Below are positions 1 through 64,000 of a stretch of DNA of 64,000 nucleotides, piece after piece. The position numbers and the translations under genes are program-made. Source of the DNA: Psammoneis japonica (lineage: Eukaryota); the NCBI GenBank assembly GCA_008632985.1, contig QPGO01000081.1, forward strand, positions 186,001 to 250,000, written 5' to 3'. The notes beneath the pieces were generated by a model, which saw only the letters and a list, made by a program, of their open reading frames with translations, made no database searches and was not told the origin of the DNA. The number at the start of each line of letters is the position of its first letter. Positions within the stretch are counted from its first letter, which is position 1.

Positions 1-2
1 AT

Positions 3-305
3 ACAAACTTGTATCATCACGTGGGACACTCGGTACAGGTTCAAAACCCCGACCATCGTGGCGCAAGCAAAGGAGGATCGTCTCCTCTTGGAGTATCCGC
101 GTATCGGTTTGAAAAGAACAAGCCCGTTCCAAAGAACTTTTTGGGTATCTCCAAGCGAGACAACAAGGCTGACGAGATTCAATCCTATGTGCGATCTATG
201 GAGCAGTTTGCAAGGTTGGGTCAAACGTGGGTCCAGCAATACACGGGGGAGGACGTGGGAAAAGGGGTTCGTGGAAAAGGAAACGAAAAGAGACAAATGG
301 TGTAG
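3..305 (+). CDS. 3' end of a gene entering from the left edge; possibly a class 3 lipase-like C-terminus
   Basis: Frame open from the window edge to TAG at 303-305 (..NLYHHVGHSVQV..), followed by AT-rich 3'UTR-like sequence. Product guess rests only on the YHHVGH motif. Confidence 0.35.
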   Translation, partial: TNLYHHVGHSVQVQNPDHRGASKGGSSPLGVSAYRFEKNKPVPKNFLGISKRDNKADEIQSYVRSMEQFARLGQTWVQQYTGEDVGKGVRGKGNEKRQMV

Positions 306-1021
306 GTTTGAAAGATAACGTTAATAATCGAAATGAAAACTAAACCAAATAGCCATTCACTACTTCAAAATAAAGATTAAACAATGTTTTTTGGCGTTGT
401 TCGAGGTGCAAATCCTCAGGATCATACGGTAGGAGTAGGCTATGCCCCTGCGCTAACAAAACCAAATTTCAACATGGCAATTCTCCGAGCTAGAAACTAT
501 CGGTCTCACCCCAAATAATATTTTGGCGCCAAGCTTCAAAACCGCCAATCCTCACAAGTTTTCCGAAATCTCTCAAATTGTGACGGCCAGTTTCGTCGCA
601 ACGAACACAGGTGGCACAAGATGACGCGCATTTTTGAAATTTTGCTAGTCAGAATGTCTGACAGAATGACGTGTTTAGCGCCACAAATTTATTCAAATTT
701 TATACAGAGACGAATACAAATCTATAGAAACGGCGATCTGCTCACCTTGTTGACACCAAGACGTCACGACCATCCAACCAGCATCTCTTGTGCTTTGCGA
801 CATCATTAGAGAAAATAACCGAAGGATCAGCGTTGGTGTGACAAACTGGGTTGCTGCTGCCGAGGCTGCAAAAGAAGGGACGAACAAGGCGTATGGATCC
901 TGCAGCAAAAGTTGATCATCCGCGGAACAAGTGAAATTGAACAATTTTGTGGGACCAAAACGTTACTGTACATACAATCTGAGAACGCGACTGGCGGGAG
1001 GCGGGAGAAGCCCTTCTGAAT

Positions 1022-4000
1022 ATGGCATCGCCTCATGTAGATACTCCTATTGCAGATCCCGCTCTGAGTGTTCTAGATCGAGCGCTGAGAGGTGATGAAG
1101 ATGCCTTGGCATTTCTGGATCGAACGCTGTCTGTCTATGTGTTGGATGCAACCGATCCCTCGAAACCTCAGACTTACGGGAGTTGGAACTTTATCCACGA
1201 AGTCATGAACGAAGTGGAACGGTACGAGTCGAGGAGTGACTACTCTCGAGTTACGTTGGATCGACATGTTCAGTTGCTCGCCAACATTGCCAAGCGAGTC
1301 GCACGCAAGTCTCCCATGGCGGACCAACGCTTGGTCGAAACGTGCATTGCCAACTCGTCCATCACCGCGGATCAACCACGTCGGCAAGAGTTGGTCAAAC
1401 TCAATCATGAAATGAGAGAAATCGTTATGGGTCGTATCGCGGCTATATGCTTTGATTTTGCCTTTTACAACAACGCCAACAGTGCCTTTTGTTTCTCCAT
1501 GGAGCAACTCTGTGCCGTCTTGGCGGCCAACGCCGTATCCACCGGCCCAAAGGCGATTCATCACTTTTTGATGGAGTGGATCATACCTAGTCGGGAGTCC
1601 ATGCCGCCCTTGTCGGTCGTTCATGTCGTACTCCACGTCGCTACGGAGGCTCTACGAATGGAGGCACCCATGGGAACACGAGACATGCTGCAGCAACTAT
1701 CACAAGCAACCATGGGACTAGTAGCTGCACCAGTCTTGGGACAAGCGGTCGAACTCTTGTCTGCGGAACAAGATAACAGTATCGTATTGGTGGCGTGTCT
1801 TGCCACTATGGAGCGTTGGTTTCGAGCGACAGATTTAAGCTTGCCACAAATGAAACACTTGAGTCACAAGGTCAACATTGACATTGTTCTGGTTCTTTGC
1901 AATGTCTTAAACTCCGACTCGGAACAAGCCTTGGATTGCTTGGCAGATTTCATCGAGGTGGCACTGTCATCCAACAACTCGTCAGCCATGTCGCCAAGTC
2001 GCATGACGCAGGCTCGTCACTTGATTCATGTAGACGAAGCCGAGTTTCAACAGTCCATCTCGGCAAAAGAGCTTAATCGGATTGAACAAAAGGAAATGGC
2101 TGTGATTTTAAAACAACTCGTATCGGCGTGCTCGTTGCAACGACAACGACTTGTCGATCAAGCGTCTCGCACAGGCATTTGTCGCAACTTGTGCCGCGTC
2201 GCCGTAGCCGTGTCTCGTGCCTTGTTTGCCAACGAAGATTCACAGCGAACCGATGAAGGCCTTGTGGATATGCTGCTCAAGGCTGGATCTCATCCCATGG
2301 TTCGTGTCTGTAGCATGGCACTGATGCAGTTGTCCAAGGAGCTGCTACGACACGACGAGAGCTTGTGCTTTCGACTCCTGCCCGTGTTGCAACACCGAGC
2401 AATCATACCGCTAGACAAGATTGCAGAGACCACCGGTGTCGAATTGGATGGATATGAAAGTTTCCGTTCCTTTGTGCTCGCAGACGCGCTCAAGGCTTGC
2501 TTTTGCGAAAAGCCAGACTATTATTTGGATTCTTGTATATCAGCCATTGAAGAATTCTGCAACGCCCCGCCTTCCAACGATGTTGGGTTTCAACTGGAAG
2601 CCGCTCTCTTTTGTCTCGTCGTGGTAGCATCTGAAGTATTGCAACTACAAGACAACTCTCAAGACCCGAATCGAAACGAGACAAATCATGACTCAAGGCT
2701 AGAACGATGCATGGTTGCGCTAACACGAGTATCGTCCGAACCAATTCTTGATAATCCCCTCATGTGCGCCCAAATGTGTCGGTTTTTCGAAAAGTATGCG
2801 AGATGGTTGTCGACAAAGCAAGACACCAGAGGACTCGAGGTAGCTACGCAAGTGGCGCTTTCGACATTCAACATGGCAAGTACAGCCACGCCTTCGTTGA
2901 ATCGAGCGCTGATACAAATCATGCCGACGTCTCCGTTTTCAAGAGCCGCAAAAACACTAGAGGTTATTCTGGTACTTTGTCCTCAACATTTCGCCACTAT
3001 TCCAGCCATTACGAAACTTGGAGGCGCATGGGAAGCCTCCTATGTCGCGAGCAACCAGGGTCGGTTGGTCACGGTAGAGGATCGCAAGAGACTTTGTAGG
3101 GGTATTTGTTGTGTTTTGGCGTCTCTTCCACAGGATCAACGATCCAAGTCGTTTCTCGCCTTATCCCTTCCGACTGTGGATTGTCTCGAGAAAATGACCA
3201 AGTTTGCGGATGACACGAGAGCTGATGAGCCACAATCGTTGACCAAGTCAGCTCTGGATAATGTCGATTCGGTATTGGCCCGTGTCGCTGATGAAGTTCA
3301 AGTTCTATCTACCATGACGCGTTCCTTTGGAGAATTCTGCTCAAATTCTGCCGTTCAGATGGGAACTGGAGATGCACCCGATGGGCAAGCCATGGTGAAG
3401 AACCCATCCTTGGGTGTCTTAAAGAAAACGTGGCCCTGTATTACTCGTTTGGCGACAACCTATTTCGCGCACGACCGGGTGTCCATTGCGTTAGGTGAAC
3501 TCCTCTCCGAGAGTGTCCCCCGAGATGTTCATGACGACGATAGCTTCTCTCTGCTTAAAGATCTTTGTGGCGTTGCAACGCTCGTGCTTTCCAATGCTGG
3601 GGAGGCATCAACATCAACAAGGCCTATATTCCAGTTTATCGAAGAGGTGATTCGTGTCCACGGCAATGGGGTCGAAAGGACTGCAACGTCTGGAAATGCA
3701 GACGATACTTCGTCACACGGTCGTCCAGAAGAAACCAGTCGACTGGTGGAGAGTCTTTTGCTGAGTTCTACAGAAGCAGCTAAGGCTTCTCTATATGCAG
3801 GTCGAAGTAGCCAAGGAAAGGAGCAAGGGCAGGGGCAACAGCCCTATGAATGCAAGGTGGAATCTGTTCCCGTCAACAGAGAACCAGAGAAGTCAACTGA
3901 AGTCCTATCGGGATTGTTTTCTGTTTTGGCAGTGTGTGTCCAGAAATGTCCAGTCTTTGTCGCGCATCTTCCTGCCACGGCAGGCGCTGCGGATAGTGAT

Positions 4001-4540
4001 GACGACTTGCTTCTGGTCTGTAGTCTGGAGGCGGCAGTCGCTGCCTTGACAGAAACTCAAGACGAGGTATCAAGAAGCTCCATGCATTTTCTGAAGGCAG
4101 CTGTTGACCTCTATGACTCTTCCGTATTCGATGGTGGCCAGAACGGAATTCAATCCATAAGACAGACTCTGGCTGGACTCTTGAGCCGCACCAGAAGGAC
4201 AATTGTGATGACAATTTTATTGAATGTGTGTGGCTTGTATGCTCACATGTCACTTGAACCTGCGGCTCTTCTCCTTTGTTCTATCATGAAAACGTTTGAG
4301 CACCGGCACGAAGCGGAATCAGTTTTGGATGCAGCGCTTCGGCAGGATCAATTCATATTGGGAGACGACGCCCGTAGCACGACCGTGCAAGTTTTGGCCA
4401 AGTCGACGTTTGGAGTTGCAGCCCAATCGATTGTACCGCAGATTCTTAGCGACATTTGGAGCTTACACCAAACATCCGATGTCGGCAGTATCGCAGGTGG
4501 TGATGCTGTAAATCGATACATTCAAACTTACGCCGATTAG
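1022..4540 (+). CDS. Importin-beta superfamily HEAT/ARM protein (transportin-SR/importin-13-like), 1172 aa
   Basis: Long uninterrupted helical Leu-rich ORF with normal TA/CG content; MEQLCAVLAANAV and LEAALFCL resemble TNPO3/IPO13 segments. Confidence 0.7.
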   Translation: MASPHVDTPIADPALSVLDRALRGDEDALAFLDRTLSVYVLDATDPSKPQTYGSWNFIHEVMNEVERYESRSDYSRVTLDRHVQLLANIAKRVARKSPMADQRLVETCIANSSITADQPRRQELVKLNHEMREIVMGRIAAICFDFAFYNNANSAFCFSMEQLCAVLAANAVSTGPKAIHHFLMEWIIPSRESMPPLSVVHVVLHVATEALRMEAPMGTRDMLQQLSQATMGLVAAPVLGQAVELLSAEQDNSIVLVACLATMERWFRATDLSLPQMKHLSHKVNIDIVLVLCNVLNSDSEQALDCLADFIEVALSSNNSSAMSPSRMTQARHLIHVDEAEFQQSISAKELNRIEQKEMAVILKQLVSACSLQRQRLVDQASRTGICRNLCRVAVAVSRALFANEDSQRTDEGLVDMLLKAGSHPMVRVCSMALMQLSKELLRHDESLCFRLLPVLQHRAIIPLDKIAETTGVELDGYESFRSFVLADALKACFCEKPDYYLDSCISAIEEFCNAPPSNDVGFQLEAALFCLVVVASEVLQLQDNSQDPNRNETNHDSRLERCMVALTRVSSEPILDNPLMCAQMCRFFEKYARWLSTKQDTRGLEVATQVALSTFNMASTATPSLNRALIQIMPTSPFSRAAKTLEVILVLCPQHFATIPAITKLGGAWEASYVASNQGRLVTVEDRKRLCRGICCVLASLPQDQRSKSFLALSLPTVDCLEKMTKFADDTRADEPQSLTKSALDNVDSVLARVADEVQVLSTMTRSFGEFCSNSAVQMGTGDAPDGQAMVKNPSLGVLKKTWPCITRLATTYFAHDRVSIALGELLSESVPRDVHDDDSFSLLKDLCGVATLVLSNAGEASTSTRPIFQFIEEVIRVHGNGVERTATSGNADDTSSHGRPEETSRLVESLLLSSTEAAKASLYAGRSSQGKEQGQGQQPYECKVESVPVNREPEKSTEVLSGLFSVLAVCVQKCPVFVAHLPATAGAADSDDDLLLVCSLEAAVAALTETQDEVSRSSMHFLKAAVDLYDSSVFDGGQNGIQSIRQTLAGLLSRTRRTIVMTILLNVCGLYAHMSLEPAALLLCSIMKTFEHRHEAESVLDAALRQDQFILGDDARSTTVQVLAKSTFGVAAQSIVPQILSDIWSLHQTSDVGSIAGGDAVNRYIQTYAD

Positions 4541-4871
4541 GAAGGAATGGTGTTGGCAGGGATTGTTCCAGGACTGCACCTCTCTCATCTTAGGTGAGAA
4601 CTCATAGCGTTGTTAGGTTGAAATGACGTGGAGCGTGGGGTCGCCCATTGTCTGGAGATGCAAGAAGCTGACAGTCAATGTGGGTGCTTCGATGGTGGGC
4701 TGGTGAGGCATCGAGACCGATGGCTTAAGAAGAACGGCTACCGGTAAAGATGAACGGGAAAAAAGCATGTTATAAAAATATTATTCTTGAGATGCAGATG
4801 AAGTGGCTATAAGCGGATAACCGAGTGTTTGCCTCCTTCATTGACAATTTTATCAGTTTGGAAAGGTTAAG

Positions 4872-5270
4872 TTAATGAACTGAAATGTGTCCACTTTGTG
4901 GTGTCTGAGATTGATTCGACTGATGGACTCCCTGTTGACCTGAATCTCGTGTCCTTACCAAAACTATTGCCACTATCTGCATGCGATGTTTTAATGTGGT
5001 CAAGTCTTTGTAGTCATCCTTTGACGCCGCTGATCGATAAAGAATCTCCTCCATCTTTTTTGCCATGAATGGGATCTGAAGAGCCATTCCAGGCTTGTGC
5101 ATCTTACGATACACCATTATTTGGCGTATGCTCTTGATAACTCGGCGGCGATCGTCAATGTCGAGTTGCGGTTTCTGCCACATTTTCTTTTTGAGAGCTG
5201 GTGGAGCTTTCGTGATGGACAACGCGTCCATCTTTGCTACTGTAGTCGATATCGTCGGGGCCTTGCACAT
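4872..5270 (-). CDS. Small KIX_2 (Med15/CBP-type) domain protein
   Basis: WQ..D.DDRRRVIKSI...IPFMAKKMEEILYRSAASKDDYKDLTTLKHRMQ matches the stramenopile/plant KIX-like pattern. Confidence 0.7.
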   Translation of the reverse strand: MCKAPTISTTVAKMDALSITKAPPALKKKMWQKPQLDIDDRRRVIKSIRQIMVYRKMHKPGMALQIPFMAKKMEEILYRSAASKDDYKDLTTLKHRMQIVAIVLVRTRDSGQQGVHQSNQSQTPQSGHISVH

Positions 5271-5882
5271 GGTTAATATTTATTTTCTAATTGGACTGTG
5301 ATTGTGAGAGGCTTTTTTCGACGTACGACGTGTGAGATTTGTGGCAACAAATACGAACTGCCATTCCGCCGTTGTTTGCAAACGCGGCTTGCTGAAGTTT
5401 CGTGGTCTTGCTTACGTCCATTTAGGCGCTTGCCACCATCAAACATTTAACAGAGACATTTTGGACTCACGACTGAACAGCGTAGAATTCTACGCAACAG
5501 TATGGGATTTTGGAATTTTGTTCGGGTCCTCCGTCAGTGGGTGTGATCGATTCGTTGACTGCAAGTGGAAAGTTCACTTCGCATCGGCGCCACAGGTACA
5601 CCGATAAACACCGCTTATTTTACTGAACTAACCGGAGGATAGGCCCTCTCCAACCTTCACCCGGGAATAAATCGTTTCGGTTCTTGTACAGCAGTGTCTG
5701 TTCCCGCCTTCGCTTGTCACGGTCCAATTTTGTCGGCCTGCCTTCCCGTGCGTGCAACCGACAGAACAATTAGGGGCGCGCTGTGGACGATCACAGGATA
5801 TACACATGACTCAAGATTTAAATCTCGTTAATCTACGAAATTGTAAAGGCGAAAGCATTGTAGTATTGCTGTTTCTTTCCCT

Positions 5883-5966
5883 GTGAGCTCCCTTGTCAGA
5901 AACCAAGGAGGCAAAGTCGAATAAAAATTATACCCCGGCCTTGGTTTCGTCATTCCGGAATCTCAC
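5883..5966 (-). promoter_or_regulatory. SECIS element in the 3'UTR of selenoprotein O
   Basis: Minus strand: GTGAGATTCC-GGA-ATGAC-GAAACCAAGG-(CC..apical)-CCTTGGTTTC-TGAC-AA-GGGAGCTCAC. AUGA/GA core, perfect 10-bp helix II and a helix I, about 80 nt after the stop codon. Confidence 0.85.
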
Positions 5967-6046
5967 CACCAAACAACAAGAAAACGTCACGCCCTACAAA
6001 CAATATTTGTATTCGCGCATTTCTCCCTCCTCGACGGAGAAAGCGC

Positions 6047-8167
6047 TTACGAAGATCACGACATGAACGCGGTTCCCCCCGCCAAGAGTGAACTCGGGTC
6101 CGCACGACTGTAGTAGCGTCGCTCCTGTTCCGGTGTTCCTTCGTCGTAGGGTTTTTGAATCAAGGAAAACAAATCGTAAAGCAAATCATAATCCCCATTG
6201 CCCGCGTCCGTGTAGGCATCCACCATCATCCATTCCCTCAAAACGTACTTGGGGTTGACCAACTTCATGCGCTCCCCGGCGGACGTGTCGTTGCGGTCAG
6301 CGTCGTCCTTGAGTTCGGCGCGCCACGATTCAATCCAATTCAAATACTTCTTCTTGTCTTGCTCTGATAGTGGCTGATAAAAGGGATTCTTCATGTTGTT
6401 CTCGTCCACTTCAGATTTGGTTCCTCCCATGAGGATACGGAGCATTCCCTCGTAGTCGTCAGATTCCAAATCAAACTCGAGTGCTACAGTCGTGAGCTGC
6501 CTCCAAAAGAGAGTCCAGTCCACTCGCGTGGAGCGCATCATGGGCTCTAGGCTTTTCCACAAGTCATTACCCGCCTCGTTGTCCTTGGACAATCCCATTT
6601 TGGTGCGAAAGGTTTCGTCCAGTTTCGATTGAAACATTTCCTGCGCGCTCGTCATGAATTCCTCAATCACTTGATCCTTGTCCTTGGAAGAATCGTTTCC
6701 ACAAATTACGGGAGCTACCGATTCCACCAACACTCCATAATTGGCAAAGCCAGCAGACGGTTGATTTAGAAAACCAAAATGGTCTCCCGATCCCGTCCAC
6801 TTGGCAAAGAGGGGTGAATACTCCTCCATGAAACCAAAGGGACCATAATCCATGGTATGACCACCCACCAAGCAATTGTCAGCATTAAAGTTGCCTTGCG
6901 CAAATCCAACACGGACCCAATTTGACACCATGGTGGACAATCGATCCGCCGATTCTTCCAAGAGGGTCGTTGCGGCTTGAACAATGTTTTCGTCCTTGAT
7001 GTTGGGCTCGTATGCCTCTTTGCGAAACTCACGAAAACAGGCATGCCAAACCAGTTCTTCTAGTTCTTGCACTTCACGATTGGACGTGTCGTACTTGCCC
7101 AGCTTTTCTACACGCCGAGCATGCAAATCAAAATGACCAATACGCGTAAAACTGGGCGCCACACGACAGGTAATGGCACATGGCTCACGAATCAGCATGT
7201 TTGGATCGGCCTTCTGATTGCGTAATTGTTGCATAATTTTCACCTTTTCCTCCTCGGAATAGTCCGCTAACCGCGGATCGTCCATGTTGGGTAATTGCAA
7301 TTTGGCATCTTGCGAATACCACGGTCGTTGTACGGAATCCGTTTCACTCCGAACCAACGACAAGGCCCGTGTTGTGGCGACACCCATGTACCACATGGCT
7401 TCGCTGGCGAGGAATTCACGAATACTACTCCGTAGCACGGCACGTCCATCGGCATTGCGACAAAAGGGTGTCGTGCCTCCACCCTTGAGTTGGAGTTCGT
7501 ACCCATGAAACTCACCAATGCTTTGTGCACGTCCGTCGCCATACCCCACGCCGGTCCCGTACGGACAATTGTGCGTATACCGAGTGCCCATGATGCTCAA
7601 GGCATACGGTGTGGCCCACGCCGGTCCGAGTTCGGGAAGGTTTCCCGATACCCAATTCAGAAATTCTTGTGATTCAATCTGAGCATCCGTCAGTTTCAAC
7701 AAGTTGTGTGCCACATCGGGACTGTGCAGAATGAGTTTTGTGTTTTTCAGTGGTGTTGGTTGTACAAGGACATAATGGCCGTTGTACACGGGTCGCTTGG
7801 TACGATTGTCGTGCTCTGCAAAATCAGGAATGCCTTCGATCTTTTTGGATTTTTCATAATTTTCAGGTGTTTCGGCAGACAATTGTTTCAACCACGAATT
7901 CTCGAGTGCTTGTTGAATGGGTGCCAAATCTTCAATCGTTTTCGTTGTTGATTCCATCATGGTGTTGGTCTTGCTATTCATAGAAAAGGCTCGAGTCGTC
8001 GGTGTTGATGATCCAAAAAAGAGTGATGCAGTCGTGGCAGCAACTACTTGAATCGACCTACTAGTACGCATGACGGTTGTTCTTCCAACCAGCACTCTTT
8101 CCCTACTGATACTACTTCTGGCAAACGCTTTTCTTATTGTCAGCTGCGTAGTTGTTCCAAAGAGCAT
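6047..8167 (-). CDS. SELENOO: Selenoprotein O (YdiU/UPF0061 protein adenylyltransferase) with C-terminal selenocysteine, ..MSUSS*
   Basis: YGDGRA, ELQLKGGGTTPF..ADGRAVLRSSIREFLASEAM, GFAQGNFNADN, MDYGPFGF, NPKYVLR motifs. TGA (6056-6058) is followed by TCT TCG TAA, the conserved U-S-S end. Start at ATG 8167 is uncertain. Confidence 0.93.
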
Positions 8168-8809
8168 GCGGTGGGTATAGATGAAAAGAAGCACCTATTC
8201 TACTGTCTACTGTATGACTGTATGTGTACGGTAGTGCGGCAGAAAAATGAAACAAGTTCAAAGTTTGCCGCCGAGATCGATCGAACAGCAAGCTGGACAC
8301 GTCATCAGCCCCCACGTCATGATGTAGTCGCATTATTCCTTTGATTCGAACAAGTCATTAGATTGCAGCTCATCTCGTCGGTTTTGGTGTCGAGGAGTTA
8401 CATGCTTGTCATCCCTTTTTCGCATGGACAAGAGGAATTGAAATACATGGTAGTCGTTTTCTAAAAGTGCCAAAACAAAAAAAAGCTGCTCGCCTTCTGG
8501 CTGGGTCCTCCTTTTGTCCCAAGATTTTGGCGCATCGGCTTTGCACCAACACAAAAGTTGCTGCTGCTGATTCCAACTGGGTGTGGCCCCCATTTGCAGG
8601 GCTTCTCATCTTGCCCAGAGCAGGAGGGAGACACATTGTGTGGGTGTGCTCCAGAGGAGGGAGACATCAGCAGACATGTGCTCTTGAGTTGTTCCTGTTG
8701 GCTCAGCAGCAGGCCCACACTGAGGAAAAAACAGCTCCTTGAACATGAGCTGGCTGCCTGCGGGCTGGTGGAAAATGTTGTTTAGAGAGGACCTTGTGCA
8801 TTGTGCAAA

Positions 8810-10060
8810 AAATTGCACACAACATTCACATGCCAGACATCTTGCAGGTGTGCTTGTGTGGGATGACTGGTGGGGACAGTCGACCTCCAGAGATTGATTG
8901 AAGACAGACCCCCACCACTCCCTCTCCTGTTCTCGTCACATCCACTTTTTGATGTCAGCAGCAACTCACTCTCCTCAACACCATGCTTGTTTCAACACAT
9001 TTTCTTGTGCTGGTGCTGCCCTTCTCAGATGGTGCTCCTGCTGCCATGGCCCCTGCCAGCCTGCTGTTTCAACTGCTTCTTTTGTTTTTGCATTGATTGC
9101 ACAACTTTGTTCTTTTGCTGCAGCCCTGGGCCAGTCAACACTTTGCAGCAGCAATTTTTTGGCATTGGCAAATTTTGAGGGTTCACATGCTCACAGTTGC
9201 CTTTCCTGACAAATTTCTGCCAACAATGCACAGTTTCTGCATGGGGTTTGGTGCAAACTCTGCATGACTCACAAATCACAACTGACAACCAACTTTCATC
9301 CCATCTTGGAGCTTGTTCTCTTGTCATCTACACCTGACAGCTCTCAACAACAATGACTGTGCTCCTTCTTGCCATCTCAAACCAGGTTTCACAGCTCACG
9401 ACGTGCACCAAGCATTTTGCCTTTGTTTGTGGTTCAGCCCTTTTTGTGCATGTGAGATGATCTTTGGAGTCATTGGTGCTTCACCTGTTGATTGTGATTT
9501 TCCCACACGTTTCTCTGCTCTCAAGATCCAGCGCCAAACTCTGTGCATTTCAGAAACTTGTCACATGTCAGCAAAGACTCCAGCTCAATGTTGATCTCCA
9601 TTTAGCCCACACATCTGTCAGTCCTTGACAACCCCCCCCTCCCTTTTCCAACTGACAACTTGCTTGAGCCCCTCACATGTTGTGTGGCAGCACAATTTTT
9701 TCTTTTGTTGATGCACTCAGCAGATGCAGTGAGCAAAACAAAGCCACTAAAAAAAGCTCCCCCCTTGATGTCTTTTAAGTTGTCTTGCACACCAGTTTCT
9801 GCAGTGGGAAAGGAAGCTGCCTTCCCACCCAACTGTTGCTGTTTTCTTTTTTTGTGGCCATTTTTTAAAGTTACAAACAATGCAACAAACCCTGTTTTGC
9901 ATGCTGTGCTCATGCAGGCATCACCTGAACAAGGTGGCGCCAATTCCATGGCCAATGTGTGGCCAATTTTTCTGTGCACAAACAAACTGGTGTGCTGGAA
10001 GTGTGAGTTGGAAGATGCTGGCCTGGCTGGCATTGGAGCAACAGCACTGTGAAATGGATG
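8810..10060 (-). repeat. Diverged direct repeat, copy 1 (relic of an unknown gene; partner at 14875-16070)
   Basis: Collinear shared blocks, e.g. cacattttcttgtgctggtgctgcccttctcaga (~8996 / ~15045) and gtgctggaagtgtg..acagcactg..tgaaatggat (~9992-10059 / ~16003-16071). Confidence 0.8.
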
Positions 10061-10224
10061 AGGTTTTTTTGTTCTTGTCCATCTGAATGCTGTGCACCAT
10101 GCTTGAAGAATGAGCACAAACAAAAGCAGAATGAACAAAGAAAAGTGGAAATTATGACATTGGGTTTGGCTCTGTGATTTTGGGTTTCTCCAAATGAGCC
10201 CTCAATTGCGCGAAGCATTGGCGC

Positions 10225-13200
10225 TGTTCCTGCACAGCAAAGGCCTTTAGAAGAATCCAGTCATGACAACAAATTGTCTGGGGATGCAACCAAAATTCAC
10301 ATCTTGTGTGTCAACATTGTTCATCAGTCACACCTGCAATTGCAGATGTCAGATCAATTCTGTGCAAACAATCTTGCCTTTTTGCTCATCCACAATTGTC
10401 ATGTGATTGACGTGTGCAATGACACATGATTGTGAACATGTGTGACTCGTTCCACTTGGCAATGCATGCTGCTGCATTTGCCTTCCCATTTGCACATTGG
10501 AGTTGTTCATCAAACAGTGTAATTCAATGGACATTGACAGTGTCAGTGATGTCACCACATTTGATCTTCACTGTGCTGTTGGTGTGCACCACTGTCATTG
10601 TTCAGGATCCAGCACAGGGCTGTTCTGATTTTTTAGAGTCTTTCTCAAGCAATGTCTTTTGTGCACCTTGCAGGCCCACAGAGCATGTTGAGTGTTTTCT
10701 TGAGCATTGTTCTTTCTGTTTGCAGCACCTTGTCTTTGTTTCTAAATGAACTTCCAGCGAGCAATGTGTTGGACATTGAACATCATGTTTTGGCCTCAAA
10801 GCCAGTTGTCCTGGTGTGTGCAGCTTGCGCAGCAGCATGACATGTTGAATGTGCTGCAAAGGCCACTGCTGACAGCATTTCAGAAAATGGGTCTTCTGCA
10901 TCTAGAGGGGCATTTTGCAGGTTGAATGTGTGCAGCATGTTTCTCAGCACTTGATGCACATGCTCTGCAACAGTGCCAGCTTGTGGATTTTGTGCAGATG
11001 TGGGCTTGCATTTCACGCCACAGTCATCTTGAACTGCAGCTTTCAGTTGGTGTCTGATGAACTCATTTCCACAATGATGGGCAATGGACAATGGACAAGG
11101 ACGCCTGCTTGACCACATTCTTTCTGACAGCAACAACAGCTGTGGATTTCTTGTTTGGAATTTCCATGACTTCAAACCATTTGGTTGCTGGTTGATCATC
11201 ATCAAACATCATTTTAGGACTGGGGAGCTTTTTCTCACCCTTGCAACATGCTTTGCATGGTCCAATGAGATCCACACATGGTCTTTCCCATGGCACTGAT
11301 TCTGTGCACTTGACAGGCAAATGCCCACATTTCTTTTTTTTCTTTTTGAATTTCTGGCATGTCTCACATTTTGAAATGTGTTTTCACATGTCTTTGCACA
11401 AGGCAGACCACCGCAGGTGTTGTGAGATTGTCTCTTCTGTTTGATTTGTGCCAGGGTGCAGAAGGCATGCATGACGCCAATCCGCCACTGTCTTTTGTGA
11501 CTTCTTTGGTGCGATGATTTTTTCCTTGTGATGTGCAAGCATTTGGTCTTGCTTGCCTCCATGAAAAGTCTTTGTGCAACATGTTGCACCTGACAATTTG
11601 GAGAGAATTTCTTTGTCCAGTTTTTGTCCAGCATCAAGAACTTTGCAAGTCAATGGAAAGACAGTGTTGCAGGATTTGGGTGCAACCTTCTCAGCCAATT
11701 CTTCAGTGCTGAGGTTTTCTGTGGGTTTTGTTTGTTTTGCACCAAGTTGGCTGATTGCATCTGCAACAACATTTGCCTCACTCCCAAGACAAATCATTTC
11801 AGGGCTGCATCACTTGATTGTGAGATGCCAATGCGTGACTCTGTTCACAGCAAAATTCTCATGAGTCAGGTTTTTGTGACAGGTGAATGTTTTTGTCTGT
11901 TTGCCAAACAGTGTGTTTGGAATTCCTCAAGAGTTTCTGCAGTGGACAGCAGTTCTTTGTCCATTTTGGCACATTGCATCTGCACTCCATTCAGCTTTTG
12001 GCTGCAGAAGGCAATGGGTTGGTTGTCTTGTGACATGGCCACACCCAATTGAGAATTTCTCACATCTGCACATGTCTCAAAGGGTTTGTTGAAATTCAGG
12101 CATGACAATGATGTGTCTTTTGATGTGGCTTGCTCTGCAGTTTTGAAGGCGTTTTGTTCCATGATCATCCATTGCCACTTGAGCTCATGGTTGAGGTGAG
12201 TTTGGTTGGAGGAGCAAGTGCGTGATGTCATCAAGGCCACATGTCTTGATGGCAGTTTATCGTGCCAACAAAATGTTGCATTTTTTGCAAGTTTTGGGAG
12301 CAGCAATCAATTCAGTCCCCTCCACTTTCTTGGGAATGGGTCTGACACCTTGTCACAAAATGTGAAGTCCCAGACAGTTTGCTTTGCATTTTGTGAAAAA
12401 GGACTTTTCCGCATGGGCCCTCAAACCTGTTTGTTTGAGCTCTGCATGAATGCCATTTTGAGCTTTTGGAGGTGACCTTTGCAGCCACCTTTTGTCAGGC
12501 ATGGCATGTCATCAACATGCACCCTGACAAACACTGAGCCAGCCATGATGTTTGCTCTTGGAAAACATCTGGAGCTCCACAAATTCCCGTTGGGAGTTTG
12601 CAGTGCTCACATTTGCCCCACGGCATCACAATCACACACACAAACAATGTGTGCATGGTGTCAACTCAATGTGACAGCACCCCACATTTAAGTCAAGAGA
12701 TGTTGCACACATGAAGCCCACTTGGTGGGCTTTTGCAACACATCTTTGCCATTGGGAGGAGGATGTGAGTTGCACATTGGCCTCCGATTTGGCTCACAAA
12801 AGTCAGACAAGAACCAAACTCTGCCATTTTCTTGGTGCAAACAAAGGTTGGAGCTGCCTTTTCTGAGTGGTTTGTTTGTCTTAAAACTCCTCCTGGCTTG
12901 CGGAGTCTTTTGACTTCCTTTTGAGCAGTCATCTCCAGGACTTTTGTGGAGCAGGAAATGGTCTCACATGATGTGGGTTGCACCCAACTGCAAAATGTGA
13001 AATTGACTGGTTTTCCTTGCCACACACCTGAGGCACCATCAAAGAGGCATTTGAGTCTTTTTAGGAGGAAGCTCAGTTGCTTCTGCTCCTCTGGAGTAAG
13101 ATGTGTGGCTGCTGCAGTTGCATCATTGAGGCCAGCAGCATGACAGTTGGCATCAAGGATCCTGTTGACCCTGTCATTGAGAATTTTCATGGATCAAGAT

Positions 13201-14170
13201 TCCTCAATGTGATCAGCAATCAGCTTGAAAACCTTGGCATCAAAGAATGCATCTGCATTCTTCATTGGGGCAGTTGCATCTTTGTGTTTGATTTCCTCAC
13301 ATTGGCAAAATCAAGTGTGACTCTAAGACTGCTCATCAAGTTGCACCCCCCCCCCCCATGATCACATCATGTTGACATGAAAAAGTGGGAGTGCCGCCCA
13401 TGCATGCCATCTTCTCAATCATCTCATGTTTGTCAAATTTGGGCAACAAAAATTGCATCTTGCACTTGCTGTCAGTTGTAAAGAGCCCTCCCTTGGTTTC
13501 CCAAGTTTTGGCGGCGGACTCTTCAGTTCTCAATTTCCATGTGAATTTGTGAATTTGCACAAAATTGTGGTCAATCATGTTCCATGACCATCAAGAAGAG
13601 TGCACACAGATGCTCATTTTTCTCTTTCTCTGAGGAAGTGTTCATGTGAGCAACAACCTCTGGACCAGCATGTGAGTCACTTTGGCTTTTTTCAAGGCTT
13701 CCTGATGTCCAGCAAAGTGCAAGACTCCTTGACACGTGCCAGCCATTCTTCAGATTTGCTGCATGTCATTCTGTCAAATTGACAGTTTTCTTCACTGAGA
13801 GCATCAGAGTCAGAATTTTTGTCTTTGCACTTTTGTCATTCTCCAAGGAACTCACCTTGAGTGTTTTTGGGACTGCCTGAGTGATCATGGCATTCAACTC
13901 TTCCTTGTGAGAGGCACTTTTGTGTCTTGACACAATCATGTGCAATTGCCATTTGAACATTGCCATTTTGGGTTCTGCTCAATGTTCTCATGGCATTCCT
14001 TTGCTGGCCTTCTTTTCATGACCCAGCATTTGTCCATGTTGTGAGTGATCTTTTTGCAACAATTGCAAGACTTGTTCACCCAGTGTGGTTCCAACAAGTC
14101 ACAAACATGTTTTCATTGGCCAGAGAAGGTGGCCATGTTTCTCCCTCTTTGTCTCTCTACATTCTTTGCC
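10225..14170 (-). mobile_element. Degenerate Ty3/gypsy LTR retrotransposon (gag end-PR-RT-RH-IN), 5'-truncated
   Basis: CCHC knuckle CNCCKKITHNMDKC (~14026-14067); protease WETKGGLFTT..HDVIMG; RT entry ILDANC..LFDGASGVW; RNase H PIAFCSQKL..KELLS, ANVVADAISQL; integrase HPG, PWERPCVDLIGP, GNEF, NPQA. Possible PPT at 10477-10490 and 3' LTR at 10225-10476 (tentative). Confidence 0.9.
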
Positions 14171-14178
14171 ACTCCACT

Positions 14179-14184
14179 CACACA

Positions 14185-14215
<31 letters not shown>

Positions 14216-14217
14216 CA
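14179..14217. repeat. (CA)n microsatellite
   Basis: Interrupted CA run at the truncated end of the gypsy relic. Confidence 0.95.
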
Positions 14218-14874
14218 AAAGCTCTGTGACTCTTTTGGAGACACTCCTCTTCAACAAGTTTTGCATGTTTGTGGCTGATGTGCACCCCTCCAGTGTTTCT
14301 GCAATCACTGTGAGATTCACCAACAAGTTGCCAAGTCTCATGAGCAGAATCATCCAATCTCCCCTCTCAAGTTGAAAGCACCAGTGAATCAACTTCATCC
14401 TCAATGAAACAGGATTGCTGCTGGACCAAAAATGATGGCAACCACAAACGTTCTTTCCACAGAAGAGGGGGTCGAGTTGTTCATGCCAGTTTTGCACACA
14501 ATGAGTCATCTCCCATTCCACGTCAAACCAAGTTGTCAACCAATGACCTGCTGGATCTGCCCTTGGCCATTTCTGACCCATGTGGATGGCTGCGAGATGA
14601 GTCTCAAAACAACAGAGCTGTTTTGAATCATTTGAAACAGGAAAATGAACACACAGAAGCAAGTGCAAAGCACTTGGAGCAACTCAGGTCCAATCCACAC
14701 ACATGGAGAAATGAAGTCTTCTGTTCAAGAAACAGATTGCGCGGTGCCACAACATTGTGGGGATTGGTGCTGCTGCACAAGAACCTGTGAGGGCAAGAGT
14801 TGCACCACCTGCTGTCAGGCACCCAAAACCACAGACATGCTTGGTGAGATTGACTGGCGGGGCTGCAGCACAGA

Positions 14875-16070
14875 ATTGCACATTTTGCCAGGAGAACAAG
14901 TCTGTCTTGACTTGTGTGAGATAGATGATGGAGACAGTCCCAGAGATGGGTTGAAGACAAACCCATCCTCTGCTGTTCTTCTTGTCACATCCACTTGTTG
15001 CTTGACATCACAGTGACTCAATCCCAGCACCATGTGTGTTTCTGCACATTTTCTTGTGCTGGTGCTGCCCTTCTCAGACAGTGCTGCCAGCACCCTTGTC
15101 AGCCTTTTCAACTGCTTTTTCCATTGTTGGCACAAATTTTGTTGCAGTGTGTCAAGCAACACTTCGCAGCAGCAATTGTTTGGCGTCAAATTCTGTGAGT
15201 TTGCATGCTCACGCTTGGTCTTTTCTGGCAAATTTCTGCAAATGATGCACAGTTTTTGCATTGGATTGAGCACAAGCTCTGCACAATTCACAAATCATGA
15301 CTGACAATGACCAACTCTCTTGTCTCATCTCTGAGCTTCTCTTTTCATCCACACCTCTGCCAGCTCTCCTCAACAATGACTCTCCTTCTCTTTTCATCTC
15401 CTCAGGCCAGGTTTCACACTTCATGATGTGGCAAGCATTTTGCCTTTGTTGACACAGCCCTTTGTGCACATCTGAGATGATCCTTGCAAGTTGTTGGTGC
15501 TTCACCTGTCCAGTGTGATTTTCCGCACATTTCTCTGCTCTCAAAATCTAGCACCAAACTCTTTGTGTTTCAGAAATCTGCTGTGCTGGCAAAAACACCT
15601 GCTCAGTGCTGATGAGCTCCATTTTGGCCCATGTCTGTCAGTCCTTGACAACCCCCTTCCTCTTCCAATTGGCAATTTGCTTGAGCTTCTCACACTTCAT
15701 GTGCTGGTGAACTTGTTGCTTTTGTTGCTGCTCTCAGTGGCGACGTGAGCAAAACAAAGCTCTTCAAAAAGCCCCCCCACTCTCACATGGAAATTTCTGG
15801 CATGGACAAGGATGCTGCCTTGCCACCCAATTGTCAAATCTGTTTTTGCACTGTGCTTGCTTTGGAGTGACCATCCTTTGCTGTTTTGTTGTGCCGCCAT
15901 TTTTTTGAGTCACAAAGAGTGCAGCCAAACTCCGTTTTCATGCTGCACTCAGGGTGGCACCAATTCTGCGGCCAATCCTAGGTCACTTCTGCACAACCGG
16001 GGGTGCTGGAAGTGTGGATTGGCTGATGCCAGTCCAGCTGGCAATGGAGTAACAGCACTGGTGAAATGGA
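14875..16070 (-). repeat. Diverged direct repeat, copy 2 (partner of 8810-10060)
   Basis: See copy 1. Fragments translate similarly (VICELCRACAQ..HANSQNLTPNNCCCEVL vs VICESCRVCTK..HVNPQNLPMPKNCCCKVL). Confidence 0.8.
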
Positions 16071-16471
16071 TCTGGCAAGTGATGCGTTTGAGGGCGATGG
16101 ACAGATTTGAGGGCTGCAGGAGCGGTCGAACGATTCAAAATTTTCATTCACGCGAGGAGCAACGGAGATTGCTTTCCGACCTGCGGGATCAAAATGAAAA
16201 AGAGCCTCTCCACCATTGCCTTTATTAGACTGAGGCCGATTGTTTATTTGAATGAAATAGCATCTCAACCATCACTGACAGAAGTCGCCGCACTGAGTCA
16301 TGAAAAATGAGAGGACTAGTAGTACGGTACATCTGGAGGAAAACTATAAACTATGGTGGTCTTTCTAATTTTATATTCTGATTCTGACATACCGCGTTGC
16401 ACATTGCGTGGTAAAAAACAACAAACTGATTCTGAGCTTTCAAGTCTCATAGCATCCTCTCATGAGAAAAG

Positions 16472-17819
16472 CTAATACAGGTTCCAATAGCCCGTACTTG
16501 TAAAGTGCGCCGTCATGCAGTTCCACAAGCTAACAATCTCGCCCGACTTGGGGTGGTGATGCTGCGTAAAACACGTACCGGCACCAGCATTTCGGATATC
16601 AAAACGACGGGACGCCCAGTTCCAAGCCACCTCTGGTTAATATCATCCTCGTCGCAGGGTTGGTAGGTAATGTTCCTTCGCGAGGTTCGATCCAAGCAAC
16701 GGTCTTTACCAACAACTTTGATTTGGTCACCTTGGCCGGGTAAATAGACAAACTCAAACTTTGTAGACGAATCTCTACACTTTTCGACCTGCGGTGGGTC
16801 CTCATCCTCCAACACCACTTGGCCTCCACGTAAGTCTCCTGCCAATAGTATTCTAAGGGTTCCATGAAAAGAAAGTGTTATGCATAGTTCAAATAATGGA
16901 GAAAAGACTTACGCACAGACGTGTTCTTACCTCGTTCCCAATACAACTTGAGACGAAATCCTGGCTTGGGCATCATGGGTGGAGCAGCACCATCCGCCAT
17001 GTCATAGCAATAGTTCACAGATCTTGATTCTCTAGTACCTTCGCCCGTACAGCCTGGCACCTAAAGGTATTTCAAAAGCAGTACGGTCCATAATGGTCAG
17101 AGATACCACATGCAAGCTCAACATCGATGACTTTTCAATGCACTTACCCACTCGTTTCCGCCACGCTTTTGACAGCGTAAGTTTCCAGCACAGTCCGAGT
17201 CCCTTTTACAATTTCCTTCGCACTTTCGAAAGGGCACCTGTGACCTATCCAGATAGGCAAGGGTAGTTCGAGTCGGAGAACTGGTCGGCGACTCTGTCGG
17301 AGCAGGAGAAGAGGTGGGCTGAAAGGTAATGGTTGGCGACGCAGTTGGAGGTGCAGTGGTTGGACGCAGTGTGGGAGCTGGTGTACCGGTGGGCGCAGGA
17401 CTTGAAGTTGGTGACTCTGACGGTGCCGGGGACATTGTTGGCATCAAAGTGGTTGCGTTGTAACAATAGTCCTTGCCCCTTTCGGCAACTCCTGTACATC
17501 CGGGCACGTCTTCGTCTCTTCGGCGATCAAAGCAAGTGAGGCCCTTTCTGCACTGCTTATCATTGTCACAGTCGGCTTCGCATTCTCCAAGGCCTTCGTC
17601 AGGCCAGGCCTGACTATTTGGTTCGCCCACATAATTGTATTCATGAGTTGTTACTTCGCGAGGTTGAACCACATCAACAACGGTTTCTTCTGGTTCTGGC
17701 TCTTTTATCGGAATCGAATCCTCCTTTTGACGAACACCTGGGGCTGCAAATTCCAGGGCTACGACCGCATTTGGCCAGAACCATACGGCAAGAACAAATA
17801 ATAACTGAAGATAGCTCAT
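16472..17819 (-). CDS. Frustulin-like secreted protein (two acidic Cys-rich domains, Pro/Thr linker, C-terminal putative lectin-like domain); last exon has two apparent frameshifts
   Basis: Signal peptide MSYLQLLFVLAVWFWPNAVVA; CEADCDNDKQC..C..R...VPGC and CEGNCKRDSDCAGNLRC..VPGC; GT-AG introns 17061-17147 and 16853-16930. Exon 3 needs three frames to reach ..CFTQHHHPKSGE..TGYWNLY*. Confidence 0.8.
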
Positions 17820-20227
17820 GTTATACTTCACTTTTTCGCAAAAGATGAATCTGAGTAAACTGTGTGAATAAGAATTAATGCAAAAGGTCCAACGATATAG
17901 CAAAGCTCAAAGACGGCACTGTCGGCAAAGTGAAAGAGACCCCGTCAAATTGATGCCTTGCCTGTCAAGTGACACCTTTGGAAAGCAAGATGAACTCCGA
18001 AAAATGAGGAGAAGAGAAATTTTTCAAAAATGTCGTACTATTAGGAAAAAAGAGGATCCATTTGTCGTGACTGAAAATTAATATCAAGAAACCGGTATTC
18101 TACTTAGGAAGAGATTTAAATTTGAACTTGATGGAATGTGAACATTATGGAAATCTACCGCTCGTCGGTTTTTACTATCGATCATATAGAAAGAGTGTTA
18201 CTGTTGGGATTGTGAACAACCGTTGATCTTTGAATTCCACATTATATAACTTATCCATTCACAATTGCAATTTAAATTTTCATTCACACGTGACATATTG
18301 CAGAGATACAGATATTAATATGATATAAAGCTTTTAAAAAAATATTTTGAACCGGATTCCGCCCACAAGACTAACTGAGGCAAACAAAAAATTTTCCGGC
18401 GACCAAGAGACCGAGACAACCAAACCCATGAACCAAACAAGACTGTTATTTACAGGAATGTTTGGCGAGCAAGCATGAATATCATGCTCTGAGAGGAAAA
18501 AGAGGAAGTTGAAAAATTGAATCTCGAATTGAAGACTGGGACTGCTGAGACTGACTCATCCTCGGTGGTCGTGCGTGTTGTGACGAGATCGATCAGAGAA
18601 TGCCTATCATTCGTCATTCGATCACCAACGTCATTCCAACATTCCAAAAACATTGGATAATAGGCAAGTAATACCTTAGGCGACAGACCCTCTATGGACA
18701 GGCTCACAGTCAAGGTATTCGGATAATGATGATCAGCAGCCAGTAAATTCACGTACTGCATGTTTTGAAGGGGCATCTGTGCTTGTTCGTCGGTTTTGCT
18801 CTCCCCATCTTCCGCCGTTCAACTCTGTTGAAACCTTCTGTACGAAACACTTGAGTAGGCTCAGTGTTTTATCCGAGAAGTTTTCGGCACGGCTAAGACG
18901 ACCCTTTCTCAGATTCCCTACTATAGGCCTACAATTACATACACACACAAGTCTCAAGAATTTTGTGGCGACAACGGACTTCCTACCGTACACCATGCCA
19001 CTGATGGCACTAGCCGTATCAGGAATGAGCGTCGAGGAAATTTGTGAAAATCGCAACGAGGCTAATCGACACGACGCTCGCACAGTTTGGGGCTACTTCA
19101 TTATAGTACTCTGCAATCTTACAATTGCACTGGCTTGTCACGGCAGCAAGACCTCACGGAGAAAGCGCGTCAAAGCTACGAGGCACCAAGTGTCATGTCT
19201 TTTTTCTAAGCAACTTTGATGAATTGGATTTTCAGGAGTGTCGTTGATGGTTGCGGAGACAGTGCGCAGGCCTGCACAAAAATCAGTAAAAAAGGAAAAC
19301 GCTTGAATGTGATACAGACGAAGCATGCTGGTGTAGGTGTAGGCAGCTGTTGGTGCAAGCGATCTTTCTGGGCTATTTCGTATCTCGTTGGATGGGAGCT
19401 ACAGTTAGTTGGTGCGTGCAGGTATTCGAGACACACATGCCCGCAAGTTTTGGATCAGCCTGGCGGTGTTTCCATGCATGCACCTTGTGTTTTACAACAA
19501 ATGGCTTCAAACGTAAATCGTTTTGGTTTTAGCATTTCTGCTGGTAAAACCATTTGCTTTCATTGGTAATGCAAGGAAAGCCCACACACAAGGTGACTTG
19601 TATGGATCTCGCTTCTAAAAGACACAAGGAGTCCCTCGGGCCAATAATTTTGTAGAAATCCTTTTTATTCAGCCAAAGATGGAGACCGAGCTGACCTATT
19701 CATTCGAACTTTGATATCAGAACACTTGGTAAAGATGCCAGTCTTTTCGCGTTAGAGCACTAAACAAGCTTCTGGAGCCGTGCCTGTAGCAACGACGTCA
19801 CTAATTCACACCTTTCGTTGCTGCTTGTAACGGACTTCTCGGAAAAATGTAGACCGCGCACAGGGATACTGTAATAACGCTCGTCCAAACAACGGGCTTG
19901 TGCACCGTCACCTTTCGCTCTAAACCTCTTTAATAACTGAAACCTCTAAGTAGTCAAACGTAACTACCCAGAGAGCATTATGAAGCATTATGCACCTAGA
20001 AGTAACTTTTATGAAGTATTACCTTATGCATCTACCGTAACATTGTCAACTTCATGCATTTTTGTAGTCTATTTCATTTTGTTGTAGCCATGAATTCCAC
20101 TTCCAACCAATTTTTATTTGAGATCCAGGTAACTGTAAGCACAAAGACGAACAGACGAAACGCAATACTCATGAATCACTCTTTTCTCGTGTAGTCGCAT
20201 TCCATATGGCACAGCCTTGAATTCCAC

Positions 20228-21202
20228 TTATCCAACCTTTTCACCCAATCCAGATAATGTAAACACTAAAATGGTGGAAAGTAGAAGACCCCACGCACTC
20301 CCGTCGACACCTCTGGTGCCAAAGCTAGGATCATCCTTCGGCTCAGGAGTGGCAGCGCCCTCAGTCGGCCTTATTGTATCAGGCGGGTCACAACTTTGAA
20401 AGCCTGATTCACCCACCGGAATGCATATCTCCCTGTATACTTCATGTGCAAGGACATCCTCAATAACATCAAGTGTGTGCTGTAATACGTCGCAATCCGG
20501 TTCGCCTTCAGCAGTGCCCAGATTGAGGCTGTATTCTCCGGGGCTTCCTGACGGGTCAAATACAGCAATATAATACATGCCAGGAGAAGTGAAGAGAGGC
20601 ACAGCAATAGAGTTGGAGTAGTCACAGGTCAGTGGACTACAATGGATGCATTGTTGCGTCATGCCATACGGGAGGAACCATGACAGATTTCCCGTCATTT
20701 TCCCGTTAATGCTGCAGCCTCCCTCAGCGTTTGCCTTGTCGATTTCGTCATTAAATGCATCGGGTGTCTCTGTATAGATGGGCCTTTCTGTCGTATCACC
20801 CTTTGTATTGTGAGCAATAACCACCCCATACCCTTCTGGGATTTCAAATGGTAGCTCCTCCGTGGGCGGTTGGAACTGAGGATCAGAAAGTGGTCCCATC
20901 AACGCAACAGAGGGAAAGAATTCCTGATGCTGTTCACACGCTGGAGGAAGCGCGCTGGCAGAAAACATACCAAAGTCCGGTGGTGTCACCACAATGTCAT
21001 AGATATCAGCTTCACCTGCCTCGAGGTAACTCACGATGATTTTGGCAACCCCCGGGTCAGTGATTGGCTGAGACGCGAACTCGTCGGATTCTAGCCATAC
21101 TGTGTGAGCTCGTCCAGCTGTCGCAACGATCATCGCGACAGTGAAGGGTAAAATAGTCACTTCTACGAGTCGTAGTTTCCGCAAAAGAGATGTGAGAAAC
21201 AT
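20228..21202 (-). CDS. Secreted, possibly GPI/membrane-anchored protein with a PPC-like beta domain, 324 aa
   Basis: Intronless ORF; hydrophobic N-terminus; FFPSVALMGP, LPFEIPEGYG, PGMYYIAVFDPSGSPGEYSLNLG; hydrophobic C-terminal tail. Confidence 0.7.
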   Translation of the reverse strand: MFLTSLLRKLRLVEVTILPFTVAMIVATAGRAHTVWLESDEFASQPITDPGVAKIIVSYLEAGEADIYDIVVTPPDFGMFSASALPPACEQHQEFFPSVALMGPLSDPQFQPPTEELPFEIPEGYGVVIAHNTKGDTTERPIYTETPDAFNDEIDKANAEGGCSINGKMTGNLSWFLPYGMTQQCIHCSPLTCDYSNSIAVPLFTSPGMYYIAVFDPSGSPGEYSLNLGTAEGEPDCDVLQHTLDVIEDVLAHEVYREICIPVGESGFQSCDPPDTIRPTEGAATPEPKDDPSFGTRGVDGSAWGLLLSTILVFTLSGLGEKVG

Positions 21203-21589
21203 CCGTCAACGCCATTGGACAATGAAAAAACACATCACGGCATGGAACGTACTCATAGTATTTGTTTGTTTGTTGGCAAGGCAGCAAGCTGACGTACTCT
21301 TTAAACGCAGACGCAGTTAAGTCACAAAGTTTCCACAAGAGCAATTGTCTCGACTTTCAACTGATTTGATTCTTATTATGCTCGTACGAGTAGAGAGAAG
21401 AAGAAAAAGAGAAAAAAGTAGTCCCACCAGAAGCGAACTCGTTGTCAGAGAATTGAGCTCTCTTAGAGAGAGAGATGCCGCCATCCGCCATTCACAGACG
21501 CGACTGAACACGAACACGCTGCGATCCGCGACCCATAACCACGACCGAATCCGGCTCTCCTCCAAACCTTGCCGGTGGGGCTGCGGCAG

Positions 21590-24170
21590 AGTGCCTGGCA
21601 TGAAGACATTTACACAAATGCACTGACACTTCCACTGAAAATGGTGGTGCAGCCTCCTGCAGCCCACAAACCCAAGCCACAACTTTGGCTTGGCCACTTG
21701 TGATGCTCCACCACACCCCTTGGATTCGACTGCATGCACGACCAGCCTGCTGTGAAGTGAGAGAGAAACACCCAGCCAGAGCCCAAGAGGCAGTGGAAGC
21801 CATGCACCCAGCATAAAGCCATGTGGCTTCCAACCTTGGGTGACAGTTGTTTCCACTGATGAAACAGAAAAAGGAGCAACAGGATTGCTCAACAGAGACC
21901 AGGGCTCCATGAGAAAAGGGGGAGAAATGGGGCCACGGGACTGAAAACAACAGCACCCTCTGCTCCTTGCCTGACAGCTTGAGGACTGTTGAGTGGGTGG
22001 GTGGCAAAGAGAAAGCATGGCTTGAGGCTTGAATCCCTTGAAAGCCATGACAAGACAATGAGTTCACAGACTTTGCAGCAAATCTTCGTGAGCTTGCAAA
22101 GGCAGCACAGTTTTTGTGGCTGAGCCATTGTCAGTGCAGGAAGATCCAAAGTTGAGTGGCCACCACTTTCTGGAGCTTGAGAGAGATGAGAAAATGCCCA
22201 ATCAATGATCTGATCAAAACATTGTGCCAAGTGATGTTCCACAAAAAAATCTTGCTCTGCAGAGCACATTTGACAGTGCACCGCTTCTTGTTGCAAGAGA
22301 ACAAACAAGTGTGACTCAAAATGCCACAAATTTTGGAGAGTGTTCATCTTCAATCTGGTGAGATCCAGTTTTGAATCAGTGCCTGGTGATCCCAGAGGTG
22401 CAGACTGACTCTTTCTCTGACTTCTGGACTTTGGATTGCTTGACATTTGGAAATGATGCACTGATGCCTCCACTGAAAATGGTGGTGTTTCCTCCATTGT
22501 GCCAACAAACCCAAGTGCCATGGCTTTGGCTGTCTTTAATGTTTCACACTTCTTGGATTTGACTGTGGTGACAGCCTGTTGAACTCAGACACCCAGGGCC
22601 CAAATGGAAGCCAGATTCATGCTGCATGACTTCCAACTTTTTGGGCCACTGTTGTGTTTGCTTCCATTGATGCAATGGCAAAAAGTGCTCAACAGATCGC
22701 AGGATGAAACAAAAGGAGAAGAAAACAAAAGCTGCTGGCTGCTGCAATGCTGTTGCACATCTGTGACATCTCAACACCTCCACCTCTTTTAAAATGGGTC
22801 AAATCCACTGCTTGTGCCCCTCCAAAACAGCACAATCTTGGATGGCTCCAAAACAAACCTCTTGGGTTTGCAATGCCAGCAAAAATCTCAAAAACCTTTC
22901 ATCATTTGAGAGTGCTCTGTGAAAGAGAACCATGGCTGGAGAAGGGGTGCAAAAGAGAGAGAGAGAGAGAGAGAGAGAGCTGCTCTCATTCTTTGTTTGT
23001 CACATTTGACGGAAAATCGGCTGTGCCGATTTTGTCGTTCATTCATTCAAGAGAGTGGCCTTGAGACATCACACTTGAAGGGCCTTGAAATCACACTTCA
23101 AGGGCTTGCATTTTAGCTCAACTGCTCCATCTTTGTCTGACCAGGGGACAAACAATGTCACACCCTCTGCCACAGAGAACACTGACGGGCATCACATCCA
23201 GGTTGAAAGGAGCTGAGAGGAAGGCAAAGCAGAGCCCCCCCCCCCCCCCCACATGAGGAGGAGGCGTGTGGTCACACATGTCAAAGCCATGTCACAAAGA
23301 AAACTCAGTCAAGGCTTGTGCAGATTGTTGGCAGTGGTGGTGATGGGCTTTCTTCAATGTGTGGTGAGTGCTTCTTGTTGAGTGCTGTGTGCACTTGTTT
23401 CTCTTTGGTGGCTGCAACAGGCTCCTCACCACAATTCTGGATTTTGTGGACCAGTCTCCATTTCTTGTTCTGGTCTGCCTCACCCACACATGGGGATGCC
23501 ATCAGTCTGTGCTTTGGGGATTGCACTGGTGCTCTGTGTGTCTCCTTGCAGCTGCATCCTGCTCCATGTTTGCAAACATCATCTGTGCACAGAGGCAAAT
23601 GCACCACAAAGAAGGTCATGAAGGAATGTGCGATTCCACACATCACAGCATGAGCCCCCCCCTTCTTTTTGGAACAACTGCGCGACAATTGATCCTTGCT
23701 GTTGATGAGTTCTCTTCTTCTCACTCTTCTTCTTCTTCTTCTTCTGCCACTGGCAAATCTTCCTTTGCTCCTTGCTTCATTTCACTCTGTCATGGTTGTC
23801 CCAAAACTTTCTGGCCACAGAGAAAAGGAGACACATGTCGTCATTTGGACAGTTGCCACAAAGGATTGAATTTTCCAAGTGGCTGATGTTGTTCAAAAGT
23901 CTTTGGCAAACAAACAGAAAAGGAGGATGGCTTTACCAGACAAAACATCATTGTCATCTCTTCTTGACTCCAAAAATCAAAGTTTTGTTCTTTTGTTGTT
24001 GCCGCGCACACTTGTTCTTCTGTTCCACCAGTCCTGAGTTTCTTCTCAACCATTTCAATGAATCCAATGCAAAAGGTGTTTTCATCCATTCTGGTGACAT
24101 TGCTTGGCCGTGCCCATGGAGGAGAAGCATCATTGCGGAAGCAGTCTATGAGACATGATGCAGGAGACAG
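21590..24170. other. TpA/CpG-depleted block 2, with an internal diverged duplication (~21620-21900 vs ~22455-22750)
   Basis: Near absence of TA/CG; tccactgaaaatggtggtg..acaaacccaag occurs twice; poly-C at ~23235-23250. Confidence 0.8.
22954..22979. repeat. (AG)n microsatellite
   Basis: 13 AG units. Confidence 0.95.
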
Positions 24171-24279
24171 GAGAAGTGCCCAGATTTGATTGCATTGCTT
24201 GCGTTCGTTGATTGAATCGGGCGATACAGCACGAGAAACGATCTTTGATCGATCCGCGACATCTCGGCGAGACGCCGCC

Positions 24280-25136
24280 ATGATAAGTTTGGTAGCAGGT
24301 AGCAGACAAGAGCGCTCCACCAACCAACAAAAAGCACTCACCATGACGACCAGCTCTATCCTTACGTTGATTACAAGCTGCTTGTTTTGGGTATTTTGGT
24401 TTGAATGGATTATTTCTAGTCCACTCAAGATCCGGGCGATTGAAATGGTATGTATTGCGTTTGATCGCCGAGTGCGCTTTCTCTCTCCCGACATTGTACC
24501 TTATCTCATTGCGCTGTCCGCTCATATCACTCTCTCTACTACTACTAGAAACACTTGGATCCATCTGAAATTATTGCCATTCCATATGAGCTCCTACCGT
24601 TGAGTATCTATGTTGGTGGAGGAGTCGTTGCATTGTTTTTGTGTTTTGTACGTGAAAACGTCGTGCTTGTTGATTTCCTACGAACCAGCGTCGTCCTGTT
24701 GCTCGTCATGTTTCTATGCGGTGGCAACATTTTCAAACACATGATTTCCAGCATGTTGGCAGCTATCCATGCTGCCACTATTCTATTCTTTTGGTACTAT
24801 AATACAACCAGCAAGCAGCTATCATCCAACAATAGCGTGCTTGATTTGTTGCTCCACGAGCAAGTCTATTGTTTACGGTGGGAAAAGGACATGAGCAAAC
24901 TACAACACGTGCTGCAGACCGTCGTTCCGTTCTATATCATGCTTTCGACTATTATGGTGTACCAAATCTTGCATATATTAGATTGGGGTATCCAAATGCA
25001 ACGGTGGCCCTTGCCAATTGTGGGAGGTTGTACCATGGGTTATTGCATTGCCACGGCATTGCGAATCCTTGTACAAGTCGTTCTCAACTACTACTGCATG
25101 GGGCACAGAATGAATTCTTTGTCAAGAAATGAGTAA
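24280..25136 (+). CDS. PIGF: PIG-F/GPI11-like GPI biosynthesis membrane protein; exons 24280-24447 and 24549-25136
   Basis: ILDWGIQMQRWPLP resembles the PIG-F LDWxxxWQxWP motif; several TM segments; phase-0 intron GTATGT..CTAG joins two in-frame ORFs. Confidence 0.7.
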
Positions 25137-25343
25137 TCCTTTGGAGGAATCGAGAGCTTTTATCTCATGCTCTTTTCGAATGCAGTATCCAAATCATACT
25201 TGTATCTTTCGAGTGACGCGTGCTTTCACGTGAAATCCTGAACTTATTCTCTGCTACGTCTGACCCCAGCACGAACCCCTCCTTCGAAATTGTTGCCCAT
25301 TCATATTTGGCAAGGTACCTCTTCTTTTCTTTTGAAAACCACC

Positions 25344-26498
25344 ATGGCGTTGTCCTCGGTCCACCTGACTGGCTCCCTACGATCAGTCGCAAGCTCGATT
25401 TCCAATAGCAATGTTCCTTCTTATCGGTTTGAAGACGCGTCCGAGGAATCGCCATCAGCATGCCCGCTTACTAATATCCCAATGTTATTGCATCAAGAGC
25501 GGGAACAGGTATTACTGGAGGAAACCGAAGACGCAATGATACAACATGATACTGGACCTGGCGATTACATTGAGGCAATCGAGGAGGAAAGCACCGTTTC
25601 GCTGCTGCAACCAAGCAGCCAACATTCGCAGGGACTTTCACAATTGCTATCAAGAACAAAATTTCAATCCTGCTACATTGTCGTGATGCTCGTCGTGTCC
25701 GTTTTTGTAGTACTACTATCGTTTTGGCTTGGTGTTCAAGTTGAATATCATTCTCGTAATCACGACGGGAATCATTCACGAATAGAGCCGGGGCAACGTG
25801 CTCGAAACGTCAAGGCATGCATTTCCTACCTTTCGGGTGATGATCAAGACACTTCTTCTTCTCTGCAAGCCAAGGCTGTGGATTGGTTTGTAAATGGTCC
25901 GGGACGAGATTTTGTGGGCATTCCCAGCAGAACGCAAGAGTGCCACAGTGACAAGGAATTTGCACAACTCGTTGGTCTTGTTGCGCTTTGGTATGGACTA
26001 CTTTTGGAAGAATCAACGGAATCCCATAAAATGCCAGCCTCCGTGTCAACCTTGCAAGATGTTTGTCATTCATGGCATCGTGTTGTTTGTAGCGACAATA
26101 CTCAAGAGCATGACACTCGAGTTTTGAAGCTTCATCTCAGCGATCTTGACAGTACAATAACAAAGGGAGCGAGTATTCCCAGCGAGATTGGTTTGCTTCC
26201 GTATTTGATTCAAGCAGAGTTCTATGGGAATGATTTTCTTGAAGGTACCTTGCCCGAGTGCATTTCAAATTTGACAAATTTGGAGATTCTTCACGTGCAC
26301 TTGACGTCAGTCACAGGCACGGTACCGGCCAGTTTTGAAAACTTGATTCAACTACGCGAGTTGTTTGTGGATCGAACCAAGATGCATGGTACCATGCCGG
26401 AAAGTTTGTGTGTATTGCCAAATATAGAGCAGGTTCACTCGGATTGCAAAGGTCCAGAGCCACAAATGTCGTGCGCTTGCTGTACGCATTGCTACTAA
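25344..26498 (+). CDS. Single-pass membrane leucine-rich repeat protein
   Basis: TM segment YIVVMLVVSVFVVLLSFWLGV; plant-type LRRs (IPSEIGLL, GTLPECISNLTNL, TGTVPASFENL, GTMPESLC); CxCCxxC terminus. Confidence 0.85.
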   Translation: MALSSVHLTGSLRSVASSISNSNVPSYRFEDASEESPSACPLTNIPMLLHQEREQVLLEETEDAMIQHDTGPGDYIEAIEEESTVSLLQPSSQHSQGLSQLLSRTKFQSCYIVVMLVVSVFVVLLSFWLGVQVEYHSRNHDGNHSRIEPGQRARNVKACISYLSGDDQDTSSSLQAKAVDWFVNGPGRDFVGIPSRTQECHSDKEFAQLVGLVALWYGLLLEESTESHKMPASVSTLQDVCHSWHRVVCSDNTQEHDTRVLKLHLSDLDSTITKGASIPSEIGLLPYLIQAEFYGNDFLEGTLPECISNLTNLEILHVHLTSVTGTVPASFENLIQLRELFVDRTKMHGTMPESLCVLPNIEQVHSDCKGPEPQMSCACCTHCY

Positions 26499-26929
26499 AG
26501 ATCAATGACTCCTCACCAACCCGCTATTGTTGACGCTGCGGTTGGAACCTCGATCTAAAGTCAAGCCGCATTTTGCATATCTTTTGACATTTTGGAAAAC
26601 AAATCAAACTATGCCATTACCGGGAAGAATCCCATCTCCTCAATTCGACGGGTGAGGAGCGAGGTTGAGCAGGCACATGCCAAGCAAGTGGGCGATCACA
26701 GCTTCTTATTCCAATGTAGAGAGAAAACAATGTACGGTAGCTTGCGACTACAAAATTCACTCACCCTACATTTACTACTCTCCCATTGAGCTTCTAGATA
26801 GATTGTTAGTGACGAGGTCACTCCACACTACAGCGCATCTTGAGTTACCATCATAAATGACCTTTGCGGTCGCATGGCCTCTCTGAAACATCCCAACGCA
26901 CAGGAGACTCGTATCGTGCTCACGGCATT

Positions 26930-29530
26930 CTCGACCCTGTCATTGACAGTTTCAAAGGCAAACAAAGCTGATCTGTTGAGTACACGGACATCATCACCAT
27001 TGAAAACTGTTTTTCGTGCTTTTTTTCCAATGCCCAAGCCACGATGGTCATGACAACTTTGTCCCGCTCATTTGCCCCAATCAAGAAGGGCCAGTTGGCC
27101 CAGACATCACCTGGGATGGTCACATGCATGTGTCTCCCCAACCCCATCACATCTTAATCTGCAGCTTTGGAGAAGGCCACAAACCCTTTTTGCCATGGAC
27201 ATGGTGCCTTGGCCCAGAATTTTGATGCAGTTTGTGCCCCACCCCAGGCTGCACTCTCCATTGACAAGATTTTCACCAGCTGCAGTCTCTCTTGCTTGTT
27301 CTGCAAAAAAAAAAAAGAGACAGACTCATCTGGCCATTTTCAGAACTGCTGTAAATGGGTTTTGCAAAGCCAGCTGATTGCTGGGCTGTTGTTGAACCCA
27401 TCTTGACAAAATTGTGGTCATTCACATTGTGAATGAAGCAAAAACCTCTGCCCCTGTCCCACCATCTCTTGATGATGCTCAGTTTCAAAGAGGGGCCAAG
27501 CTAGCTCTGGTTTGCTGTGACCACTTAAAAGCTTCTAGCACGGCAAACAAGGTCAGCAGATGTGCTGCCACCGCTGAGTTGACATCCATCACACCAAATG
27601 CTGATGTCAAGTTGGCCCCTTCTCTTGCATCCTTTCACACTGCTTTGCCTGACAACACAGACTCCCACCCAGTGCACATGTGCAGCACCACTTGGAGTGC
27701 GATCGCTTCCTGGATTGGTTTCTCTGTTGTGGCACATTGATGAGTTGGCACCTTTCAGGCTGACCTCCCAGTTTTTGTTGGTTGTTGGGTTGAGTGCCAC
27801 CCATTTGGGTCATTGTCTGCAGGGCTCAATGTGTGCATGACTGTCACTCTGGCTGGTGGCCTCCCAACTTGCTCTCAATTGGGTCGTCATTCTGAGTGAC
27901 AAGTGGACGACAACCTCCCAGCCATCAATTGCTGAATTTTCTATTGAGCATGGGAGACTGACAGCTGGGAATGATTTGCTGCTTGGTTGGTGTCAGATGC
28001 CACACTTGGATGCTCTTCTTTTGTTGCTCTTTTCAACCACAAGATGATGCCTGATTTTTTTTTGTAGAGTTGAAGGAGCTTTCTTTCTCCCTCTCTCAAA
28101 TGAAAGAAGCAGCACAGCTGCTGACTCTCCATCAACTGCAATGAACAAATGACAAAGTGGCCAAGAGGTGAAGCTGCTCAATCAGGTGTTGGTCCAAGCT
28201 GTGAGAGCAACAGTGAGGCACAATGGTGCACTGGCCAAAGTCAGGAGTGAGACTTTTGTGGTGGCTTCATCAGCGGCCATCTGCTGTTGTCAATGTGGTT
28301 TGAGCTGTTGTGTTGCTGAAAAAGATCTGGGTGAGAAGGGCAGGCAAGTCAATCTGATGAGAAGAACTTGATTCAATCTGGTGCTCTCTCTTTTTCTCTC
28401 TCATTGGTCTTTCCATGAAAAAAACAAGGCAGGATGAAACAGCCAGGGGCACGTGTGATGTAAAAGAAGGTTGCCAAGGTTTTGCAAGTGGCTGCAGCAC
28501 ACAATCATTCAGCCCAGTCTGACATGTTGGCAGGCATGATTGTGGGTGTTGGCAAGATGTGTTGAGAGAGGGAGGGATGTGCCGTTGTTCCCCCACACTT
28601 TCTGAAGCTTGCTTGGTGTGGTGTGGTGTGGTGATGTTTGGGTGATGTGGTGCATCACAGAAAAGATGATGGTGAGGGTGCTTTGGTTGAGCTGTTTGGC
28701 ACAAGCAGGATTGCCAACAATGAGATCAGGTGCTTTTTGAAAATGAGCTGCAGCTTGCTGGGCTTGTGCCCTTGGCATTGTCTTTGGCAACATTTGGGTC
28801 ATCTTTGCACACTTGCATGCCTTCAATCCTGTCACCACAGGCTCTTGATTCCCCCAATTGGGGGGTTGTTGGTGGTGAGGTCACTCCACACCACATCTGG
28901 AGCTGCCATCACATTGGAGCAGAAACAATGTGGGGAAGGACCACATGTCTCATTTCAGAATGGTGCCTGCATGGCATGCATCATTGCCCAGTCATGCCAG
29001 CACCTGCCAACAGCGCACACTGTGGCACACATCAATCATGGCTGGATTCATTCAACAACTCATTTGTTGATGTTGATCATAAAATTTTGCATGACGAATT
29101 GAGACCTTGAGTTGTGCTTTTAAGATTTAAAAACAAATCAAAATGTTTTAACACACAATTTGTTTTGATTGCACTCAGACTCAGGAAAATGAAATTTGAA
29201 ATTTCTAAATTCAAAGTTTGGCTCAATCTTGAGCAAACAAGATTCCCTCTCCTCACTTTCACACTGAACAAAAAGAAAACCCATTCAGAACAGGGAGTCT
29301 GCAACTAAGAACGGGTCTCATCATGCATTCAAGAACACTGCTCTCTCAAATGTTGGTGGATCTTCCCCTTGTTGTCACCACAGGTTGGCTTCTTTCCATC
29401 ATTTCCAATGCATCAAATCTTGGCAGCAAGAAACCATCCTTTCTTCAAAACCAAAATCTCCAAGATGACTCATGTGAAGGCATGGCTGAAGATGTTGTTG
29501 AGGTTCAAACAACAGTGTGTCACACTGACA
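26930..29530 (+). repeat. Segmental duplication copy A (partner 33710-37640); forms most of depleted block 3 (~26950-30950)
   Basis: Collinear from tgacagtttcaaa (26944 / 33724) to cacactg (29521 / 37633), e.g. gagcaaacaagattccctctcctcactttc in both. Confidence 0.9.
29335..29530 (+). pseudogene. Mutated copy of the first ~65 codons of the gene at 37450
   Basis: TLLSQMLVDLPLVVTTGWLLSIISNASNLGSKKPSFLQNQNLQDDSCEGMAEDVVEVQTTVCHT aligns with MLLSRMLEALPLVVVVGWLSVVANASNPNSEKPSFLRNRNLQGDSCEGVAEDVIEIQTIIYHT; ATG changed to ACA. Confidence 0.92.
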
Positions 29531-30349
29531 AACTTGTCTTGGTGGTGTGCAATTTGAAGTCCTCCATGATTCTTGGCTTCTGCAGCAATGGCATGGTTCT
29601 CACCACCAAAACGGACAAAAAAGTGGAGTTGGTGACTCTGCCTGATGGTGCTGTCTTCAGAGAGCACATCTGCATTGAGGGCTTGACTGGAGATCCTTTT
29701 TCTTCCACACAAGTGAAAAAGCACAAAACGTGAGTTGCGGTGTTGAAACAACTCAAGCCCAGCGAGAGCAGTGTGGCCATGTGGGAAGACAAGATCATTT
29801 TTTCATCCACAGGTCCATGCTCTTGTGCAAGTCTTGTGGGTGCTCCAATGTCTTGGTTTCACACCTTGAGGCACTGTCTCTGTCCTTTTTGCCTTTGAGG
29901 TTGCAGTTGAACACATGGGCTGCCAAATGCATTCCTTCACACACAGCACAAACAAGGGACAAAAATGCATGAATCCACCACAGAAGTTTTATCAGCCAAG
30001 TGGTGAGAAGTTTGAGAAGCTGTGATGTCCACATGTGCTGGGAACCATGCTCCAACATGCAAAGAGGCTTGCCACTTGCTCGCTCGCTCACTGCCAATGC
30101 AAGCCTTCCAATGCAGCAGCCATGTCATTTTCACTTTGAAACTCACAATCACAGAAAAAGCAGCTTTTTTCTCTGCAAAACAAATCCACTTGAGACTGAC
30201 CAATCTGAACCTCAAAGGCAGACACTTTGGACAGGATGCAATGAGCGGCCTTCTTGTCTGCACAGTCTCGCAGCTCTGAGATGCAAGGGAATTCCTCCTC
30301 TTCCAGGATGCCAATGTGGGCCCAGCTGCTGCTTCAAAACTTGTCTGAT

Positions 30350-31159
30350 TCACACTCAGTCTTCACATGAGAGCCCTTTGTCTGTCCTCAGTGTTGTCCT
30401 CCTTGAGATTTCTCTTGAACCAACTGAAGAAAAAAGCACACCTCTCTCCACACACAAGTCTTTGCAACCATCAGCTTCCTGATCCATGACGATGCACACT
30501 GACTTCATGTTGTCCCACCTTAAAAGAGTTGCCCCACCAAGGCAAAGATCACTTGGGTCAGGAATCTCACCAAGCCTCAGAGTGTTTGGCAAGGCATCCC
30601 ACCAAACATTTTTTGTCATGTTCTTGATTTCCAAAGCCTCCCTGGACGTTTCATCAAATCTGTTTTTGGAGAGGCTGATGATGCACATTGATTTTCCACC
30701 ATGAGCACCACCCCAGCGTCAGGCACAAACAACAGCCCTGGTTCAAGTGAAACCCAGTCATGCACCCACTGAGCAACAATGCATTTGCGGTGCTTGTTGT
30801 TGTTGTCAGCGGTGGATTTTTTGATGCGGCAGAGAGCCCAACAACAGCAAAGATGCTGCTCTCAGCGGCAGGGCAGGGCCAAGTGGAATTCTTGGCAATT
30901 CTTTAGTGGACACTTTCATGTTGAGTGATTTTGTCAAATGATGATGAAAGTCCCAATTCGATGTTGCCGAGAGAAAGCTTTGGAGACCGCGCACTTGGAA
31001 ATGGTGTTGGCGCAGATCTGCTTCCAGAAGTCTCCTCAGTCTTGGCTGATCAGACAATGACATTTTGTTCCAGGACTTGCACACTTCGGACACAGAACCA
31101 ATGTCCCTAGCATGAAGCCAACGCATGACGAGACGCCACGTAAAGACATCCATCGTCAT
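30350..31159 (-). pseudogene. Probable F-box protein pseudogene
   Basis: MDVFTWRLVMRWLHARDIGSVSEVCKSWNKM resembles an F-box. The 5' end retains CG; the rest decays into the depleted block. 3' limit uncertain. Confidence 0.45.
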
Positions 31160-31668
31160 GTTGTTTGATCATTGATCAATCTACCGGTGCAGAGCCGACA
31201 CGACAGCGCTCGCACAGACAGACGGAAAATCTGAAAAATGGGCCGTGCGTGCTGGAGCGCTTGGGGCTGTCCCGCCACAATTTAAACGAATGAACATCCT
31301 CAGGTGCGAACATGAAGAACATTAGTGTAATTCTTTCGAGAACTTGATCCAATGCATTTTATTAATGCGGTAATTTGAAAATAAAATTTTAATTAGGGAG
31401 AAAAATTGTCCTCACGACTGAATAACTGCCATCGGCCAGAGCTGACCAAAAAGCCGTTGAAAAAATTTCGTCGCTGTCGCGCTCACAAAAATAGTAAGGC
31501 GTGGTGTTCAAGCCATTATTACAGTAACAACTAGAGGAGTGGGGTTTGGGCCCTACTGTCTCCAACAACAACAAGCGAGAGAACGACGGCATACATTAGG
31601 CACTGCTGTCAAACATAAACTGCAACAGTTTTTGCGAAAGATTTCTGTGTTGCTCGCAAAGATTCACC

Positions 31669-33428
31669 ATGCGGGGCTACTTTGCAGCCTCCGTGGGCTT
31701 TGGTGTTCTCGTTATTGTCAGCTCTGTTCAAGAACCACAAGAAAAAACACCGAGAGTTCGTCGACGTGATGACATAGAGAAAGCAGTGGATGATACCCTG
31801 GGCGAGACCTTGACACACTGGGTGGAGTAGATCCCGTGGCAAACAACGGGGTCAAAACTTACAACACTCCAGACTCTGGCTCTTGGCCCTCCTTCAGCGA
31901 TTGGAATGCGTTAGAGTCTGCCCTTTCAGCCGGTGCTTCACTCGACGGTCCCTTCATTCGTGGCCAAGGTTGGAAATACTTTTGGGATTGCTCAACGCTT
32001 GGTATCAATTCGTACTCCATTGCAGCAGGAGGCGATGGCGTTTGCATGCAAGGTCCGGCCTGTGCCCGTGATTTCTGTGATCCCGACGCTGATTATGACC
32101 TTCCGGCCTACGTTGCTGACGTGAGGACTCCTCAAGATATTGGCAAGGCTTTGGAGTTTGCCAACAACCACAACATTGCCGTGTCCGTCAAGACCACGGG
32201 TCATTCCCTCACGGGAGCCTCGACAGCTAGAAATTCTTTAATGATTTGGATGCACAACTATCCAAAGAATGGCACCATTGTCAGGGACTACAAGGATTCG
32301 TGCGATGATAGCATTACTCACGATGCAGCAGTGGCCATTAATGGAGGTGAGACATGGAATGATGTTTTGGAGGCTGTCAAGGGCGAGTATCACATGGTCA
32401 CTGGTGGTTGTCGCTCTGTCTCAGCCGCTGGGGGATGGCTTCAGGGATGTGGTCTGTCCTATTCGAGCCGCACCTATGGCATTGGAATTGACCAAGTGAT
32501 TGATTTTGACTGTGTGTTGGCAAATGGTGCCTTTGTAGAAAAGGTGGATCCCTGCAATGAGCCCGATATATTTTGGGCGCTGCGAGGAGGTGGAGGAGGG
32601 ACCTTTGGAGTCGTGACAAGGATGCACTACAAGCTCCACCCCGTGACACCCGTAACGAGACTCAAATGGAGCATGAGTGGATTGCCACTCGCGGAACAGG
32701 CGGACAGATTCAAACATCGATGGATGGATTACTGGCTTGACATCAGCCCAGACCTTGACAATAGGTGGAGTGGCTCATTTGATCCTCAACGCTGTGATCT
32801 CACCTTCATGGGAGATCAGGACCAAGCCCGTGAGAGCTTTGTGAATGCTTTTGATACGTGGCACGGTGAATCAACCGATGCAAGTTCCTTTTCTCCGTTA
32901 CCGAGCTCAACAATGGAAACATTTGACAACTGGTATGAGTTCATGGGAGGTGCTGGGGCCTACAACCAGCCGACAATTCAGGAGCTCACGGGGCTTATTT
33001 TCTCAGGAGCTCATGAAATGCGTGCTCGACTGGTGCCCCGTGAGGTTGTGATTGAACGCAAGGAAGAACTTCTCGACATAATGAAACAGTGGTCGAAGGG
33101 TAACCCACATTTTGTCAACTACTTTTTGGGTGGAAAGACAAATGAAGTCGCTGACAATGCAACGGCTGTCAATCCGGCCATGAGAAATGCTGTGTTTCAC
33201 CTAACGGCTTTTGATCAAGAGACCGGTGACTTGATTCGCAATTTTCTCCCCAACAACATCACTGGCGTGTCGTTCAATCACCACTGCGTCTTGGAACCCA
33301 ATTGGCGTCGTGCTTTGTGGGGATCAAACTATGATCGCTTGGCGCAGCTCAAGAAGAAGCACGACCCGAATCATGTCTTTAACTGCTGGCATTGTGTTGG
33401 CTACCAAGGAGAGGAGCTGGTGCAGTAA
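31669..33428 (+). CDS. FAD-linked oxidoreductase, berberine bridge enzyme-like; signal-peptide segment is out of frame with the main ORF 31836-33428
   Basis: VKTTGHS (covalent FAD His), GGWLQGCG, FWALRGGGGGTFGVVT, WGSNYDRLAQLKKKHDPNHVFNC. Upstream MRGYFAASVGFGVLVIVSSVQ starts at 31669 in another frame. Confidence 0.88.
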
Positions 33429-33709
33429 AGCCACTTGAAGGCGCTTGTCTTTGCAACAGACAGTAGAACGAAGGAAACGTTTGTTGCTTGGGCTTTTTGT
33501 GTTCTGCAGTAGTGAAATGGTTTAGCAAATAATGAAGCTAAAGGAACAAGCAAGAATGCTGCTAAGGCTTTAATGATCAAGCATTTCTAGCTTGATCACC
33601 CTCAGAAAGCCTCTACTCTAAAGCAGCCAGTGGCATGTGGCTCGCGTTTCTGGAGTGCGCATGTAGCACTGCACATTGCGGTCCGACACGCTCTTCGAAA
33701 CTTGCCTCC

Positions 33710-36700
33710 AAAATCGATCCATGTGACAGTTTCAAATGTAAAGACAAAGCCAATCTGTTCAGCACATGGACCTCATCATCACTGAAGACCCTTCTTTGGT
33801 TTTTTAGCTGATGCCCACACCACAATGACAAATTTGTCCTGCTCGTTTGCTCCAACCAAGAAGGGATGGTTGGCCCAGACAGCACCTGCGCTGGTCGCAT
33901 GCATTTGTCTCCCCCAACCCCCCAACACACACACACACACACCTTAACCTGCAGCTCTGGAGAAGGCTGCAAACCCTTTTTGCCATTGATGTGGTGCCTT
34001 GGCCCAGAGTTCCAATGCAGTTTGAGCCCCATCCCAGACTGCACTCTCCATTGGCAAGGTTGTCACTGGCAGAGTCTCTCTTGCTTGTTTGGCAAAAAAG
34101 AGACAGGTTGTCTGGCCATCTTTGGGACTGCTGTGAATGGGCTTGCAAAGCCAGCCAGAGCCAATCACTGGGCTGTTGTTGAGTGGGCCCAGGCCCATTG
34201 TGCAGTGTGCAAAGTGGGGATTTTCAGTGAGCAGAATGTGCGGCGCATTGCAAAGAGTGCACACTGAATGGAATGTGTGCAGTGCAGCACCAGGTTCAGG
34301 TGCAACTGTGCTTTGTTGCCAGCAACTGGCAGCAGCAACATTCATCACTTCTTGATTGCATTTTACATTGCTGCTGCATCACATTGCCAGCACATCACAT
34401 TGCTGCTGCATCACAAATCACATTGCTGCCACACTGCATTGCCACCAAATCACATCCCTTTTGCCAACAAGAAAACGACATGACAAAATTGCACCATGCA
34501 AGTGCACTTGAGCTGAGAAAGAGCTCTCTTGACTCAAGGCTTCTCTTGCAGCACTGCTGACAGTCTTGACCAACATCACATGTCTTGTGCAAATGAAAAA
34601 AAAGATGCGACACAATGGCATCATGCAATGTGTTGTGCTGAACTGTCTCAACAATGCACTTGAGATGAGGAAAAAAGTTGCTCAGCTGAAGCACTGGAAA
34701 GCCGCACAAGGGCCACCAGATGCACAGCTCCAGACATGGCTGAATGTGTCTCATGGTGAACATGCCGCCATTCCCAAACTCTCATGGTTTCCTGCCTTCT
34801 TTTTGTGCTTGCTCCTTCCCTTGGTTGATGTGCGCACATCATGGCATGCCGATTTCACCAGTTTCATCTTGTCCTGGCACTTTGCTTTAGTTTCTTCCTC
34901 ACTCTCCTGCGGTGCCTTTTCACAACTGCAACATCATGCACATCTGGATCATGATCAGAGCAAAACTCATTGATGTCTTGACCTGTCCCATTCCCCTTCC
35001 GCTCAATGCTGTGCACCAGTTCACAAGCTTTCCAAAAGATTTGAGCGGGTTTTTGAAGTGTTCACAATCCTTGTCAAAGCTCTTCATTCTTTTCAGACAT
35101 CTTGAACACAGAGGCAATCAACTTGTTGGCTGGTGGTTGCATGGCCGCACCTTTCTTTGTTGCATCTTTGGCAGCAGCTTTTTTCAGCAGCCTTCCTTGA
35201 AGTTGCCAAAGCTTTCTTTGGTTTTCTGCCTCTGATTTCTTTTTCTTCCAACTGACATGACCACTCTGCCGACTGACATGACAACTCTGCTTTGACAATG
35301 AAAAGTGTCTCTTGTGTGAACAGATGGTGTGGCGCAGAAGGAACGGCAACAGCTGCTCAGATGTCAACAGCGTTGCTTGGCTTCTTGCTTCCTCGTTCAA
35401 CTGGATGTTGCAAGTCTTGCCATCATCCATCACCAGAGACATGCAGAATTGCACATGCTGCACAAGTGCCAAAAAAGAGCACATGGGCCTGGGCCTGTTG
35501 TTGAGCCAATCTTGACAAAATTGTGATCATTTGCATTGTGAATGAGGCAAAAACCTCTGCCCTTGTCCCAGCACCTCTTCATCATGATGCTCAGCTTTAC
35601 AAGAAGAGCCAAGCCAGCTCTGGTTTGCTGTGACCAGTTGAAAGCTTTGAGCATGGGGCACAAACAAGGTCAGTGGATGCACTGCCACGGCTGAGTTGAC
35701 ATCCATCACACCAAAGGATGGCATCAAGTTGGCCCCTTCTCTGCATCCTTTCACATTCCTCAGCCTGACAATGCAGACTCCCATCCAGTGCGCACACACA
35801 CATGGCACCACTTGGAGCAGGATTGCTTCCTGAACTGGTTGCTCTGTTGTGGCACATTGATGAGTTGGCACCTTTCAGGCTGGCTGACCTCCCAGTTTTT
35901 GCTGGTTGCTGGTTGTTGGGTCAAGTGCCACCCGCTTGGGTCATTGTCTGCAGGGCTCAATGTGAGCATGACTGCCACCCTGGCTGGCCTCTCAGCTTGC
36001 TCTCAATTGGGTCATCATTCTGAGTGGCACAAGCAAACAACATCTCAACCATCAGTTGCTGAATTTTTTCTGTTGACTGTGGGAGGCAGACAGCTGAGAA
36101 TGATTTGCTGCTTGGTTGGTGTCAGATGCCATGTTTGGGTGCTCTTCTTTTGTTGCTCTTTTTGCTCTTAAGACGATGCCTCAATTTGTGGAATTGTGCA
36201 CCTTCTCTCTCTCCCTCTCTCAAACAAATGAACCAATGCAGCTGATTTTTTATCAACTGTGACAAACAAACAACAGAGTGGCCAAGGTGGAGCTGCTCAA
36301 TCAGGTGTTTGTCCAAGCTGCAAGAGCCCGCCAAAGTCAATCAGGGAGCAAGACTTTTGTGGTGCTGGCTTCATCAATGGCTGGCTGAAAATGTGGTCAA
36401 AGCTGTCGTGTCACCAAAAAATCTGGGTGAAAAGGGCAGGCAAGTGAAGCTGACAAAAAAGGCTTGATTCAATCTGGCACTCTTTCCCTTTCTCTCTCAT
36501 TGGCATCTCCATTTGCCACCCGGCAGAACAAAGCAGGGGGGGGCATTTTGGGAGCGTGAAAGATGCAATGCAAAAGGAGGTTTCCAAGGTTTTTTGTGAG
36601 TGGTTGCTGTGCACAAGCATTCAGTCCACTCTCACTTGTTGGCAGGCATGGTTGTGGGTGTTGGCAAGAGATTGAGAGTGAGAATGATGCGCCCCTGCCC

Positions 36701-37640
36701 CCTCCTGTTTTCTGAAGCTTGTTTGGCAGCAGGGCATTTGGTGGATGACATGTTGCATCACAGAGAAAGATGGGAGTGCTTTGGTTAAGTGCTCTTTGGC
36801 TCAAACAGCATTGGCAAAAATTGGGTTGGGTGCTTTTTGAAAAATCGGCTCTGCAGCTTGCTGGGCTTGCACCCTTGGGCAAGAAATGGCTGCTGGTGCC
36901 ATGGCAACTTCATCATTTTTTGTCTTTTTGGTGGTGTCATTTGGGTCTTTGCACTTTTTGCAGGACTTCAATCTTGTCACAGGCTCTTGATTCTCCCATT
37001 TGGGGGATTGTTGGTGGTGAGGTCACTCCACACCACATCTGGAGTCACCATCACGTGTTTCAGAACCTCATCTGCGTGCGTGGCATGCATCAGTCATGCC
37101 AGCACGCTGCCAAACAGCGCGCACCCACCATTTGGTCTACCGCACGGCACGCGTCAATCGTGGCTGGATTTATTCAACAATACATTTGTTGATGTTGATC
37201 ATAAGTTATTGTATGGCAAATTGAGATAGTATTATACTTCTCAGGTTTATTGAAAATGAGAATATTTTAATATAAAATTTTATTGATTGTATTCAGGCTT
37301 GAAGGAATAAAAATTGAAATTTCTAAATTTGAAATTTGGCACATCTCGAGCAAACAAGATTCCCTCTCCTCACTTTCCCCAAACAAAAGGAAAACCTGGT
37401 CAGAGTAGGGAGTCTTTAACCGGAGACGGGTCTCATCGTACAGTTAAGAATGCTGCTTTCCCGAATGCTGGAGGCTCTTCCCCTTGTTGTCGTCGTAGGT
37501 TGGCTTTCCGTCGTTGCCAATGCATCAAATCCTAACAGCGAGAAACCATCGTTTCTTCGAAACCGAAATCTCCAAGGTGACTCATGTGAAGGCGTGGCTG
37601 AAGATGTTATTGAAATTCAAACAATAATATATCACACTGG
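33710..37640 (+). repeat. Segmental duplication copy B (contains the hAT-like insertion; depleted to ~37070, unmutated after ~37200)
   Basis: Collinear with 26930-29530 apart from the 34184-35497 insertion. Confidence 0.9.
34184..35497. mobile_element. Non-autonomous hAT-like DNA transposon, ~1.3 kb
   Basis: Inverted repeat GGCCCAGGCCCAT (34186-34198) / ATGGGCCTGGGCC (35483-35495); 8-bp TSD TTGTTGAG (34176-34183, 35498-35505); empty site ctgggctgttgttgaaccc in copy A (~27381-27399). Confidence 0.8.
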
Positions 37641-39906
37641 AAACCCTTTCAATGTCACACAAAGCGAGCTGGCAGCTCTCGAATCTGCTTTTCTTTCTGT
37701 ATACAATCAGACAGCCTCGAGCTCTTGTGGTGAAAATGGGTTCCGCACTTTGGACAACGTCACAATTGTTTTAGAAATAAATCCCGGACTCACGAGAACA
37801 GACATGGCGGATTCGTTGACCAGGCAAAGTGAGCCCGTTCGATCTCAGTTTTCCTTGCTTTACCGAGTTTTCCTTCGTTGTGTCGGATGTAGAAACAACC
37901 CCCGACTCTTTCAGCCCGCGACTAGTGCTCGTCGCCAGCTCCAAAACAAGGAGCATATTTCAGAAGAAGGAAATAATTTCCCAACGCCTAAAGGCGTCAA
38001 GGGCGTAAAGCCAGAGCGATCTCTCCTTCTCACCAAAAAGACCCCCGAAGAAGACCCCAAAGCCGACATTAAAAAACTGAAACGGTTCAGTGGATCGCCC
38101 AAGTCCAAGTACAGCATTATCGATGAAATGGAGTTCCTTGTCACTGCCCGACAAGACGACGAATGCCAATGTGAAGCGCCTCTTACAGAAGATTTTATCG
38201 AACCGTTCAATTCTGTTGTCCGTGGACTCATGACGTTTGACGTGTTAATGAATGTTGATTCTGTGGATGCTGTCTTTGAACTCGATGACGTGGATTGCTC
38301 TGACACCAGCTTTTTCGAGACAGAAATTGAAGTGAAACATGTCGGCAATCCTAATGAGCTGACTTTTGGCGAACTCATTGCTCTTGAGGATAGCTTTCGT
38401 ACAACTTACAACAACCAGAATGCTTTAAACGGCGACACCTGCGACCCCCTGTTTCGCGTGCTTGACACGGTCACCATTCTTCCGCTTGATAGTCCAGCTG
38501 TTAACGGTACACGCATGTTTACGTCAATATACCTCGCTTCTGGACGATGCAGAGGTTGTGCTTCTAGCTCTAACGTGTTCAGTCTTGAATCTCGGCGGTC
38601 GCTTCAGCGGTCTAACCCTGAGCCAAGGTTCCTTCAGCAGATAGTCCAAAACAACACGTGCTTTTGCCCGATGGATTTTGATCAGAGACCGCCGACTAGC
38701 AGTGAGTTCTTAGATGCCTTTGAGAAGAATAATGATGTTCTACGGGATGCGGGCGTGTTGGTCAACATCAACTCCACTGAGTCTGTGACCGATCTGATAA
38801 CTCCTGGTCTGTCGCCTTCTCCAACGGAGGTTCCGAACCTTCAGCCAACACTTTCACCAAGTTTGGTTGGAACGCCATCTCCAACACGTCAAGACATGTT
38901 CCCGAGTCAACGACCAACTACACCAGCGCCAACTCCAAGAAGCACTCCGAACCCTACTCGACGAGTTACTCCCAATCCAACTCGTCGAACGACGTCCGCA
39001 CCAACTCCCAGAATCACTCCGAATCCTACTCGTCGCACTACACCAGCACCATCTCCTCGCACAACCCCCAATCCTACCCGTCGAAGGACGTCAGCGCCAA
39101 CTCCCAGACTCACTCCGAATCCTACTCCTCGCGCTACACCAGCGCCATCTCCTCGAGTGACCCCCAATCCCACACCTCGCGCTACACCAGCGCCATCTCC
39201 TCGAGTGACCCCCAATCCAACTCCTCGCGCTACACCAGCGCCATCCCCTCGGGTGACCCCCAATCCCACTCCTCGCGCTACACCAGCGCCATCTCCTCGG
39301 GTGACCCCCAATCCCACTCCTCGCGCTACACCAGCACCATCTCCCCGCGTCAGTCCAAATCCGACGCCTCGAGCTACAACAGCCCCGACTCCTCGCCAGC
39401 CGACACCGAGTCCAACGCCAAGAGTCACTCCGGGTCCGACGCCTCGACCTACTCAACCTACACCGGTCACGACACCTGAAACACAGAGACCAACATTCAA
39501 TCCGACGCCAGGAGGCTCTCCAGCCTCGACTCCGGGTCCAACGCCCCAAGCATCACCTGGTTCAACACCTCGACCTACACCGGCCACGACACCTGAAACA
39601 CCGAGACCAACACTTAATCCAACACCAGGAGGCTCTCCAGCCTCCACTCCGGGTCCAACGCCTCAAGTACCAACTGGTCCAACACCTCAACCTACACCGG
39701 TCACGACACCTGAAACACCGAGACCAACACCACAAGGAACTCCAGCCTCGACACCGAATCCGACACCCGGTCCTGATGGACCTACGTTGCAGCCAACGCT
39801 GAGTGTGCCAAGCACTCCTACTCCATCTCTCGATCCTGCATCCCTTAGTCTCGTCCCCTCCTTTCAAGGAACTCTAAGCAATGTACCAACAATCATCGCT
39901 CCGTGA
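37450..39906 (+). CDS. Secreted mucin-like protein: repeated Cys-containing modules plus Pro/Thr/Arg-rich tail, 818 aa
   Basis: Signal peptide; repeated EL.ALE..F...YN....C....R.LD.VTI..RC.GC module; RNLQ/RQLQ/RSLQ/RFLQ motifs; long P/T repeats. Confidence 0.88.
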   Translation: MLLSRMLEALPLVVVVGWLSVVANASNPNSEKPSFLRNRNLQGDSCEGVAEDVIEIQTIIYHTGNPFNVTQSELAALESAFLSVYNQTASSSCGENGFRTLDNVTIVLEINPGLTRTDMADSLTRQSEPVRSQFSLLYRVFLRCVGCRNNPRLFQPATSARRQLQNKEHISEEGNNFPTPKGVKGVKPERSLLLTKKTPEEDPKADIKKLKRFSGSPKSKYSIIDEMEFLVTARQDDECQCEAPLTEDFIEPFNSVVRGLMTFDVLMNVDSVDAVFELDDVDCSDTSFFETEIEVKHVGNPNELTFGELIALEDSFRTTYNNQNALNGDTCDPLFRVLDTVTILPLDSPAVNGTRMFTSIYLASGRCRGCASSSNVFSLESRRSLQRSNPEPRFLQQIVQNNTCFCPMDFDQRPPTSSEFLDAFEKNNDVLRDAGVLVNINSTESVTDLITPGLSPSPTEVPNLQPTLSPSLVGTPSPTRQDMFPSQRPTTPAPTPRSTPNPTRRVTPNPTRRTTSAPTPRITPNPTRRTTPAPSPRTTPNPTRRRTSAPTPRLTPNPTPRATPAPSPRVTPNPTPRATPAPSPRVTPNPTPRATPAPSPRVTPNPTPRATPAPSPRVTPNPTPRATPAPSPRVSPNPTPRATTAPTPRQPTPSPTPRVTPGPTPRPTQPTPVTTPETQRPTFNPTPGGSPASTPGPTPQASPGSTPRPTPATTPETPRPTLNPTPGGSPASTPGPTPQVPTGPTPQPTPVTTPETPRPTPQGTPASTPNPTPGPDGPTLQPTLSVPSTPTPSLDPASLSLVPSFQGTLSNVPTIIAP
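38911..39420 (+). repeat. Coding tandem repeat, 48-bp unit (PRATPAPSPRVTPNPT)
   Basis: About five near-identical units at 39127-39370 flanked by diverged units. Confidence 0.92.
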
Positions 39907-42600
39907 GGTACGTGTACCGTCAAAAACAAAAGAACGATTTCTATCCCTTGGCCAAGTCAAAAATCTCACCTTTTTGAAAACATGTGACTGGTATTTTGCA
40001 GCATTTCAAGAAGAATTCATGTATTGGGACGAACAAATTGCAGGCGAGATGGCTTGTTAGAGAGAAGTAGTGAAGTTATGAAAACTCGTGTCTTGTGTTT
40101 TTTTTTTTTCATCAGGAAGATTGTTGGAACTCATCCCTACACGTTGTTGACCAAAAAGGGTGCCAATAGATATAGATACGGTATGTACATAGCAGTGCGA
40201 CAGAAAAGCATTGATTAGATTTACAGAATTTTTCGGTTCCACGATTTCATACATAGAGATCTGGAATTTGATCGTGGACGATGCGGGGATGATTCAATGC
40301 CGAAGGATTATGAGGCGTTTGCTGTACTGTAGCTGGCATTGAATGAATATTTGGGCTGTACTGTGGAGAAGAGACTGGTTGTCAACTGGGTTGTATTGAT
40401 GGACATGAGAACCATTTTTATAATCGTACATTCCGTCGCATTTTGAAGCGCAGTCATCACACTTAGCTAATACAGGCTTATAAGAATGGCCACGAGTCAT
40501 TTTCTGTCACAACCATCCGAAGCAGACCTTTTTCCACGAACATGTCTGTTGCACACGCAAAGACAGTCTTGTGGCTCCAGAGACCGAAAAGTGACTTGGA
40601 CAGGAAAAAAGACAGGCTGCGTGTGGCCCATCGAGGGGCTGGTGCATCATTTCTCGCCCAACTCTTCCACTGGTGCCCAAGAGCTACTTCAGTGAATAAT
40701 GCCTTGGACTCTTTGTGCTTGCAAGGAATTAATTGCAAGAGGGTGAAACCGCCTGCTGAACCATTGTGATCAAAAAGTGAGTGCTTCCTCCTTGCTCCGG
40801 GACATATTCACAACCGCCGATGACCGAAGACATTTTGAGTGATGTCAAAGTCATTCTCAAGGATTTTTACTCATGAATGAATACATAAAAGAAAACCGGT
40901 ATGTTAGAGCTCTCGAAAAACGCAACCCCAAACCTCAACGCTCAACGCGCACAACGTACAACGTCATCTGCCATTTTGGATTTGCCATGGCGTGTTTATA
41001 TTTCGGACGAGCACTGTGTTTTTCCGAAGAGGCTACCGTAACCTGTGCTCTTCTGACCGATGCATGTGATGTTGCTGTGTATGGCCAGCCAATTGAGCCC
41101 CTTGTGGGGACGCCCGACAGCTGCATGACCCGACATGAGTGCAGAGGTCGCACAAATCCTCGGCTGATGCAAAAGGGGCCGCGCGACCAGACGGCAACAA
41201 TGCATCACGAGGAAGAAGAAAAAGTGTAATTTACCGGTTTTCTGCATTGCACTCTTTGCGTGTTACGGGAGAACTGTCGCGACACTCTTTTGCCATCGTG
41301 TTGTCAACAGTTTTGGATCCCCTCGACTTTTTGCTACCAGTAAGAGCGGAACGATTGTTACGATTGAGTTCTCATTTCATGCGCGCCCTTGCTACTACTC
41401 TCTTTTCGCTCTTACCGACAATGCTTTGGCATTTCGAGGAATGCCCATCTCAATCGCCATTGTCGTCATCGTTGTCGTCACGTGTTCTCACTCTGACGTT
41501 GGAATGCGAACTCCACCAGAAACGCGAAGGCCGTTTGCACGTTCCGTTGACGTTTCTTGTCAGACATGGAAACAGTTGACACGACGTCTGAAATCGTGAC
41601 ATGGACTCTTAAGTGGAGCAGACTGTCACATAGAGCTTGACACGCTGATGAGAACTCATGTTCCCCTCTACTAGAGTACGTGATAGTGATATGGCATTCA
41701 TAAGTGTTGGTCAAACATTTATATTCGCGTTTTGCCGTTCGACAGATAAACAAACACAACGAAGGCATAAACGGGAGAGGTGTCCGGACACCAAGGGCCA
41801 CCGGATTTCCCCCCTCTCCATGGTATAGTGAAATGGTACTCATAAGTGGTGCCAAACATTTATTGTTGAGACACCGTGTGATTGATAACAACGAAAAGCA
41901 TGAGAACTCCATTCCCCCCTCGTTTTAATAAATGTTTCCCGACATTTATTACTGTCGACTGAGACGGCCAAGACCTCTGTCGCAGATTTGTTATTGGAGT
42001 TCCATCTGCCTTAAATTGAGAGACATGAGAGCCATAAATGTGCACAGAACAACCCGGGAGCGATTGCTGCAAAACCCGTTCACTTGTTGTCATAAAATTG
42101 CAAACGACGAAAACAGGAACGATAGTGAAACAACGACAACACAACGAAAGTGACTTTTAGAGTACGATACCGACAGGTCAGTGGTTTTAAACAATTGGAA
42201 CTACCATCAACATCAGAAGATACCAAGCGTCAAGGACTGTCTTGGTCTTCGAGAATCTCAACCAAAAGAAGGTGACACTTACTTTTCATTATGCTCGTGA
42301 GCACTCCGACTTGCGGATTTCTCTTCGGTGCTTTGGTATTGACGTGCTTAGCTCCAGATGTGACGGGCCAAAAGGAACAAGCTCGGCAGTCGATACGAAG
42401 CACAGAACAGCGAAATCGGAGCTGATTTTCAAGCATGTGTTGTTCCGTGCGACTGAAGCACCTGTCCTTGCTTCATCTTGAAATCACTTGAGGCTCTCTG
42501 CCAAGAGCGTCCCGCCTTGTGCAAGACTGTGCAATGCACCTTCGAGACCATTGACTAACATCTATTTTGATTTGCCTTTTTACAACGCAGGGCAAGCACC

Positions 42601-43737
42601 ATGCGGCTTGGCACATCTCTTACTTTCCTCACTGCCATTGGAGGAATGGCAGCAGCTCATGCACAGCCGAGTGTCAAGCACGTCTTTTTCCACATACCTG
42701 CTTATGGCCGAAAGATGTTTAACGCGTATCTAAATTCTGGCAAAGCGCATTGGTTTGCGATTTATTTGACAGGCAGGGAAACGTATCTTGACATAGCAGC
42801 TGAGCCATACAGTGACGGCCGTGTCCTTGACGACCCTATGATTGCTCTGTATAATTCAGATGGCATTTTGCTTGCGGAGGACGACGATGGTGGTCCCGGT
42901 GTGAGGAGCACGCTGTCATTTGGCGTTGGCTCCGGTAGAAATATTTATGATGGAGAGGAGTCCTACGCGGGTTCCGACGGACCGGTCCCTCCTGCTGGCA
43001 CTTACTACATTGCGGTGGCAGAGTATGGAGGCCATTTTGCTGACTACCAATTTGACTACCTCTATGAGGCCGGAACAACCTTCAGTGGCGGGCGCTATCG
43101 ACTTACTGCCTATACTGACACTGATCTGCTGCCACCAATCGAGCGGAATTTTGGCTACTTGGTCAGCAACCAGAACTACCGTTCACGTCTTTATGCTAGT
43201 GAGGTCCATTTGTTCGAGTTTCGATTGACAGGCCGTGAAACCTTCCTCGCAATCAGCACTGGTAAATCTGACATCGACGACACTATGATTGGTTTGTATG
43301 ACGTCCACGGCAAGTTGATTGCGAAGAACGATGATGGCTGGGGAGATGGACAGAGCATGCTGACTTTTGGCCCTGAGGGTAAAGACGGTCCTATCCCCGG
43401 GAGTGGCACTTACTTTCTTGGTGTCGGGGAGTACCATACCTCTTTTGAAGATTTCTATATTAATGTCAAAAGCACGGGATATGGTGGTGGCTACTACCGC
43501 GTTGATTTCTTAGTTGAGGTAGACACTTCTCATTGCGGAATTTGGAAAAGATGCACCACTGGTCAAGGTAACGCAGGATGCGAATTCTGTCGTCTATACA
43601 GCAGCAATGCCAAGCGGCTTACGTGCCTCAAGCTTGATACTATCCAGTACCACCTGTCGAGAAGTGGCTGCGACCCACCGGACGATCCTCCCAGTCGGGG
43701 GTCTTGCTTGGCACGGAGGGGCAAATGTTTTGGATAG
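42601..43737 (+). CDS. Secreted protein with two bacterial-type PPC/DVUA0089-like domains and a Cys-rich tail, 378 aa
   Basis: Signal peptide; internal duplication LTGRET.L.I..D.MI.LY...G.L.A.(D/N)DDG..S.L.FG..DGP.P..GTY...V.EY. Confidence 0.78.
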   Translation: MRLGTSLTFLTAIGGMAAAHAQPSVKHVFFHIPAYGRKMFNAYLNSGKAHWFAIYLTGRETYLDIAAEPYSDGRVLDDPMIALYNSDGILLAEDDDGGPGVRSTLSFGVGSGRNIYDGEESYAGSDGPVPPAGTYYIAVAEYGGHFADYQFDYLYEAGTTFSGGRYRLTAYTDTDLLPPIERNFGYLVSNQNYRSRLYASEVHLFEFRLTGRETFLAISTGKSDIDDTMIGLYDVHGKLIAKNDDGWGDGQSMLTFGPEGKDGPIPGSGTYFLGVGEYHTSFEDFYINVKSTGYGGGYYRVDFLVEVDTSHCGIWKRCTTGQGNAGCEFCRLYSSNAKRLTCLKLDTIQYHLSRSGCDPPDDPPSRGSCLARRGKCFG

Positions 43738-45739
43738 CCTTCTTGGTGGGCCCACCAAGGACGCGCAATGTCCCCTGGACGTAGATGTCGGAATGTTCCA
43801 TTGGCATGAACCAACAGGAATTTGCAACCGCTGTGAAGATTTACATGATCAAAACCAACATTAGATAAAGGGTCCATACATTTTAGAAGATTGACAGTGC
43901 ACATCTCCATTTTAGAAGATTGATGATGTATAAATCCGTTTAGAACATTAGCAATGCACAGATCTACTTTTCATTTTGAGTTTTTACAGAGCGTTGCAGT
44001 GTTGATAAAACTTGAACCAGGGTCGGCGAAACGAAGTTGGTTCTATTGTACGGTACCCTGCTCTAACAGGTGGAAGAGACTGGGGCGGGCGCGTGAACTT
44101 TGGGGGACGTCTCATCCAGCCAGCTGCTGGCAGAAGAAAGTCTGCTCGTCAGTGCATCTATAGAGAGTCTGTCCAGCGTTCACCGAAACTGGCAAAACCC
44201 CCAAAACGCATTGATTGTCAGACTGTTTCAGTGCAAATTCTACGCAAGATTCTTTGGCCAGCAGCTGGCTGGAGATGCAGTGGTGCAACAACGTGGGCCA
44301 GAACAGAAGATATTCCTTCGCGAGGTCGTCAGAGTGCACCTTTTTTCACAACAAGAGTCCACCACATCCACATTGGTGGAGATGGCTCTGTGGAAAATCG
44401 CTGGTTTCACCAATTTGCCATGTGAGTCAAGCGCCAGATTGAGAGTCACGCTGCTCCTGGAGGCCAGCCAGCACAGCCACAAACTTCCGTGCACCAGCCA
44501 CCAGTGCTTTGGCTCTGAGTGCCCTTCCTTCCCACCCACAGAACATGTGCACGAAAGTCTGAAAACTGTGTTCATTTAAATCCTCTAAAAAAATGCATGA
44601 TCTCTTCTTTGTGGGTGGTTGTGTGTGTCATCTGCTGCACATTGCACACATCTCAGCACTGCACATGATGTCGAATGATGGTTGCTGGCTGCACATTTTC
44701 AGTGCTTGGCTCCAGATCTGAGAGGCCAAAATGTCATCAGGCTGTGGAGCAAGCTTGGCTGTCAATGTGATGCAGTGATCATGCGCAGCAAAATTGGCGC
44801 CAATTTCAACCTTGTCAAAGATTCTGGCACTGTCCACTTTTGCCGCAACTGCATCCAGGGAGGCACAATGGGCGCTGCTGGTGGAAGAGAAGCTGCTGGG
44901 GGAAGACCTGATGGAGGGCACCCACGGATGAAACTCAACAATTTCTTCAGCAAAGACAAGCCAAAAGGGGACAGCAGAGTTCTTTGTGAAGAAAAAGGTC
45001 CATGCACTTCATCTGCTTTGCACACCCTTGATTTCATTTTTTGGAACAAACCATTTCTCAAACAGCTGCAAACCCATCTGCATGATTCCAGGAATCTTGG
45101 AAATTTTCAATTTTTAAAAATCCACGTGACTCGCGCTCGTGGATTTTTAGAAATGCAGATTCTTAAAAATTCCCAATGCATGTTTTCAAAAACAGATGCT
45201 CCTTGTTTTAGAAAATGACGCAATTTCGTAAATCTCCCCTTTTCATTGTCAAAAATGTGTGAGTGCCTTTTTCTCATGCACGCTGATTTGAATTGCGGCA
45301 CCTCATCAAAGGCGGACTGCCAGAATCACCTCTTCCAAGATGTGCCAGCATGGGGCAGAGCAGGCGGGAGAGAAAACAGCATTGTCAACAGAGAGACAAC
45401 AACAAAAAAACAAAGGCTCGCAACACAGTGAAGCAACACTCTTGTTTGCATTTGGTGTTTGTGAGTTGTTGGATCTCAAATTGTGCAAATGACATGATCG
45501 TTGAGAAAGTCAAAATGACCGTTGACAAATTGGCGTGACTTTCCACTCTTAAGAATCAACTGTGGTGTGTTTAAAAATCAACGTTCTGGGGAATGCAGAT
45601 TTTTAAAAATGGAGATTTCTGAAATTCCGCGCAACAGATCCATCTCTTGCATTGTCTCTTCATGACTCTTTGTCATCTTCTCATTGCTTTCATGCAAATC
45701 CTCATTGTGTTGTCCAAAACCTCCAACATCAACCTCAAC

Positions 45740-48700
45740 ATGTCAACCCCCGATCCGCAACCAGACGTTGCTGCTTCCGCAAACTTGTTCCCCACAGAAA
45801 TGGAGGTTGTTTCAGATCTGCGACCGGAATTGAAACATCAGAAGACACGGTCCATGGCAGTTTTCTTGTTTGTGAAACAAGAGAATCTGCCAGATGGAGG
45901 GCAGCATTGCATGTCCAGAGTGCCAATCCATTGTTTGCACTGGCAAAAGAGGCTGCAACATTGTCACTTGCCGCAACCATGCTCCGAATGTGCAACTTGT
46001 CTGTGCCCCGAACAAAACACAAGAGAGACGTGGTCGCAAGCATTGGCAAAGAAGAACAGCCAAAACAAAAACAACCCCGATTGATCTCAGCAACAAAAAT
46101 GACAAGGAAGCAATGATGCCATCACCCCCAGTTGACATCAACAGGAAACAAACAGGTGCGGACAGTGGATCTGGTGGGGATCTTGTGTCAGCAACTGAGA
46201 AGATTCCAGAACCCTCTGCAAAGGACAAAGAAGAAAAAGAAGAGAAACCATGTTTGGTGCGGGCATCATCACCCCCAGTCAAGAGCAACAGCAAACAATT
46301 GTGCACAGTCAATGGAGCTGGCTAGGATCTTGTGTCAGCCGCCAACAAGAAAATTGCAGAACATTCTACAAAACAAAACCAAACTTCTGTGTTCACAGTG
46401 CTGCCACACTTCCACCCCGCAACTCTGGCAACAAGCTAACCCACACCCCCAGCACATGACCAGTGCGGCAGGAGCATGTGACAATTGGCTCGAATCGGCA
46501 TCACCCGAAGGTGACGCTGCGCCAAAGCAACTTGCGACAGTTCTTGTGCCACGTGCAGCCAAACGCTTGGCCTCTTTGATGCTCGACTTGAACATGGGTT
46601 TGACCACAGCCAGCCAATTTCGAATGTGATGGGCAGAGTGAGTGAGATGTTCATGAACTGAGTCGAACAGTTGTGCCCTGTCCTTTGCAAGACACTCATC
46701 TGATCTCGAACAAATGGCCCAAACCTCTGCCTCAGTGTCTCTCTGCTGAGACGACTTCCTGGCATCCGAATCGTGGCCGTGAACATCATCGTCATGGGAA
46801 TCCCACAGCTCCCACCATTGCTCCCAAACACAATTGCCAACAGTTGCTGCCCAATCTAAACGTTTCTCTTTGTCTGAAAGATCCTGATGCACTCCACTTG
46901 ACAAAAGGTGAGCACACTGAGTTGCATTCCACTCACGAGAGAAGCATCCGCTGAAGACATGTCTCCATCCGATGGCATCCTGGGAACGGAACAATGCCAC
47001 TACACTCCTGTGAAGACCATCTGAATGCATCAGTTCTTCTTGAAACCAAGACTCAATGGATGAAATGATCAAGTCATGGATGGTTGGTGAAGTGTCAATC
47101 TCGTTGCACTTTTTCCGCAGACCTTGTAAAAACTTTCTGAGCCATTCTTCGTCACAAGGACATCTTAGAATGTGGTCGCGGTCTTCCATTGGGTGCTGGC
47201 AATGAATGCAACAATCAGGTCGTACCGGGTTATGCCGGTGCACGATCTTGTCAGTGGGGAGCAAGTCTTGTGCCAACTTGACAGTGCTCACCTTTCGTCT
47301 GATGTTTCGTGACATTAATTTGGAATGTGCCTCCCAATTGACATGGACTCACACACTAAATCCGACCAGCCACACTTGTCTTTCATGTGCTCAATGAGTG
47401 CAGGACTGGATGCCTCGAAACGGAGGGTCAGTTTGAAGTCCGAATTTACAGTGGTGTGTTGGACAACTAAATTCACCAAACAATGAGGAGTTCTTGGTGC
47501 CACCAGTGTGTTTCCTGAACAGTGACCATGACATCGACTCGCCAACCCATCAGCTCGGACATTCAGTTTGGCTGGCAATGAGAGAGAATCGAAAGGTGCA
47601 TCGTCGTCTTGATGTCCTTTCACCCACTGAACCTTGACACGCGTTCTGGAAGACCCACCGACAGAGACATTTGACATGTCAAGAGTCGATTGATGCATTT
47701 CATGCAGTGAATCCCATTCAGCTGATGGCATGTTCGCCACATGGTGTCGTTGGTGGTAATCGTGGACTCGGTTGGATTCATCCAGATCGTCTGGCAAAGG
47801 TGGCAAGGAAGCAAACTCTGAAGCATGCTGAACCAATGAGCAGTTGTTGCAATGAATGTCCAAGCCTGGAGGGAAAGTCAATTGACAACATTCCATCGTC
47901 CAAAAAATGAATCGCAAAATGGAGAAAATACCGTGCGCTTCTGCCCGGTGCGACGAAGGACGGAAACCAAACACGGGGCCGGCGCAATCAACAAAAGGCA
48001 AGCCAGAAACGGTCAGTGTCCATCCGAAAGTTCCACGGAATTCAATCACCGATCCATCACTGCCTGCAGAAGCACGTGATGATCTGAGACAATCTGCAAT
48101 TTCAAGTGTCGACTTGTGCAGTGAGATGTCTTCGAATGGCGAGGCTTCCCATTGTGGGAGTGACTGCAGCATCATCAAGAAATCGTTCAGATTGGCAGCA
48201 AGTTCAGGAACTGTCACGGGAGACACAGAAGAAGCCAATCTCCACTGGCCATCTTCAGCAGCAGTTGCCATTGCAGGGGCAGCTGATGGAGACAAATCAT
48301 GCAATGTTTCCAACTCGGGTGCAGACTCCACACAGTTGTTTCGCAATGGGAAGACTTGAAAACCTGAATCAGTTTGGATGTGTGAGCATTGTTCATCTGG
48401 TTTGCAGCATGCTGGGTGCGTCATTCGCATGTCCAAAGAAGAAACGACCCACTGTCCCAATGGACCTTTGAGTGTTGTTGCAGACTCCACACACAATGGG
48501 GAACAAAACCTCTTCCATTGTTTCCATGCATGCGCAGACGGGCGCTGTTGTTCCACTGGGTTCAACCTCAATGCTCCGCCAATGAGGGAGCGTTTGCCCT
48601 CCAAGGCACAGCAATCTGGAGACCGACCGTCCGGTGGAGCAACATCCGAAACGGTGAGAACATTTGGATGCAATCTGCAAAAATTAACCCACCTGACCTC

Positions 48701-51700
48701 GCGATCTGCAAAGACACCCGAATCCAAGACCACATCCACAATGTGCTGATCATTGTCCCTCTGCAACGGAAGGATGCCAGTGTTGTCAAAGTCGATGTGC
48801 GCATTCACTCTGGCAAGAAATGATCGCAACGACACAAACCATTTTGACTCAGCATGTGGCAATTTCGAATGCATGTCTCGAAGAAAACTGGCTCCTGCAC
48901 CCAAATGAAATTGCACCCAGGAGACGGTGATGAGAGATGAAGCCTGCGGTTGTCCCGATCCGCGCCAGTGTCATGAGAACTGTGGCAATTGTGCGACACC
49001 TTGCTCAACATCTAATGAACGAAAGCCTCCACCGCCTGGAGAGCAAGGCCCGAACAACACGTCTTGCTTTGTGTTTCGATTGTATCTGCATTTTGCAACG
49101 ATGATGCGCACAGCCTTTCGTTGAATCTCCAGAAGTTCCTTGGGATGAAAATGAGCATTTGGGAGAATGCAGGTCATTGAAGATAGATGACAGGCGAAAC
49201 AGTGGGTCCATGCCTTGTGTCGATCAAGGGGACATGAGCAAAGGAACATGGCGATGTCATTGCTTTTCTTCTTGAGTGCCGAAAATTGTGTCTTTTGGCT
49301 TCCAATCGGAGCTTTGCAGTTCCCCAAAGTTCCATGTGAAGAGCATGCAGATGGCTGTCTGCTCTGATGAGAAGTGGTTCTGTCGGCAGAAGCAATTTTG
49401 ATGATGAGTTCGTCGTCACAAGGCCGGAGGTGAGGTTCCCCGTCATCTGAAAACATCCATTCGATGGCGTGAAAAGAGCATTTCGGCAGCTCTAATTCGT
49501 GGCCTGCGGCGTTCAAGAGATCACACCACAATTGGTCATCCTCCTGCATTTTGAACGCAAGTTCAAGCATGCAAGGCTGAGGCGACGCTCGAAAATCGTT
49601 GGCTTGTTCAGACGTGTCATCCATGCATCCTCGGTTGAACATTCTCATGGCCGTGTTCTGTCAGGAGTTTCAAAGAAGGCGCCGTGAGCGTTACGATCAA
49701 AAATGTCAAAAAGACTGTCACACATCTGGCTCCAATCAAAAAAAGATCTGCCACTGCCTTGCCCCGTCCTGAGAATTGGCAACTCTTCAGAATGTGAACA
49801 TGATGTCGGAGACAATCCAAGGACAGTTTTCAACCAACAACAAGCCTCATGAATCGCAGTGTTGGCGACTTGGGTGACCTTCTTGGGCATGCCGTTGCTT
49901 TGGTTCTGGACAGCAACCAGAGCCGGGACATTCCTGTTGCAACATGACGTGCAATCGTCATCGCTGTTGATGGCTGACTTGCATGACACTCGACTGGTCT
50001 CAAGCATCAATTCTTCGAGATAAACAGGAGTCTGGGCATTCTGGAATGGACGAGCACTGTAAACACCGGGGTCACACAACCTTCGATGTTCCATGTTTTG
50101 AGCCAGTGCTCTCCATTTTACACCAGTGACAAGCTGAAAGTCGGCTTCGTAGATGTGAATCACACGCAACCGGTGAATTTTGGTGTTGCTGGGCTCTTTG
50201 AATGTCATGACATTGACTGTGTCCTTCCAACGGTCAAAAGAATGACCCCATTGCAAGGCACAATTCAGAAGATTGAGGCAAATTTGGGTCAAAGTTTGTT
50301 GAATGTTGTCCAAAAGCACACAGTCGGAATCGTCTTCTTGGTTCGACGCAGGGGCGTCCGAATGTTGATGAGGACAATGCGTGACTTTCCAGTGCCCCAA
50401 ATGTAAACCAGAACGCAGGGATGCAGAAGTTGACTCCTTCCAGCTCTTGATCTTGCCCTCTAATTCCACCTCGGTTAAATGTTCTGACACCAAAACAGGG
50501 GATCAACGTTTCAAACAGGCAATCAGTTGAGCTGCAGCATCGTTGAGAGAAGAAGTGTCGCAATCGCCGTCCAGCATGAGTTCCGCCATGATGGTGTCAC
50601 CTTTGAATCCAAGGTCCACAGACAAGGGGGGAACGGCAGGAGGAATGCCATGTGCCTGCCCAAAATGCTTCTGGTTTCGCACACAAAGAGCAGTCGCAAA
50701 GTCTTCTGGAGCGTCGAGTGTCATCCAATCATCGCATTCCTTGGGATGCACATTCGGGTTCCGAGGGACTTGAACGCCATCAATGCCGGTGTCCCATTCA
50801 GCCTTGCACGATTTGATCTTCTTGAAAAGTCCAACCATTTCTTCTGCTTTTCGCACATTGCGAACAATCGAAGCTTGTTTTCAGGACTGTTTGGTCCCTT
50901 CCAAATCGAGAGCTGCAATTTTGGCTGACATTTCCCGTTCACGATGCACGACACCATCCGCAGCGATCTTCTTGCAATCTGTTTGAGCTTCTTGCAGTGC
51001 TGCTTGGCATTCTTGCAATGTTTTGGGAATGACAAAAGATCCTTTGAGGTCATCCCAAATCCGCTGAATCTGGGGTGCGTAATTGATCTTGGTGCGCATC
51101 ATGGAAACTGTGCGAGAGAAAATGTAAACACGATGACGAAGGTCCGCCAACTCCACAGACCAGTCGGGTTCACGATGACGCCTGCAACATTTGGCCGCCG
51201 CTGAAGAAAACTGCAACAAATCGCGATCTAATCTCTCTGCCAAGTCATGATTGGGTTCACTGAGTGCCAGGAGCTGCGCAGATCTTTCCAACACGAATCG
51301 ACTCTCCAACACAGGGCCAATGGCTTTCAAGTGCACCGTGACTTGAGGTTCAGATGATGCTTGGATGTCTCGAAAGCATGCTTTGGGAAGATTGACCGCA
51401 GGGTTTCCAAACAATGCTGTTGTGTCAAAGTCAACGTAGTGCGCCCGGTGGTCAGAAGCAATGTGATGCCCAAAGGCTTTGCACCCTCCCAGTCTGACAG
51501 CAGACAAAGCTCCCGGCGAAACTGGAACAAAATCGAGGCGTTTTGATCCGCGTGTGTGTGTGGAGAAGTCAGTGTCTCCAATTGCATTGAAGAAGATGTC
51601 AGACAAATTGAACCGTTGCGCCAAACTCGCCAAAGAATCCGCATCAAATTCGAAATCCGTGCTAAAATCGCCGAACAAGATCACTTCTCTGTTGGATTCA

Positions 51701-54700
51701 GCCATGAATTCTTGGAGAATCCGAGATGAATCAGCACAAAAGGCTTTGCGTGGGTCCACTGCTTTAGCTCCATTCTGTCAAAGGAGACATTGTTGCTGAG
51801 CGAATGCGGCAGTTTTCCCTGGTTGGCGCTGGTTTTTGGCGCAAACTCTGTGGCATGAAACGAACACAACTTGTCGCCCATTGCGGCCGTCGAATGCTTG
51901 AATGGACCATCGCCCGAGGGAATCGGAAAGTTGTGACTGGTGCCGTGCAGACACAGCATTGCAGGAAAAGAGAGCGGTTCCGCCAGGTTTGCATTGCATT
52001 GAGAAGGGGGTGGAGCTGGTGGAGAAAGTGCCTCGGCTGTGTGGCAGCGAATTGGAAACTGCAGACCTGCGTGCTGAGAGAATGTCAAATTGTGTCGTGT
52101 CCAAACACACCTCCAATGTGCCAACAATGACGGCTTGGATTTCATTGGCCACCTGGCAGCATTCGTTGATGTTGCCACCGTGCTTGTCGAACTTGCATCC
52201 ATTGGCATTGAAGGCGCACTGTCATGTGTGGTGTGATGACTTGGGGTGAAGGCTGTCACCGATGGGTTCATTGGTTTTTAGACGCGAGAAATCTGTGCGT
52301 TGATCAGCCGGCGGATGGCAACTTTGTCCATTTAAAAGGGATTGCCATGCAGACACGTTTGCAGGAGAAGGGTTGCTGCTCATGATTGGGCCATGCTCCT
52401 CCGAAGAGAAGACTGGGGCTTGCAGCAAGGAAGTGGATTGGAGCCGCAGTTGAGAAAGAAAGGTCTGCACTTGCCAGTGCGTCAGAAAACCCAAGCAAGG
52501 GACAGGGAGGATGTGCACTGATGAATGTCGGGAGGGCGCCCAATGGTTTGTGGAGATGGGGGTGGCAAGATCCATCTCCATGCTAAAAATCCGAGTCTTT
52601 CCCATCGTCACTGCGGTCGGGAGTCTGGTTTTGGTTTTGTCGTTTTCTCGCAGGACTGGCGGAAGAAACTGACTGAGATGCTTGGAGCAACTGGATGATC
52701 TCGTTCATCTGATCTTGCATGCCTGACAGTTTCTCCGCATGTTGTGATTGCATGTTTTGCACTTCATTGGCATGTTCATCTCGCAGTTCACGAAGGGCCT
52801 TTTCATGACTGGTTTGCATTTGGGTCATGGCACACTGGACCTTGGCAAACTGAACGGAGGCAATCGATGAACTCGATGAGGATTGAGCGATTTGAGCGCA
52901 AGACGCTTGCGGAGACGTGATGCCAGGATGTCCAGTGAGACCAAAGTTTGGAGATTGAAATGATGGTGGGTTTGTAAATGTCTGAGGAGGAATGGGACGA
53001 GCTGCTGATTCACCGCGACCGGGAAGAGTGGTCCGACTGTAACCTCTGCCAGGCAAAGGAGTGGGAAGGCGAGCAGGGCGAGGAGCATCTTGGTTGGTCA
53101 AGGGAGACACATCTGAGAAGGTGAGGGACTCCAAGCTGTGGATGCTGGCAGACATGATGGACTTGCTTGCATCAGAAGCTTCGTCAAAAACCCCAGGCAC
53201 TTGAGGAAGATCATCAAATGGAGGGGACGGATGGGACTCTTTCAGAAGATTTGGGATTTCATTCAAAATGCATGCAGAAATCTCCGCTCGGGCCTTTTTA
53301 AAATGGTTTTGATGGACCAAAATGTTGTGTCTCCCGGTGGATGTCATGTTGGGGGAAGGAAAAATGTTGATCACACCTTCAATCGCTTTGATGTGGTTTT
53401 CCAAAAAGAACATCACATCCACAGAAGCACACAATGACGGCACAACAAAGGTGTTGTTGTTGCGTTGGGCTTGCGTTTTAACTGCGTTGTAGAAGGCGAG
53501 TGGAGACAGATGTCGAGTTTTTGCCATGAGGACGTGGGTTGGAAGTTTCTCGGAAGCATGTGACAAAGTTTTCGCCGCAGTGCGGTGATCATCTTGTTGG
53601 ACTTCGACAGAAAAGGTGACTGCACAGATGGGGACTGATTTTTTGTTGTCATCTGCTCGGACGGAAGTGGGGACTAGTCGGAACTTTGGCATCTTGGTTT
53701 TTAAATCCCCAAGGTCTTTGATGAACAACTCAGTCACAGCGTCGACAGGAGTGTGCTTTGAAGCGGCAGCAATGAAACATGCTGGACTGGCCATGTCGAT
53801 GACAGACTCATTCCAACAGTGACGTTTCAAACCAGTGTTGTTTGCCTCCAAAATACTTTGAATGTTGGGATGAGAATGAACATCGCAAAGGGGAACTTTC
53901 GCAAGGATACGATGACATGAACGGTGTGTGACCGGACGATTCTCACCACTCCAAGCAGTGGAGATCTGAAAATGACGTTCGTGCTGGAGAGTCGACACCC
54001 ATTCGGCAATGTCCACATTTGTGATTCTGGTGTTGTAGTTGTCCAAAATCTGAACTTCGTTGTGAAAAGTAAAAAGGATCTGACTGAGAATTTGAAGATG
54101 GGAGGTGACGAGGGCCATGGGCTCACAAGTCGCTTCTGGACCACGAATGTCAAAACGAACAGTTGTCTCTTCAAACTGTCGTTCTTTTGGTTTGGAAGAA
54201 GGTTTGAGGGATGCCAGGTCGACAGCAATGTCGTCAGCGGCGGTGGCATCTTTTTTGCATCAGCAGCATTGCCACCGGCAGTGGCGGAAGACGACGCCAT
54301 GGTGGTCGGTGTTTCTACGGTGAGCCTGGTGTTGAAACACGCAGGTAAATTCAATGCCAACAAATGCAGAAAAGTGCAGAACATTCTACAAAGGATGCAG
54401 AAGAAAAGGAAGAGAATCCACCTTTGGTGCAGACAGAGGCCATGGTTGTAGAATGGCTTGACAAACTGGAGCAGCATTTCAGAGATCATCCTGGAAGAAG
54501 CAGCCAAAACGTCACCATGTGCATTCTCAAAAGACATGATGTGGAGCATTGCAAGCAGGCTGATGAAGAATTGGCAGAGAGCACAGGAATGCCCGGTGCC
54601 ATTTTGGCATTCATTGATCCTGGTCCAGGAACAGAAGTGGACACGATGTGGCTGCTGGGGATTGTGACAGATGGGTGGGATTTCCTCCCGACAAGCAATG

Positions 54701-55400
54701 GAGAGAAAAAATTCACAGACAAGCCCAGGTTTACAGGGGACTTGCATCTGGCTCTGTGTGATCTGTGTGATGTGTTCCATTTTGAGGAAGAATGTGATTG
54801 GGTTTGCGCAAGCTGTGTTGAAGACACAGAGAAGTTCAACCCATTGCCTGGCCCATTCACAGGGCCAACATCAGCTCCTGTCATTGACCGAATCAAAGCC
54901 ATTGTGAAAAGAGAGTGGCAGACTGCCACAGCAGCTTTGTCTCCTCGTTGTGTGGCACTGATTGTGTGAGCGGCATGCCAGCTGTAACTCGGTCCATTGG
55001 AGATGCCAATTTAGCACCAGCTCTTCCCGTGGTGTTGATGGATGGAACTGAGTTGACGAATCTCTGTGGGCATTTGCTGAGTGTTGAAGCATGTCAACAT
55101 GGTCTCTCAAGCTGTGCAACAAAAGTGTGATTCCAGTCACAGCATCAATTGGGAAGAAGGAGGAGCATTTCAGGAAGCGGCCCAGATGCTCACCCAAGAA
55201 GCCTGCATTCATGGAAGCACAGAGACAATGTCAGAGTCTGTGTCATCACAACAGAACAGATTTGTGTTTCAAATGCATGGAGGGCATTCTTCTGTCACTT
55301 CACCAGAGCCCTTCATGCACCACAACTGTTCTTGCTCTACTCTGGTGCACATGATGGGCAAGTGGACCAAATTCTTGGAGCAGACTGAGTTGCAGCTCTG
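45740..55400 (+). pseudogene. Degenerate unknown ORF split by the LINE insertion (45740-46372 joins 54393-~55400)
   Basis: Its internal repeat DLVSATEKIPEPSAKDKEEKEEKPCLV is matched by DLVSAANKKIAEHSTK|DAEEKEENPPLV once the LINE is removed. Confidence 0.6.
46373..54367 (-). mobile_element. Apparently full-length degenerate non-LTR retrotransposon (ORF1; APE-RT-RNase H-Cys/His), resembling diatom Ambal-type LINEs
   Basis: APE: ILFGDF, THTRGSKRLDF, SDHRAHYVDF. RT: SGLHLGHWK, LRVIHIYEADF, TGQGSG, GCMDD, LELPKC. RNase H: SDGSV, SSHRAEAHG, WVKGHQD, LNVRADGLA. CxxC..EDRDHILRC. Flanking 25-bp direct repeat (24/25) at 46348-46372 and 54368-54392. Confidence 0.92.
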
Positions 55401-55483
55401 AGAATCGGGCTGTCAAAACATCGACATCATCTCTTGAAGAGTGTTGTGCCAGAGCTCCAGTGCAACTGCTTCGTTGTTCTCAT

Positions 55484-55567
55484 TCTCTTGTCATTTGTCT
55501 CCTTGGCTTTGTGTTGCATCATGGGTCTCTTGTCATTCATCTCCTTGGCTTTGTGTTGCATCATGGG
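55484..55567. repeat. 42-bp tandem duplication (a second short duplication lies at ~55696-55783)
   Basis: tctcttgtcatt(tg/ca)tctccttggctttgtgttgcatcatggg twice. Confidence 0.9.
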
Positions 55568-57009
55568 AAGAATCCACCCTGTGGAGGATCTGCTGCAGGC
55601 CAATGACACAGGAAACAAGAGCCAACTTGACACCAAGACAGACAATGGCATCATCAACACAAGACCCATTTCATGGCTGCACTCTGTTCCCAATCATGGC
55701 TGGCCTCCTGCCTGACAACTGCGCATGACCTCTTTTTATCGCCACAAAATGGCTGGCCTCCTGACAACTGTGTGTGACCTCTTTAACCTCATGTGTGGGC
55801 AAAGCAACCCACAAAAACTAATCACAAGCAACACAATTTTATTTTTACAACATTTGCGTCTTTGAGATCAATTGAACTTGCGCACAACAACTGACCCCTT
55901 GCTCGCACAACTGCGCCAACTGCATGACACCCATTTTCTCATCTGGTGGAACAGACAAAAGCAAGATGGAAGCTCCATTTGTCATTTTTTTCATCCTGTG
56001 GGATTGCAGCATCAATGTGATTTGTGCTTTTTTAATCACAACATGCAGGCTCAACTGTCTCCAAATCAACAACATCAAAGTGGAGCCACCCCAGTCACTT
56101 CATCACAGCCTCAAAAGATCCCTTGGATCCAAATCATTGCTCTGCTCAGCTGTCAGATGTTTTTGATGTCCTCATCTCAAATCTCTCCATCAGATGAAAA
56201 TTGTGGTGCAAATGATGACAGTGGGGACTGCACTCATGTCCAGGAGATCAAATGCAATGGAGACCACTTTGAGCTTGACAAATTTGACTGCTGTGCTCCA
56301 GCTTGCATGAGTGACAGAGCTTGTGAAGGCCTGTGAACAGACTGCATTGGATCAACCTTGTGTGTCTGTCATGATCACCCTCTGTGTAAAAACAAGCCCT
56401 CCAGTCTAACTCCCATTCTTGTGAAGCCCACACCAATTTGGCCAGATTGCTTGCTGATGGCCAAGAGGCACTTGTTAGCTTCACAGGCTTGACCTCCTGC
56501 ACAGGTGACAACCATGACATTTTGGCATCATCCAAGATCAACAGTGAGTGAGGCTTGTGTGACTGGGATGTCCAATGAATTGTTGTTTTGCATGTTGCAT
56601 TTACAGAACATGGGCAAGTTGCCATTTCAAGACACCCATGTTCTTGTGCGCATGTTGGGCATCTGTGTTTGGAGAATGGCCAGAAATGGCAGAGGCTTGA
56701 GAGTCAAAGGAAAGAGAACACTGCTCTTTGCATTGCATGTCACACACATTTTGCATCAATGGCTTCCTGGGAGAGAACTGCAACAAGTTGTCATTGGATT
56801 GCAAAAACTGAAACTGAGTGGTTTGGCTTTAGGATTTTTCCCCATTGAAAGCATTTGTGTGACACTTGAAGGTGGCTTCATTTGATTGCATGGATGTTTG
56901 CATCACTTGGAGGCGGCTTGTCAAACCAAAGATGATGTGAAACACTCTTTTACATCAATGTTGCAGTTTTGTCACTTCATTGCATGATGTGCAGATTGTT
57001 GCATTGAGA

Positions 57010-59210
57010 AAAACAAAACAAACCCAATTTAAAGTGCTGTCACACCTTTGCCCAGCAACACCGGCACCAGCTGACCCACACCTCTGGCACACCTCAATGT
57101 GGGTGCAGCAGAAGTAAATGCGATTAGCCTGAAGCAGCGTCTCCCTGAGGAGACACCCGATGGAAGCAACTGGTGATGGTGCGAGTGCCGCAAGTGCCAG
57201 CTTTTTGGCTTCTTTGAGACTTTCTTTCAGTCTAGGTTGGACCATTGAGATCCAATTTTGCACGTGCATTGTTGTGAAATTTTTATGATCTTCCACTGAA
57301 TCAAGCAAAACACCTTGGTCTTTAGCCAGGTGTTCTTGGCGTTTGTTGTGTGCAGCTGTCAATTCAGCCTCAACCTTTCATCGCTGGGACAATTTCCTTG
57401 AATCTGCGTCATGTCCTTGTGCTTGATGGTTGTGCTCTTCCCACAGTCCCCACCACTGTTTCCACATGAACAAGCCAATCTGAGCTGTCCAATTCGGGGG
57501 CTGTTTGTTCTCTTCTTGGCACTGATGAAGAATGCTGGAGTCCCGCAAACACCCGGACTGGATCACATTCCAAAGAGCAGAGTGCCTTCCACTGAACACT
57601 TGACGCCACCACCTGATGTCTGATTGAGCACACCAAAGGGCTCTGCAGCAACAACCCAAATCTTCTGGGCACATCATCATCTTGCCATTGAACCATGCTT
57701 GAATGGACTCCAACAAGAAATCTCATGGCATCGGCATTGCATCAATCTCATTGCAATGATGCCGCAATCCTTGCAAAAATTGCCTGCACCAGGGTTCGTC
57801 ATGGGGGCACCGCAGGATGTGATGTCTGTCCTCCATTGGATGCTCACAGAGAAGGCAATGGTGAGGTCAAATGGAATCACATCGGTTGACCATCTTGTTG
57901 GTGGGAAGAAGATCATGTGCCAGCTTGACTGTTCCAACATGTTGCTTGGAATGCCTTTTGATGAGAATTGCATGAGCTCCCCAGTCTGTCAGATCGATCA
58001 CTTCTGGATGCCACTGGCTTCACTCGAGAATGCATTCTAACAGTTGCGGCGCAGCAGCAGCGCATCTGACATGCCTTTTATGGCCTGCTGTCAATGTGCC
58101 ATCCTGCAGGCTCAAATGCGAGTGACAATGAGGGAACGGTGAGACCATTGAAGCATCTTAATCACAATGTCCTTGGTGGGTGCTGGCTGTCCTGTCAGCT
58201 TGTATGTTGACTCTCACGTTGAGTGGAAGTGTGTGAACTGGAGCATGTTGGTCTTGATGTCCTTTAACCCACTGTGCTGGCAGCAGAGATGAGGATGCAT
58301 TGGACTCACTGAATTCCTCCATTGCCATGCAAGAGTGCAATGTCTTGTTCACAACGTCCAAATCTGAGGCAAGGGCACCAGCTCCATGGTGGCAGACATG
58401 AAAATCTTGGGCATCATTGGATTGCCCCCCAGGAGCCGGAGCCGGCAGGTTCAGAGTGATCTGTTGCAAGCAAAACACCACTGCCTTGTCATTGCAATGC
58501 ACACCCAAATCCAGAAACTTGCTGACTTGGCAACACTCAACAAATCTGCAAATGAAGTGGCAAATTGAGAGGATCCCACATGCTTTGGCTTGGCAAGATG
58601 AGGGACATCTTCCAAAAACTGGTCCGGCACAATCTGCCAACGGGGTTCCTGCTGACGCAATCGTCCAAGCGAAAGTGGCTCCTTCATTGACAGACCCATC
58701 ACTCCCTGCAGTCAATGTCAAGGACAAAAAATGTTGAACCAGTGTGTCCAGGGGGACATGAAACTCAAGGTCTTTGAACAATGTTGACTCCCATTGTGGC
58801 AAGGATTGCAGCATGTCTTGAAAAGTGTCCCCGGAATCCCAGAAATCTGTGGATCAGATGAGGCAGTGTGTGGGATGTCGAACATCCATCAACCGTCTTC
58901 TGTTGTGGAGAGTTCAACTGGAAATGATTCTTCAGACAGGACTGGCACTGTTTGCAATTCCACAATGGTGTGTCCATTCTGGTGCCATTTGCTTGTAACA
59001 TGTTGCACCCTGAAGGAGACCGAATGCACAAACAATCCTCTGATGGAGAAAACATGCGGCTGCTTGCATGCACATCTTGGATGGCGGTGCCAGCCAATTG
59101 CCAAGGGGCTCTTTCAGTGTCTGTGATCTTGGTCTGCACAAAGACACACAAAACTTCTTCCAAGTGTTCTCCACACCCCTGGACCTGGTTCATGTTGCTC
59201 GACGTCATTC
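57010..59210 (-). mobile_element. 5'-truncated, more decayed copy of a related LINE (RNase H to 3' end)
   Basis: LQSLPQWES, GSDGSV, SSCQAKACG, WVKGHQD, NWISMVQPRLKESLKEAKKLA parallel the 46373-48500 part of the full element; similar 3'UTR. Confidence 0.88.
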
Positions 59211-62200
59211 AAAGCACTGACGCTGCTGAATTAAAAAGAGGAGATGTCACATTCAGAGGCAACCACCCACTTCATTCAGTTGCAAATTGTGAAGCTTTTC
59301 TCAGCAAACAGAGGCACACAGTTTGGAAGCCCCATCAAGAAAAGCTCTGTGAGCATTCAGTCACACTGTGGAGTGCCACTCTCAGTGCAAGTCCCACTCA
59401 TCTGCTTGGGGTGGAAGAACTCTGTCTTGGCCCCATGTGGGTTGAAATTGCACACATCAAAGAGACTGCTCTAATGCATGCCTGCTCCAAATGCATGATT
59501 TGCATGTCTGCAATGGCAACGTCCTCCAACAACATGTGCATTGCTGCCACCTCCATGAAGCGTGGTGGTGGAGTGTCCAAGGTTGATGTCTGCAAGTTTG
59601 GTTCTTGTGGTCAGAACAAAAACAGTTTGTCACTTGTCGACACTGTGTCCCAGCATCTCACAAGAAGCAACTTCTTGTCATCTTCTGCAAGCAGTGCTGA
59701 CAGTTTGCAAAACAATGCACCACCAGCATTTGACTCACTGGCAGCTGCAGTGGCTCCGCTGTTCACTGACACACACTGGTCCGATGATCATGAGTCTGAG
59801 GATGAGTTCAATCCTTGCACATTGGAAGTCCGTGTGATTGCACTGATGTCAACAGAGAGCATGGTTGTGAGGCTCTTAAATTTTGTTGCCCAATGGCTGG
59901 GCAGTTTGCCACCAGAAAACCCTCCTGTGTTAAGAGCAAGAGCTTGAGCAGAATTTTTTGGGATTGTTGGGCCAAGGGCCTGGGTCATTTTGCAACAAAT
60001 CCACTCACTGTGCAAGTGCTGCACTCAGTTCATCCTGTGTGGCATGAGAAGAGTGTGGATCTCTGGAAAATGTCAAGTGTGAAGATGATTGTCAAAAAAG
60101 GTTGCATGTTGCACAAGCATCATTGTGCAAAATGGCAAAGCAAACAAAACCAGTGAGAACATGGGCAAACACAAGTGGCTTTAACTGAAATGCAGGCAGA
60201 CTTCACACTGGAAATGGTTGTTCCTTTTCATCATTGAAAAATGCCCTGGCTTGTCAATTTTGTTGCCTGTGATGCAGGAAAGCAGGGTTTTGACTGCCAT
60301 GCTTTAAGAAGCCAAGATGATGACTGCCTGGGGTTGCTCACTTGGGTGCAGTCAATGCACCAATTGGCTTGCCATGCATCATCCCATTTGGACCAACCAA
60401 GCACAACATTGTGGCATTTTGTCTCAGTGTGTCTTTTGCTGTGGACATTGTTGTGTTGTGAAGCAAAAAATGCAGAGTGCAGCAGCTGTGCAATTGAGTG
60501 CGGCTGCCAGCCATGGAGGTGATTGAATCCTCCACGATCATTGATCTTGCTGCTGCTCTGTGGATTGATGAGTGCAGTGTCAGTTGCAACTGCAGTGCTG
60601 GCACTCATTCAAAAATTGTTGACTGGGGTGTTTGGCAAGTTGTGGCCATGGCAGCACAACAAATTCTTTGTTCAAATGGCGCCAATTTCAAGTGTGGTCA
60701 GTTGGCAGAGTCACAACAACACAGCCAAGCAGCAGCCAAAAATGGGCAAAGCCATCCCAAAAAATTGTGGAAACTTGTGCATGCATCACCAAGACCCGCC
60801 TGATGGGGCATCGGCTCCAGGACTTTGTTGAGTGGCACAAGTGTGGCTTGACAAGTGCAACTCAACAGATGGGTGCTGCAAAACTCAAACATGCTGTGCA
60901 CTGATGAGCCATTGCAACATGTGTGGCACTTCATCAACAAAAAAGATGCAATGTGCACACTCAGATTCTTGGGACCAGAGAGGTGTGGAGCCAAAGCATG
61001 TTCCCACATCAAGAAAAACACAAAAAAAGAAGTTGATGTGATTCACAACAAAAGCAGGTGCTCAATGGACTCACAAATTGCCACCATGAGTCAATTTGGT
61101 CTCTCTTTTTCAGCAATTTCATGGTTGCATCACCCAAGTGTTGCAGGCAGCAACTGGAAGATGCATCTGTGCAAAGGGCAGGAAAATGGCCACCCATGCA
61201 GAATCTTCTCAAGGTGTTCACTCAAACTGCCCAAATTGAGCACACAATTTTCATCAATGCTTGCCAGCGTGGCCCGAAAGACACTTGTTCCTGTCATCAT
61301 CCCATTGGAAACCAATCATGACTTAGAACTTTGGCCCATGTGAGCTCAAAAGCATCCACTGCAGAGTGCACAATGGACATTGACAATGATGTCAAATGCT
61401 CACCACACTGCAAAGTCACCTGGTCTGGGAGTTTCCAAGTGCTGCAGTCATTGACAAAGCCACCAAACAAAAGCTGCGGCCTGATCAAATTCTAAATTTC
61501 AAAAAAAATGTCCCTTCTCAAGCCATTTTCATGTTTTCCCCCCTCCCAAGTTGCTCTGGAAACCAGCTGACACCAGATTGCATGTCAGGAGTTTTCAGTG
61601 CATCCACAGAATTTTCAGACACTTTGTTGCAGAAAGACGAGTGCTGTGTGAGTGACAAACGAAACAGCCTGTCCCCACCTTCTGGGGTTGCCACCAAATT
61701 GCTCTGGAGTCATTCATGTCTGCTTGTTGCCCATCATCATTTTGCTCAGACAAATGACAAGAATCTCTTCACCAGCAAAAACACAGCAACTGACAACCCT
61801 GATGCAATCTTTCGGAAAGCAAAGATGGCAACGAAATTGCTCAAAATCTGGATTTTTGTGTGCCATGCCCATTCACAGCAACTGGTCTTGGACAAAGATT
61901 TCACTGCATGGTTTCTTGCCAAGGCCATTCCAGGGGGTGGTTGGTTCTTGCATGCCCAGCTTGTCACACAGTTGCTCCATCCTGCGGGGGTGCTGGATTG
62001 CCGTTGGCCACAAAAGTGGAGCTGAGGTGCTCGAAACAGCACAAAAGCAAGAACTTGGCATCAATGTCATCATTGTTTGAAATGACATCATCACAAGCTG
62101 AGAAAACCAAAGCAGTGTCACTTGTGACTTGGATGGTCAACTCCTGCAATGTCTCAAAAGTTCAGAAGGCAAAAGACATCTTAGAAGCAGAGAGTGACAA

Positions 62201-62592
62201 AAACATCACATTGCCAGATTGAGACAATGCCGCCATCATGGTGCCCACTTTGCATGCTGCCACATCATGTTGCAACAGTGGCGATCAGCACCTTCTTGGC
62301 ATCAATGCCAGAACACCTTTGTCCAGATGGGCACCACACAAAGGCGCTGACAACTTTGCAGTGCTTGTTTGCCGGAGGAGCCACACGTTGACCCACGCAG
62401 TTTTTGTGTGGCCTTCTGGGCACTGGGCTGAAATTGTTGATGTGCAACACACCTTAAATCATGTTGTGACAAAGGCACGGCTCTGTGGGACTCAACTGGA
62501 CTTAGAGATGTTTTGACATCAACCAAAAAGCAAGCACGAATCCACAAGAAAGAAATCTTCCTTCGCTTGGGGCAGCGATCAGAAAGTCAATA

Positions 62593-63095
62593 AGCCATGT
62601 GCACTGGTGCAAAAATCACGTAGAAATTTTACGTAGAAAAAATTATAAAAATTAGGGTTTGGGCCGATTTTTTTCTCGTGCTTCTACCGTGCCTCTCTGC
62701 TCCACCGACGCCTCAAGGAATCGTTTTCCCCTGAAACCATTGACACTTTACATGATGACTATTACATAAGTAACACGATTCTGTGCGTGAACACTTCAAA
62801 ATTCCATTTTCAGAAATTCGATCAACACTTCACCACGGTACCACCACGGTAAACATTTTCCAATGATGGAATTTTGTCGAACGGTGGACATCGTCGTGTT
62901 TGTCATCAAAAAGTAAGTACGCAAAGTGTCAACCGTTATGACTGAAATCGATTCCTTGAGGTCGTGGCCTATTTTTCGCAAAGCACGGGAAAAGCACGAC
63001 GAACAAGATGTTCTACACGAATTTTCTACGTGAGTTTTGTACCAGAAATCGGCCCAAACCCTGTTTTTCGGGACTCATAACCCCTGCACATGGCT
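62593..63095. mobile_element. MITE-like element, ~500 bp, not TA/CG-depleted
   Basis: TIR AGCCATGTGCA (62593-62603) / TGCACATGGCT (63085-63095) flanked by TA on both sides; additional subterminal inverted motifs. Confidence 0.65.
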
Positions 63096-63321
63096 TATCA
63101 CACACAGCTTGCAAGCCTCCGAACAGAAACGGAATCTTTGTGCGCGCCGAGCGCAGAACCGCGCTGTTGTTTGTTGGCTGTTGGCTCATTGCTCATTGCT
63201 TTTTAGTGTTTAGTGTTGCGCTGCGTTGTTGGGGTTGGTGAGCGTCTCTATCATCTCTCTACTCTAGCGAGCTGTTCTGGCGAGGCTGATTAGCTCTCTT
63301 TATACCTTTTATCCTTCCAAA

Positions 63322-64000
63322 ATGCTTGCAAATAGCAAGTATTATTTCATATGCCTATGGGTTCTCTCCGTATTGGCTTTGCAAACTTGCGCTTCAGCAC
63401 AAGCCACAACAACAACGTCTGCATCCAACAAGGCAACGTCGTCGTCATGTCCCGCTGAAATTGCCACAGACATTGAAAAGGCCGACGAGTTGTGGCGAAA
63501 GGCCGAATCTCAAGATCCCAGCAATCATTTGCCCGTTTACAACTTCCTAAAAGAACTGGACACCCAGCAACCCGACAGTGTTTTCATCAAGTGGCGCTTG
63601 GCTCGAGCCTGTAAGGACATGTCGGAAAGTGCAAATCTTGACAAGGCAACTCGCAAAAAGTATGCCTACGAAGGAAAAGAAGTAGCCATGCGTGCTGTGG
63701 AACTCGACTCGAAGAATGAAATTTGGGAGGCACACATGTTTCTCGGTGCGTTACTGGGAGTGTGCAGCCGATTTGAAATCCTCAACAAGCTCGGGTCGGC
63801 ACGCGAAATGAAGGATTGCTTTCAAAAGGCATGCGACATTGCAGGCGACTCGTCTCCCGAGCCCTACCATGCTCTTGGTGCAGCCGAGTATGGCTTTGCC
63901 GATGCGGGACGGGCGGCGTCCGTCATGGGACTCAAGGGTACCTATCAAGGCGCGTACGAGTTGTTTACCAAGGCCGAGTCTCTCTGTCCCCACAAGTGCT
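63322..64000 (+). CDS. RMDN/RMD-1-like TPR protein with signal peptide, runs off the window (absent from the ORF track)
   Basis: MLANSKYYFICLWVLSVLALQTCASA..IEKADELW..IKWRLARACKD..KKYAYEG..AMRAVELD..AHMFLGALLG..MKDCFQKA..GTYQGAYELFTKAE. Confidence 0.78.
   Translation, partial: MLANSKYYFICLWVLSVLALQTCASAQATTTTSASNKATSSSCPAEIATDIEKADELWRKAESQDPSNHLPVYNFLKELDTQQPDSVFIKWRLARACKDMSESANLDKATRKKYAYEGKEVAMRAVELDSKNEIWEAHMFLGALLGVCSRFEILNKLGSAREMKDCFQKACDIAGDSSPEPYHALGAAEYGFADAGRAASVMGLKGTYQGAYELFTKAESLCPHKC

Follow-up and report, generated by a model that had tools for sequence, protein, structure and literature searches.

The closest described system is the TpA hypermutation of the rhizarian alga Bigelowiella natans, reported in an experimental bioRxiv preprint of 2026 by Mettrop et al. 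(10.64898/2026.01.13.699255). According to that report, 231 of the 302 mutations in mutation-accumulation lines fell in two silent viral inserts, nearly all of these being A>G or T>C transitions in a TpA context, and the process was raised ~1000-fold, regional, episodic and active in some lines only. Other systems share features with the process described here. Fungal RIP, a genome defence, irreversibly hypermutates repeats and the DNA close beside them by transitions in a strong dinucleotide context, converting C to T mainly at CpA and thereby making TpA and AT-rich DNA. In animals, APOBEC3 (G>A) and ADAR (A>G) inactivate mobile elements by context-dependent transition hypermutation, acting on single-stranded cDNA or RNA before integration and leaving strand-biased clusters. 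Diatom transposons, in turn, carry DNMT5-dependent CG methylation, whose decay as reported explains CG>TG/CA (PMC9998398).

Here we analysed a window of 64,000 nt from the pennate diatom Psammoneis japonica (GCA_008632985.1, contig QPGO01000081.1, positions 186,001–250,000, forward strand; "the window" means this whole stretch). Its transposons, their flanks and dead gene duplicates have probably undergone domain-limited mutation of TpA to TpG or CpA at the DNA level, on top of methyl-CpG decay. The window holds the following features, with observed/expected ratios (o/e) where they apply:

8463–16222: TA-erased block 1, with a Ty3/gypsy LTR retrotransposon on the minus strand within it (TA o/e 0.047, CG o/e 0.155)
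8741–10059, minus strand: one LTR of the block-1 element, pairing with 14791–16071; erasure continues 278 bp past it
11869–12306, minus strand: gypsy RT-RNase H ORF (PF17919); 3/3 Tyr-dominated columns are Cys, including that in PIAFCSQKL
12508–12519, minus strand: RT catalytic box, reading HVDD
14791–16071, minus strand: the other LTR, 75% identical to its partner; erasure continues 151 bp past it
21465–24224: TA-erased block 2 (TA o/e 0.043, CG o/e 0.236)
26855–31107: TA-erased block 3, where tRNA_bind and F-box gene fragments accompany duplicate copy A (TA o/e 0.064, CG o/e 0.185)
27383–29538, plus strand: duplicate copy A, entirely within block 3
33665–37137: TA-erased block 4 (TA o/e 0.040, CG o/e 0.198)
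35492–37650, plus strand: duplicate copy B, erased to 37137 and unmutated from 37138
44162–62502: TA-erased block 5, with two diverged non-LTR (APE/RT/RNase H-like) elements (TA o/e 0.083, CG o/e 0.465)
46338–54870, minus strand: least-decayed element, ten ORF pieces of at most 558 aa (TA o/e 0.02–0.16, CG o/e 0.50–0.87)
56584–59212, minus strand: a further copy from the same family, older and collinear with 45871–48565, with CG lost too; contains SSCQAKACG

The first-pass annotation of this DNA had described five blocks, TA-poor and rich in TG and CA, that cover over half of the window. With limits drawn from TA positions, the blocks sum to 36,587 bp, which is 57% of the window and 68% of the interval flagged at the time (8470–62560), and its counts of 2 TA and 3 CG in 10801–11400 and of 11 TA and 21 CG in 1021–1320 were exact. 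Inside the blocks there are 164 TA (o/e 0.07), 684 CG (o/e 0.33), 4012 TG (o/e 1.72) and 3867 CA (o/e 1.73); the remaining 27,413 bp contain 1071 TA (o/e 0.57) and 1465 CG (o/e 0.95), with TG at 1.21 and CA at 1.20. The density outside would predict 1429 TA in the blocks (Fisher P = 3e-230); TpA is depleted 8-fold. Mononucleotide composition and GC do not differ between blocks and outside, AA and TT are not depleted (o/e 1.24 and 1.21 in blocks vs 1.15 and 1.17 outside), and runs of (TG)n or (CA)n make up just 140 of the 36,587 block bases. GC-biased gene conversion was considered and rejected, as there is no effect on AA, TT or AT, and CG falls instead of rising. The block margins are sharp, the transition in TA being completed in 100–350 bp, and they lie a few hundred bp away from neighbouring genes. 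Local context also matters, since TTAA is mostly retained in the blocks and ATAT, GTAC and ATAC are nearly absent. This flank effect, examined on 26 polarised sites, may reflect a purine preference at -2 or a pyrimidine preference at +1; product gains, calculated on the assumption of an outside-like ancestral composition, hint at TAC>TGC, with an inconsistent effect of T at +1. The blocks have 166 ORFs of at least 90 aa, 5 of them straddling block edges, and a Pfam scan of the other 161 matched RT_RNaseH, a weak integrase, a weak APE and the tRNA_bind and F-box fragments, and nothing else.

The direction of change is given by the duplicated segment. Copy B is unmutated over the promoter and 5' end of ORF 37450–39906, and 481 aligned bp of this single segment (37160–37640), taken as ancestral, were compared with erased copy A. 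Among the 28 TA sites of copy B, 10 are CA and 9 are TG in copy A (19/28) and 4 are kept; among its 14 CG sites, 10 are CA and 1 is TG (11/14), with 1 kept. A>G changes affect 21/54 of the A in TpA (39%), against 8/110 in ApA, 6/62 in CpA and 3/64 in GpA, i.e., 17/236 at other A (5–10%; Fisher odds ratio 7.9, P = 5e-8), and the excess at TpA is ~14-fold per base, comparable to that at CpG. An A>G spectrum showing no TpA enrichment was what the first-pass annotation had named as evidence against itself, and the polarised segment shows the enrichment clearly. Its suggestion of Pol eta-type repair fits poorly. The Pol eta motif WA>WG places A>G at TpA as well as at ApA, but ApA changed rarely in this alignment and AA/TT remain undepleted.

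TG/CA doublets number 26 in the LTR pair and 33 and 9 in two duplicate pairs, where the next most frequent adjacent double mismatch reaches only 6, 4 and 2, respectively. As TG/CA doublets are the main difference between the two LTRs and between the duplicates, the copies were mutated independently, as DNA and on both strands. The two strands are equally affected, with TG and CA in near-equal numbers inside the blocks and 9 TG against 10 CA in the polarised set, and runs tests detected no strand runs (processivity) among the doublets (P = 0.42, 0.20 and 0.58). Erasure reaches 151–278 bp beyond the LTRs and into genic DNA in copy A.

These observations bear directly on ADAR-like A-to-I editing of element transcripts before reverse transcription, by which copies would arrive already edited. 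A U on the 5' side of the edited A is favoured by ADARs, as noted in the discussion of the B. natans preprint (10.64898/2026.01.13.699255), and the affected DNA is mostly retroelement. However, the doublets show both LTRs and the duplicates to have mutated independently, the strands are equal and without runs, and a genic duplicate and flanks past the LTRs are erased as well. Pre-integration editing predicts strand-biased clusters identical in both LTRs, and the LTR doublets and absence of strand runs are the reverse of this. ADARs are also, to our knowledge, a metazoan family, and we regard this route as very improbable. Unlike APOBEC3 and ADAR, the process recorded here acted after integration, symmetrically on the strands and into non-element DNA.

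CG methylation explains the CpG part of the pattern only. CG o/e is 0.16–0.47 per block and most CG sites in the polarised segment are TG or CA in the erased copy, as expected of methyl-CpG decay, but this decay as described for diatom transposons (PMC9998398) is incapable of removing TA, which the blocks have lost. The first-pass annotation had drawn the same distinction and proposed a second process, A:T>G:C at TpA, apart from CpG decay. Both statements hold. At 46–54 kb, TA is gone (o/e 0.02–0.16) where CG is largely kept (0.50–0.87), so that in the least-decayed element TA loss exceeds CG loss, and 11 related loci from other organisms have CG o/e of at most 0.40 with TA at 0.52–0.79. TA loss is thus no general property of methylated repeats. 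The duplicate polarisation, the doublets, the replacement of Tyr by Cys or His and the B. natans spectrum, so far as it is reported, support the second process from other directions. The two kinds of loss nonetheless occupy the same domains, their edges coinciding within ~100 bp, with those of TA erasure ~100 bp wider.

The shared domains invite a passive explanation, in which polymerase errors or lesions with a lineage-specific spectrum (T:G or I:C intermediates at TpA) are corrected where chromatin is active but persist in silent, methylated domains, and TA decays slowly beside CpG with no editor. The common edges of TA and CG loss fit this reading, as does a TpA excess near that of CpG, and the blocks are old, with transversion differences of 5–9% between copies. 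The LTR pair, at 9%, indicates old elements, for which a moderate bias of this per-base size would suffice over a long time with no burst. Against it stand the 11 loci that combine strong CpG decay with normal TA, the least-decayed element, which loses TA far ahead of CG, and the B. natans spectrum, whose 1000-fold raised, regional occurrence in some lines only, as reported, points to regulated activity. On balance, we think a passive bias unlikely.

Tyr codons, all of which contain TA, record the loss in the proteins of the elements. The first-pass annotation had seen conserved Tyr replaced by Cys or His in element motifs, and the peptides were located at 11992–12018 (PIAFCSQKL), 47930–47956 (SSHRAEAHG) and 58575–58601 (SSCQAKACG), all on the minus strand. 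Outgroup-defined Tyr columns keep Tyr in 0/10, 0/3, 0/7, 1/17 and 0/18 cases; the replacements are mostly Cys or His, and Phe, Trp and Pro control columns are mostly retained. The RT catalytic box in block 1 reads HVDD in place of YxDD, which we take to be the expected form. Tyr content is 0–0.4% in the element proteins compared with 2.6% in the genes of the window and 3.4–4.7% in homologues, and the ORF pieces of 46338–54870 contain 0.4% Tyr, 4.0% Cys and 4.6% His.

That element families are simply TA-poor by nature, through intrinsic composition or selection, is therefore highly doubtful. Long open frames still present in 46338–54870 might suggest such selection, but under the genetic code TA conversions cannot make stop codons, and open frames are expected to survive anyway. 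The depletion of Tyr relative to genes and homologues, the substitution of catalytic and conserved Tyr residues and the erasure of a genic duplicate all speak against intrinsic composition, and TA o/e is at least 0.5 in 46 of 50 related loci, several of which have strong CpG decay. Judged from the outgroup Tyr columns and the Tyr content of homologues, the ancestral elements were not TA-poor. Because reading frames are kept open, gene callers output long Tyr-less "proteins", and such relatives are 18 among the 150 closest public representatives.

The depletion was also reproduced in other reads, whose disagreement the first-pass annotation had named as counting against it. Short-read-type contigs from a single run (X1; word depth ~60), which may be the assembly's own sample, match the blocks with 0–1 differences, and one of them spans the edge of block 4. 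The same block pattern occurs in eukaryotic contigs of two metagenome assemblies (L024 and L025), which could come from the window's own species; an ORF in the flank of L025 matched nothing but itself, and by blastn the 50 metagenome loci are not similar to the window at the DNA level. A sequencing or assembly artefact, such as miscalls at modified bases, draws some plausibility from the one run found with the stretch being possibly its source sample. The agreement of short contigs at ~60x word depth, the signature in contigs of two other assemblies and the Tyr-less public relatives make it hardly credible. Between L024 and L025, 8/49 residual TA sites differ compared with 32/4194 other bases; residual TA is ~10-fold more variable than the background. 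The duplicated ORF has TG>CA doublets even at its ancestral ATG. Both observations indicate a persistent process, in which TA sites arising anew are erased again.

Compared with B. natans, the locus shows the same TpA>TpG and TpA>CpA spectrum on both strands (10.64898/2026.01.13.699255), the same GC-ward mutation opposing the usual genome bias, and the same restriction to separate stretches of silent foreign DNA, as these are described in the preprint; the blocks here are probably silenced, judging from CpG decay and dead ORFs. The preprint also reports TpA-depleted coding sequences enriched for RT and DDE domains, a likeness to the retroelement blocks of the window. The differences are equally instructive. 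The diatom is a stramenopile and B. natans a rhizarian; the targets here are retrotransposons, flanks and dead gene duplicates rather than integrated viral DNA; and the diatom process is known from its long-term footprint, whereas that of B. natans was measured directly. Erasure is near-complete here (TA o/e 0.04–0.08) against a rho of 0.45 reported for a B. natans viral insert, and TA loss is co-extensive with CpG decay, a point that the preprint leaves aside. TpA erasure is thus much stronger than in the just-described case, to the extent reported there, and apparently new for diatoms. Our literature search returned no report of the pattern in diatoms, so the earlier remark that no description was known still stands for that group; for eukaryotes in general it has been overtaken by the B. 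natans preprint. As the first-pass annotation had noted, RIP runs in the reverse direction: in the window TpA is destroyed, GC is unchanged and C>T at CpA is 6/62. RIP would also strike all copies, but 37138–37650, although duplicated in block 3, has normal TA and CG, and homology by itself is therefore no trigger.

In the process that we propose, A:T>G:C transitions on either strand would turn TpA into TpG or CpA, beginning after integration or duplication and continuing thereafter at a rate at least equal to that of CpG decay. Flanking bases would modulate the action, with TTAA mostly spared, and it would halt within 100–350 bp at domain margins. The outcome would be irreversible inactivation, in which all Tyr codons turn into codons for Cys or His and signals that contain TA disappear, with GC constant and no stops made. 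The process is presumably enzyme-driven and guided by silent chromatin, and may be of the same kind as the TpA hypermutation reported for B. natans. The leading candidate for the agent is a TadA/ADAT2-type DNA adenine deaminase. Enzymes of this type act on A34, which lies 3' of the conserved U33, and the 5' T preference would suit them without being specific. A literature search on diatom nucleic-acid deaminases returned nothing usable. One ADAT2-like deaminase with activity on A and C might even contribute to TA and CG loss alike.

Beyond the B. natans report, as far as its account extends, the window adds sharp edges shared with CpG decay, spread past LTR ends and the sparing of an adjacent active-looking gene, as well as TTAA sparing, persistence through time and a comparison of its speed with that of CpG decay. 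GC-content scans are blind to TpA erasure, so maps of TA o/e are worth adding to diatom repeat annotation and transposon dating. Tentatively, and with slightly less than even confidence, we propose that a chromatin-guided defence by DNA base editing is common to diatoms and chlorarachniophytes, possibly to SAR at large. It would be an adenine counterpart of RIP that erases TpA continuously, faster than 5mC decay, and kills elements through the loss of every Tyr codon and TA signal. Such a defence would have gone unnoticed so far because it leaves GC content alone and introduces no stops. Diatoms form a major group in which species can be transformed and crossed, so the hunt for the enzyme is directly testable. 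If true, a genome-defence-like mutator would reach from the one rhizarian alga of the 2026 preprint, as described there, to the diatoms.

Dinucleotide composition (TA and others, in 1-kb windows) follows a two-state pattern across the window. Limits set from TA positions delineate five blocks, 36,587 bp in all:

8463-16222, block 1: a Ty3/gypsy element on the minus strand (RT-RNase H and a weak integrase match) with LTRs at 8741-10059 and 14791-16071
21465-24224, block 2
26855-31107, block 3: tRNA_bind and F-box fragments, and a 2.6-kb duplicate in common with block 4
33665-37137, block 4: the other copy of the duplicate
44162-62502, block 5: two diverged non-LTR elements, one with a weak APE match and an RNase H motif, collinear between 45.9-48.6 kb and 56.6-59.2 kb

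The blocks retain 164 TA (o/e 0.07) against 1429 expected at outside density (Fisher P = 3e-230) and 684 CG (o/e 0.33), with 4012 TG (o/e 1.72) and 3867 CA (o/e 1.73), among which (TG)n/(CA)n simple runs are negligible at 140 bases. Across the 27,413 bp outside, o/e is 0.57 for TA, 0.95 for CG and 1.2 for TG/CA, and the mononucleotide make-up is equal inside and outside. Our recount returned exactly the TA and CG numbers of the first-pass annotation. Since the region at 46-54 kb is TA-poor (o/e 0.02-0.16) while CG is largely kept (o/e 0.50-0.87), the two losses are separable.

An assembly artefact was rejected, as contigs of the public sequencing run X1 reproduce the blocks and metagenome contigs provide independent support. 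X1 contains 89% of sampled words from 28001-38000. The listed pieces of its short contigs on 26001-39000 (word depth ~60) show 0-1 differences, and one of these pieces bridges the block-4 edge. X1 may be the sample behind the assembly itself and thus excludes long-read miscalls better than it offers independence. In the same run, the FAD/BBE oxidase gene at 31600-33450 appears as two haplotypes: depth is doubled, and numerous single-base variants each account for roughly half of it (~60 of 110-130; flanking erased blocks, ~60). This marks the organism as diploid and the locus as heterozygous; the adjacent erased blocks may belong to one haplotype only or have diverged too far to co-assemble.

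The direction of change was read from the duplicate:

27383-29538, copy A, entirely within block 3
35492-37650, copy B, crossing the block-4 edge

Copy B is normal DNA from 37138 onward, where it holds the promoter of ORF 37450-39906 together with the initial 67 codons, and its segment 37160-37640 served as the unmutated reference for the erased copy A. The 28 TA sites of this segment are CA in 10 cases, TG in 9, kept in 4 and otherwise changed in 5; the 14 CG sites are CA in 10, TG in 1, kept in 1 and otherwise changed in 2. With strands folded, A>G occurred at 21/54 TA compared with 8/110 AA, 6/62 CA and 3/64 GA, and C>T at 14/29 CG compared with 6/62 CA, 8/39 CC and 9/49 CT. The spectrum is thus TpA to TpG or CpA (OR 7.9 against transitions at other A/T, P = 5e-8), bearing out the A-to-G enrichment at TpA that had been predicted, and the adjoining genic segment of the duplicate is spared. 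The change runs opposite to that of fungal RIP. Error-prone Pol eta-type repair (WA to WG), an earlier candidate, misfits the spectrum, as AA changed far less often than TA.

The process acts on DNA after insertion and symmetrically on both strands. In the gypsy LTR pair (75% identity over 1107 aligned bp), the commonest adjacent double difference is TG versus CA, with 26 cases against 6 for the next; the corresponding counts for the duplicate pairs inside the blocks are 33 against 4 and 9 against 2. Because such doublets dominate, the copies must have mutated independently at shared ancestral TA or CG sites. Doublet orientation shows no runs in any of the three pairs (P = 0.42, 0.20 and 0.58), hence nothing to indicate long single-strand events. 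Among the polarised differences are also TG>CA double changes, one of which affects the duplicated ORF's ancestral ATG; an ordinary G>A would create a new TA, which would then be converted, suggesting ongoing activity rather than one burst. The process appears to persist over time.

Tyrosine loss records the same change in proteins. Tyr, Cys and His make up 0%, 5.4% and 5.0% of the gypsy ORFs, 0.4%, 4.0% and 4.6% of the block-5 element ORFs, and 2.6%, 2.2% and 2.2% of out-of-block ORFs; the RT box reads HVDD. ORF 47318-48970 has five homologues with 3.4-4.7% Tyr (one 1.0%), and at the 10 columns with Tyr in at least two of them it carries five His, one Cys, two Phe, one Ala, one Met and no Tyr, with Phe retained at 7/12 and Trp at 7/10 control columns. 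The gypsy RNase H domain has Cys at 3/3 Tyr-dominated columns and retains Phe at 5/6 and Trp at 2/2. Intrinsically TA-poor element families are contradicted by this loss at homologue Tyr columns with Phe and Trp largely retained. TA-site changes create no stops, as TAA and TAG become only TGA, CAA, TGG or CAG; in-block frames of 551 and 558 aa are thus recent coding relics left open by the TpA process and are not evidence of function (in-block stop frequency, 0.029 per codon).

Flanking bases affect the outcome. TA survival, the inside count over the scaled outside count, assumes that block ancestors had outside-like composition.

TA survival by tetranucleotide
ATAT 0.012
GTAC 0.019
CTAT/ATAG 0.023
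GTAT/ATAC 0.028
CTAC/GTAG 0.058
ATAA/TTAT 0.06
TTAC/GTAA 0.20
CTAG 0.21
TTAG/CTAA 0.38
TTAA 0.57

These values fit an additive one-flank model, the flank being either -2, with a preference for purine, or +1, with a preference for pyrimidine. The process is confined to the domains in which CpG has decayed too: block edges are common to both losses, with CG at its normal level over the outer ~100 bp of the TA-free blocks at most edges (e.g., 16122-16222, 21465-21565 and 37037-37137), so that the TA-erased domain is slightly wider. It reaches 278 and 151 bp past the gypsy LTRs, and at 6/10 edges the distance to the end of the closest ORF of at least 250 aa is 237-425 bp. Because the least-decayed element keeps ~0.15 of TA and ~0.7 of CG, TA conversion appears several-fold faster than CpG decay, again assuming outside-like ancestral composition.

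The duplicated 5' end of ORF 37450 continues into the tRNA_bind fragment at 29233-29730 in erased block 3, and the F-box ORF (30809-31168) spans the block-3 edge at 31107. ORF 37450-39906 contains an imperfect tandem duplication (38962-39730, 72-77% identity) that is GC-rich (0.58) and has a strongly negative GC skew. TA and CG occur at normal levels in it, which means that repetition within an active-looking gene does not draw the erasure. The long out-of-block ORFs 1022-4540, 17118-17903, 20228-21202 and 37450-39906, one of 1172 aa, match no Pfam family. The out-of-block SelO ORF has its top named relatives in the raphid pennate diatoms Cylindrotheca, Nitzschia and Seminavis at 56-59% identity, and nothing closer was found in the database searched.

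The signature recurs outside the window, in some lineages only. Of the 150 public representatives nearest to the gypsy RNase H ORF (P0126-P0275), 18 have <0.7% Tyr (C+H 9.05%) and 124 at least 2% (C+H 4.56%). The former are essentially Tyr-less predicted proteins of up to 699 aa; erased transposon copies are called as genes in public data. A metagenome contig search with the Tyr-free P0173 (699 aa) gave 50 loci, 46 with TA o/e of at least 0.5. Eleven loci have CG o/e <=0.40 with TA 0.52-0.79, so CpG decay occurs without TA loss in some lineages. The block pattern recurs in locus L025, which covers 22 kb of a contig of 31.5 kb and is eukaryotic, as MsrA and a RUS-family protein are encoded in the flanks:

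7401-13480: TA o/e 0.18, CG o/e 0.44
19901-22118: TA o/e 0.15, CG o/e 0.73
flanks: TA o/e 0.63-0.66, CG o/e 0.83-0.86

Locus L024, from a different assembly, carries the same element at 98.8% identity. Their 55 differences fall as TA/TG-or-CA at 8/49 TA sites, at 15/120 CG sites and at 32/4194 other bases, so that residual TA varies as much as CpG does (TA excess, OR 11.6, P = 2e-6). Against an outgroup of 42 un-erased loci, majority-Tyr columns keep Tyr at 0/7 in the window's gypsy element, 1/17 in L025 (C4, H5) and 0/18 in P0173 (C9, H5). L024 and L025 have no DNA overlap with the window and may or may not be of its species. Locus L040, an otherwise normal contig carrying a related element, has TA excess (o/e 1.5-2.0) at 3001-3500 and 8001-9000.

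No description of TpA erasure in diatoms was found in the literature searched, in keeping with the first-pass annotation, which knew of none. P. tricornutum mutation accumulation gave CG, CC and TG as mutagenic contexts, with nothing at TpA in the available text (PMC6604790). DNMT4 enzymes, present in many diatoms and not in P. tricornutum, are possible relatives of RID, the factor behind RIP in fungi, and their diatom function is given there as unknown (PMC9998398). The nearest match is a Bigelowiella natans preprint on mutation-accumulation lines, where two integrated viral regions took 231/302 mutations. Almost every one of these was A>G or T>C and all were at TpA, with a rate of ~6e-7 per site per generation and in only some lines; RT and DDE domains were enriched among TpA-depleted coding sequences, the agent put forward was a homologue of ADAT2, and diatoms go unmentioned in the available text (10.64898/2026.01.13.699255). 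That hypermutation is probably of the same kind and was shown by experiment there; the diatom blocks carry a far stronger footprint.

The polarised duplicate, TG/CA doublets, Tyr loss and the 46-54 kb region together confirm the proposed second, TpA-directed A:T>G:C process besides CpG decay; the finding is real. We infer that an enzyme is the agent, that silent chromatin guides it and that the erasure serves as defence. The first-choice candidate is a DNA adenine deaminase, which would convert A to I, read as G. TadA and ADAT2 act on A34, directly 3' of the invariant U33, and TA is also the preferred target of base editors derived from TadA. Alternatively, thymine could be modified at TpA, the context favoured by 5hmU in dinoflagellates, or adenine could be modified symmetrically, TA being a palindrome. 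In the literature searched, these blocks represent the first diatom case, and by far the strongest footprint, of a hypermutation type whose experimental description dates only from 2026 and comes from another lineage.

Follow-up and report, generated by a model that had tools for sequence, protein, structure and literature searches.

Decay in place of CpG and TpA to CpA and TpG within discrete islands is demonstrated, at the level of sequence comparison, in the window (the whole stretch of DNA that was analysed, 64 kb in length), and the stretch 28935-29527 derives by copying and decay from a live gene of the same window, of which it represents the upstream region and codons 1-63. The source of the DNA is a raphid pennate diatom. 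Approximately half of the window falls in sharply bounded blocks with an o/e of ~0.1 for CpG, ~0.03-0.09 for TpA and ~1.9 for CpA/TpG, a GC content of 0.44-0.49 and edges sharp to less than ~50 bp. Within the blocks lie one gypsy and one LINE-like element, an unclassified repeat and dead fragments of genes; wherever the content of a depleted segment could be identified, it proved to be a repeat or a duplicate, and intact genes fall outside the depleted blocks. The normal parts of the window display a CpG o/e of about 1.0 across whole kilobases, upstream and intergenic DNA included, and ordinary TpA. In four blocks both losses share their edges and are of equal extent, whereas in the LINE-like block (44.6-54.9 kb) TpA was lost alone and the two losses are uncoupled. 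The features referred to below are as follows:

8600-16100, minus strand: depleted Ty3/gypsy LTR retrotransposon, with LTRs at 8853-9763 and 14911-15778 and the RT motif VHVDD at 12508-12522
21800-24000, no strand: co-depleted block, partly multi-copy
26944-28934, plus strand: copy A of the unclassified repeat, homologue of 33724-37054, depleted from ~20 bp of its left edge
28935-29337, plus strand: dead copy of the DNA upstream of the live gene (homologous to 37060-37449), depleted
29338-29527, plus strand: dead copy of live-gene codons 2-63, all 10 CpG and 6 TpA converted, start codon ACA
29527-29863, plus strand: second dead gene fragment, with a tRNA-binding domain (tRNA_bind, E=7e-6), joined directly to the first
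30809-31168, minus strand: F-box-like dead fragment (E=1e-4, short of the Pfam cut-off), lying at the right-hand edge of the block at 27.0-31.1 kb
33724-37054, plus strand: copy B of the unclassified repeat, which carries 1.3 kb of additional sequence at 34182-35489 and is depleted up to 37054
37055-37449, plus strand: upstream region of the live gene, of normal composition with dense CpG and TpA, representing the 'before' state
37450-39906, plus strand: live gene, its ORF intact over 818 codons and encoding a signal-peptide-like N-terminus and a Pro/Thr-rich tail of tandem repeats
44600-54900, minus strand: LINE-like element, TpA o/e 0.02-0.18, CpG largely kept at 0.5-0.87
55000-62300, no strand: co-depleted block, no recognisable domains

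The live gene and its dead copy

The original prediction paired 29335-29530 with 37450-37644 as the dead and live copies of one gene. Re-alignment upheld the pairing but not its ends, the homology stopping at 29527/37639, and live positions 37453-37639 and dead positions 29338-29527 were compared over 190 aligned columns with one 3-nt insertion; where the live gene has its ATG (37450), the dead copy carries ACA (29335-29337). The predicted loss of every CpG and TpA was reproduced with identical counts and products, none of the 10 CpG (nine to CA and one to CC) and none of the 6 TpA (four to TG and two to CA) being kept, while CA was retained at 11/11 and TG at 15/16 sites, and the quoted changes (ACAATAATATATCAC to ACAACAGTGTGTCAC, aatattttaatata to aatgttttaacaca and tcgtac to tcatgc) were all found in the sequence. 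Other differences are few, as had been claimed, but their number was corrected from about 16 to 13, since the substitutions total 29 over the 190 columns. The per-dinucleotide Fisher test that had been proposed beforehand gave a strong CG/TA excess, with CG+TA lost at 16/16 sites as compared to 1/27 for CA+TG (p=6e-11) and 38/169 for the remaining 14 dinucleotide types (p=5e-10). The upstream region, which had been expected to behave likewise, continues the homology with the same CpG and TpA loss. Over the alignment of 37060-37639 with 28935-29527, 2 of 22 aligned CpG were kept (15 changed to CA, 2 to TG, 2 to CC and 1 to TA) and 4 of 28 TpA (10 changed to CA, 9 to TG, 3 to TT, 1 to CT and 1 to AG), with CA kept at 34/39 and TG at 35/42 sites; CG+TA were destroyed at 44/50 sites versus 12/81 for CA+TG (Fisher p=3e-17).

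On the live side, the duplicated 585 bp (37055-37639) keep 24 CpG and 29 TpA, the AT-rich stretch 37171-37300 holds 17 TpA in 130 bp, and a 770-bp CpG-rich tandem array within the gene is unaffected. The live-gene product is predicted to be a secreted protein, and its sequence matched no Pfam family. An orthologue to serve as outgroup was absent from the searched data, where the protein has two distant homologues only (24-30% identity), both of them unusable for the N-terminal 63 codons.

What makes the live/dead pair valuable is that both polarity and per-context rates can be read directly from the comparison. After strand symmetrisation of the polarised pair, A>G changes were found at 21/56 TpA (38%) versus 7/118 ApA (6%), 5/83 CpA and 3/75 GpA, and C>T changes at 19/45 CpG versus 5/83 CpA, 6/45 CpC and 8/56 CpT; the 21 A>G/T>C events at TpA compare with 19 C>T events at CpG, and the decay rate at CpG/TpA is roughly estimated to be ~20-40 times that of other sites. 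A polymerase-eta WA model was tried on the same rates and rejected, as ApA is not raised. TpA changed to CA in 10 and to TG in 9 cases in the dead copy, both strands thus being affected. At CpG, changes to CA outweigh changes to TG (15 versus 2, p=0.002), which is unexpected under simple symmetric decay. The mutated C favours a 5' A and shuns a 5' C (17/1/11/10 for A/C/G/T, as compared to 7/8/11/13 for the unmutated partner C), and this 5'-A rule, obeyed at 10/11 informative sites, accounts for the CG>CA bias of the dead copy in part only. A comparable analysis detected no flanking-base rule for the T at TpA. The TpA surviving in depleted blocks reach 0.24-0.54 of normal density in YTAR and 0-0.01 in RTAY contexts. 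A trinucleotide model for TpA (TAY susceptible, TAA resistant) was also rejected: the survivor densities fit it, but the outcomes do not confirm it (6 versus 2 in the live/dead pair; pooled, 9 as predicted versus 7 opposite, p=0.40). In depleted blocks, the numbers of CA and TG in each 400 bp follow a binomial distribution (variance of z 1.1) and are free of strand bias, and no long-range strand patches, as from single RIP events, were seen in these counts. Transversions amount to 29/568; with mammalian rate ratios, ordinary methyl-CpG decay would leave 3-16% of CpG at this distance, and the 9% of CpG remaining in the dead copy lies inside that range.

Reality, direction and origin of the decayed sequence

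A 2267-nt contig of sequencing run X1 (depth about 60-65x) covers 28873-31139 with 0 differences, and other contigs of this run span the block edges at 26.9 kb and 37.05 kb. As run X1 may be the assembly's own sample, this agreement excludes an assembly or consensus artefact and does not stand for an independent individual. On some long-read platforms, heavily modified DNA can be miscalled systematically. An artefact of sequencing or assembly, such as systematic miscalls at modified bases, nevertheless has a negligible probability, given that the k-mer contigs of run X1 (about 60x) reproduce 28873-31139 exactly and bridge the block edges, that the copies differ from one another stably, and that the consequences of Tyr changing to His/Cys are present in 18/150 public-library homologues too. 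In sequencing run X2 (recorded as 'DNA?'), one contig skips 24447-24547, resembling a spliced intron.

In the absence of a usable orthologue of the live gene, polarity was taken from the state of the ORF, the LTRs, the Tyr columns, the composition and the second dead fragment, which support CG/TA as the ancestral and CA/TG as the derived state, the direction originally predicted from the intact ORF. The live ORF is intact over 818 codons while the dead copy is without an ATG. The gypsy LTRs are 81% identical over aligned sites, and adjacent double transitions between them comprise 17 CA<>TG and at most 1 in each of six other classes; the two LTRs of a retrotransposon are identical at insertion, and these doubles therefore place the decay after integration. 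Of the two further repeat pairs compared, the duplicate gave 30 CA<>TG doubles (others at most 3) and its first part 11 (others at most 1), while sites decayed in one copy only among the repeat pairs number 23 CpG and 13 TpA. The LTR doubles and one-copy decays display the conversion of CpG to TpG/CpA in place and on both strands that characterises methyl-CpG decay. The gypsy ORFs contain no Tyr in 1133 aa, with His and Cys raised; the columns in which Tyr is commonest (168 matched stretches, 150 homologues) are Cys in 3/3 cases, and the RT motif YVDD has become HVDD, with the codon CAT. Among the 150 gypsy-ORF homologues from a public protein library, 18 are likewise Tyr-less, with Tyr replaced by His/Cys. 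A word-index search for longer proteins homologous to the gypsy ORF returned none, and the PDB a chance match only (E=0.65). TpA is ordinary in the normal parts of the window and in 80 other algal contigs. No 600-bp window with CG+TA <= 8 was found in 80 algal SelO loci from metagenomes (702 kb), which serve as a chance control and, being gene-rich, in many cases non-diatom and TE-poor, are too TE-poor to show that the process is absent elsewhere. The second dead fragment (29527-29863) differs from its parent copy elsewhere at 54 positions in the same CG/TA to CA/TG manner, and its homology to the parent transcript-like contig ends at 29863, as at an exon edge.

Host-gene sequence, and not only TE sequence, had been proposed as a substrate. 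The dead gene fragments are indeed depleted, but they travel inside a repeat unit, and a gene fragment is a substrate because it is carried within such a unit; in the live gene, the matching 585 bp are spared, and it is therefore not the sequence itself that is targeted but the inserted unit or the chromatin domain. The dead copy forms the flank of copy A of the unclassified ~3-kb repeat, which is multi-copy by summed depth, and copy B adjoins the live gene. The depletion edge and the left edge of the repeat lie at 26932 and 26944 in copy A and at 33715 and 33724 in copy B, where depletion ends ~400 bp before the live ATG. The dead copy may have originated by transduction of the gene flank along with the repeat: copy B, upstream of the live gene, would have been copied together with ~590 bp of gene flank to give 26944-29527, and the new copy would have been inserted beside other captured gene fragments within the silent repeat island at 27.0-31.1 kb. 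Neither element termini nor target-site duplications were identified for the copied repeat.

Explanations for the joint loss

The explanation we consider probable is an in-place, both-strand, domain-restricted decay of CpG and TpA in islands, with two arms acting in one chromatin domain. Within the islands, and only there, transitions from CpG to TpG/CpA and from TpA to CpA/TpG continue until both steps are nearly gone. The CpG arm would be deamination of methylated cytosine (ordinary methyl-cytosine decay) and the TpA arm a second activity converting T:A to C:G, the candidates being an enzyme that deaminates adenine to inosine and the oxidation of the thymine methyl group to a G-pairing base. 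Oxidised thymine is mutagenic. Both arms would be aimed at one chromatin domain, presumably silent, set in cis by the inserted unit. To our knowledge, there is no established chemical or enzymatic cause of localised TpA loss by T:A>C:G. The full-text literature searched yielded no description of joint CpG and TpA decay in diatoms or other TEs, and the sole match for 'diatom + hypermutation' concerned immunoglobulins. According to a passage of PMC9998398, diatom TEs are CpG-methylated through DNMT5a in other species. Two arms rather than one are suggested by the uncoupling in the LINE-like block and by a 5'-context rule for C with none for T, although the sharp edges and equal extent that both losses have in common in four blocks are also compatible with a single machine.

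Such a single machine, which is unlikely, would be one enzyme system whose substrates at self-complementary YpR steps are both 5-methylpyrimidines, namely 5-methylcytosine and thymine. TET/JBP-type oxidation is one example, and CpG decay would depend on prior methylation while TpA decay would be independent of it. Besides the shared edges, it is favoured by the nature of both losses as pyrimidine transitions at palindromic YpR steps with a common end product, and the uncoupling in the LINE-like block is predicted if the CpGs there are unmethylated. The worst TpA loss at RTAY and the 5'-A preference at CpG loosely suggest a common R-Y-R rule, but the TpA flank rule, when tested for direction, did not reach significance (9 predicted versus 7 opposite), and the literature searched documents no such enzyme or modified base for diatoms, with matches on dinoflagellates only. 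A RIP-like, homology-triggered defence event, in which a RID/DNMT4-type enzyme mutates sensed duplicates in bursts, possibly before meiosis, is rather unlikely. The dead copy would then have been hit because it duplicates the live gene, in keeping with the repeat or duplicate nature of all identifiable depleted segments and with the onset of depletion at the repeat edge in both copies, and a passage of PMC9998398 groups DNMT4 enzymes of diatoms with fungal RID. However, the 585 bp duplicated in the live gene keep their 24 CpG and 29 TpA and its 770-bp CpG-rich tandem array is unaffected, RID-type chemistry is C>T only while T>C/A>G at TpA makes up about half of the changes observed, RIP makes TpA while the process here removes it, the LINE-like block shows TpA loss uncoupled from CpG loss, and the many sites decayed in one copy only match gradual decay better than bursts.

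It is very improbable that CpG and TpA are hypermutable genome-wide, the blocks representing the neutral equilibrium and selection holding CG/TA in genes and regulatory DNA. The depleted blocks are those parts without intact genes, which favours this reading, but CpG o/e stays at about 1.0 over kilobases that include upstream and intergenic DNA, composition changes within less than 50 bp, and 17 TpA in 130 bp (37171-37300) are unlikely under site-by-site selection. Close to refuted is editing of RNA or cDNA before integration (ADAR-like A>I and APOBEC-like C>U) fixed by reverse transcription, or its variant, in which selection would act against CpG/UpA in TE transcripts as it does in RNA viruses. 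In its favour, retroelements make up the largest blocks, the dead copy has 15 CG>CA versus 2 CG>TG, and joint CpG/UpA suppression is known in RNA viruses and cytoplasmic RNA, as stated in part of PMC3829696. Against it, 17 CA<>TG doubles separate the LTRs, the dead copies take in upstream DNA and parent homology ends at 29863 as at an exon edge, and the strands are equally affected; selection for function is excluded by the loss of the catalytic Tyr.

Beyond the favoured two-arm decay lies the tentative possibility of a diatom DNA editor with new chemistry, linked to genome defence or to heterochromatin, which would carry out targeted T:A to C:G conversion at TpA via duplex adenine deamination or thymine methyl oxidation. 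Methylated CpG may be removed by this same machine, which would turn each self-complementary YpR step within an inserted element into CA/TG, so that Tyr codons and TAA/TAG stops would be erased. Targeted repeat hypermutation (fungal RIP) and the CpG decay of methylated genomes both act on cytosine only, whereas in this photosynthetic stramenopile TpA loss by T:A>C:G is as strong and as localised as CpG loss. Should the cause be an enzyme, genome defence would gain a new arm in the form of a natural A:T-to-G:C DNA editor; such an enzyme would also account for unrecognisable diatom TE islands (no Pfam matches, no Tyr, spuriously long ORFs), and would bear on TE annotation, gene prediction and insertion dating in diatom genomes.

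Comparison with known systems

That a single deaminase fold can act both on adenine in a U-A context and on cytosine in DNA has a precedent in trypanosome ADAT2/3, said to have been described as a dual A-to-I / C-to-U deaminase by Rubio et al. in 2007; it works on tRNA and on single-stranded DNA in vitro, and we know of no genomic signature of it. Very-short-patch repair, reportedly linked to CTAG depletion in E. coli by Bhagwat and McClelland, is the only textbook case known to us of T>C changes removing TpA, as a by-product of guarding methyl-cytosine sites. It is bacterial, genome-wide and confined to CTAGG/CCWGG, whereas here all TpA contexts are affected (RTAY most, YTAR least) and in blocks only. 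Somatic hypermutation (AID and polymerase eta) and APOBEC/ADAR editing likewise combine C>T with A>G in a targeted region, but the polymerase eta hot spot is WA, while ApA changed here at 7/118 and TpA at 21/56 sites, and APOBEC/ADAR editing is strand-asymmetric and precedes integration, which the LTR comparison contradicts. TCG hypermutation is known in basidiomycete TEs.

Methyl-CpG decay of silenced TEs in vertebrates and plants shares the change of CpG to TpG/CpA, the involvement of both strands and the 5'-A preference, and the CpG loss observed here is compatible with the transversion clock. However, it leaves TpA alone and covers half of the signature, not the LINE-like block with TpA loss only. 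RIP of ascomycetes (RID/DIM-2 dependent) resembles the present process in its near-saturating, context-specific transitions in repeats/TEs, sharp tract edges and inactivated elements. It consists of C>T only, mostly at CpA, and so generates TpA and AT-rich DNA of low GC, whereas T:A>C:G accounts here for half of the events, TpA is destroyed (o/e 0.03-0.09) and GC is 0.44-0.49; and while RIP mutates both duplicates, here the live copy was spared and its duplicate lost 20/22 CpG and 24/28 TpA.

Substitutions between the live gene and its dead copy

The live gene, an intact open reading frame (ORF) of 818 codons at 37450-39906(+), was compared with its dead copy (28935-29527), a decayed version of its upstream region and first 63 codons, and for the core comparison 37453-37639 (live) was aligned with 29338-29527 (dead) over 190 columns. 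The original prediction that every CpG and TpA had been lost was borne out, with 0 of 10 CpG (9 to CA, 1 to CC) and 0 of 6 TpA (4 to TG, 2 to CA) kept in the dead copy, and every sequence string it quoted is present. CA was kept at 11/11 sites and TG at 15/16, 13 of the 29 substitutions fell outside CpG and TpA, and a Fisher exact test, also proposed there, gave p=6e-11 (CG+TA destroyed 16/16 versus CA+TG 1/27). The similar behaviour anticipated upstream was recovered over 37060-37639, where 20/22 aligned CpG and 24/28 aligned TpA were lost, with CA destroyed at 5/39 sites and TG at 7/42 (CG+TA loss versus CA+TG loss, p=3e-17); the homology stops at 29527/37639. Per base and strand-symmetrised, in the single 580-bp pair on which these rate estimates are based, A>G was found at 21/56 positions at TpA, 7/118 after A, 5/83 after C and 3/75 after G, and C>T at 19/45 positions at CpG, 5/83 before A, 6/45 before C and 8/56 before T; the specificity therefore lies at the dinucleotide level and is not a broad transition excess.

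Depleted blocks and anatomy of the copies

To judge from its sequence, the window comes from the nuclear genome of a raphid pennate diatom. The closest named relatives of its SelO protein, encoded at 6056-8167(-), belong to Cylindrotheca, Nitzschia, Seminavis, Epithemia and Pseudo-nitzschia (55-59% identity), and the top, unnamed match reaches 65% identity. Genes of ordinary composition (observed/expected (o/e) CpG ~1.0, TpA ~0.5, CpA/TpG ~1.2) are interleaved with blocks of aberrant composition, the depleted blocks (CpG 0.04-0.2, TpA 0.01-0.09, CpA/TpG 1.6-2.3), at the same GC as elsewhere (0.44-0.49). All blocks sum to ~54% of the window.

Depleted blocks, from CpG and TpA o/e
~8.6-16.1 kb, co-depleted block
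21.8-24.0 kb, co-depleted block
27.0-31.1 kb, co-depleted block
34.0-37.05 kb, co-depleted block
55-62.3 kb, co-depleted block
44.6-54.9 kb (-), sixth block, LINE-like, TpA o/e 0.02-0.18, CpG 0.5-0.87

Block borders are sharp, CG/TA spacing passing from ~1 per 10-20 bp to gaps of 100-200 bp within <~50 bp. ORFs of 219-248 codons at 21320-22584(-) and 23844-24500(-) cross the borders of the 21.8-24.0 kb block and may be gene ends overrun by decay, or spurious frames. The LINE-like element (44600-54900(-)) carries an Exo_endo_phos match (E=0.002) and, by eye, RNase H-like and zinc-knuckle-like motifs; CpG and TpA losses are separable in this block, where ACG is the most heavily depleted CpG context.

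The dead copy is the right-hand part of a longer, diverged duplication (26944-29527 versus 33724-37639, 74-76% by blastn), the bulk of which is an unclassified repeat, multi-copy by summed contig depth, for which a Pfam search gave no match and which is depleted in both copy A (26944-28934) and copy B (33724-37054). Depletion sets in <=~20 bp from the left edge of the repeat in both (26932 versus 26944; 33715 versus 33724). It ends at 37054 in copy B, beyond which 585 bp are normal, comprising the live gene's upstream region and its first 63 codons; the 590 bp in copy A homologous to the live-gene flank are depleted. A 1.3-kb segment at 34182-35489, found in copy B only (summed read depth 245-300 versus ~60), probably stems from a different repeat family that inserted into this copy. 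Further into the live gene, CpG-rich tandem repeats at 38962-39730(+) (48-, 117- and 144-bp units, 80-90% matches) encode its Pro/Thr-rich tail and, although repeated DNA, are undepleted. The dead copy would be flank co-copied when the repeat adjoining the live gene was duplicated; neither element termini nor target-site duplications were identified for this event. Further gene fragments adjoin it:

29527-29863 (+), dead piece of a gene with a tRNA-binding domain (tRNA_bind, E=7e-6), directly after the first dead fragment
30809-31168 (-), F-box-like fragment, among further fragments downstream of the tRNA-binding fragment

The adjoining fragments and the repeat thus place the dead copy within a patchwork of captured gene pieces. 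The parent of the tRNA-binding fragment was located elsewhere, as a 2545-nt contig of sequencing run X2 (recorded as 'DNA?') that matches 29527-29863 with 54 differences and diverges at both ends; contigs of DNA run X1 carry the same letters. A 166-codon frame at 29233-29730(+), in phase across the 29527 junction, reads from the dead piece of the signal-peptide exon into the dead tRNA-binding-domain piece and is probably open solely through erasure of TAA/TAG stops.

An X1 k-mer contig (2267 nt, depth ~65) spans 28873-31139 with 0 differences, and further contigs cross the block edges, one at 26.9 kb (24539-27751; 1 difference, 1 gap) and one at 37.05 kb (37015-39153; 0 differences). An error of assembly or consensus is thereby excluded, though the sequence may be peculiar to the strain; X1 may be the assembly's own sample. 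Over 23667-28401 all 6 full-depth differences between window and X1 are T/A in the window versus C/G in the reads, 4 of them in CG/TA-related contexts (TA/CA at 23934, TG/CG at 24117 and 25949, TA/TG at 27943), and perhaps record the same decay as allelic variation. An X2 contig omits 101 nt at 24446-24548, resembling a spliced intron, so that X2 may be transcript data from the same sample.

Direction and properties of the decay

Searches yielded no orthologue of the live gene, but five independent lines of evidence all assign the ancestral state to CG/TA. The 818-codon ORF is unbroken in the live copy, and in the dead copy ACA stands in place of its ATG. The LTRs (8853-9763 and 14911-15778) of the depleted Ty3/gypsy element at 8600-16100(-) were identical at insertion; between them are 17 adjacent CA<>TG double transitions, with <=1 in each of the six other double-transition classes, and comparisons of repeat copies gave 30 (others <=3) and 11 (others <=1). 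Such pairs, one step per copy, need a CG or TA ancestor, and decay therefore continued in place after insertion. Tyr accounts for 0/1133 residues in the gypsy ORFs, 0.4% of 2616 in the near-contiguous ORFs (160-558 aa) of the LINE-like block and 2.8% in seven normal genes, and His and Cys are elevated. Three homologue columns of the gypsy element (168 matched stretches, 150 homologues, a library of 1.84 billion proteins) have Tyr as their most frequent residue (64%, 50%, 79%), and at 3/3 of these the window copy has Cys; its reverse transcriptase catalytic motif is V-H-V-D-D (codon CAT), Y-x-D-D being usual in Ty3/gypsy elements. TpA o/e was 0.39-0.97 in normal window parts and 80 algal metagenome contigs, which contained no 600-bp window with CG+TA <= 8; the depleted state is therefore derived. 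The tRNA-binding fragment and its parent, an older and noisier pair, point the same way: of 30 listed among the 54 differences, 12 lie at parent CpG/TpA (CG>TG 5, CG>CA 4, CG>CT 1, TA>CA 2) and 18 elsewhere.

Both strands are affected (TA to CA 10, to TG 9 in the live/dead pair), and CA versus TG per 400 bp of depleted block shows fair-coin scatter (variance of z 1.1; 3/58 windows beyond |z|=2). As 23 CpG and 13 TpA are decayed in just one repeat copy, decay is gradual and not all-or-none. Flank rules were derived from 71 polarised sites and a block/gene comparison in which the original compositions may differ. For CpG, the 5' A/C/G/T counts were 17/1/11/10 for the mutated C versus 7/8/11/13 for its unmutated partner, and 10/11 informative sites obey the rule, which accounts in large part, not wholly, for the dead copy's 15:2 excess of CG>CA; the best-surviving CpG context, CCGC, fits it. 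TpA survival in the blocks relative to normal density was highest for TTAA (0.54), CTAA (0.35), CTAG (0.24) and GTAA (0.15) and lowest for ATAT (0), GTAC (0) and ATAC (0.01); a directional test of the TpA flank rule was not significant (9 as predicted versus 7 opposite). A polymerase-eta-like WA pattern was excluded because A>G is not raised at ApA (7/118 versus 21/56 at TpA). TpA loss creates no new stops (TAA to TGA is still a stop) and erases TAA/TAG, TGA:TAA:TAG being 1304:100:44 in depleted blocks versus 1052:479:459 in normal DNA, and for this reason long meaningless ORFs crowd depleted DNA (137/189 stop-to-stop frames >=100 aa overlap the blocks).

Mechanism and comparison with known systems

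The transitions at CpG and TpA are DNA-level events that took place in situ and struck both strands; they are limited to inserted or repeat units, whose borders are those of the decay, and the homologous live gene escapes. The CpG arm would be ordinary methylated-cytosine deamination: from 29/568 transversions between copies and mammalian-like mutation rate ratios, a CpG survival of 3-16% is expected, and 9% was observed. Methylation of transposable elements by DNMT5a has been established in another pennate diatom (PMC9998398). The TpA arm would need T:A>C:G change at a rate of the same order as the CpG arm. We know of no spontaneous chemistry that would give it, which favours an enzyme- or modification-driven TpA arm tied to the same chromatin, candidates being adenine deamination to inosine or thymine methyl oxidation to a G-pairing base.

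Such two-arm, domain-targeted decay is the reading we favour and consider rather probable. A RIP-like process triggered by homology is unlikely: repeats are its substrate here too, but the duplicated 585 bp of the live gene and its CpG-rich tandem array are both spared, which argues for domain-based cis targeting over homology sensing. A single machine directed at 5-methylpyrimidines would cover CpG and TpA together and is a little less credible still. Genome-wide hypermutability masked by selection, set beside block borders as sharp as these, is improbable; RNA or cDNA editing before integration, or selection at the RNA level, is highly improbable beside the in-place changes on both DNA strands, and an artefact, beside the X1 contigs, is the least probable of all.

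Searches of the main texts of open-access articles turned up no account of CpG and TpA being lost together from diatom DNA or from transposons generally. When the gypsy RNase H ORF was compared with the public protein library, 18 of its best 150 homologues proved Tyr-less (P0124, P0131, P0164, P0168, P0170, P0174, P0186, P0231, P0248, P0255 and 8 more; Tyr <=0.8%, median His 5.05%, Cys 3.8%), including proteins of 699 and 606 aa with 0 Tyr each, whereas the other 132 have a median Tyr content of 3.8%, with His at 3.0% and Cys at 1.4%; these His/Cys-rich proteins therefore point to the same decay in other diverged copies or organisms. The outcome, a saturating, context-specific inactivation confined to repeats, resembles RIP, but three tested hallmarks of RIP are absent here (C>T change only, gain of TpA, both copies hit). 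The CpG half shows the tested features of methyl-CpG decay, and the TpA half has, to our knowledge, no counterpart, its nearest precedents being CTAG loss driven by VSP repair in E. coli, AID with polymerase eta, and the dual A/C deaminase ADAT2/3.

Follow-up and report, generated by a model that had tools for sequence, protein, structure and literature searches.

Here we find that TA and CG dinucleotides have been erased from bounded domains in the genome of the diatom Psammoneis japonica, and that the position of a sequence, rather than its duplication, decides whether it is erased. The changes have a fixed direction, depend on position, are symmetrical about the 5' and 3' ends of genes, strike TA before CG, prefer certain contexts and leak slightly into genes. 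The explanation we favor, with somewhat better than even confidence, is a silent-chromatin domain in which a fast TpA mutator that prefers TAY would act beside slower CpG decay, both being excluded, with some leak, from intact genes and from about 0.3–0.5 kb around them. The window, to which all coordinates refer, is a stretch of 64,000 nucleotides of contig QPGO01000081.1 (positions 186,001 to 250,000).

The window holds both copies of a segmental duplication that is two-copy in the 91-Mb assembly, copy A (26944–29538) and copy B (33724–37650), both on the forward strand. A 26944–27395 and 27381–29538 align with B 33724–34182 and 35489–37650 at 74–76% identity. Since paralogs keep aligning with B beyond the position at which A ends, the parent copy is B, whereas A is truncated, now converted, and carries B's upstream DNA, its putative promoter and its first ~65 codons. 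Both copies are real, because separate DNA contigs of run X1 span A 28873–31139 and B 36102–39153 at similar depth (about 60–65 each) with zero substitutions, which rules out an assembly artefact; over 40 of 124 contig rows, differences were too few to be of use on heterozygous or segregating TA/CG variants. A base-composition effect was also rejected, as GC is 0.46–0.49 on either side of the edges and the substitutions are polarised.

A preliminary description of this DNA had proposed that A and the interior of B are converted and that the 5' gene end of B is spared, and both the counts and the A/B substitutions bear this out. The interior of B (33751–37050) retains 8 TA and 30 CG (38 total) in 3300 bp, versus 29 TA and 19 CG (48 total) in 513 bp at 37138–37650 (Fisher p = 6e-21), while the homologue of this second segment in A has 6 TA and 2 CG (8 total) in 518 bp (p = 1e-8). 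Over 37060–37650, A has TG or CA in place of 19/28 TA and 17/22 CG of B, and there is one opposite case; at the 28 TA sites the product is CA in 10 and TG in 9. The return of TA and CG was said to include non-coding and synonymous positions, and it does: B has 32 spared non-coding sites, 19 of them converted in A, and 16 spared coding sites, of which 10 have a synonymous route and 15 are converted in A. The return is staggered, with CG back from 37054 and TA from 37138, or ~400 bp and ~310 bp 5' of the ATG at 37450 of an 819-codon ORF. A fringe at 37054–37138, delimited by dinucleotide counts and a hidden Markov model (HMM), thus keeps CG with TA still erased. The HMM places the TA/CG-erased domain of B at 33730–37130, with a gene 3' end at its left and a gene 5' end at its right. 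The left homology ends coincide with the left domain edges in both copies (A, 26944 versus ~26943; B, 33724 versus ~33730). The converted part of the alignment (1467 bp) has 30 sites at which one copy reads TG and its partner CA; much of the conversion of the two copies was thus independent and came after the duplication. CG loss in A is biased to CA (15 vs 2, p = 0.002); 5'-base context was rejected as the cause, its effect on CG loss being weak (0.13–0.25).

The spared part of B opens into this ORF, which is intact and here called gene B (37450–39906, forward strand), a gene-family member with a signal-peptide-like start and Pro/Thr-rich repeats. Its protein has zero Pfam matches and 2 relatives, unnamed or hypothetical, among 8000 candidates scored. 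Upstream lies a spared AT-rich region (37138–37449), a putative promoter and 5' UTR by its position. The gene contains a 48-bp coding tandem array of 8.8 copies (38962–39383) that keeps 11 TA and 38 CG; the part previously singled out for this (39127–39370) does retain 5 TA and 22 CG, although at 244 bp the array is a weak test. Four linked paralogs, 10–17 kb apart on contig C62 and 83–87% identical, have a normal density of 36–40 TA/kb. Contigs of run X2 skip the GT..AG introns 24446–24548 and 42173–42588 and are therefore RNA-like; they cover 24320–26712 and 40961–43953, outside gene B, a non-coverage that is uninformative either way.

Across the window, normal DNA with ~30–50 TA/kb and 45–60 CG/kb alternates with domains of 3–5 TA/kb at equal GC; TA observed/expected (o/e) in domains is 0.05–0.09. 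The protein encoded at 1022–4537 has diatoms as its named relatives, e.g. Grammatophora, Cylindrotheca and Nitzschia, at 32–41% identity. The domain of B includes a converted multicopy element of 1.3 kb (34184–35488) that carries short terminal inverted repeats and a direct flank of ~9–10 bp, present in B and not in A, and a multicopy LTR-like repeat of ~700 bp (36197–36890) that A shares (28079–28780). The latter is probably an LTR, as suggested by another locus (L019), where two copies in the same orientation are separated by 3.3 kb. It is the last repeat of the domain, and conversion continues ~160–250 bp beyond its end; a further ~1.2 kb of the domain is matched only by the A copy. A's right-hand neighbor is a converted copy of a multicopy gene cluster that contains an F-box (29527–31170, reverse strand; profile match and copies); conversion among its relatives at other loci varies from none (L026) to complete (L029). 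Over 29527–30300, 28/33 TA of the unconverted relative are TG or CA in the window, and the last ~90 bp (31090–31180) are spared in the window and converted in L029. Next is a leaky gene island encoding an FAD/BBE oxidase (31100–33584, forward strand), identified by a profile match and one of three copies. These are 96–97% identical in their coding part, each has a long open frame with TA and CG at normal levels, and all are spared; in one pair, 35/42 TA and 71/81 CG are common to both. A LINE-like element recognized by eye from its reading frames, with no Pfam match (45500–54300, reverse strand), has a TA o/e of 0.09 and a CG o/e of 0.69, and tyrosine is almost absent from its frames. Finally, a 510-bp MITE with at least 40 genome copies (62589–63098) sits at a domain edge and keeps 22/24 TA.

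We segmented 680 kb, comprising three blocks including the window, with the HMM. Genes were called in unconverted DNA only, from the length of ORFs and a codon score, a crude procedure that misses introns and small genes. Of 122 transitions, 79 were kept, those with 800 bp or more of domain on one side and 1200 bp or more of normal DNA on the other. All eight short gradients listed in the preliminary description (near 8450, 16000, 21550, 24150, 26950, 31000, 44200 and 62550) were recovered within ~200 bp, and the HMM adds one edge at ~33730. The block had been attributed specifically to active promoters, and this part of the proposal finds no support: 37 of the 79 edges face a gene 5' end and 38 a 3' end (4 have no called gene), so that edges are not enriched at 5' ends as a promoter barrier would predict, and the promoter copy in A is converted. 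Median edge–gene distances are similar, 515 bp (5') and 625 bp (3') (p = 0.51), and stricter subsets give 5':3' ratios of 18:17, 25:20, 29:26 and 19:18. With ORFs of at least 300 amino acids within 1 kb, 18/37 edges are at 3' ends (distances p = 0.27). TA density anchored on the ATG or the stop declines alike, halving at ~500 bp (29 and 27 genes), and spared DNA extends ~250–500 bp past stop codons, as it does upstream. In the window itself 6/10 edges face 5' ends, those at 16200, 26940, 33730 and 44240 facing 3' ends. Because A was converted despite its copy of B's putative promoter and upstream DNA, promoter sequence alone is not protective.

Erased cores were found in 0/16 non-coding gaps of 0.6–1 kb, 1/9 of 1–1.5 kb, 5/10 of 1.5–2.5 kb and 34/38 longer than 2.5 kb, a statistic that is partly circular, since genes were called only in unconverted DNA. 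Nine gaps of at least 1.5 kb are unconverted, one of which (39905–42570 of the window) lies partly under RNA-like contigs. Genes near edges show a slight leak. The oxidase copy in the window, an island between two domains, has 9/55 TA converted vs 4/96 in its two sisters (p = 0.015), and synonymous NNT|A junctions number 102/377 (0.27) within 600 bp of an edge vs 822/2425 (0.34) more than 2.5 kb away (p = 0.009, with codons non-independent). Leu/Val and CG measures of this leak show a weaker trend or none.

The preliminary description had also held that mutation follows genomic position and not duplication, and here it is upheld by the MITE copies, the oxidase trio, the F-box cluster copies and the C62 paralogs. 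Scoring 40 of 84 candidates gave 40 near-full-length MITE copies, a lower bound that is biased to similar copies, and all of them entered the analysis. Converted TA amounted to 219/286 where both flanks are erased (13 copies), 150/414 where one is (18 copies) and 6/197 where neither is (9 copies); for CG the values are 166/377, 64/536 and 7/256. Age is confounded with flank state (rho = -0.54) and also predicts conversion (partial r = 0.60), and the flank effect persists after age control (partial r = -0.43, p = 0.005). For example, a young in-domain copy (L131, 2.3% divergence) has 21/23 TA converted and 9/399 other sites changed; in L135, an old copy in genic DNA with 6.4% divergence at other sites, 3/24 TA are converted. 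Within the 18 one-flank copies, conversion is greater toward the erased side (permutation p = 0.01), and in four copies, chosen post hoc by visual inspection, conversion changes stepwise within the element, with 1/41 TA converted on the spared side and 41/47 on the other. The left part of the element is slightly less mutable even in fully embedded copies (116/158 vs 103/120). Since the oxidase trio, the C62 paralogs and the genic MITE copies are all spared, duplication is insufficient and position decides. Selection on individual sites does not account for the sparing either, because halves of MITE copies are spared where they adjoin unconverted DNA. Selection alone, which had been named as a possible refutation, is thus set aside at the level of single sites and survives as selection against the silencing of whole genes.

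Two processes appear to be at work. CG-erased DNA is nested in TA-erased DNA, with 0.3% lying outside it and 18–37% being TA-only. Of the 79 edges 50 were usable, and at 39 of these the front of CG loss sits further into the domain than that of TA loss, by a mean of 95 bp versus 0 under a simulated shared edge. The CG-kept fringe measures a mean of 165 bp (median 98) at 23 5' edges and 44 bp (median 56) at 25 3' edges. Together with the LINE-like element, the nesting and the lag identify TA loss as the faster, leading process; in the MITE copies CpG decays ~2.5–3.5 times more slowly than TpA. Context matters as well: TAY strands convert at 0.26 vs 0.14 for TAR (27 vs 21 site-strands, p = 0.001), TA survival is 0.002 in ATAT vs 0.49 in TTAA, and, because CA steps are abundant in domains, the specificity is narrower than YA. 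Both outcomes, TG and CA, are seen in MITE copies, and processive one-strand bursts were rejected, as strand outcomes are not overdispersed (chi2 = 19.7, df = 24). Since TAY reads RTA on the opposite strand, the sequence is compatible with a change at either base, and the chemistry considered below is putative. In the three sampled blocks, 47–62% of the DNA is TA-erased, and there to near saturation.

The closest parallel is TpA hypermutation of integrated NCLDV and virophage DNA in Bigelowiella natans (Mettrop et al., bioRxiv 10.64898/2026.01.13.699255), and the TA step described here would work like it. According to the accessible part of that preprint, the main hypermutated region is single-copy and transcriptionally silent, an ADAT-type deaminase is proposed, TA-poor clusters include transposon-related genes with the target range left open, and the de novo TpA rate in mutation-accumulation lines is raised about 1000-fold. 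As far as this account extends, both systems turn TpA into TpG or CpA on both strands, regionally and without need of duplication. They differ in that targets here are transposons, spacers, dead host-gene copies and a promoter copy rather than only viral DNA, that CG is lost alongside TA, and that edges are mapped to gene ends, the accessible part of the preprint containing no rule on edges or targeting; also, the B. natans rates were measured, whereas those of the diatom are deduced, and only in relative terms within MITE copies. A literature search that covered few subscription papers found no paper on TA erasure in diatoms, this preprint being its sole find.

[quoted passage not shown] Its changes are C-to-T, with CpA becoming TpA and so creating TA (PMC2621366, accessible part, and in part general knowledge). 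The present pattern shares with RIP, as outlined in these sources, dense transitions in and around repeats and, for the DIM-2 branch, mutation of adjacent non-repeated DNA and probably a route through heterochromatin. RIP requires duplication and raises TpA, whereas the process seen here removes TA and spares duplicates of kilobase size that lie in genic DNA. The contrast with pairing-triggered RIP drawn in the preliminary description therefore stands for spectrum and trigger but was overdrawn, given what the same partial account says of adjacent non-repeats. For the CG step, 5mC decay turns CG into TG or CA, and the CG loss to TG/CA in repeat domains is as such decay would give (the 166/377 vs 7/256 MITE sites above). 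Diatom transposons carry DNMT5-dependent CG methylation (PMC9998398, accessible part), a plausible source of this step: with 5mC decay it would yield CG to TG/CA in transposon-rich silent DNA, as here. On that account it cannot yield TA loss, which here is both faster and further-reaching than CG loss.

The genome encodes 27 unclassified matches to PF00145, the C5 methyltransferase domain, and TadA-like proteins. Because TadA/ADAT-like genes are commonplace tRNA enzymes, finding them does not reveal the mutator; both gene sets fit the model without discriminating power. A genome search for a TET/JBP thymine oxidase gave no match, and neither did its control, making the search uninformative. 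The TadA-derived base editor ABE7.10 prefers YAY (PMC10188366), and the A-to-G change and YAY preference attributed to such deaminases and editors in the accessible part of this source match TAY over TAR here. The natural substrates of these enzymes are tRNAs, and activity on DNA here is putative.

In the explanation we favor, gene-free silent DNA would form bounded domains, and two transition processes would run on the chromosome: a fast one converting TpA to TpG or CpA (A-to-G, best in TAY) and a slow one converting CpG to TpG or CpA. Inside a domain no sequence would be exempt, be it a transposon, a spacer of single-copy DNA or a dead copy of a gene, and an intact gene with ~0.3–0.5 kb on each side would largely escape, whether or not it is repeated. 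The upstream limit of gene B's protected footprint would then lie at the 37050–37140 edge, and A, being truncated and placed amid silent sequences, may for that reason have lost its protection. We infer heterochromatin with CG methylation as the nature of the domain, transcription as what keeps it out of genes, and adenine deamination by a TadA/ADAT-type enzyme as the TA step. A bolder form, which we regard as possible but doubtful, makes the process a default sanitiser: a TAY-specific DNA adenine mutator would act on nearly all chromatin that is not productively transcribed, with no need of homology or foreign origin, only the footprint of a working transcription unit would protect, and truncation, as in A, would end this licence despite an unchanged promoter.

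The main rival, unlikely in our judgment, is that selection against silencing sets the edges: the silent state would spread with no physical barrier, and lineages in which a useful gene was silenced would be lost. Under such selection all sites near a needed gene would be spared jointly, synonymous and non-coding ones included. It accounts for the conversion of A, with the same promoter and no useful product, and not of B, and for the leak into genes near edges (NNT|A, 102/377 vs 822/2425). Harder for it to accommodate are the sparing of redundant copies throughout (the oxidase trio and the four C62 paralogs), the ~250–500 bp past stop codons spared like upstream DNA, and the sharp steps inside MITE copies. 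That active promoters specifically block the process is very improbable and already largely refuted; the 6/10 window edges at 5' ends and the wider CG-kept fringe there (mean 165 vs 44 bp, significance uncomputed) speak for it, but 38/75 gene-assigned edges are at 3' ends at equal distances and A's promoter copy is converted.

We also give little credence to a state nucleated by repeat homology pairing and spreading to the flanks as in DIM-2-dependent RIP, with genes merely limiting the spread. Multicopy repeats do occur in both domains of the duplication, a homology trigger also predicts that the left homology ends are the left domain edges, and much of the conversion is later than the duplication. 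Yet the nine MITE copies in unconverted flanks have 6/197 TA converted despite at least 40 near-identical copies, gene copies of 2.3–3 kb at 83–97% identity are spared, and the B. natans hypermutable region, in the available portion of the preprint, is single-copy (10.64898/2026.01.13.699255). Similarly improbable is a process with no dedicated enzyme. In it, TA-directed lesions or replication errors would form genome-wide and be repaired only where chromatin is open and transcribed; alternatively, silent DNA would contain a modified thymine in RTA that mispairs. That whole genes are protected symmetrically and that conversion is near-default past ~2 kb would fit it, as would the ambiguity of the changed base (TAY being RTA on the other strand) and the lack of per-copy strand clustering in MITE copies (chi2 = 19.7, df = 24). 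Against it, TA changes many times faster than other sites (21/23 TA vs 9/399 in L131), and the B. natans mutations, in the part of that preprint at hand, all fall on TpA and in some lines only (10.64898/2026.01.13.699255).

These results supply a targeting rule, in which location decides and protection covers whole genes and not just promoters, for a mutation process whose only measurements to date come from one unrelated alga. Knowing that TAY is preferred makes for a narrower search for a natural DNA adenine mutator, and the TA/CG edges would serve as a fossil map of silent chromatin. With about half of the sampled genome rewritten (47–62% of the three blocks), the process affects how transposons die, how pseudogenes decay and what becomes of duplicate genes.

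Comparison of converted copy A (29020-29538) with the spared part of copy B (37060-37650) showed a directional bias at CG sites, which became CA in 15 cases and TG in 2 (p 0.002), while TA sites in the same alignment were split equally between both directions. The CG-to-CA bias was absent from neighbouring converted DNA.

Several of the erased domains contain retroelement-like sequences. A Gypsy-like retroelement at 8460-16200 carries RNase H and integrase remnants. Its 1.2-kb LTR-like repeats (8853-10059 and 14911-16071) share only 70% identity, and the erased domain reaches approximately 350 bp past the left repeat match. Within 45500-62300 are two related LINE-like stretches of 57% identity at unequal stages, with loss of TA only at 46370-48172 and loss of both TA and CG at 57010-58814. 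The small erased domain at 21460-24220 contains a direct repeat (21605-21882 and 22442-22695) and a fragment (22978-23066) of the ~700-bp, LTR-like repeat family common to copies A and B. Elsewhere in the genome, at L019:4030-8065 (contig C56), two same-direction copies of this repeat flank 2.6 kb that has kept CG and is without TA. This locus looks like a younger LTR-type element.

In the window, RNA-like contigs from run X2 (24320-25027 and 40961-43953) lack two GT..AG introns, 24446-24548 and 42173-42588. These contigs cover 40961-42570, yet no long ORF was called there. A possible GT..AG intron (39907-40070) lies past the stop codon of gene B, and the real protein may therefore have a different C-terminus from that called.

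Elsewhere in the genome, a single open frame at L150:2-1291 (minus strand, contig C79) encodes a zinc-dependent deaminase piece and, fused to it, a 2-oxoglutarate/Fe(II) dioxygenase resembling thymine dioxygenase. This fusion probably serves nucleoside salvage and is worth a look as a candidate base modifier. There are also two TadA-like genes, L149:895-1623 (C38) and L151 (C26), and by score the former is closer to TadA of bacteria than to the eukaryotic ADAT2. C5 DNA methyltransferase domains are clustered on contigs C297, C301, C10, and C28, several with internal stops, which suggests that this methylase family is mobile or amplified.

Follow-up and report, generated by a model that had tools for sequence, protein, structure and literature searches.

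The locus raises the question of whether a retrotransposon nested in older sequence has lost its TpA dinucleotides before its CpG dinucleotides and, if so, by what kind of process. The window (the whole 64-kb stretch of DNA analyzed, from a pennate diatom) consists of genes, with a CG o/e of ~1.0 and a TA o/e of ~0.55, that alternate with sharply bounded transposon islands. TA o/e was bimodal over the 64 1-kb bins, being ≤0.12 in 30 and ≥0.35 in 28, with 6 boundary bins. At the edges of five islands, TA and CG both changed within 100 to 200 bp, and the boundaries of the two depletions agreed to ~100 bp in all 10 boundary regions examined. Inside the islands, TA o/e fell as low as 0.03 to 0.10 with GC content unchanged, and the summed o/e of CA, TG, CG, and TA (~3.9) was equal in islands and genic blocks; TpA and CpG were not simply lost in the islands but turned into TpG and CpA by transitions. 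The recognizable island contents were the nested LINE, a second LINE, and a gypsy element (3.5 TA/kb and 6.9 CG/kb) whose LTRs, at 8853 to 10059 and 14911 to 16071, form a self-BLAST pair with 73% identity; four further blocks had no recognizable identity. The window also contains a SelO gene, whose best named matches were from Cylindrotheca, Seminavis, and Nitzschia (55 to 59% identity), with the top matches overall reaching 65%.

Table 1. Features of the window, with strand and basis or remarks
Feature	Coordinates	Strand	Basis or remarks
Erased Ty3/gypsy-type LTR retrotransposon	8853..16071	-	RT_RNaseH_2, E = 1.1e-13; weak Integrase_H2C2 match
Erased paralogue of gene 5' region, within transposon island	28960..29545	+	Aligned to 37085-37657
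Unerased paralogue, outside island	37085..37657	+	Upstream region and first ~230 nt of ORF
TA-erased island carrying the nested LINE	44200..62300 (18 kb)	.	Edges sharp, ~100-200 bp
Interrupted host sequence, left part	44200..46347	+	Single-copy depth; CG o/e 0.43, TA o/e 0.09
Target-site duplication, left copy	46348..46372	.	24/25 identical to 54368-54392
Dead non-LTR retrotransposon (LINE)	46373..54367	-	tblastn to relative P0121, composition
ORF2 remnant	46479..52311	-	5 in-frame TGA stops; 2 frameshifts, near 49650 and 47335
C-terminal zinc-binding motif (zf-RVT-like)	47157..47297	-	zf-RVT, E = 0.051, under Pfam cutoff
Reverse transcriptase core, split across two frames	48971..50502	-	phmmer; AlphaFold model of a relative
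APE-type (EEP) endonuclease domain	51442..52221	-	Pfam (weak), relative P0121, family profile
ORF1-like open frame, 558 aa stop to stop	52583..54259	-	Open frame
Target-site duplication, right copy	54368..54392	.	24/25 identical to 46348-46372
Interrupted host sequence, right part	54393..57050	+	CG o/e 0.16, TA o/e 0.10
Second LINE, same superfamily, 5'-truncated, 3' part only	57051..59212	-	tblastx, tblastn

The nested element aligned by tblastn, in three frames, to residues 14 to 1929 of a 1,934-aa relative (P0121), and self-BLAST of the element revealed no terminal repeats, neither LTR nor TIR. Its endonuclease domain matched Exo_endo_phos below the Pfam cutoff (E = 0.0024, 18.1 bits against 24.5) and Exo_endo_phos_2 with an E value of 0.19; in P0121, which is alignable end to end with the window copy, an Exo_endo_phos-type domain scored above the cutoff (27.7 bits), and the family profile matched PDB entry 3teb (E = 4e-7) in this domain. 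The reverse transcriptase (RT) core returned 1,614 phmmer matches, the best with 46% identity over residues 6 to 284, while Pfam RVT_1 matched neither this RT nor those of the 4 intact relatives scanned. The RT fold was assessed on an AlphaFold model of P0125 (pLDDT 89.4), a relative 40% identical to the window RT frame, rather than on the window copy itself, and R2 or human LINE-1 ORF2p accounted for each of its 14 top-ranked PDB matches, with E values from 2e-18 to 9e-15 (R2 8gh6, E = 2e-18; ORF2p 8sxt, E = 2e-17). The RT is, as modeled, of the LINE/R2 structural type. The family-invariant Cys and His columns of the zinc motif were present in the LINE alignment, the ORF1-like frame (72 CG and 12 TA in 1,677 nt) gave weak coiled-coil-type Pfam matches only, and contig depth rose ~20-fold at the 3' ends of both LINEs. 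With its endonuclease, LINE/R2-type RT, and target-site duplication and no terminal repeats, the element is an APE-type-endonuclease LINE. Its coding sequence was not intact, since in addition to the stops and frameshifts listed in Table 1, 20 of 22 conserved Tyr residues were replaced; the copy is dead, being neither autonomous nor active.

The preliminary description had placed this LINE inside an older host, and the nesting was borne out by the nearly identical target-site duplication and by the host sequence, which resumes in register beyond the insertion with an internal repeat unit of its own. The left host part (44200 to 46347) gave no Pfam match. The single TA within the duplication (CTAC) was kept in both copies.

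The same description had counted 29 CG and 4 TA in 600 nt of the LINE (50881 to 51480), and these counts were exact (o/e of 0.79 and 0.11, respectively). Among 20,000 mononucleotide shuffles of this segment, none had 4 or fewer TA, whereas 1,040 had 29 or fewer CG; at the family-native density, 27.3 TA would be expected (P = 3.8e-8). Over the whole LINE (7,995 nt), we found 48 TA and 350 CG (o/e of 0.09 and 0.71) against family-native expectations of 364 and 415. The ORF2 remnant had 5.5 TA and 44.9 CG per kb, compared with 45.5 and 51.9 per kb in the family-native state, and its CA, TG, CG, and TA together amounted to 242 per kb, relative to 243 per kb in 45 intact relatives. The LINE has thus lost 86 to 89% of its TpA but just 13 to 29% of its CpG. 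TpA was lost before CpG, and the claim that the two processes are separable was supported.

The sequence around the LINE is further along. The two host flanks (4,806 nt) contained 31 TA and 73 CG; relative to the LINE, they did not differ in TA (P = 0.84) but had ~3-fold fewer CG (P = 3e-18). In the second LINE, TA o/e was 0.08 and CG o/e was 0.32, with 0 of 3 conserved Tyr and 3 of 7 conserved Arg residues kept; this copy is the older one and has lost both TpA and CpG. The statement that the host and the second LINE had largely lost both dinucleotides therefore holds for TA everywhere and for CG in the right flank and the second LINE, although in the left flank CG was only partly lost.

A TA-poor composition could also be native to the LINE family, reflecting selection against UpA in RNA or codon usage rather than mutation. 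UpA avoidance is common among RNAs and RNA viruses, and the genes of the window themselves have a modest TA o/e. The relatives contradict this reading, however, and so the condition that would have refuted the preliminary description, a family natively TpA-free with Cys or His at the motif positions, did not hold: all 80 metagenomic loci had a TA o/e of 0.38 to 0.89, and Tyr content was 2.4 to 4.9% in the 43 database relatives exceeding 1,000 aa. At 22 family-conserved Tyr columns, the LINE carried 9 Cys (TGY), 8 His (CAY), 2 Tyr, and 3 other residues, while 26 intact family members kept 57 to 91% of these Tyr. The LINE matched the consensus at 345 of 438 non-Tyr positions (79%), the average for the 26 intact members being 77%, and of 21 conserved CGN Arg codons it retained 18, the other 3 being CpG-transition products. 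The 56 Tyr positions of the closest relative read 17 Cys, 12 His, 9 Phe, 3 Tyr, and 15 other residues in the LINE. Given that the relatives are TA normal, that Tyr became Cys or His, and that other residues and CGN codons persisted, TpA-specific transitions on both strands have run nearly to completion here with CpG barely touched. The stops and frameshifts, and the equal depletion of the gypsy element, of a sequence without recognizable identity, and of a gene fragment, likewise speak against a native trait, which we regard as having next to no chance of being correct.

Because TpA-to-TpG and TpA-to-CpA outcomes were about equal (Cys to His, 9:8 at the conserved columns and 17:12 against the closest relative), both strands were affected. 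An ADAR-like, sense-strand-only A-to-G pattern was not observed, Tyr-to-Cys changes (A to G in the sense strand) and Tyr-to-His changes (T to C in the sense strand) being equally frequent, nor was strand-coordinated clustering (13 Cys and 14 His in 13 runs, 14.4 expected; P = 0.35).

We also considered whether modified bases (5mC, modified T or A) had been miscalled as TG or CA in the long-read assembly. Contigs from a public run (~60× depth), which may be the assembly's own sample, reproduced the TA- and CG-poor island sequence with 0 to 3 differences per 0.6 to 3.8 kb, so the pattern is not an assembly artifact. At the same locus, 8 of 228 CpG sites differed between the assembly and the contigs; at 6 of the 8, the window had TG or CA and the contigs had CG, as 5mC miscalls would give, but the other 2 ran in the opposite direction. 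A TG-versus-CA double difference at 52877/52878, where no contig supported the window's letters, also fits miscalling poorly, and miscalls would not alter >90% of sites in a consensus. We therefore consider an artifact highly improbable.

The same comparison bears on rate. Only 1 of 61 remaining TpA sites differed, and were TpA changing 3-fold faster than CpG, so few differences would be expected with a probability of 0.009. Since differences at the remaining TpA were this few, TpA loss looks saturating or episodic, with a refractory residue, and the earlier suggestion of a steadily faster TpA rate is not sustained. The proposed two-stage clock for insertion age fares no better: TA sat at a floor of 2.4 to 6.8 per kb in all nine island blocks and so carries hardly any age information, while CG ranged from 6.9 to 43.8 per kb.

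A single process might underlie both losses, for example, one deaminase that attacks adenine in TpA and cytosine in CpG with unequal efficiency. Both losses yield TG or CA, their edges coincide at the boundaries examined above, and ADAT2-type enzymes reportedly accept both A in RNA and C in DNA as substrates for deamination (10.64898/2026.01.13.699255). Yet the losses are uncoupled in the LINE, where 12% of TA but 71 to 87% of CG is left. In addition, 230 of 231 hypermutations in Bigelowiella natans were A-to-G or T-to-C changes at TpA, with no C-to-T component, according to the same preprint (10.64898/2026.01.13.699255). Finally, one metagenomic relative (L077) combines an intact frame with a CG o/e of 0.32 and a TA o/e of 0.44, within the range of its relatives, indicating that CpG can decay where TA is not erased. 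On balance, a single process seems decidedly unlikely.

Whether the TpA process acts on resident DNA could be addressed with a duplicated gene fragment. A ~570-bp paralogue pair comprises one copy inside a transposon island and one outside, the latter overlapping the 5' end of an 828-aa ORF (37420 to 39906) near an island boundary at ~37100. The 28 TA of the unerased copy read as 10 CA, 9 TG, 4 TA, and 5 other dinucleotides in the island copy, and the 20 CG of the unerased copy read there as 14 CA, 2 TG, and 2 CG among others; only the island copy was mutated. Since this fragment is not a retroelement and its twin outside the island is intact, an in-place, DNA-level erasure process certainly exists in this genome.

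It does not follow that the LINE was erased where it now lies. It could have arrived TA erased, either as a copy of a dead source mobilized in trans or through editing of its RNA or cDNA during target-primed reverse transcription, in which case its TA-poor, CpG-rich state would be silent on rates after insertion. The intact TA in both copies of the target-site duplication and the absence of present hypermutability at the remaining TA sites are compatible with such an arrival, as are contigs from paralogues or alleles of the LINE, which mostly made the same TG or CA choices, with 3 double differences in the 40 best-supported of 134 places. Because double differences were so scarce, the erasure pattern is mostly common to whatever else maps on the LINE. 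Nevertheless, equal Cys and His outcomes mean that both strands were hit, for which editing of sense RNA alone is insufficient; the gene fragment was erased in place; and in B. natans, the DNA that is hit is already integrated and resident, and the cells are growing vegetatively (10.64898/2026.01.13.699255). Arrival in an erased state is accordingly a minority reading, though one that deserves real weight. As a separate observation, the survival of the duplication's one TA in both copies has a chance of ~1 to 2% under a uniform 88% loss after insertion; it fits a site that was already refractory or a LINE already erased on arrival.

The explanation that we favor, and consider very probable, is that of a dead LINE in an older, decayed host, in which TpA-specific transitions at the DNA level came first and slower CpG decay second. 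The LINE inserted into sequence that had already decayed, and its lineage underwent TpA-to-TpG and TpA-to-CpA changes in DNA, on both strands. These changes removed the TpA fraction given above and replaced conserved Tyr codons by those for Cys or His, while sparing other conserved residues and the bulk of CpG. Of this account, the data show the dinucleotide specificity, the direction of the changes and their occurrence on both strands, the in-place action on island DNA, the sharp edges, and the precedence of TpA loss over CpG loss. Decay of CpG to TpG or CpA is a second, slower process, still ongoing in the LINE and presumably due to 5mC deamination in methylated transposons. We infer that the conversion of TpA is the work of an enzyme that is brought to silenced chromatin. 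The most likely candidate would be a deaminase that targets the adenine of TpA, which is also the proposal for B. natans, although a mutagenic thymine modification could serve instead. The process would serve genome defense and would probably be fast or episodic, with a refractory residue enriched in TTA and TAA contexts.

Several known systems resemble parts of this pattern. RIP of ascomycete fungi is C to T, mainly at CpA, and creates TpA. Like RIP, the diatom process involves dinucleotide-preferring transitions that destroy transposons and leave sharp islands of aberrant composition; in contrast to RIP, which hits both copies of a duplication, it depleted TpA, left GC content unchanged, and mutated the island copy alone. 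APOBEC3 (G to A) and ADAR (A-to-G hyperediting) are likewise deamination based, context dependent, and inactivating, but their target is a single RNA or cDNA strand in the course of replication, and the resulting changes are asymmetric between strands, whereas in the diatom both strands were hit equally and nonretroelement DNA was hit in place. ADAR prefers a 5' U, as stated in the Discussion of the B. natans preprint (10.64898/2026.01.13.699255). Deamination of 5mC accounts for the conversion of CpG to TpG or CpA and for the confinement of that change to transposon islands, diatom transposons being CpG methylated by DNMT5a (PMC9998398); it cannot remove TpA, and in the nested LINE it proceeded more slowly than TpA loss.

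The sole precedent that we found in the literature is the 2026 B. natans preprint, with none found for diatoms. That preprint describes hypermutation of T/A to C/G, at TpA only, in the integrated DNA of NCLDVs and virophages; a subset of the mutation-accumulation lines showed it, at ~6e-7 per site per generation, and the coding sequences depleted in TpA were rich in domains of the RT, endonuclease, and DDE types (Mettrop et al., bioRxiv 10.64898/2026.01.13.699255). In both organisms, TpA alone is hit and becomes TpG or CpA depending on the strand, in similar numbers; the changes stay within separate blocks of DNA that is foreign or selfish and for the most part silent; and the long-term result is TpA depletion with CpA and TpG enrichment, apparently in episodes. 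B. natans, however, is a rhizarian chlorarachniophyte, whereas the organism studied here is a stramenopile diatom in which the targets are retrotransposons and other island contents. Erasure in the diatom islands is nearly complete, compared with a TA o/e of 0.45 reported for the B. natans NCLDV region, and it overlaps CpG decay in space, a subject on which the preprint is silent (0 occurrences of "CpG"). Moreover, the B. natans mutations arose de novo in living lines, while the diatom process is known from its end state alone.

The early loss of TA in the young nested LINE points to genome defense by DNA editing, of a type for which few examples are known. If diatoms carried such an editor, it would kill a new insertion, every Tyr codon being among its targets, long before methylation-driven CpG decay counted, and this "adenine RIP" would leave GC content unchanged. 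It is a tentative but quite plausible proposal, to which we give slightly less than even chances, that an enzyme of diatoms, targeted to chromatin, edits the DNA of silenced transposons from TpA to TpG or CpA, in a system of the same kind as that of Bigelowiella and possibly part of an ancient, SAR-wide defense.

The preliminary description had counted 29 CG and 4 TA dinucleotides at positions 50881 to 51480 of the nested LINE, a dead minus-strand element, and this count was exact; among 20,000 mononucleotide shuffles of the segment, so few TA occurred in none, whereas CG fell at or below 29 in 1,040. The same imbalance extended over the whole element, which carries 350 CG and 48 TA in 7,995 nt. 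When the nested LINE was compared with the older host sequence that it interrupts (flanks 44200-46347 and 54393-57050), TA density was indistinguishable (6.5 per kb in the flanks versus 6.0 in the element, P = 0.84), whereas CG density in the flanks was about one-third of that in the element (15.2 versus 43.8 per kb, P = 3e-18). At conserved Arg columns, the nested LINE has CGN in 18 cases, AGR in 5, and products of CpG transition (CAG, TGC, and CAT) in 3, i.e., a 14% loss of CpG; the loss was 13% by density and ~29% by observed/expected ratio (o/e). The second LINE copy (LINE2) has kept none of 3 conserved Tyr residues, and its Arg columns retain 1 CGN versus 3 transition products. Across nine blocks of the TpA- and CpG-depleted islands, CG ranged from 6.9 to 43.8 per kb, and TA stayed steady at 2.4 to 6.8 per kb (rho = 0.6, P = 0.09). 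Since TA is at its floor in all blocks while CG varies, and since the nested LINE has kept most of its CpG, the order of loss proposed earlier, TpA first and CpG later, holds, as does the separability of the two processes. The observation on TA and CG in the nested LINE is thus confirmed.

The window as a whole is bimodal in composition. Of its 64 1-kb bins, 30 have a TA o/e of ≤0.12, 28 have a TA o/e of ≥0.35, and 6 are boundary bins. Genic blocks show TA o/e of 0.44 to 0.65 and CG o/e of 0.77 to 1.04. In the five islands, TA o/e is 0.03 to 0.10, CA and TG o/e are each 1.5 to 2.0, and CG o/e is 0.12 to 0.16 except in the nested LINE, LINE2, and the left host flank, which have more CG. TA and CG both change within 100 to 200 bp at the island borders, and GC content is equal inside and outside the islands. 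Given that CA, TG, CG, and TA have a combined o/e of ~3.9 in genic blocks and islands alike, TA and CG have been converted to CA and TG by transitions rather than lost. All six frames of the islands are also crowded with overlapping ORFs of 110 to 340 aa (76 reach 110 aa or more) because TAA and TAG are gone and TGA is the sole remaining stop; these spurious ORFs are a trap for gene predictors. When 76 plus 73 island ORFs were searched against Pfam, the sole matches were to a gypsy RNase H and integrase, with none for the host sequence or four island blocks.

Three intron-free genes sit between the islands, and the genera named as SelO matches are pennate diatoms. The kilobase at 39001-40000, within the region of the 828-aa ORF, has the highest GC content and GC skew of the window (0.578 and -0.43, respectively). 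A tRNA scan of the window found no tRNA, and self-BLAST returned only 6 pairs.

Features of the window and their coordinates
Feature	Coordinates	Strand	Remarks
ORF, 1185 aa	983-4540		no family; intron-free; TA- and CG-normal
SelO gene, 712 aa	6056-8194	minus	best named matches 55-59% identity (Cylindrotheca, Seminavis, Nitzschia); top hits reach 65%
Island 1	~8.5-16.1 kb
Ty3/gypsy-type LTR retrotransposon, erased	8853-16071	minus	LTRs 8853-10059 / 14911-16071, 73% identical
Island 2	~21.6-24.1 kb
Segmental duplication	copy 1 26944-29545; copy 2 33724-34182 + 35489-37657		72-76% identical
Island 3	~27.0-31.05 kb
FAD/berberine-bridge-type oxidase gene	31794-33428		intron-free; TA- and CG-normal
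Island 4	~33.75-37.1 kb
828-aa ORF	37420-39906		no Pfam family; internal tandem-like repeats 38968-39613 vs 39064-39730, 77% identical
ORF with weak PPC domain match	42571-43737		intron-free; TA- and CG-normal
Island 5	~44.2-62.3 kb		contains nested LINE and LINE2
Nested LINE	46373-54367	minus
LINE2	57051-59212		5'-truncated; same superfamily as nested LINE

The nested LINE is flanked by a target site duplication (TSD; 46348-46372 and 54368-54392) identical at 24 of 25 positions, and beyond the right-hand TSD copy the host sequence picks up again in register with an earlier repeat unit of its own, which shows that the LINE is genuinely nested. At default thresholds, Pfam recognized no family in 13 ORFs taken from the element and the sequence on either side; relaxed thresholds gave weak endonuclease and zf-RVT matches. 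Using the 285-aa frame at 49645-50502 as the query, a HMMER scan recovered 1,614 relatives, 26 of them longer than 1,500 aa. The closest, P0121 (1,934 aa), aligns to 52287-46524 over three frames, and relative to it the element carries 5 in-frame TGA stops and 2 frameshifts. An EEP endonuclease domain scores above the cutoff in relatives, and the family profile matches PDB 3teb (E = 4e-7). A high-confidence structural model (pLDDT 89.4) covering the central part of one relative has R2 and human LINE-1 ORF2p as its top matches (E = 2e-18 to 9e-15), and an upstream frame of 558 aa in the nested LINE occupies the place expected for ORF1. In contigs of a public sequencing run (X1), the 3' end of each LINE copy shows a depth increase of ~20-fold, the pattern that a LINE family rich in truncated copies should give. 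Given the endonuclease, the R2/LINE-1-like fold, the frame in the ORF1 position, the truncated copy, and the 3' depth, the LINE label is justified, with a reverse transcriptase clade that Pfam misses.

If the family were natively TpA-free, the composition of the nested LINE would need no special process; however, its relatives proved to be TA-normal. Among the best 80 of 250 confirmed metagenomic loci, TA o/e was 0.38 to 0.89 and CG o/e was 0.32 to 1.13, and the 45 loci whose ORF2 is intact over 1,500 aa or more averaged 45.5 TA and 51.9 CG per kb, versus 5.5 and 44.9 per kb in ORF2 of the nested LINE. Database relatives contain a mean of 3.7% Tyr (best 150; 2.4 to 4.9% in the 43 longer than 1,000 aa), versus 0 to 1.05% in the frames of the nested LINE. 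We then scored codon state at family-conserved Tyr positions, using 460 alignment columns at which the family consensus was clear and 26 intact members as leave-one-out controls. The nested LINE has kept 345 of 438 non-Tyr consensus residues (79%; intact-member mean, 77%) and is in this respect as well preserved as an intact copy, whereas only 2 of 22 conserved Tyr remain, versus 57 to 91% in intact members. The other conserved Tyr positions are now 9 Cys (TGY), 8 His (CAY), and 3 other codons. At the 56 Tyr positions of P0121, the corresponding states are 3 Tyr, 17 Cys, 12 His, 9 Phe, and 15 other, and changes of Ile to Met or Thr and of Leu to Pro (CCA) obey the same TpA rule. Cys and His outcomes are mixed along the ORF (13 runs versus 14.4 expected, P = 0.35). 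Taken together, these results show that low TA is not native to the LINE family, and they indicate a TpA-specific process that acted on both strands equally, through many independent events, and nearly to completion. Strand bias was also sought in CA versus TG density against family means, but members vary so widely that this measure was ambiguous, and the Tyr codon test was used instead.

In the flanks of the 80 metagenomic loci, TA o/e fell below 0.25 in 1 of 1,055 1-kb windows, and that one lacked a CA/TG gain, although this set consists of top-scoring and for the most part intact copies and therefore says little about other species. One locus, L077 (1143-5714), has an unbroken 1,524-aa frame with a CG o/e of 0.32 and a TA o/e of 0.44, and two others, L065 and L068, have a CG o/e of 0.59 and a TA o/e of 0.63; CpG depletion without TA erasure thus occurs in other hosts. 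Three of the best 150 database relatives (P0186, P0268, and P0174) have only 0.6 to 1.5% Tyr. Where full-length members have Tyr, these three have Cys at 17 to 24% and His at 17 to 38% of positions, whereas controls keep 51 to 60% Tyr, which indicates that erased family copies exist elsewhere in public data.

The contigs of run X1 (~60x) reproduce the island sequence in eight long same-locus pieces (0.6 to 3.8 kb) with 0 to 3 differences each. This run may derive from the sample used for the assembly, and the record gives no library type for it; the agreement therefore rules out a consensus or assembly artefact without amounting to a fully independent replication. Two additional runs made from the sample of X1 contain almost nothing of the 64-kb stretch. 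Between 44200 and 62300, 8 of 11 same-locus differences are of CpG type, and in 6 of these 8 the assembly has TG or CA where the run has CG, which could reflect allelic CpG decay or residual long-read 5mC miscalls.

The preliminary description had further proposed that TpA is converted faster than CpG and that the two ratios could serve as a two-stage clock of insertion age. Neither a steady rate difference nor a usable clock of this kind is supported. Over the 12,034 island bases of the same-locus pieces, assembly and run differ at 8 of 228 CpG sites and 1 of 61 TpA sites; the numbers are small, but one or fewer TpA changes would be improbable if residual TpA mutated at three times the rate of CpG (P = 0.009). 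TA also lies at 2.4 to 6.8 per kb in every block. The TA sites that remain are biased in context: survival in the nested LINE relative to intact relatives is 0.02 for ATA, 0.04 for TAT, 0.08 for CTA, 0.10 for TAC, 0.12 for GTA, 0.20 for TAA, 0.24 for TAG, and 0.32 for TTA, and 120 of 152 residual island TA (79%) are in TAA or TTA contexts, versus 410 of 1,034 (40%) in genic DNA. This bias could be the fingerprint of an enzyme. The sole TA of the TSD is intact in both copies. Taken as a whole, these observations suggest that the process is fast and saturating, is perhaps episodic, and spares a refractory residue. The TA stage of a clock would then tick only briefly, and the usable age signal is CpG. 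The nested LINE may, alternatively, have arrived already TA-erased at insertion; consistent with this, paralogue or allele contigs on the element mostly share its TG/CA choices, with 3 double differences among the best-supported 40 of 134 places.

That erasure acts on DNA in place is indicated by a segmental duplication that carries TE sequence and the 5' end of the 828-aa ORF, and whose copy 2 has ~1.3 kb of extra sequence (34182 to 35489). The last ~570 bp of copy 2, comprising the upstream region and first ~230 nt of the ORF, lies outside its island and is TA- and CG-normal, whereas its copy 1 counterpart (28960-29545) lies inside an island. The 28 aligned TA of the unerased copy correspond in the island copy to 10 CA, 9 TG, 4 TA, and 5 other dinucleotides, and its 20 aligned CG correspond to 14 CA, 2 TG, 2 CG, and 2 other. 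In the reverse comparison, the unerased copy shares 4 of 6 TA and 2 of 3 CG of the island copy. This pair therefore gives the direction of change as TA to CA or TG and indicates that the process targets resident DNA by location, not only retroelements during copying. CpG decay in this segment is strongly strand biased on the plus strand (14 CA versus 2 TG), whereas TA decay is symmetric. Erasure in copy 2 ends at ~37100, ~320 nt before the start of the ORF, as though the chromatin of the promoter and gene had been protected.

The erased gypsy element also records events after its insertion: its two LTRs differ by 29 CA-versus-TG double differences (in which TA- and CG-derived changes are not separable), which implies independent, post-insertion decay of ancestral CG or TA. 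Depletion already begins at ~8500, ~350 bp outside the left LTR. UV damage, GC-biased gene conversion, and selection against TA were considered and rejected, as TC and CC are not depleted and A-to-G and T-to-C changes outside TpA are not raised; in the 28960-29545 pair, they number 21, versus 25 G-to-A and C-to-T changes.

To our knowledge, targeted mutational defences against TEs beyond RIP and CpG decay are scarcely known except in fungi and vertebrates. A full-text literature search found no report of TpA loss in diatom transposons. Diatom TEs are reported to be CpG methylated via DNMT5a, which explains the CpG side of the pattern, and RID-related DNMT4 enzymes are present in some diatoms (PMC9998398). 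Mutation accumulation in P. tricornutum showed a GC-to-AT bias, with transposons not mentioned in the portion of the article available (PMC6604790).

The diatom islands widen the known range of TpA-specific mutation to one of the major, ecologically dominant groups of algae, in which retrotransposons and any DNA inside their islands are affected in place. In-place action, both-strand symmetry, a flanking-base preference, and precedence over CpG decay are new information, and the context signature (ATA and TAT most sensitive, TTA and TAA least) constrains any candidate enzyme. Erased elements also evade Pfam and repeat annotation, as the 8-kb nested LINE did with no default-threshold match, and yield long spurious ORFs.

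RIP mutates both copies of a duplication, whereas here the island copy alone was mutated. The single description of a TpA-specific process to date comes from a 2026 preprint on the chlorarachniophyte B. natans (Mettrop et al. 2026, bioRxiv 10.64898/2026.01.13.699255); the accessible part of that preprint makes no mention of diatoms or CpG. As reported there, 231 of 302 nuclear substitutions in mutation-accumulation lines fell within integrated NCLDV and virophage sequence, and 230 of these 231 were A-to-G or T-to-C, every one of the 230 at TpA. The hypermutation rate was ~6e-7 per site per generation, RT, endonuclease-RT, and DDE domains were overrepresented among TpA-depleted coding sequences, and the authors proposed an ADAT2-like deaminase. 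Hypermutation was seen in only 11 of 15 lines, which agrees with the saturating, episodic reading suggested here. The diatom case is a new and far more extreme instance of this phenomenon in a new major lineage, with an end state far more complete than that of B. natans.
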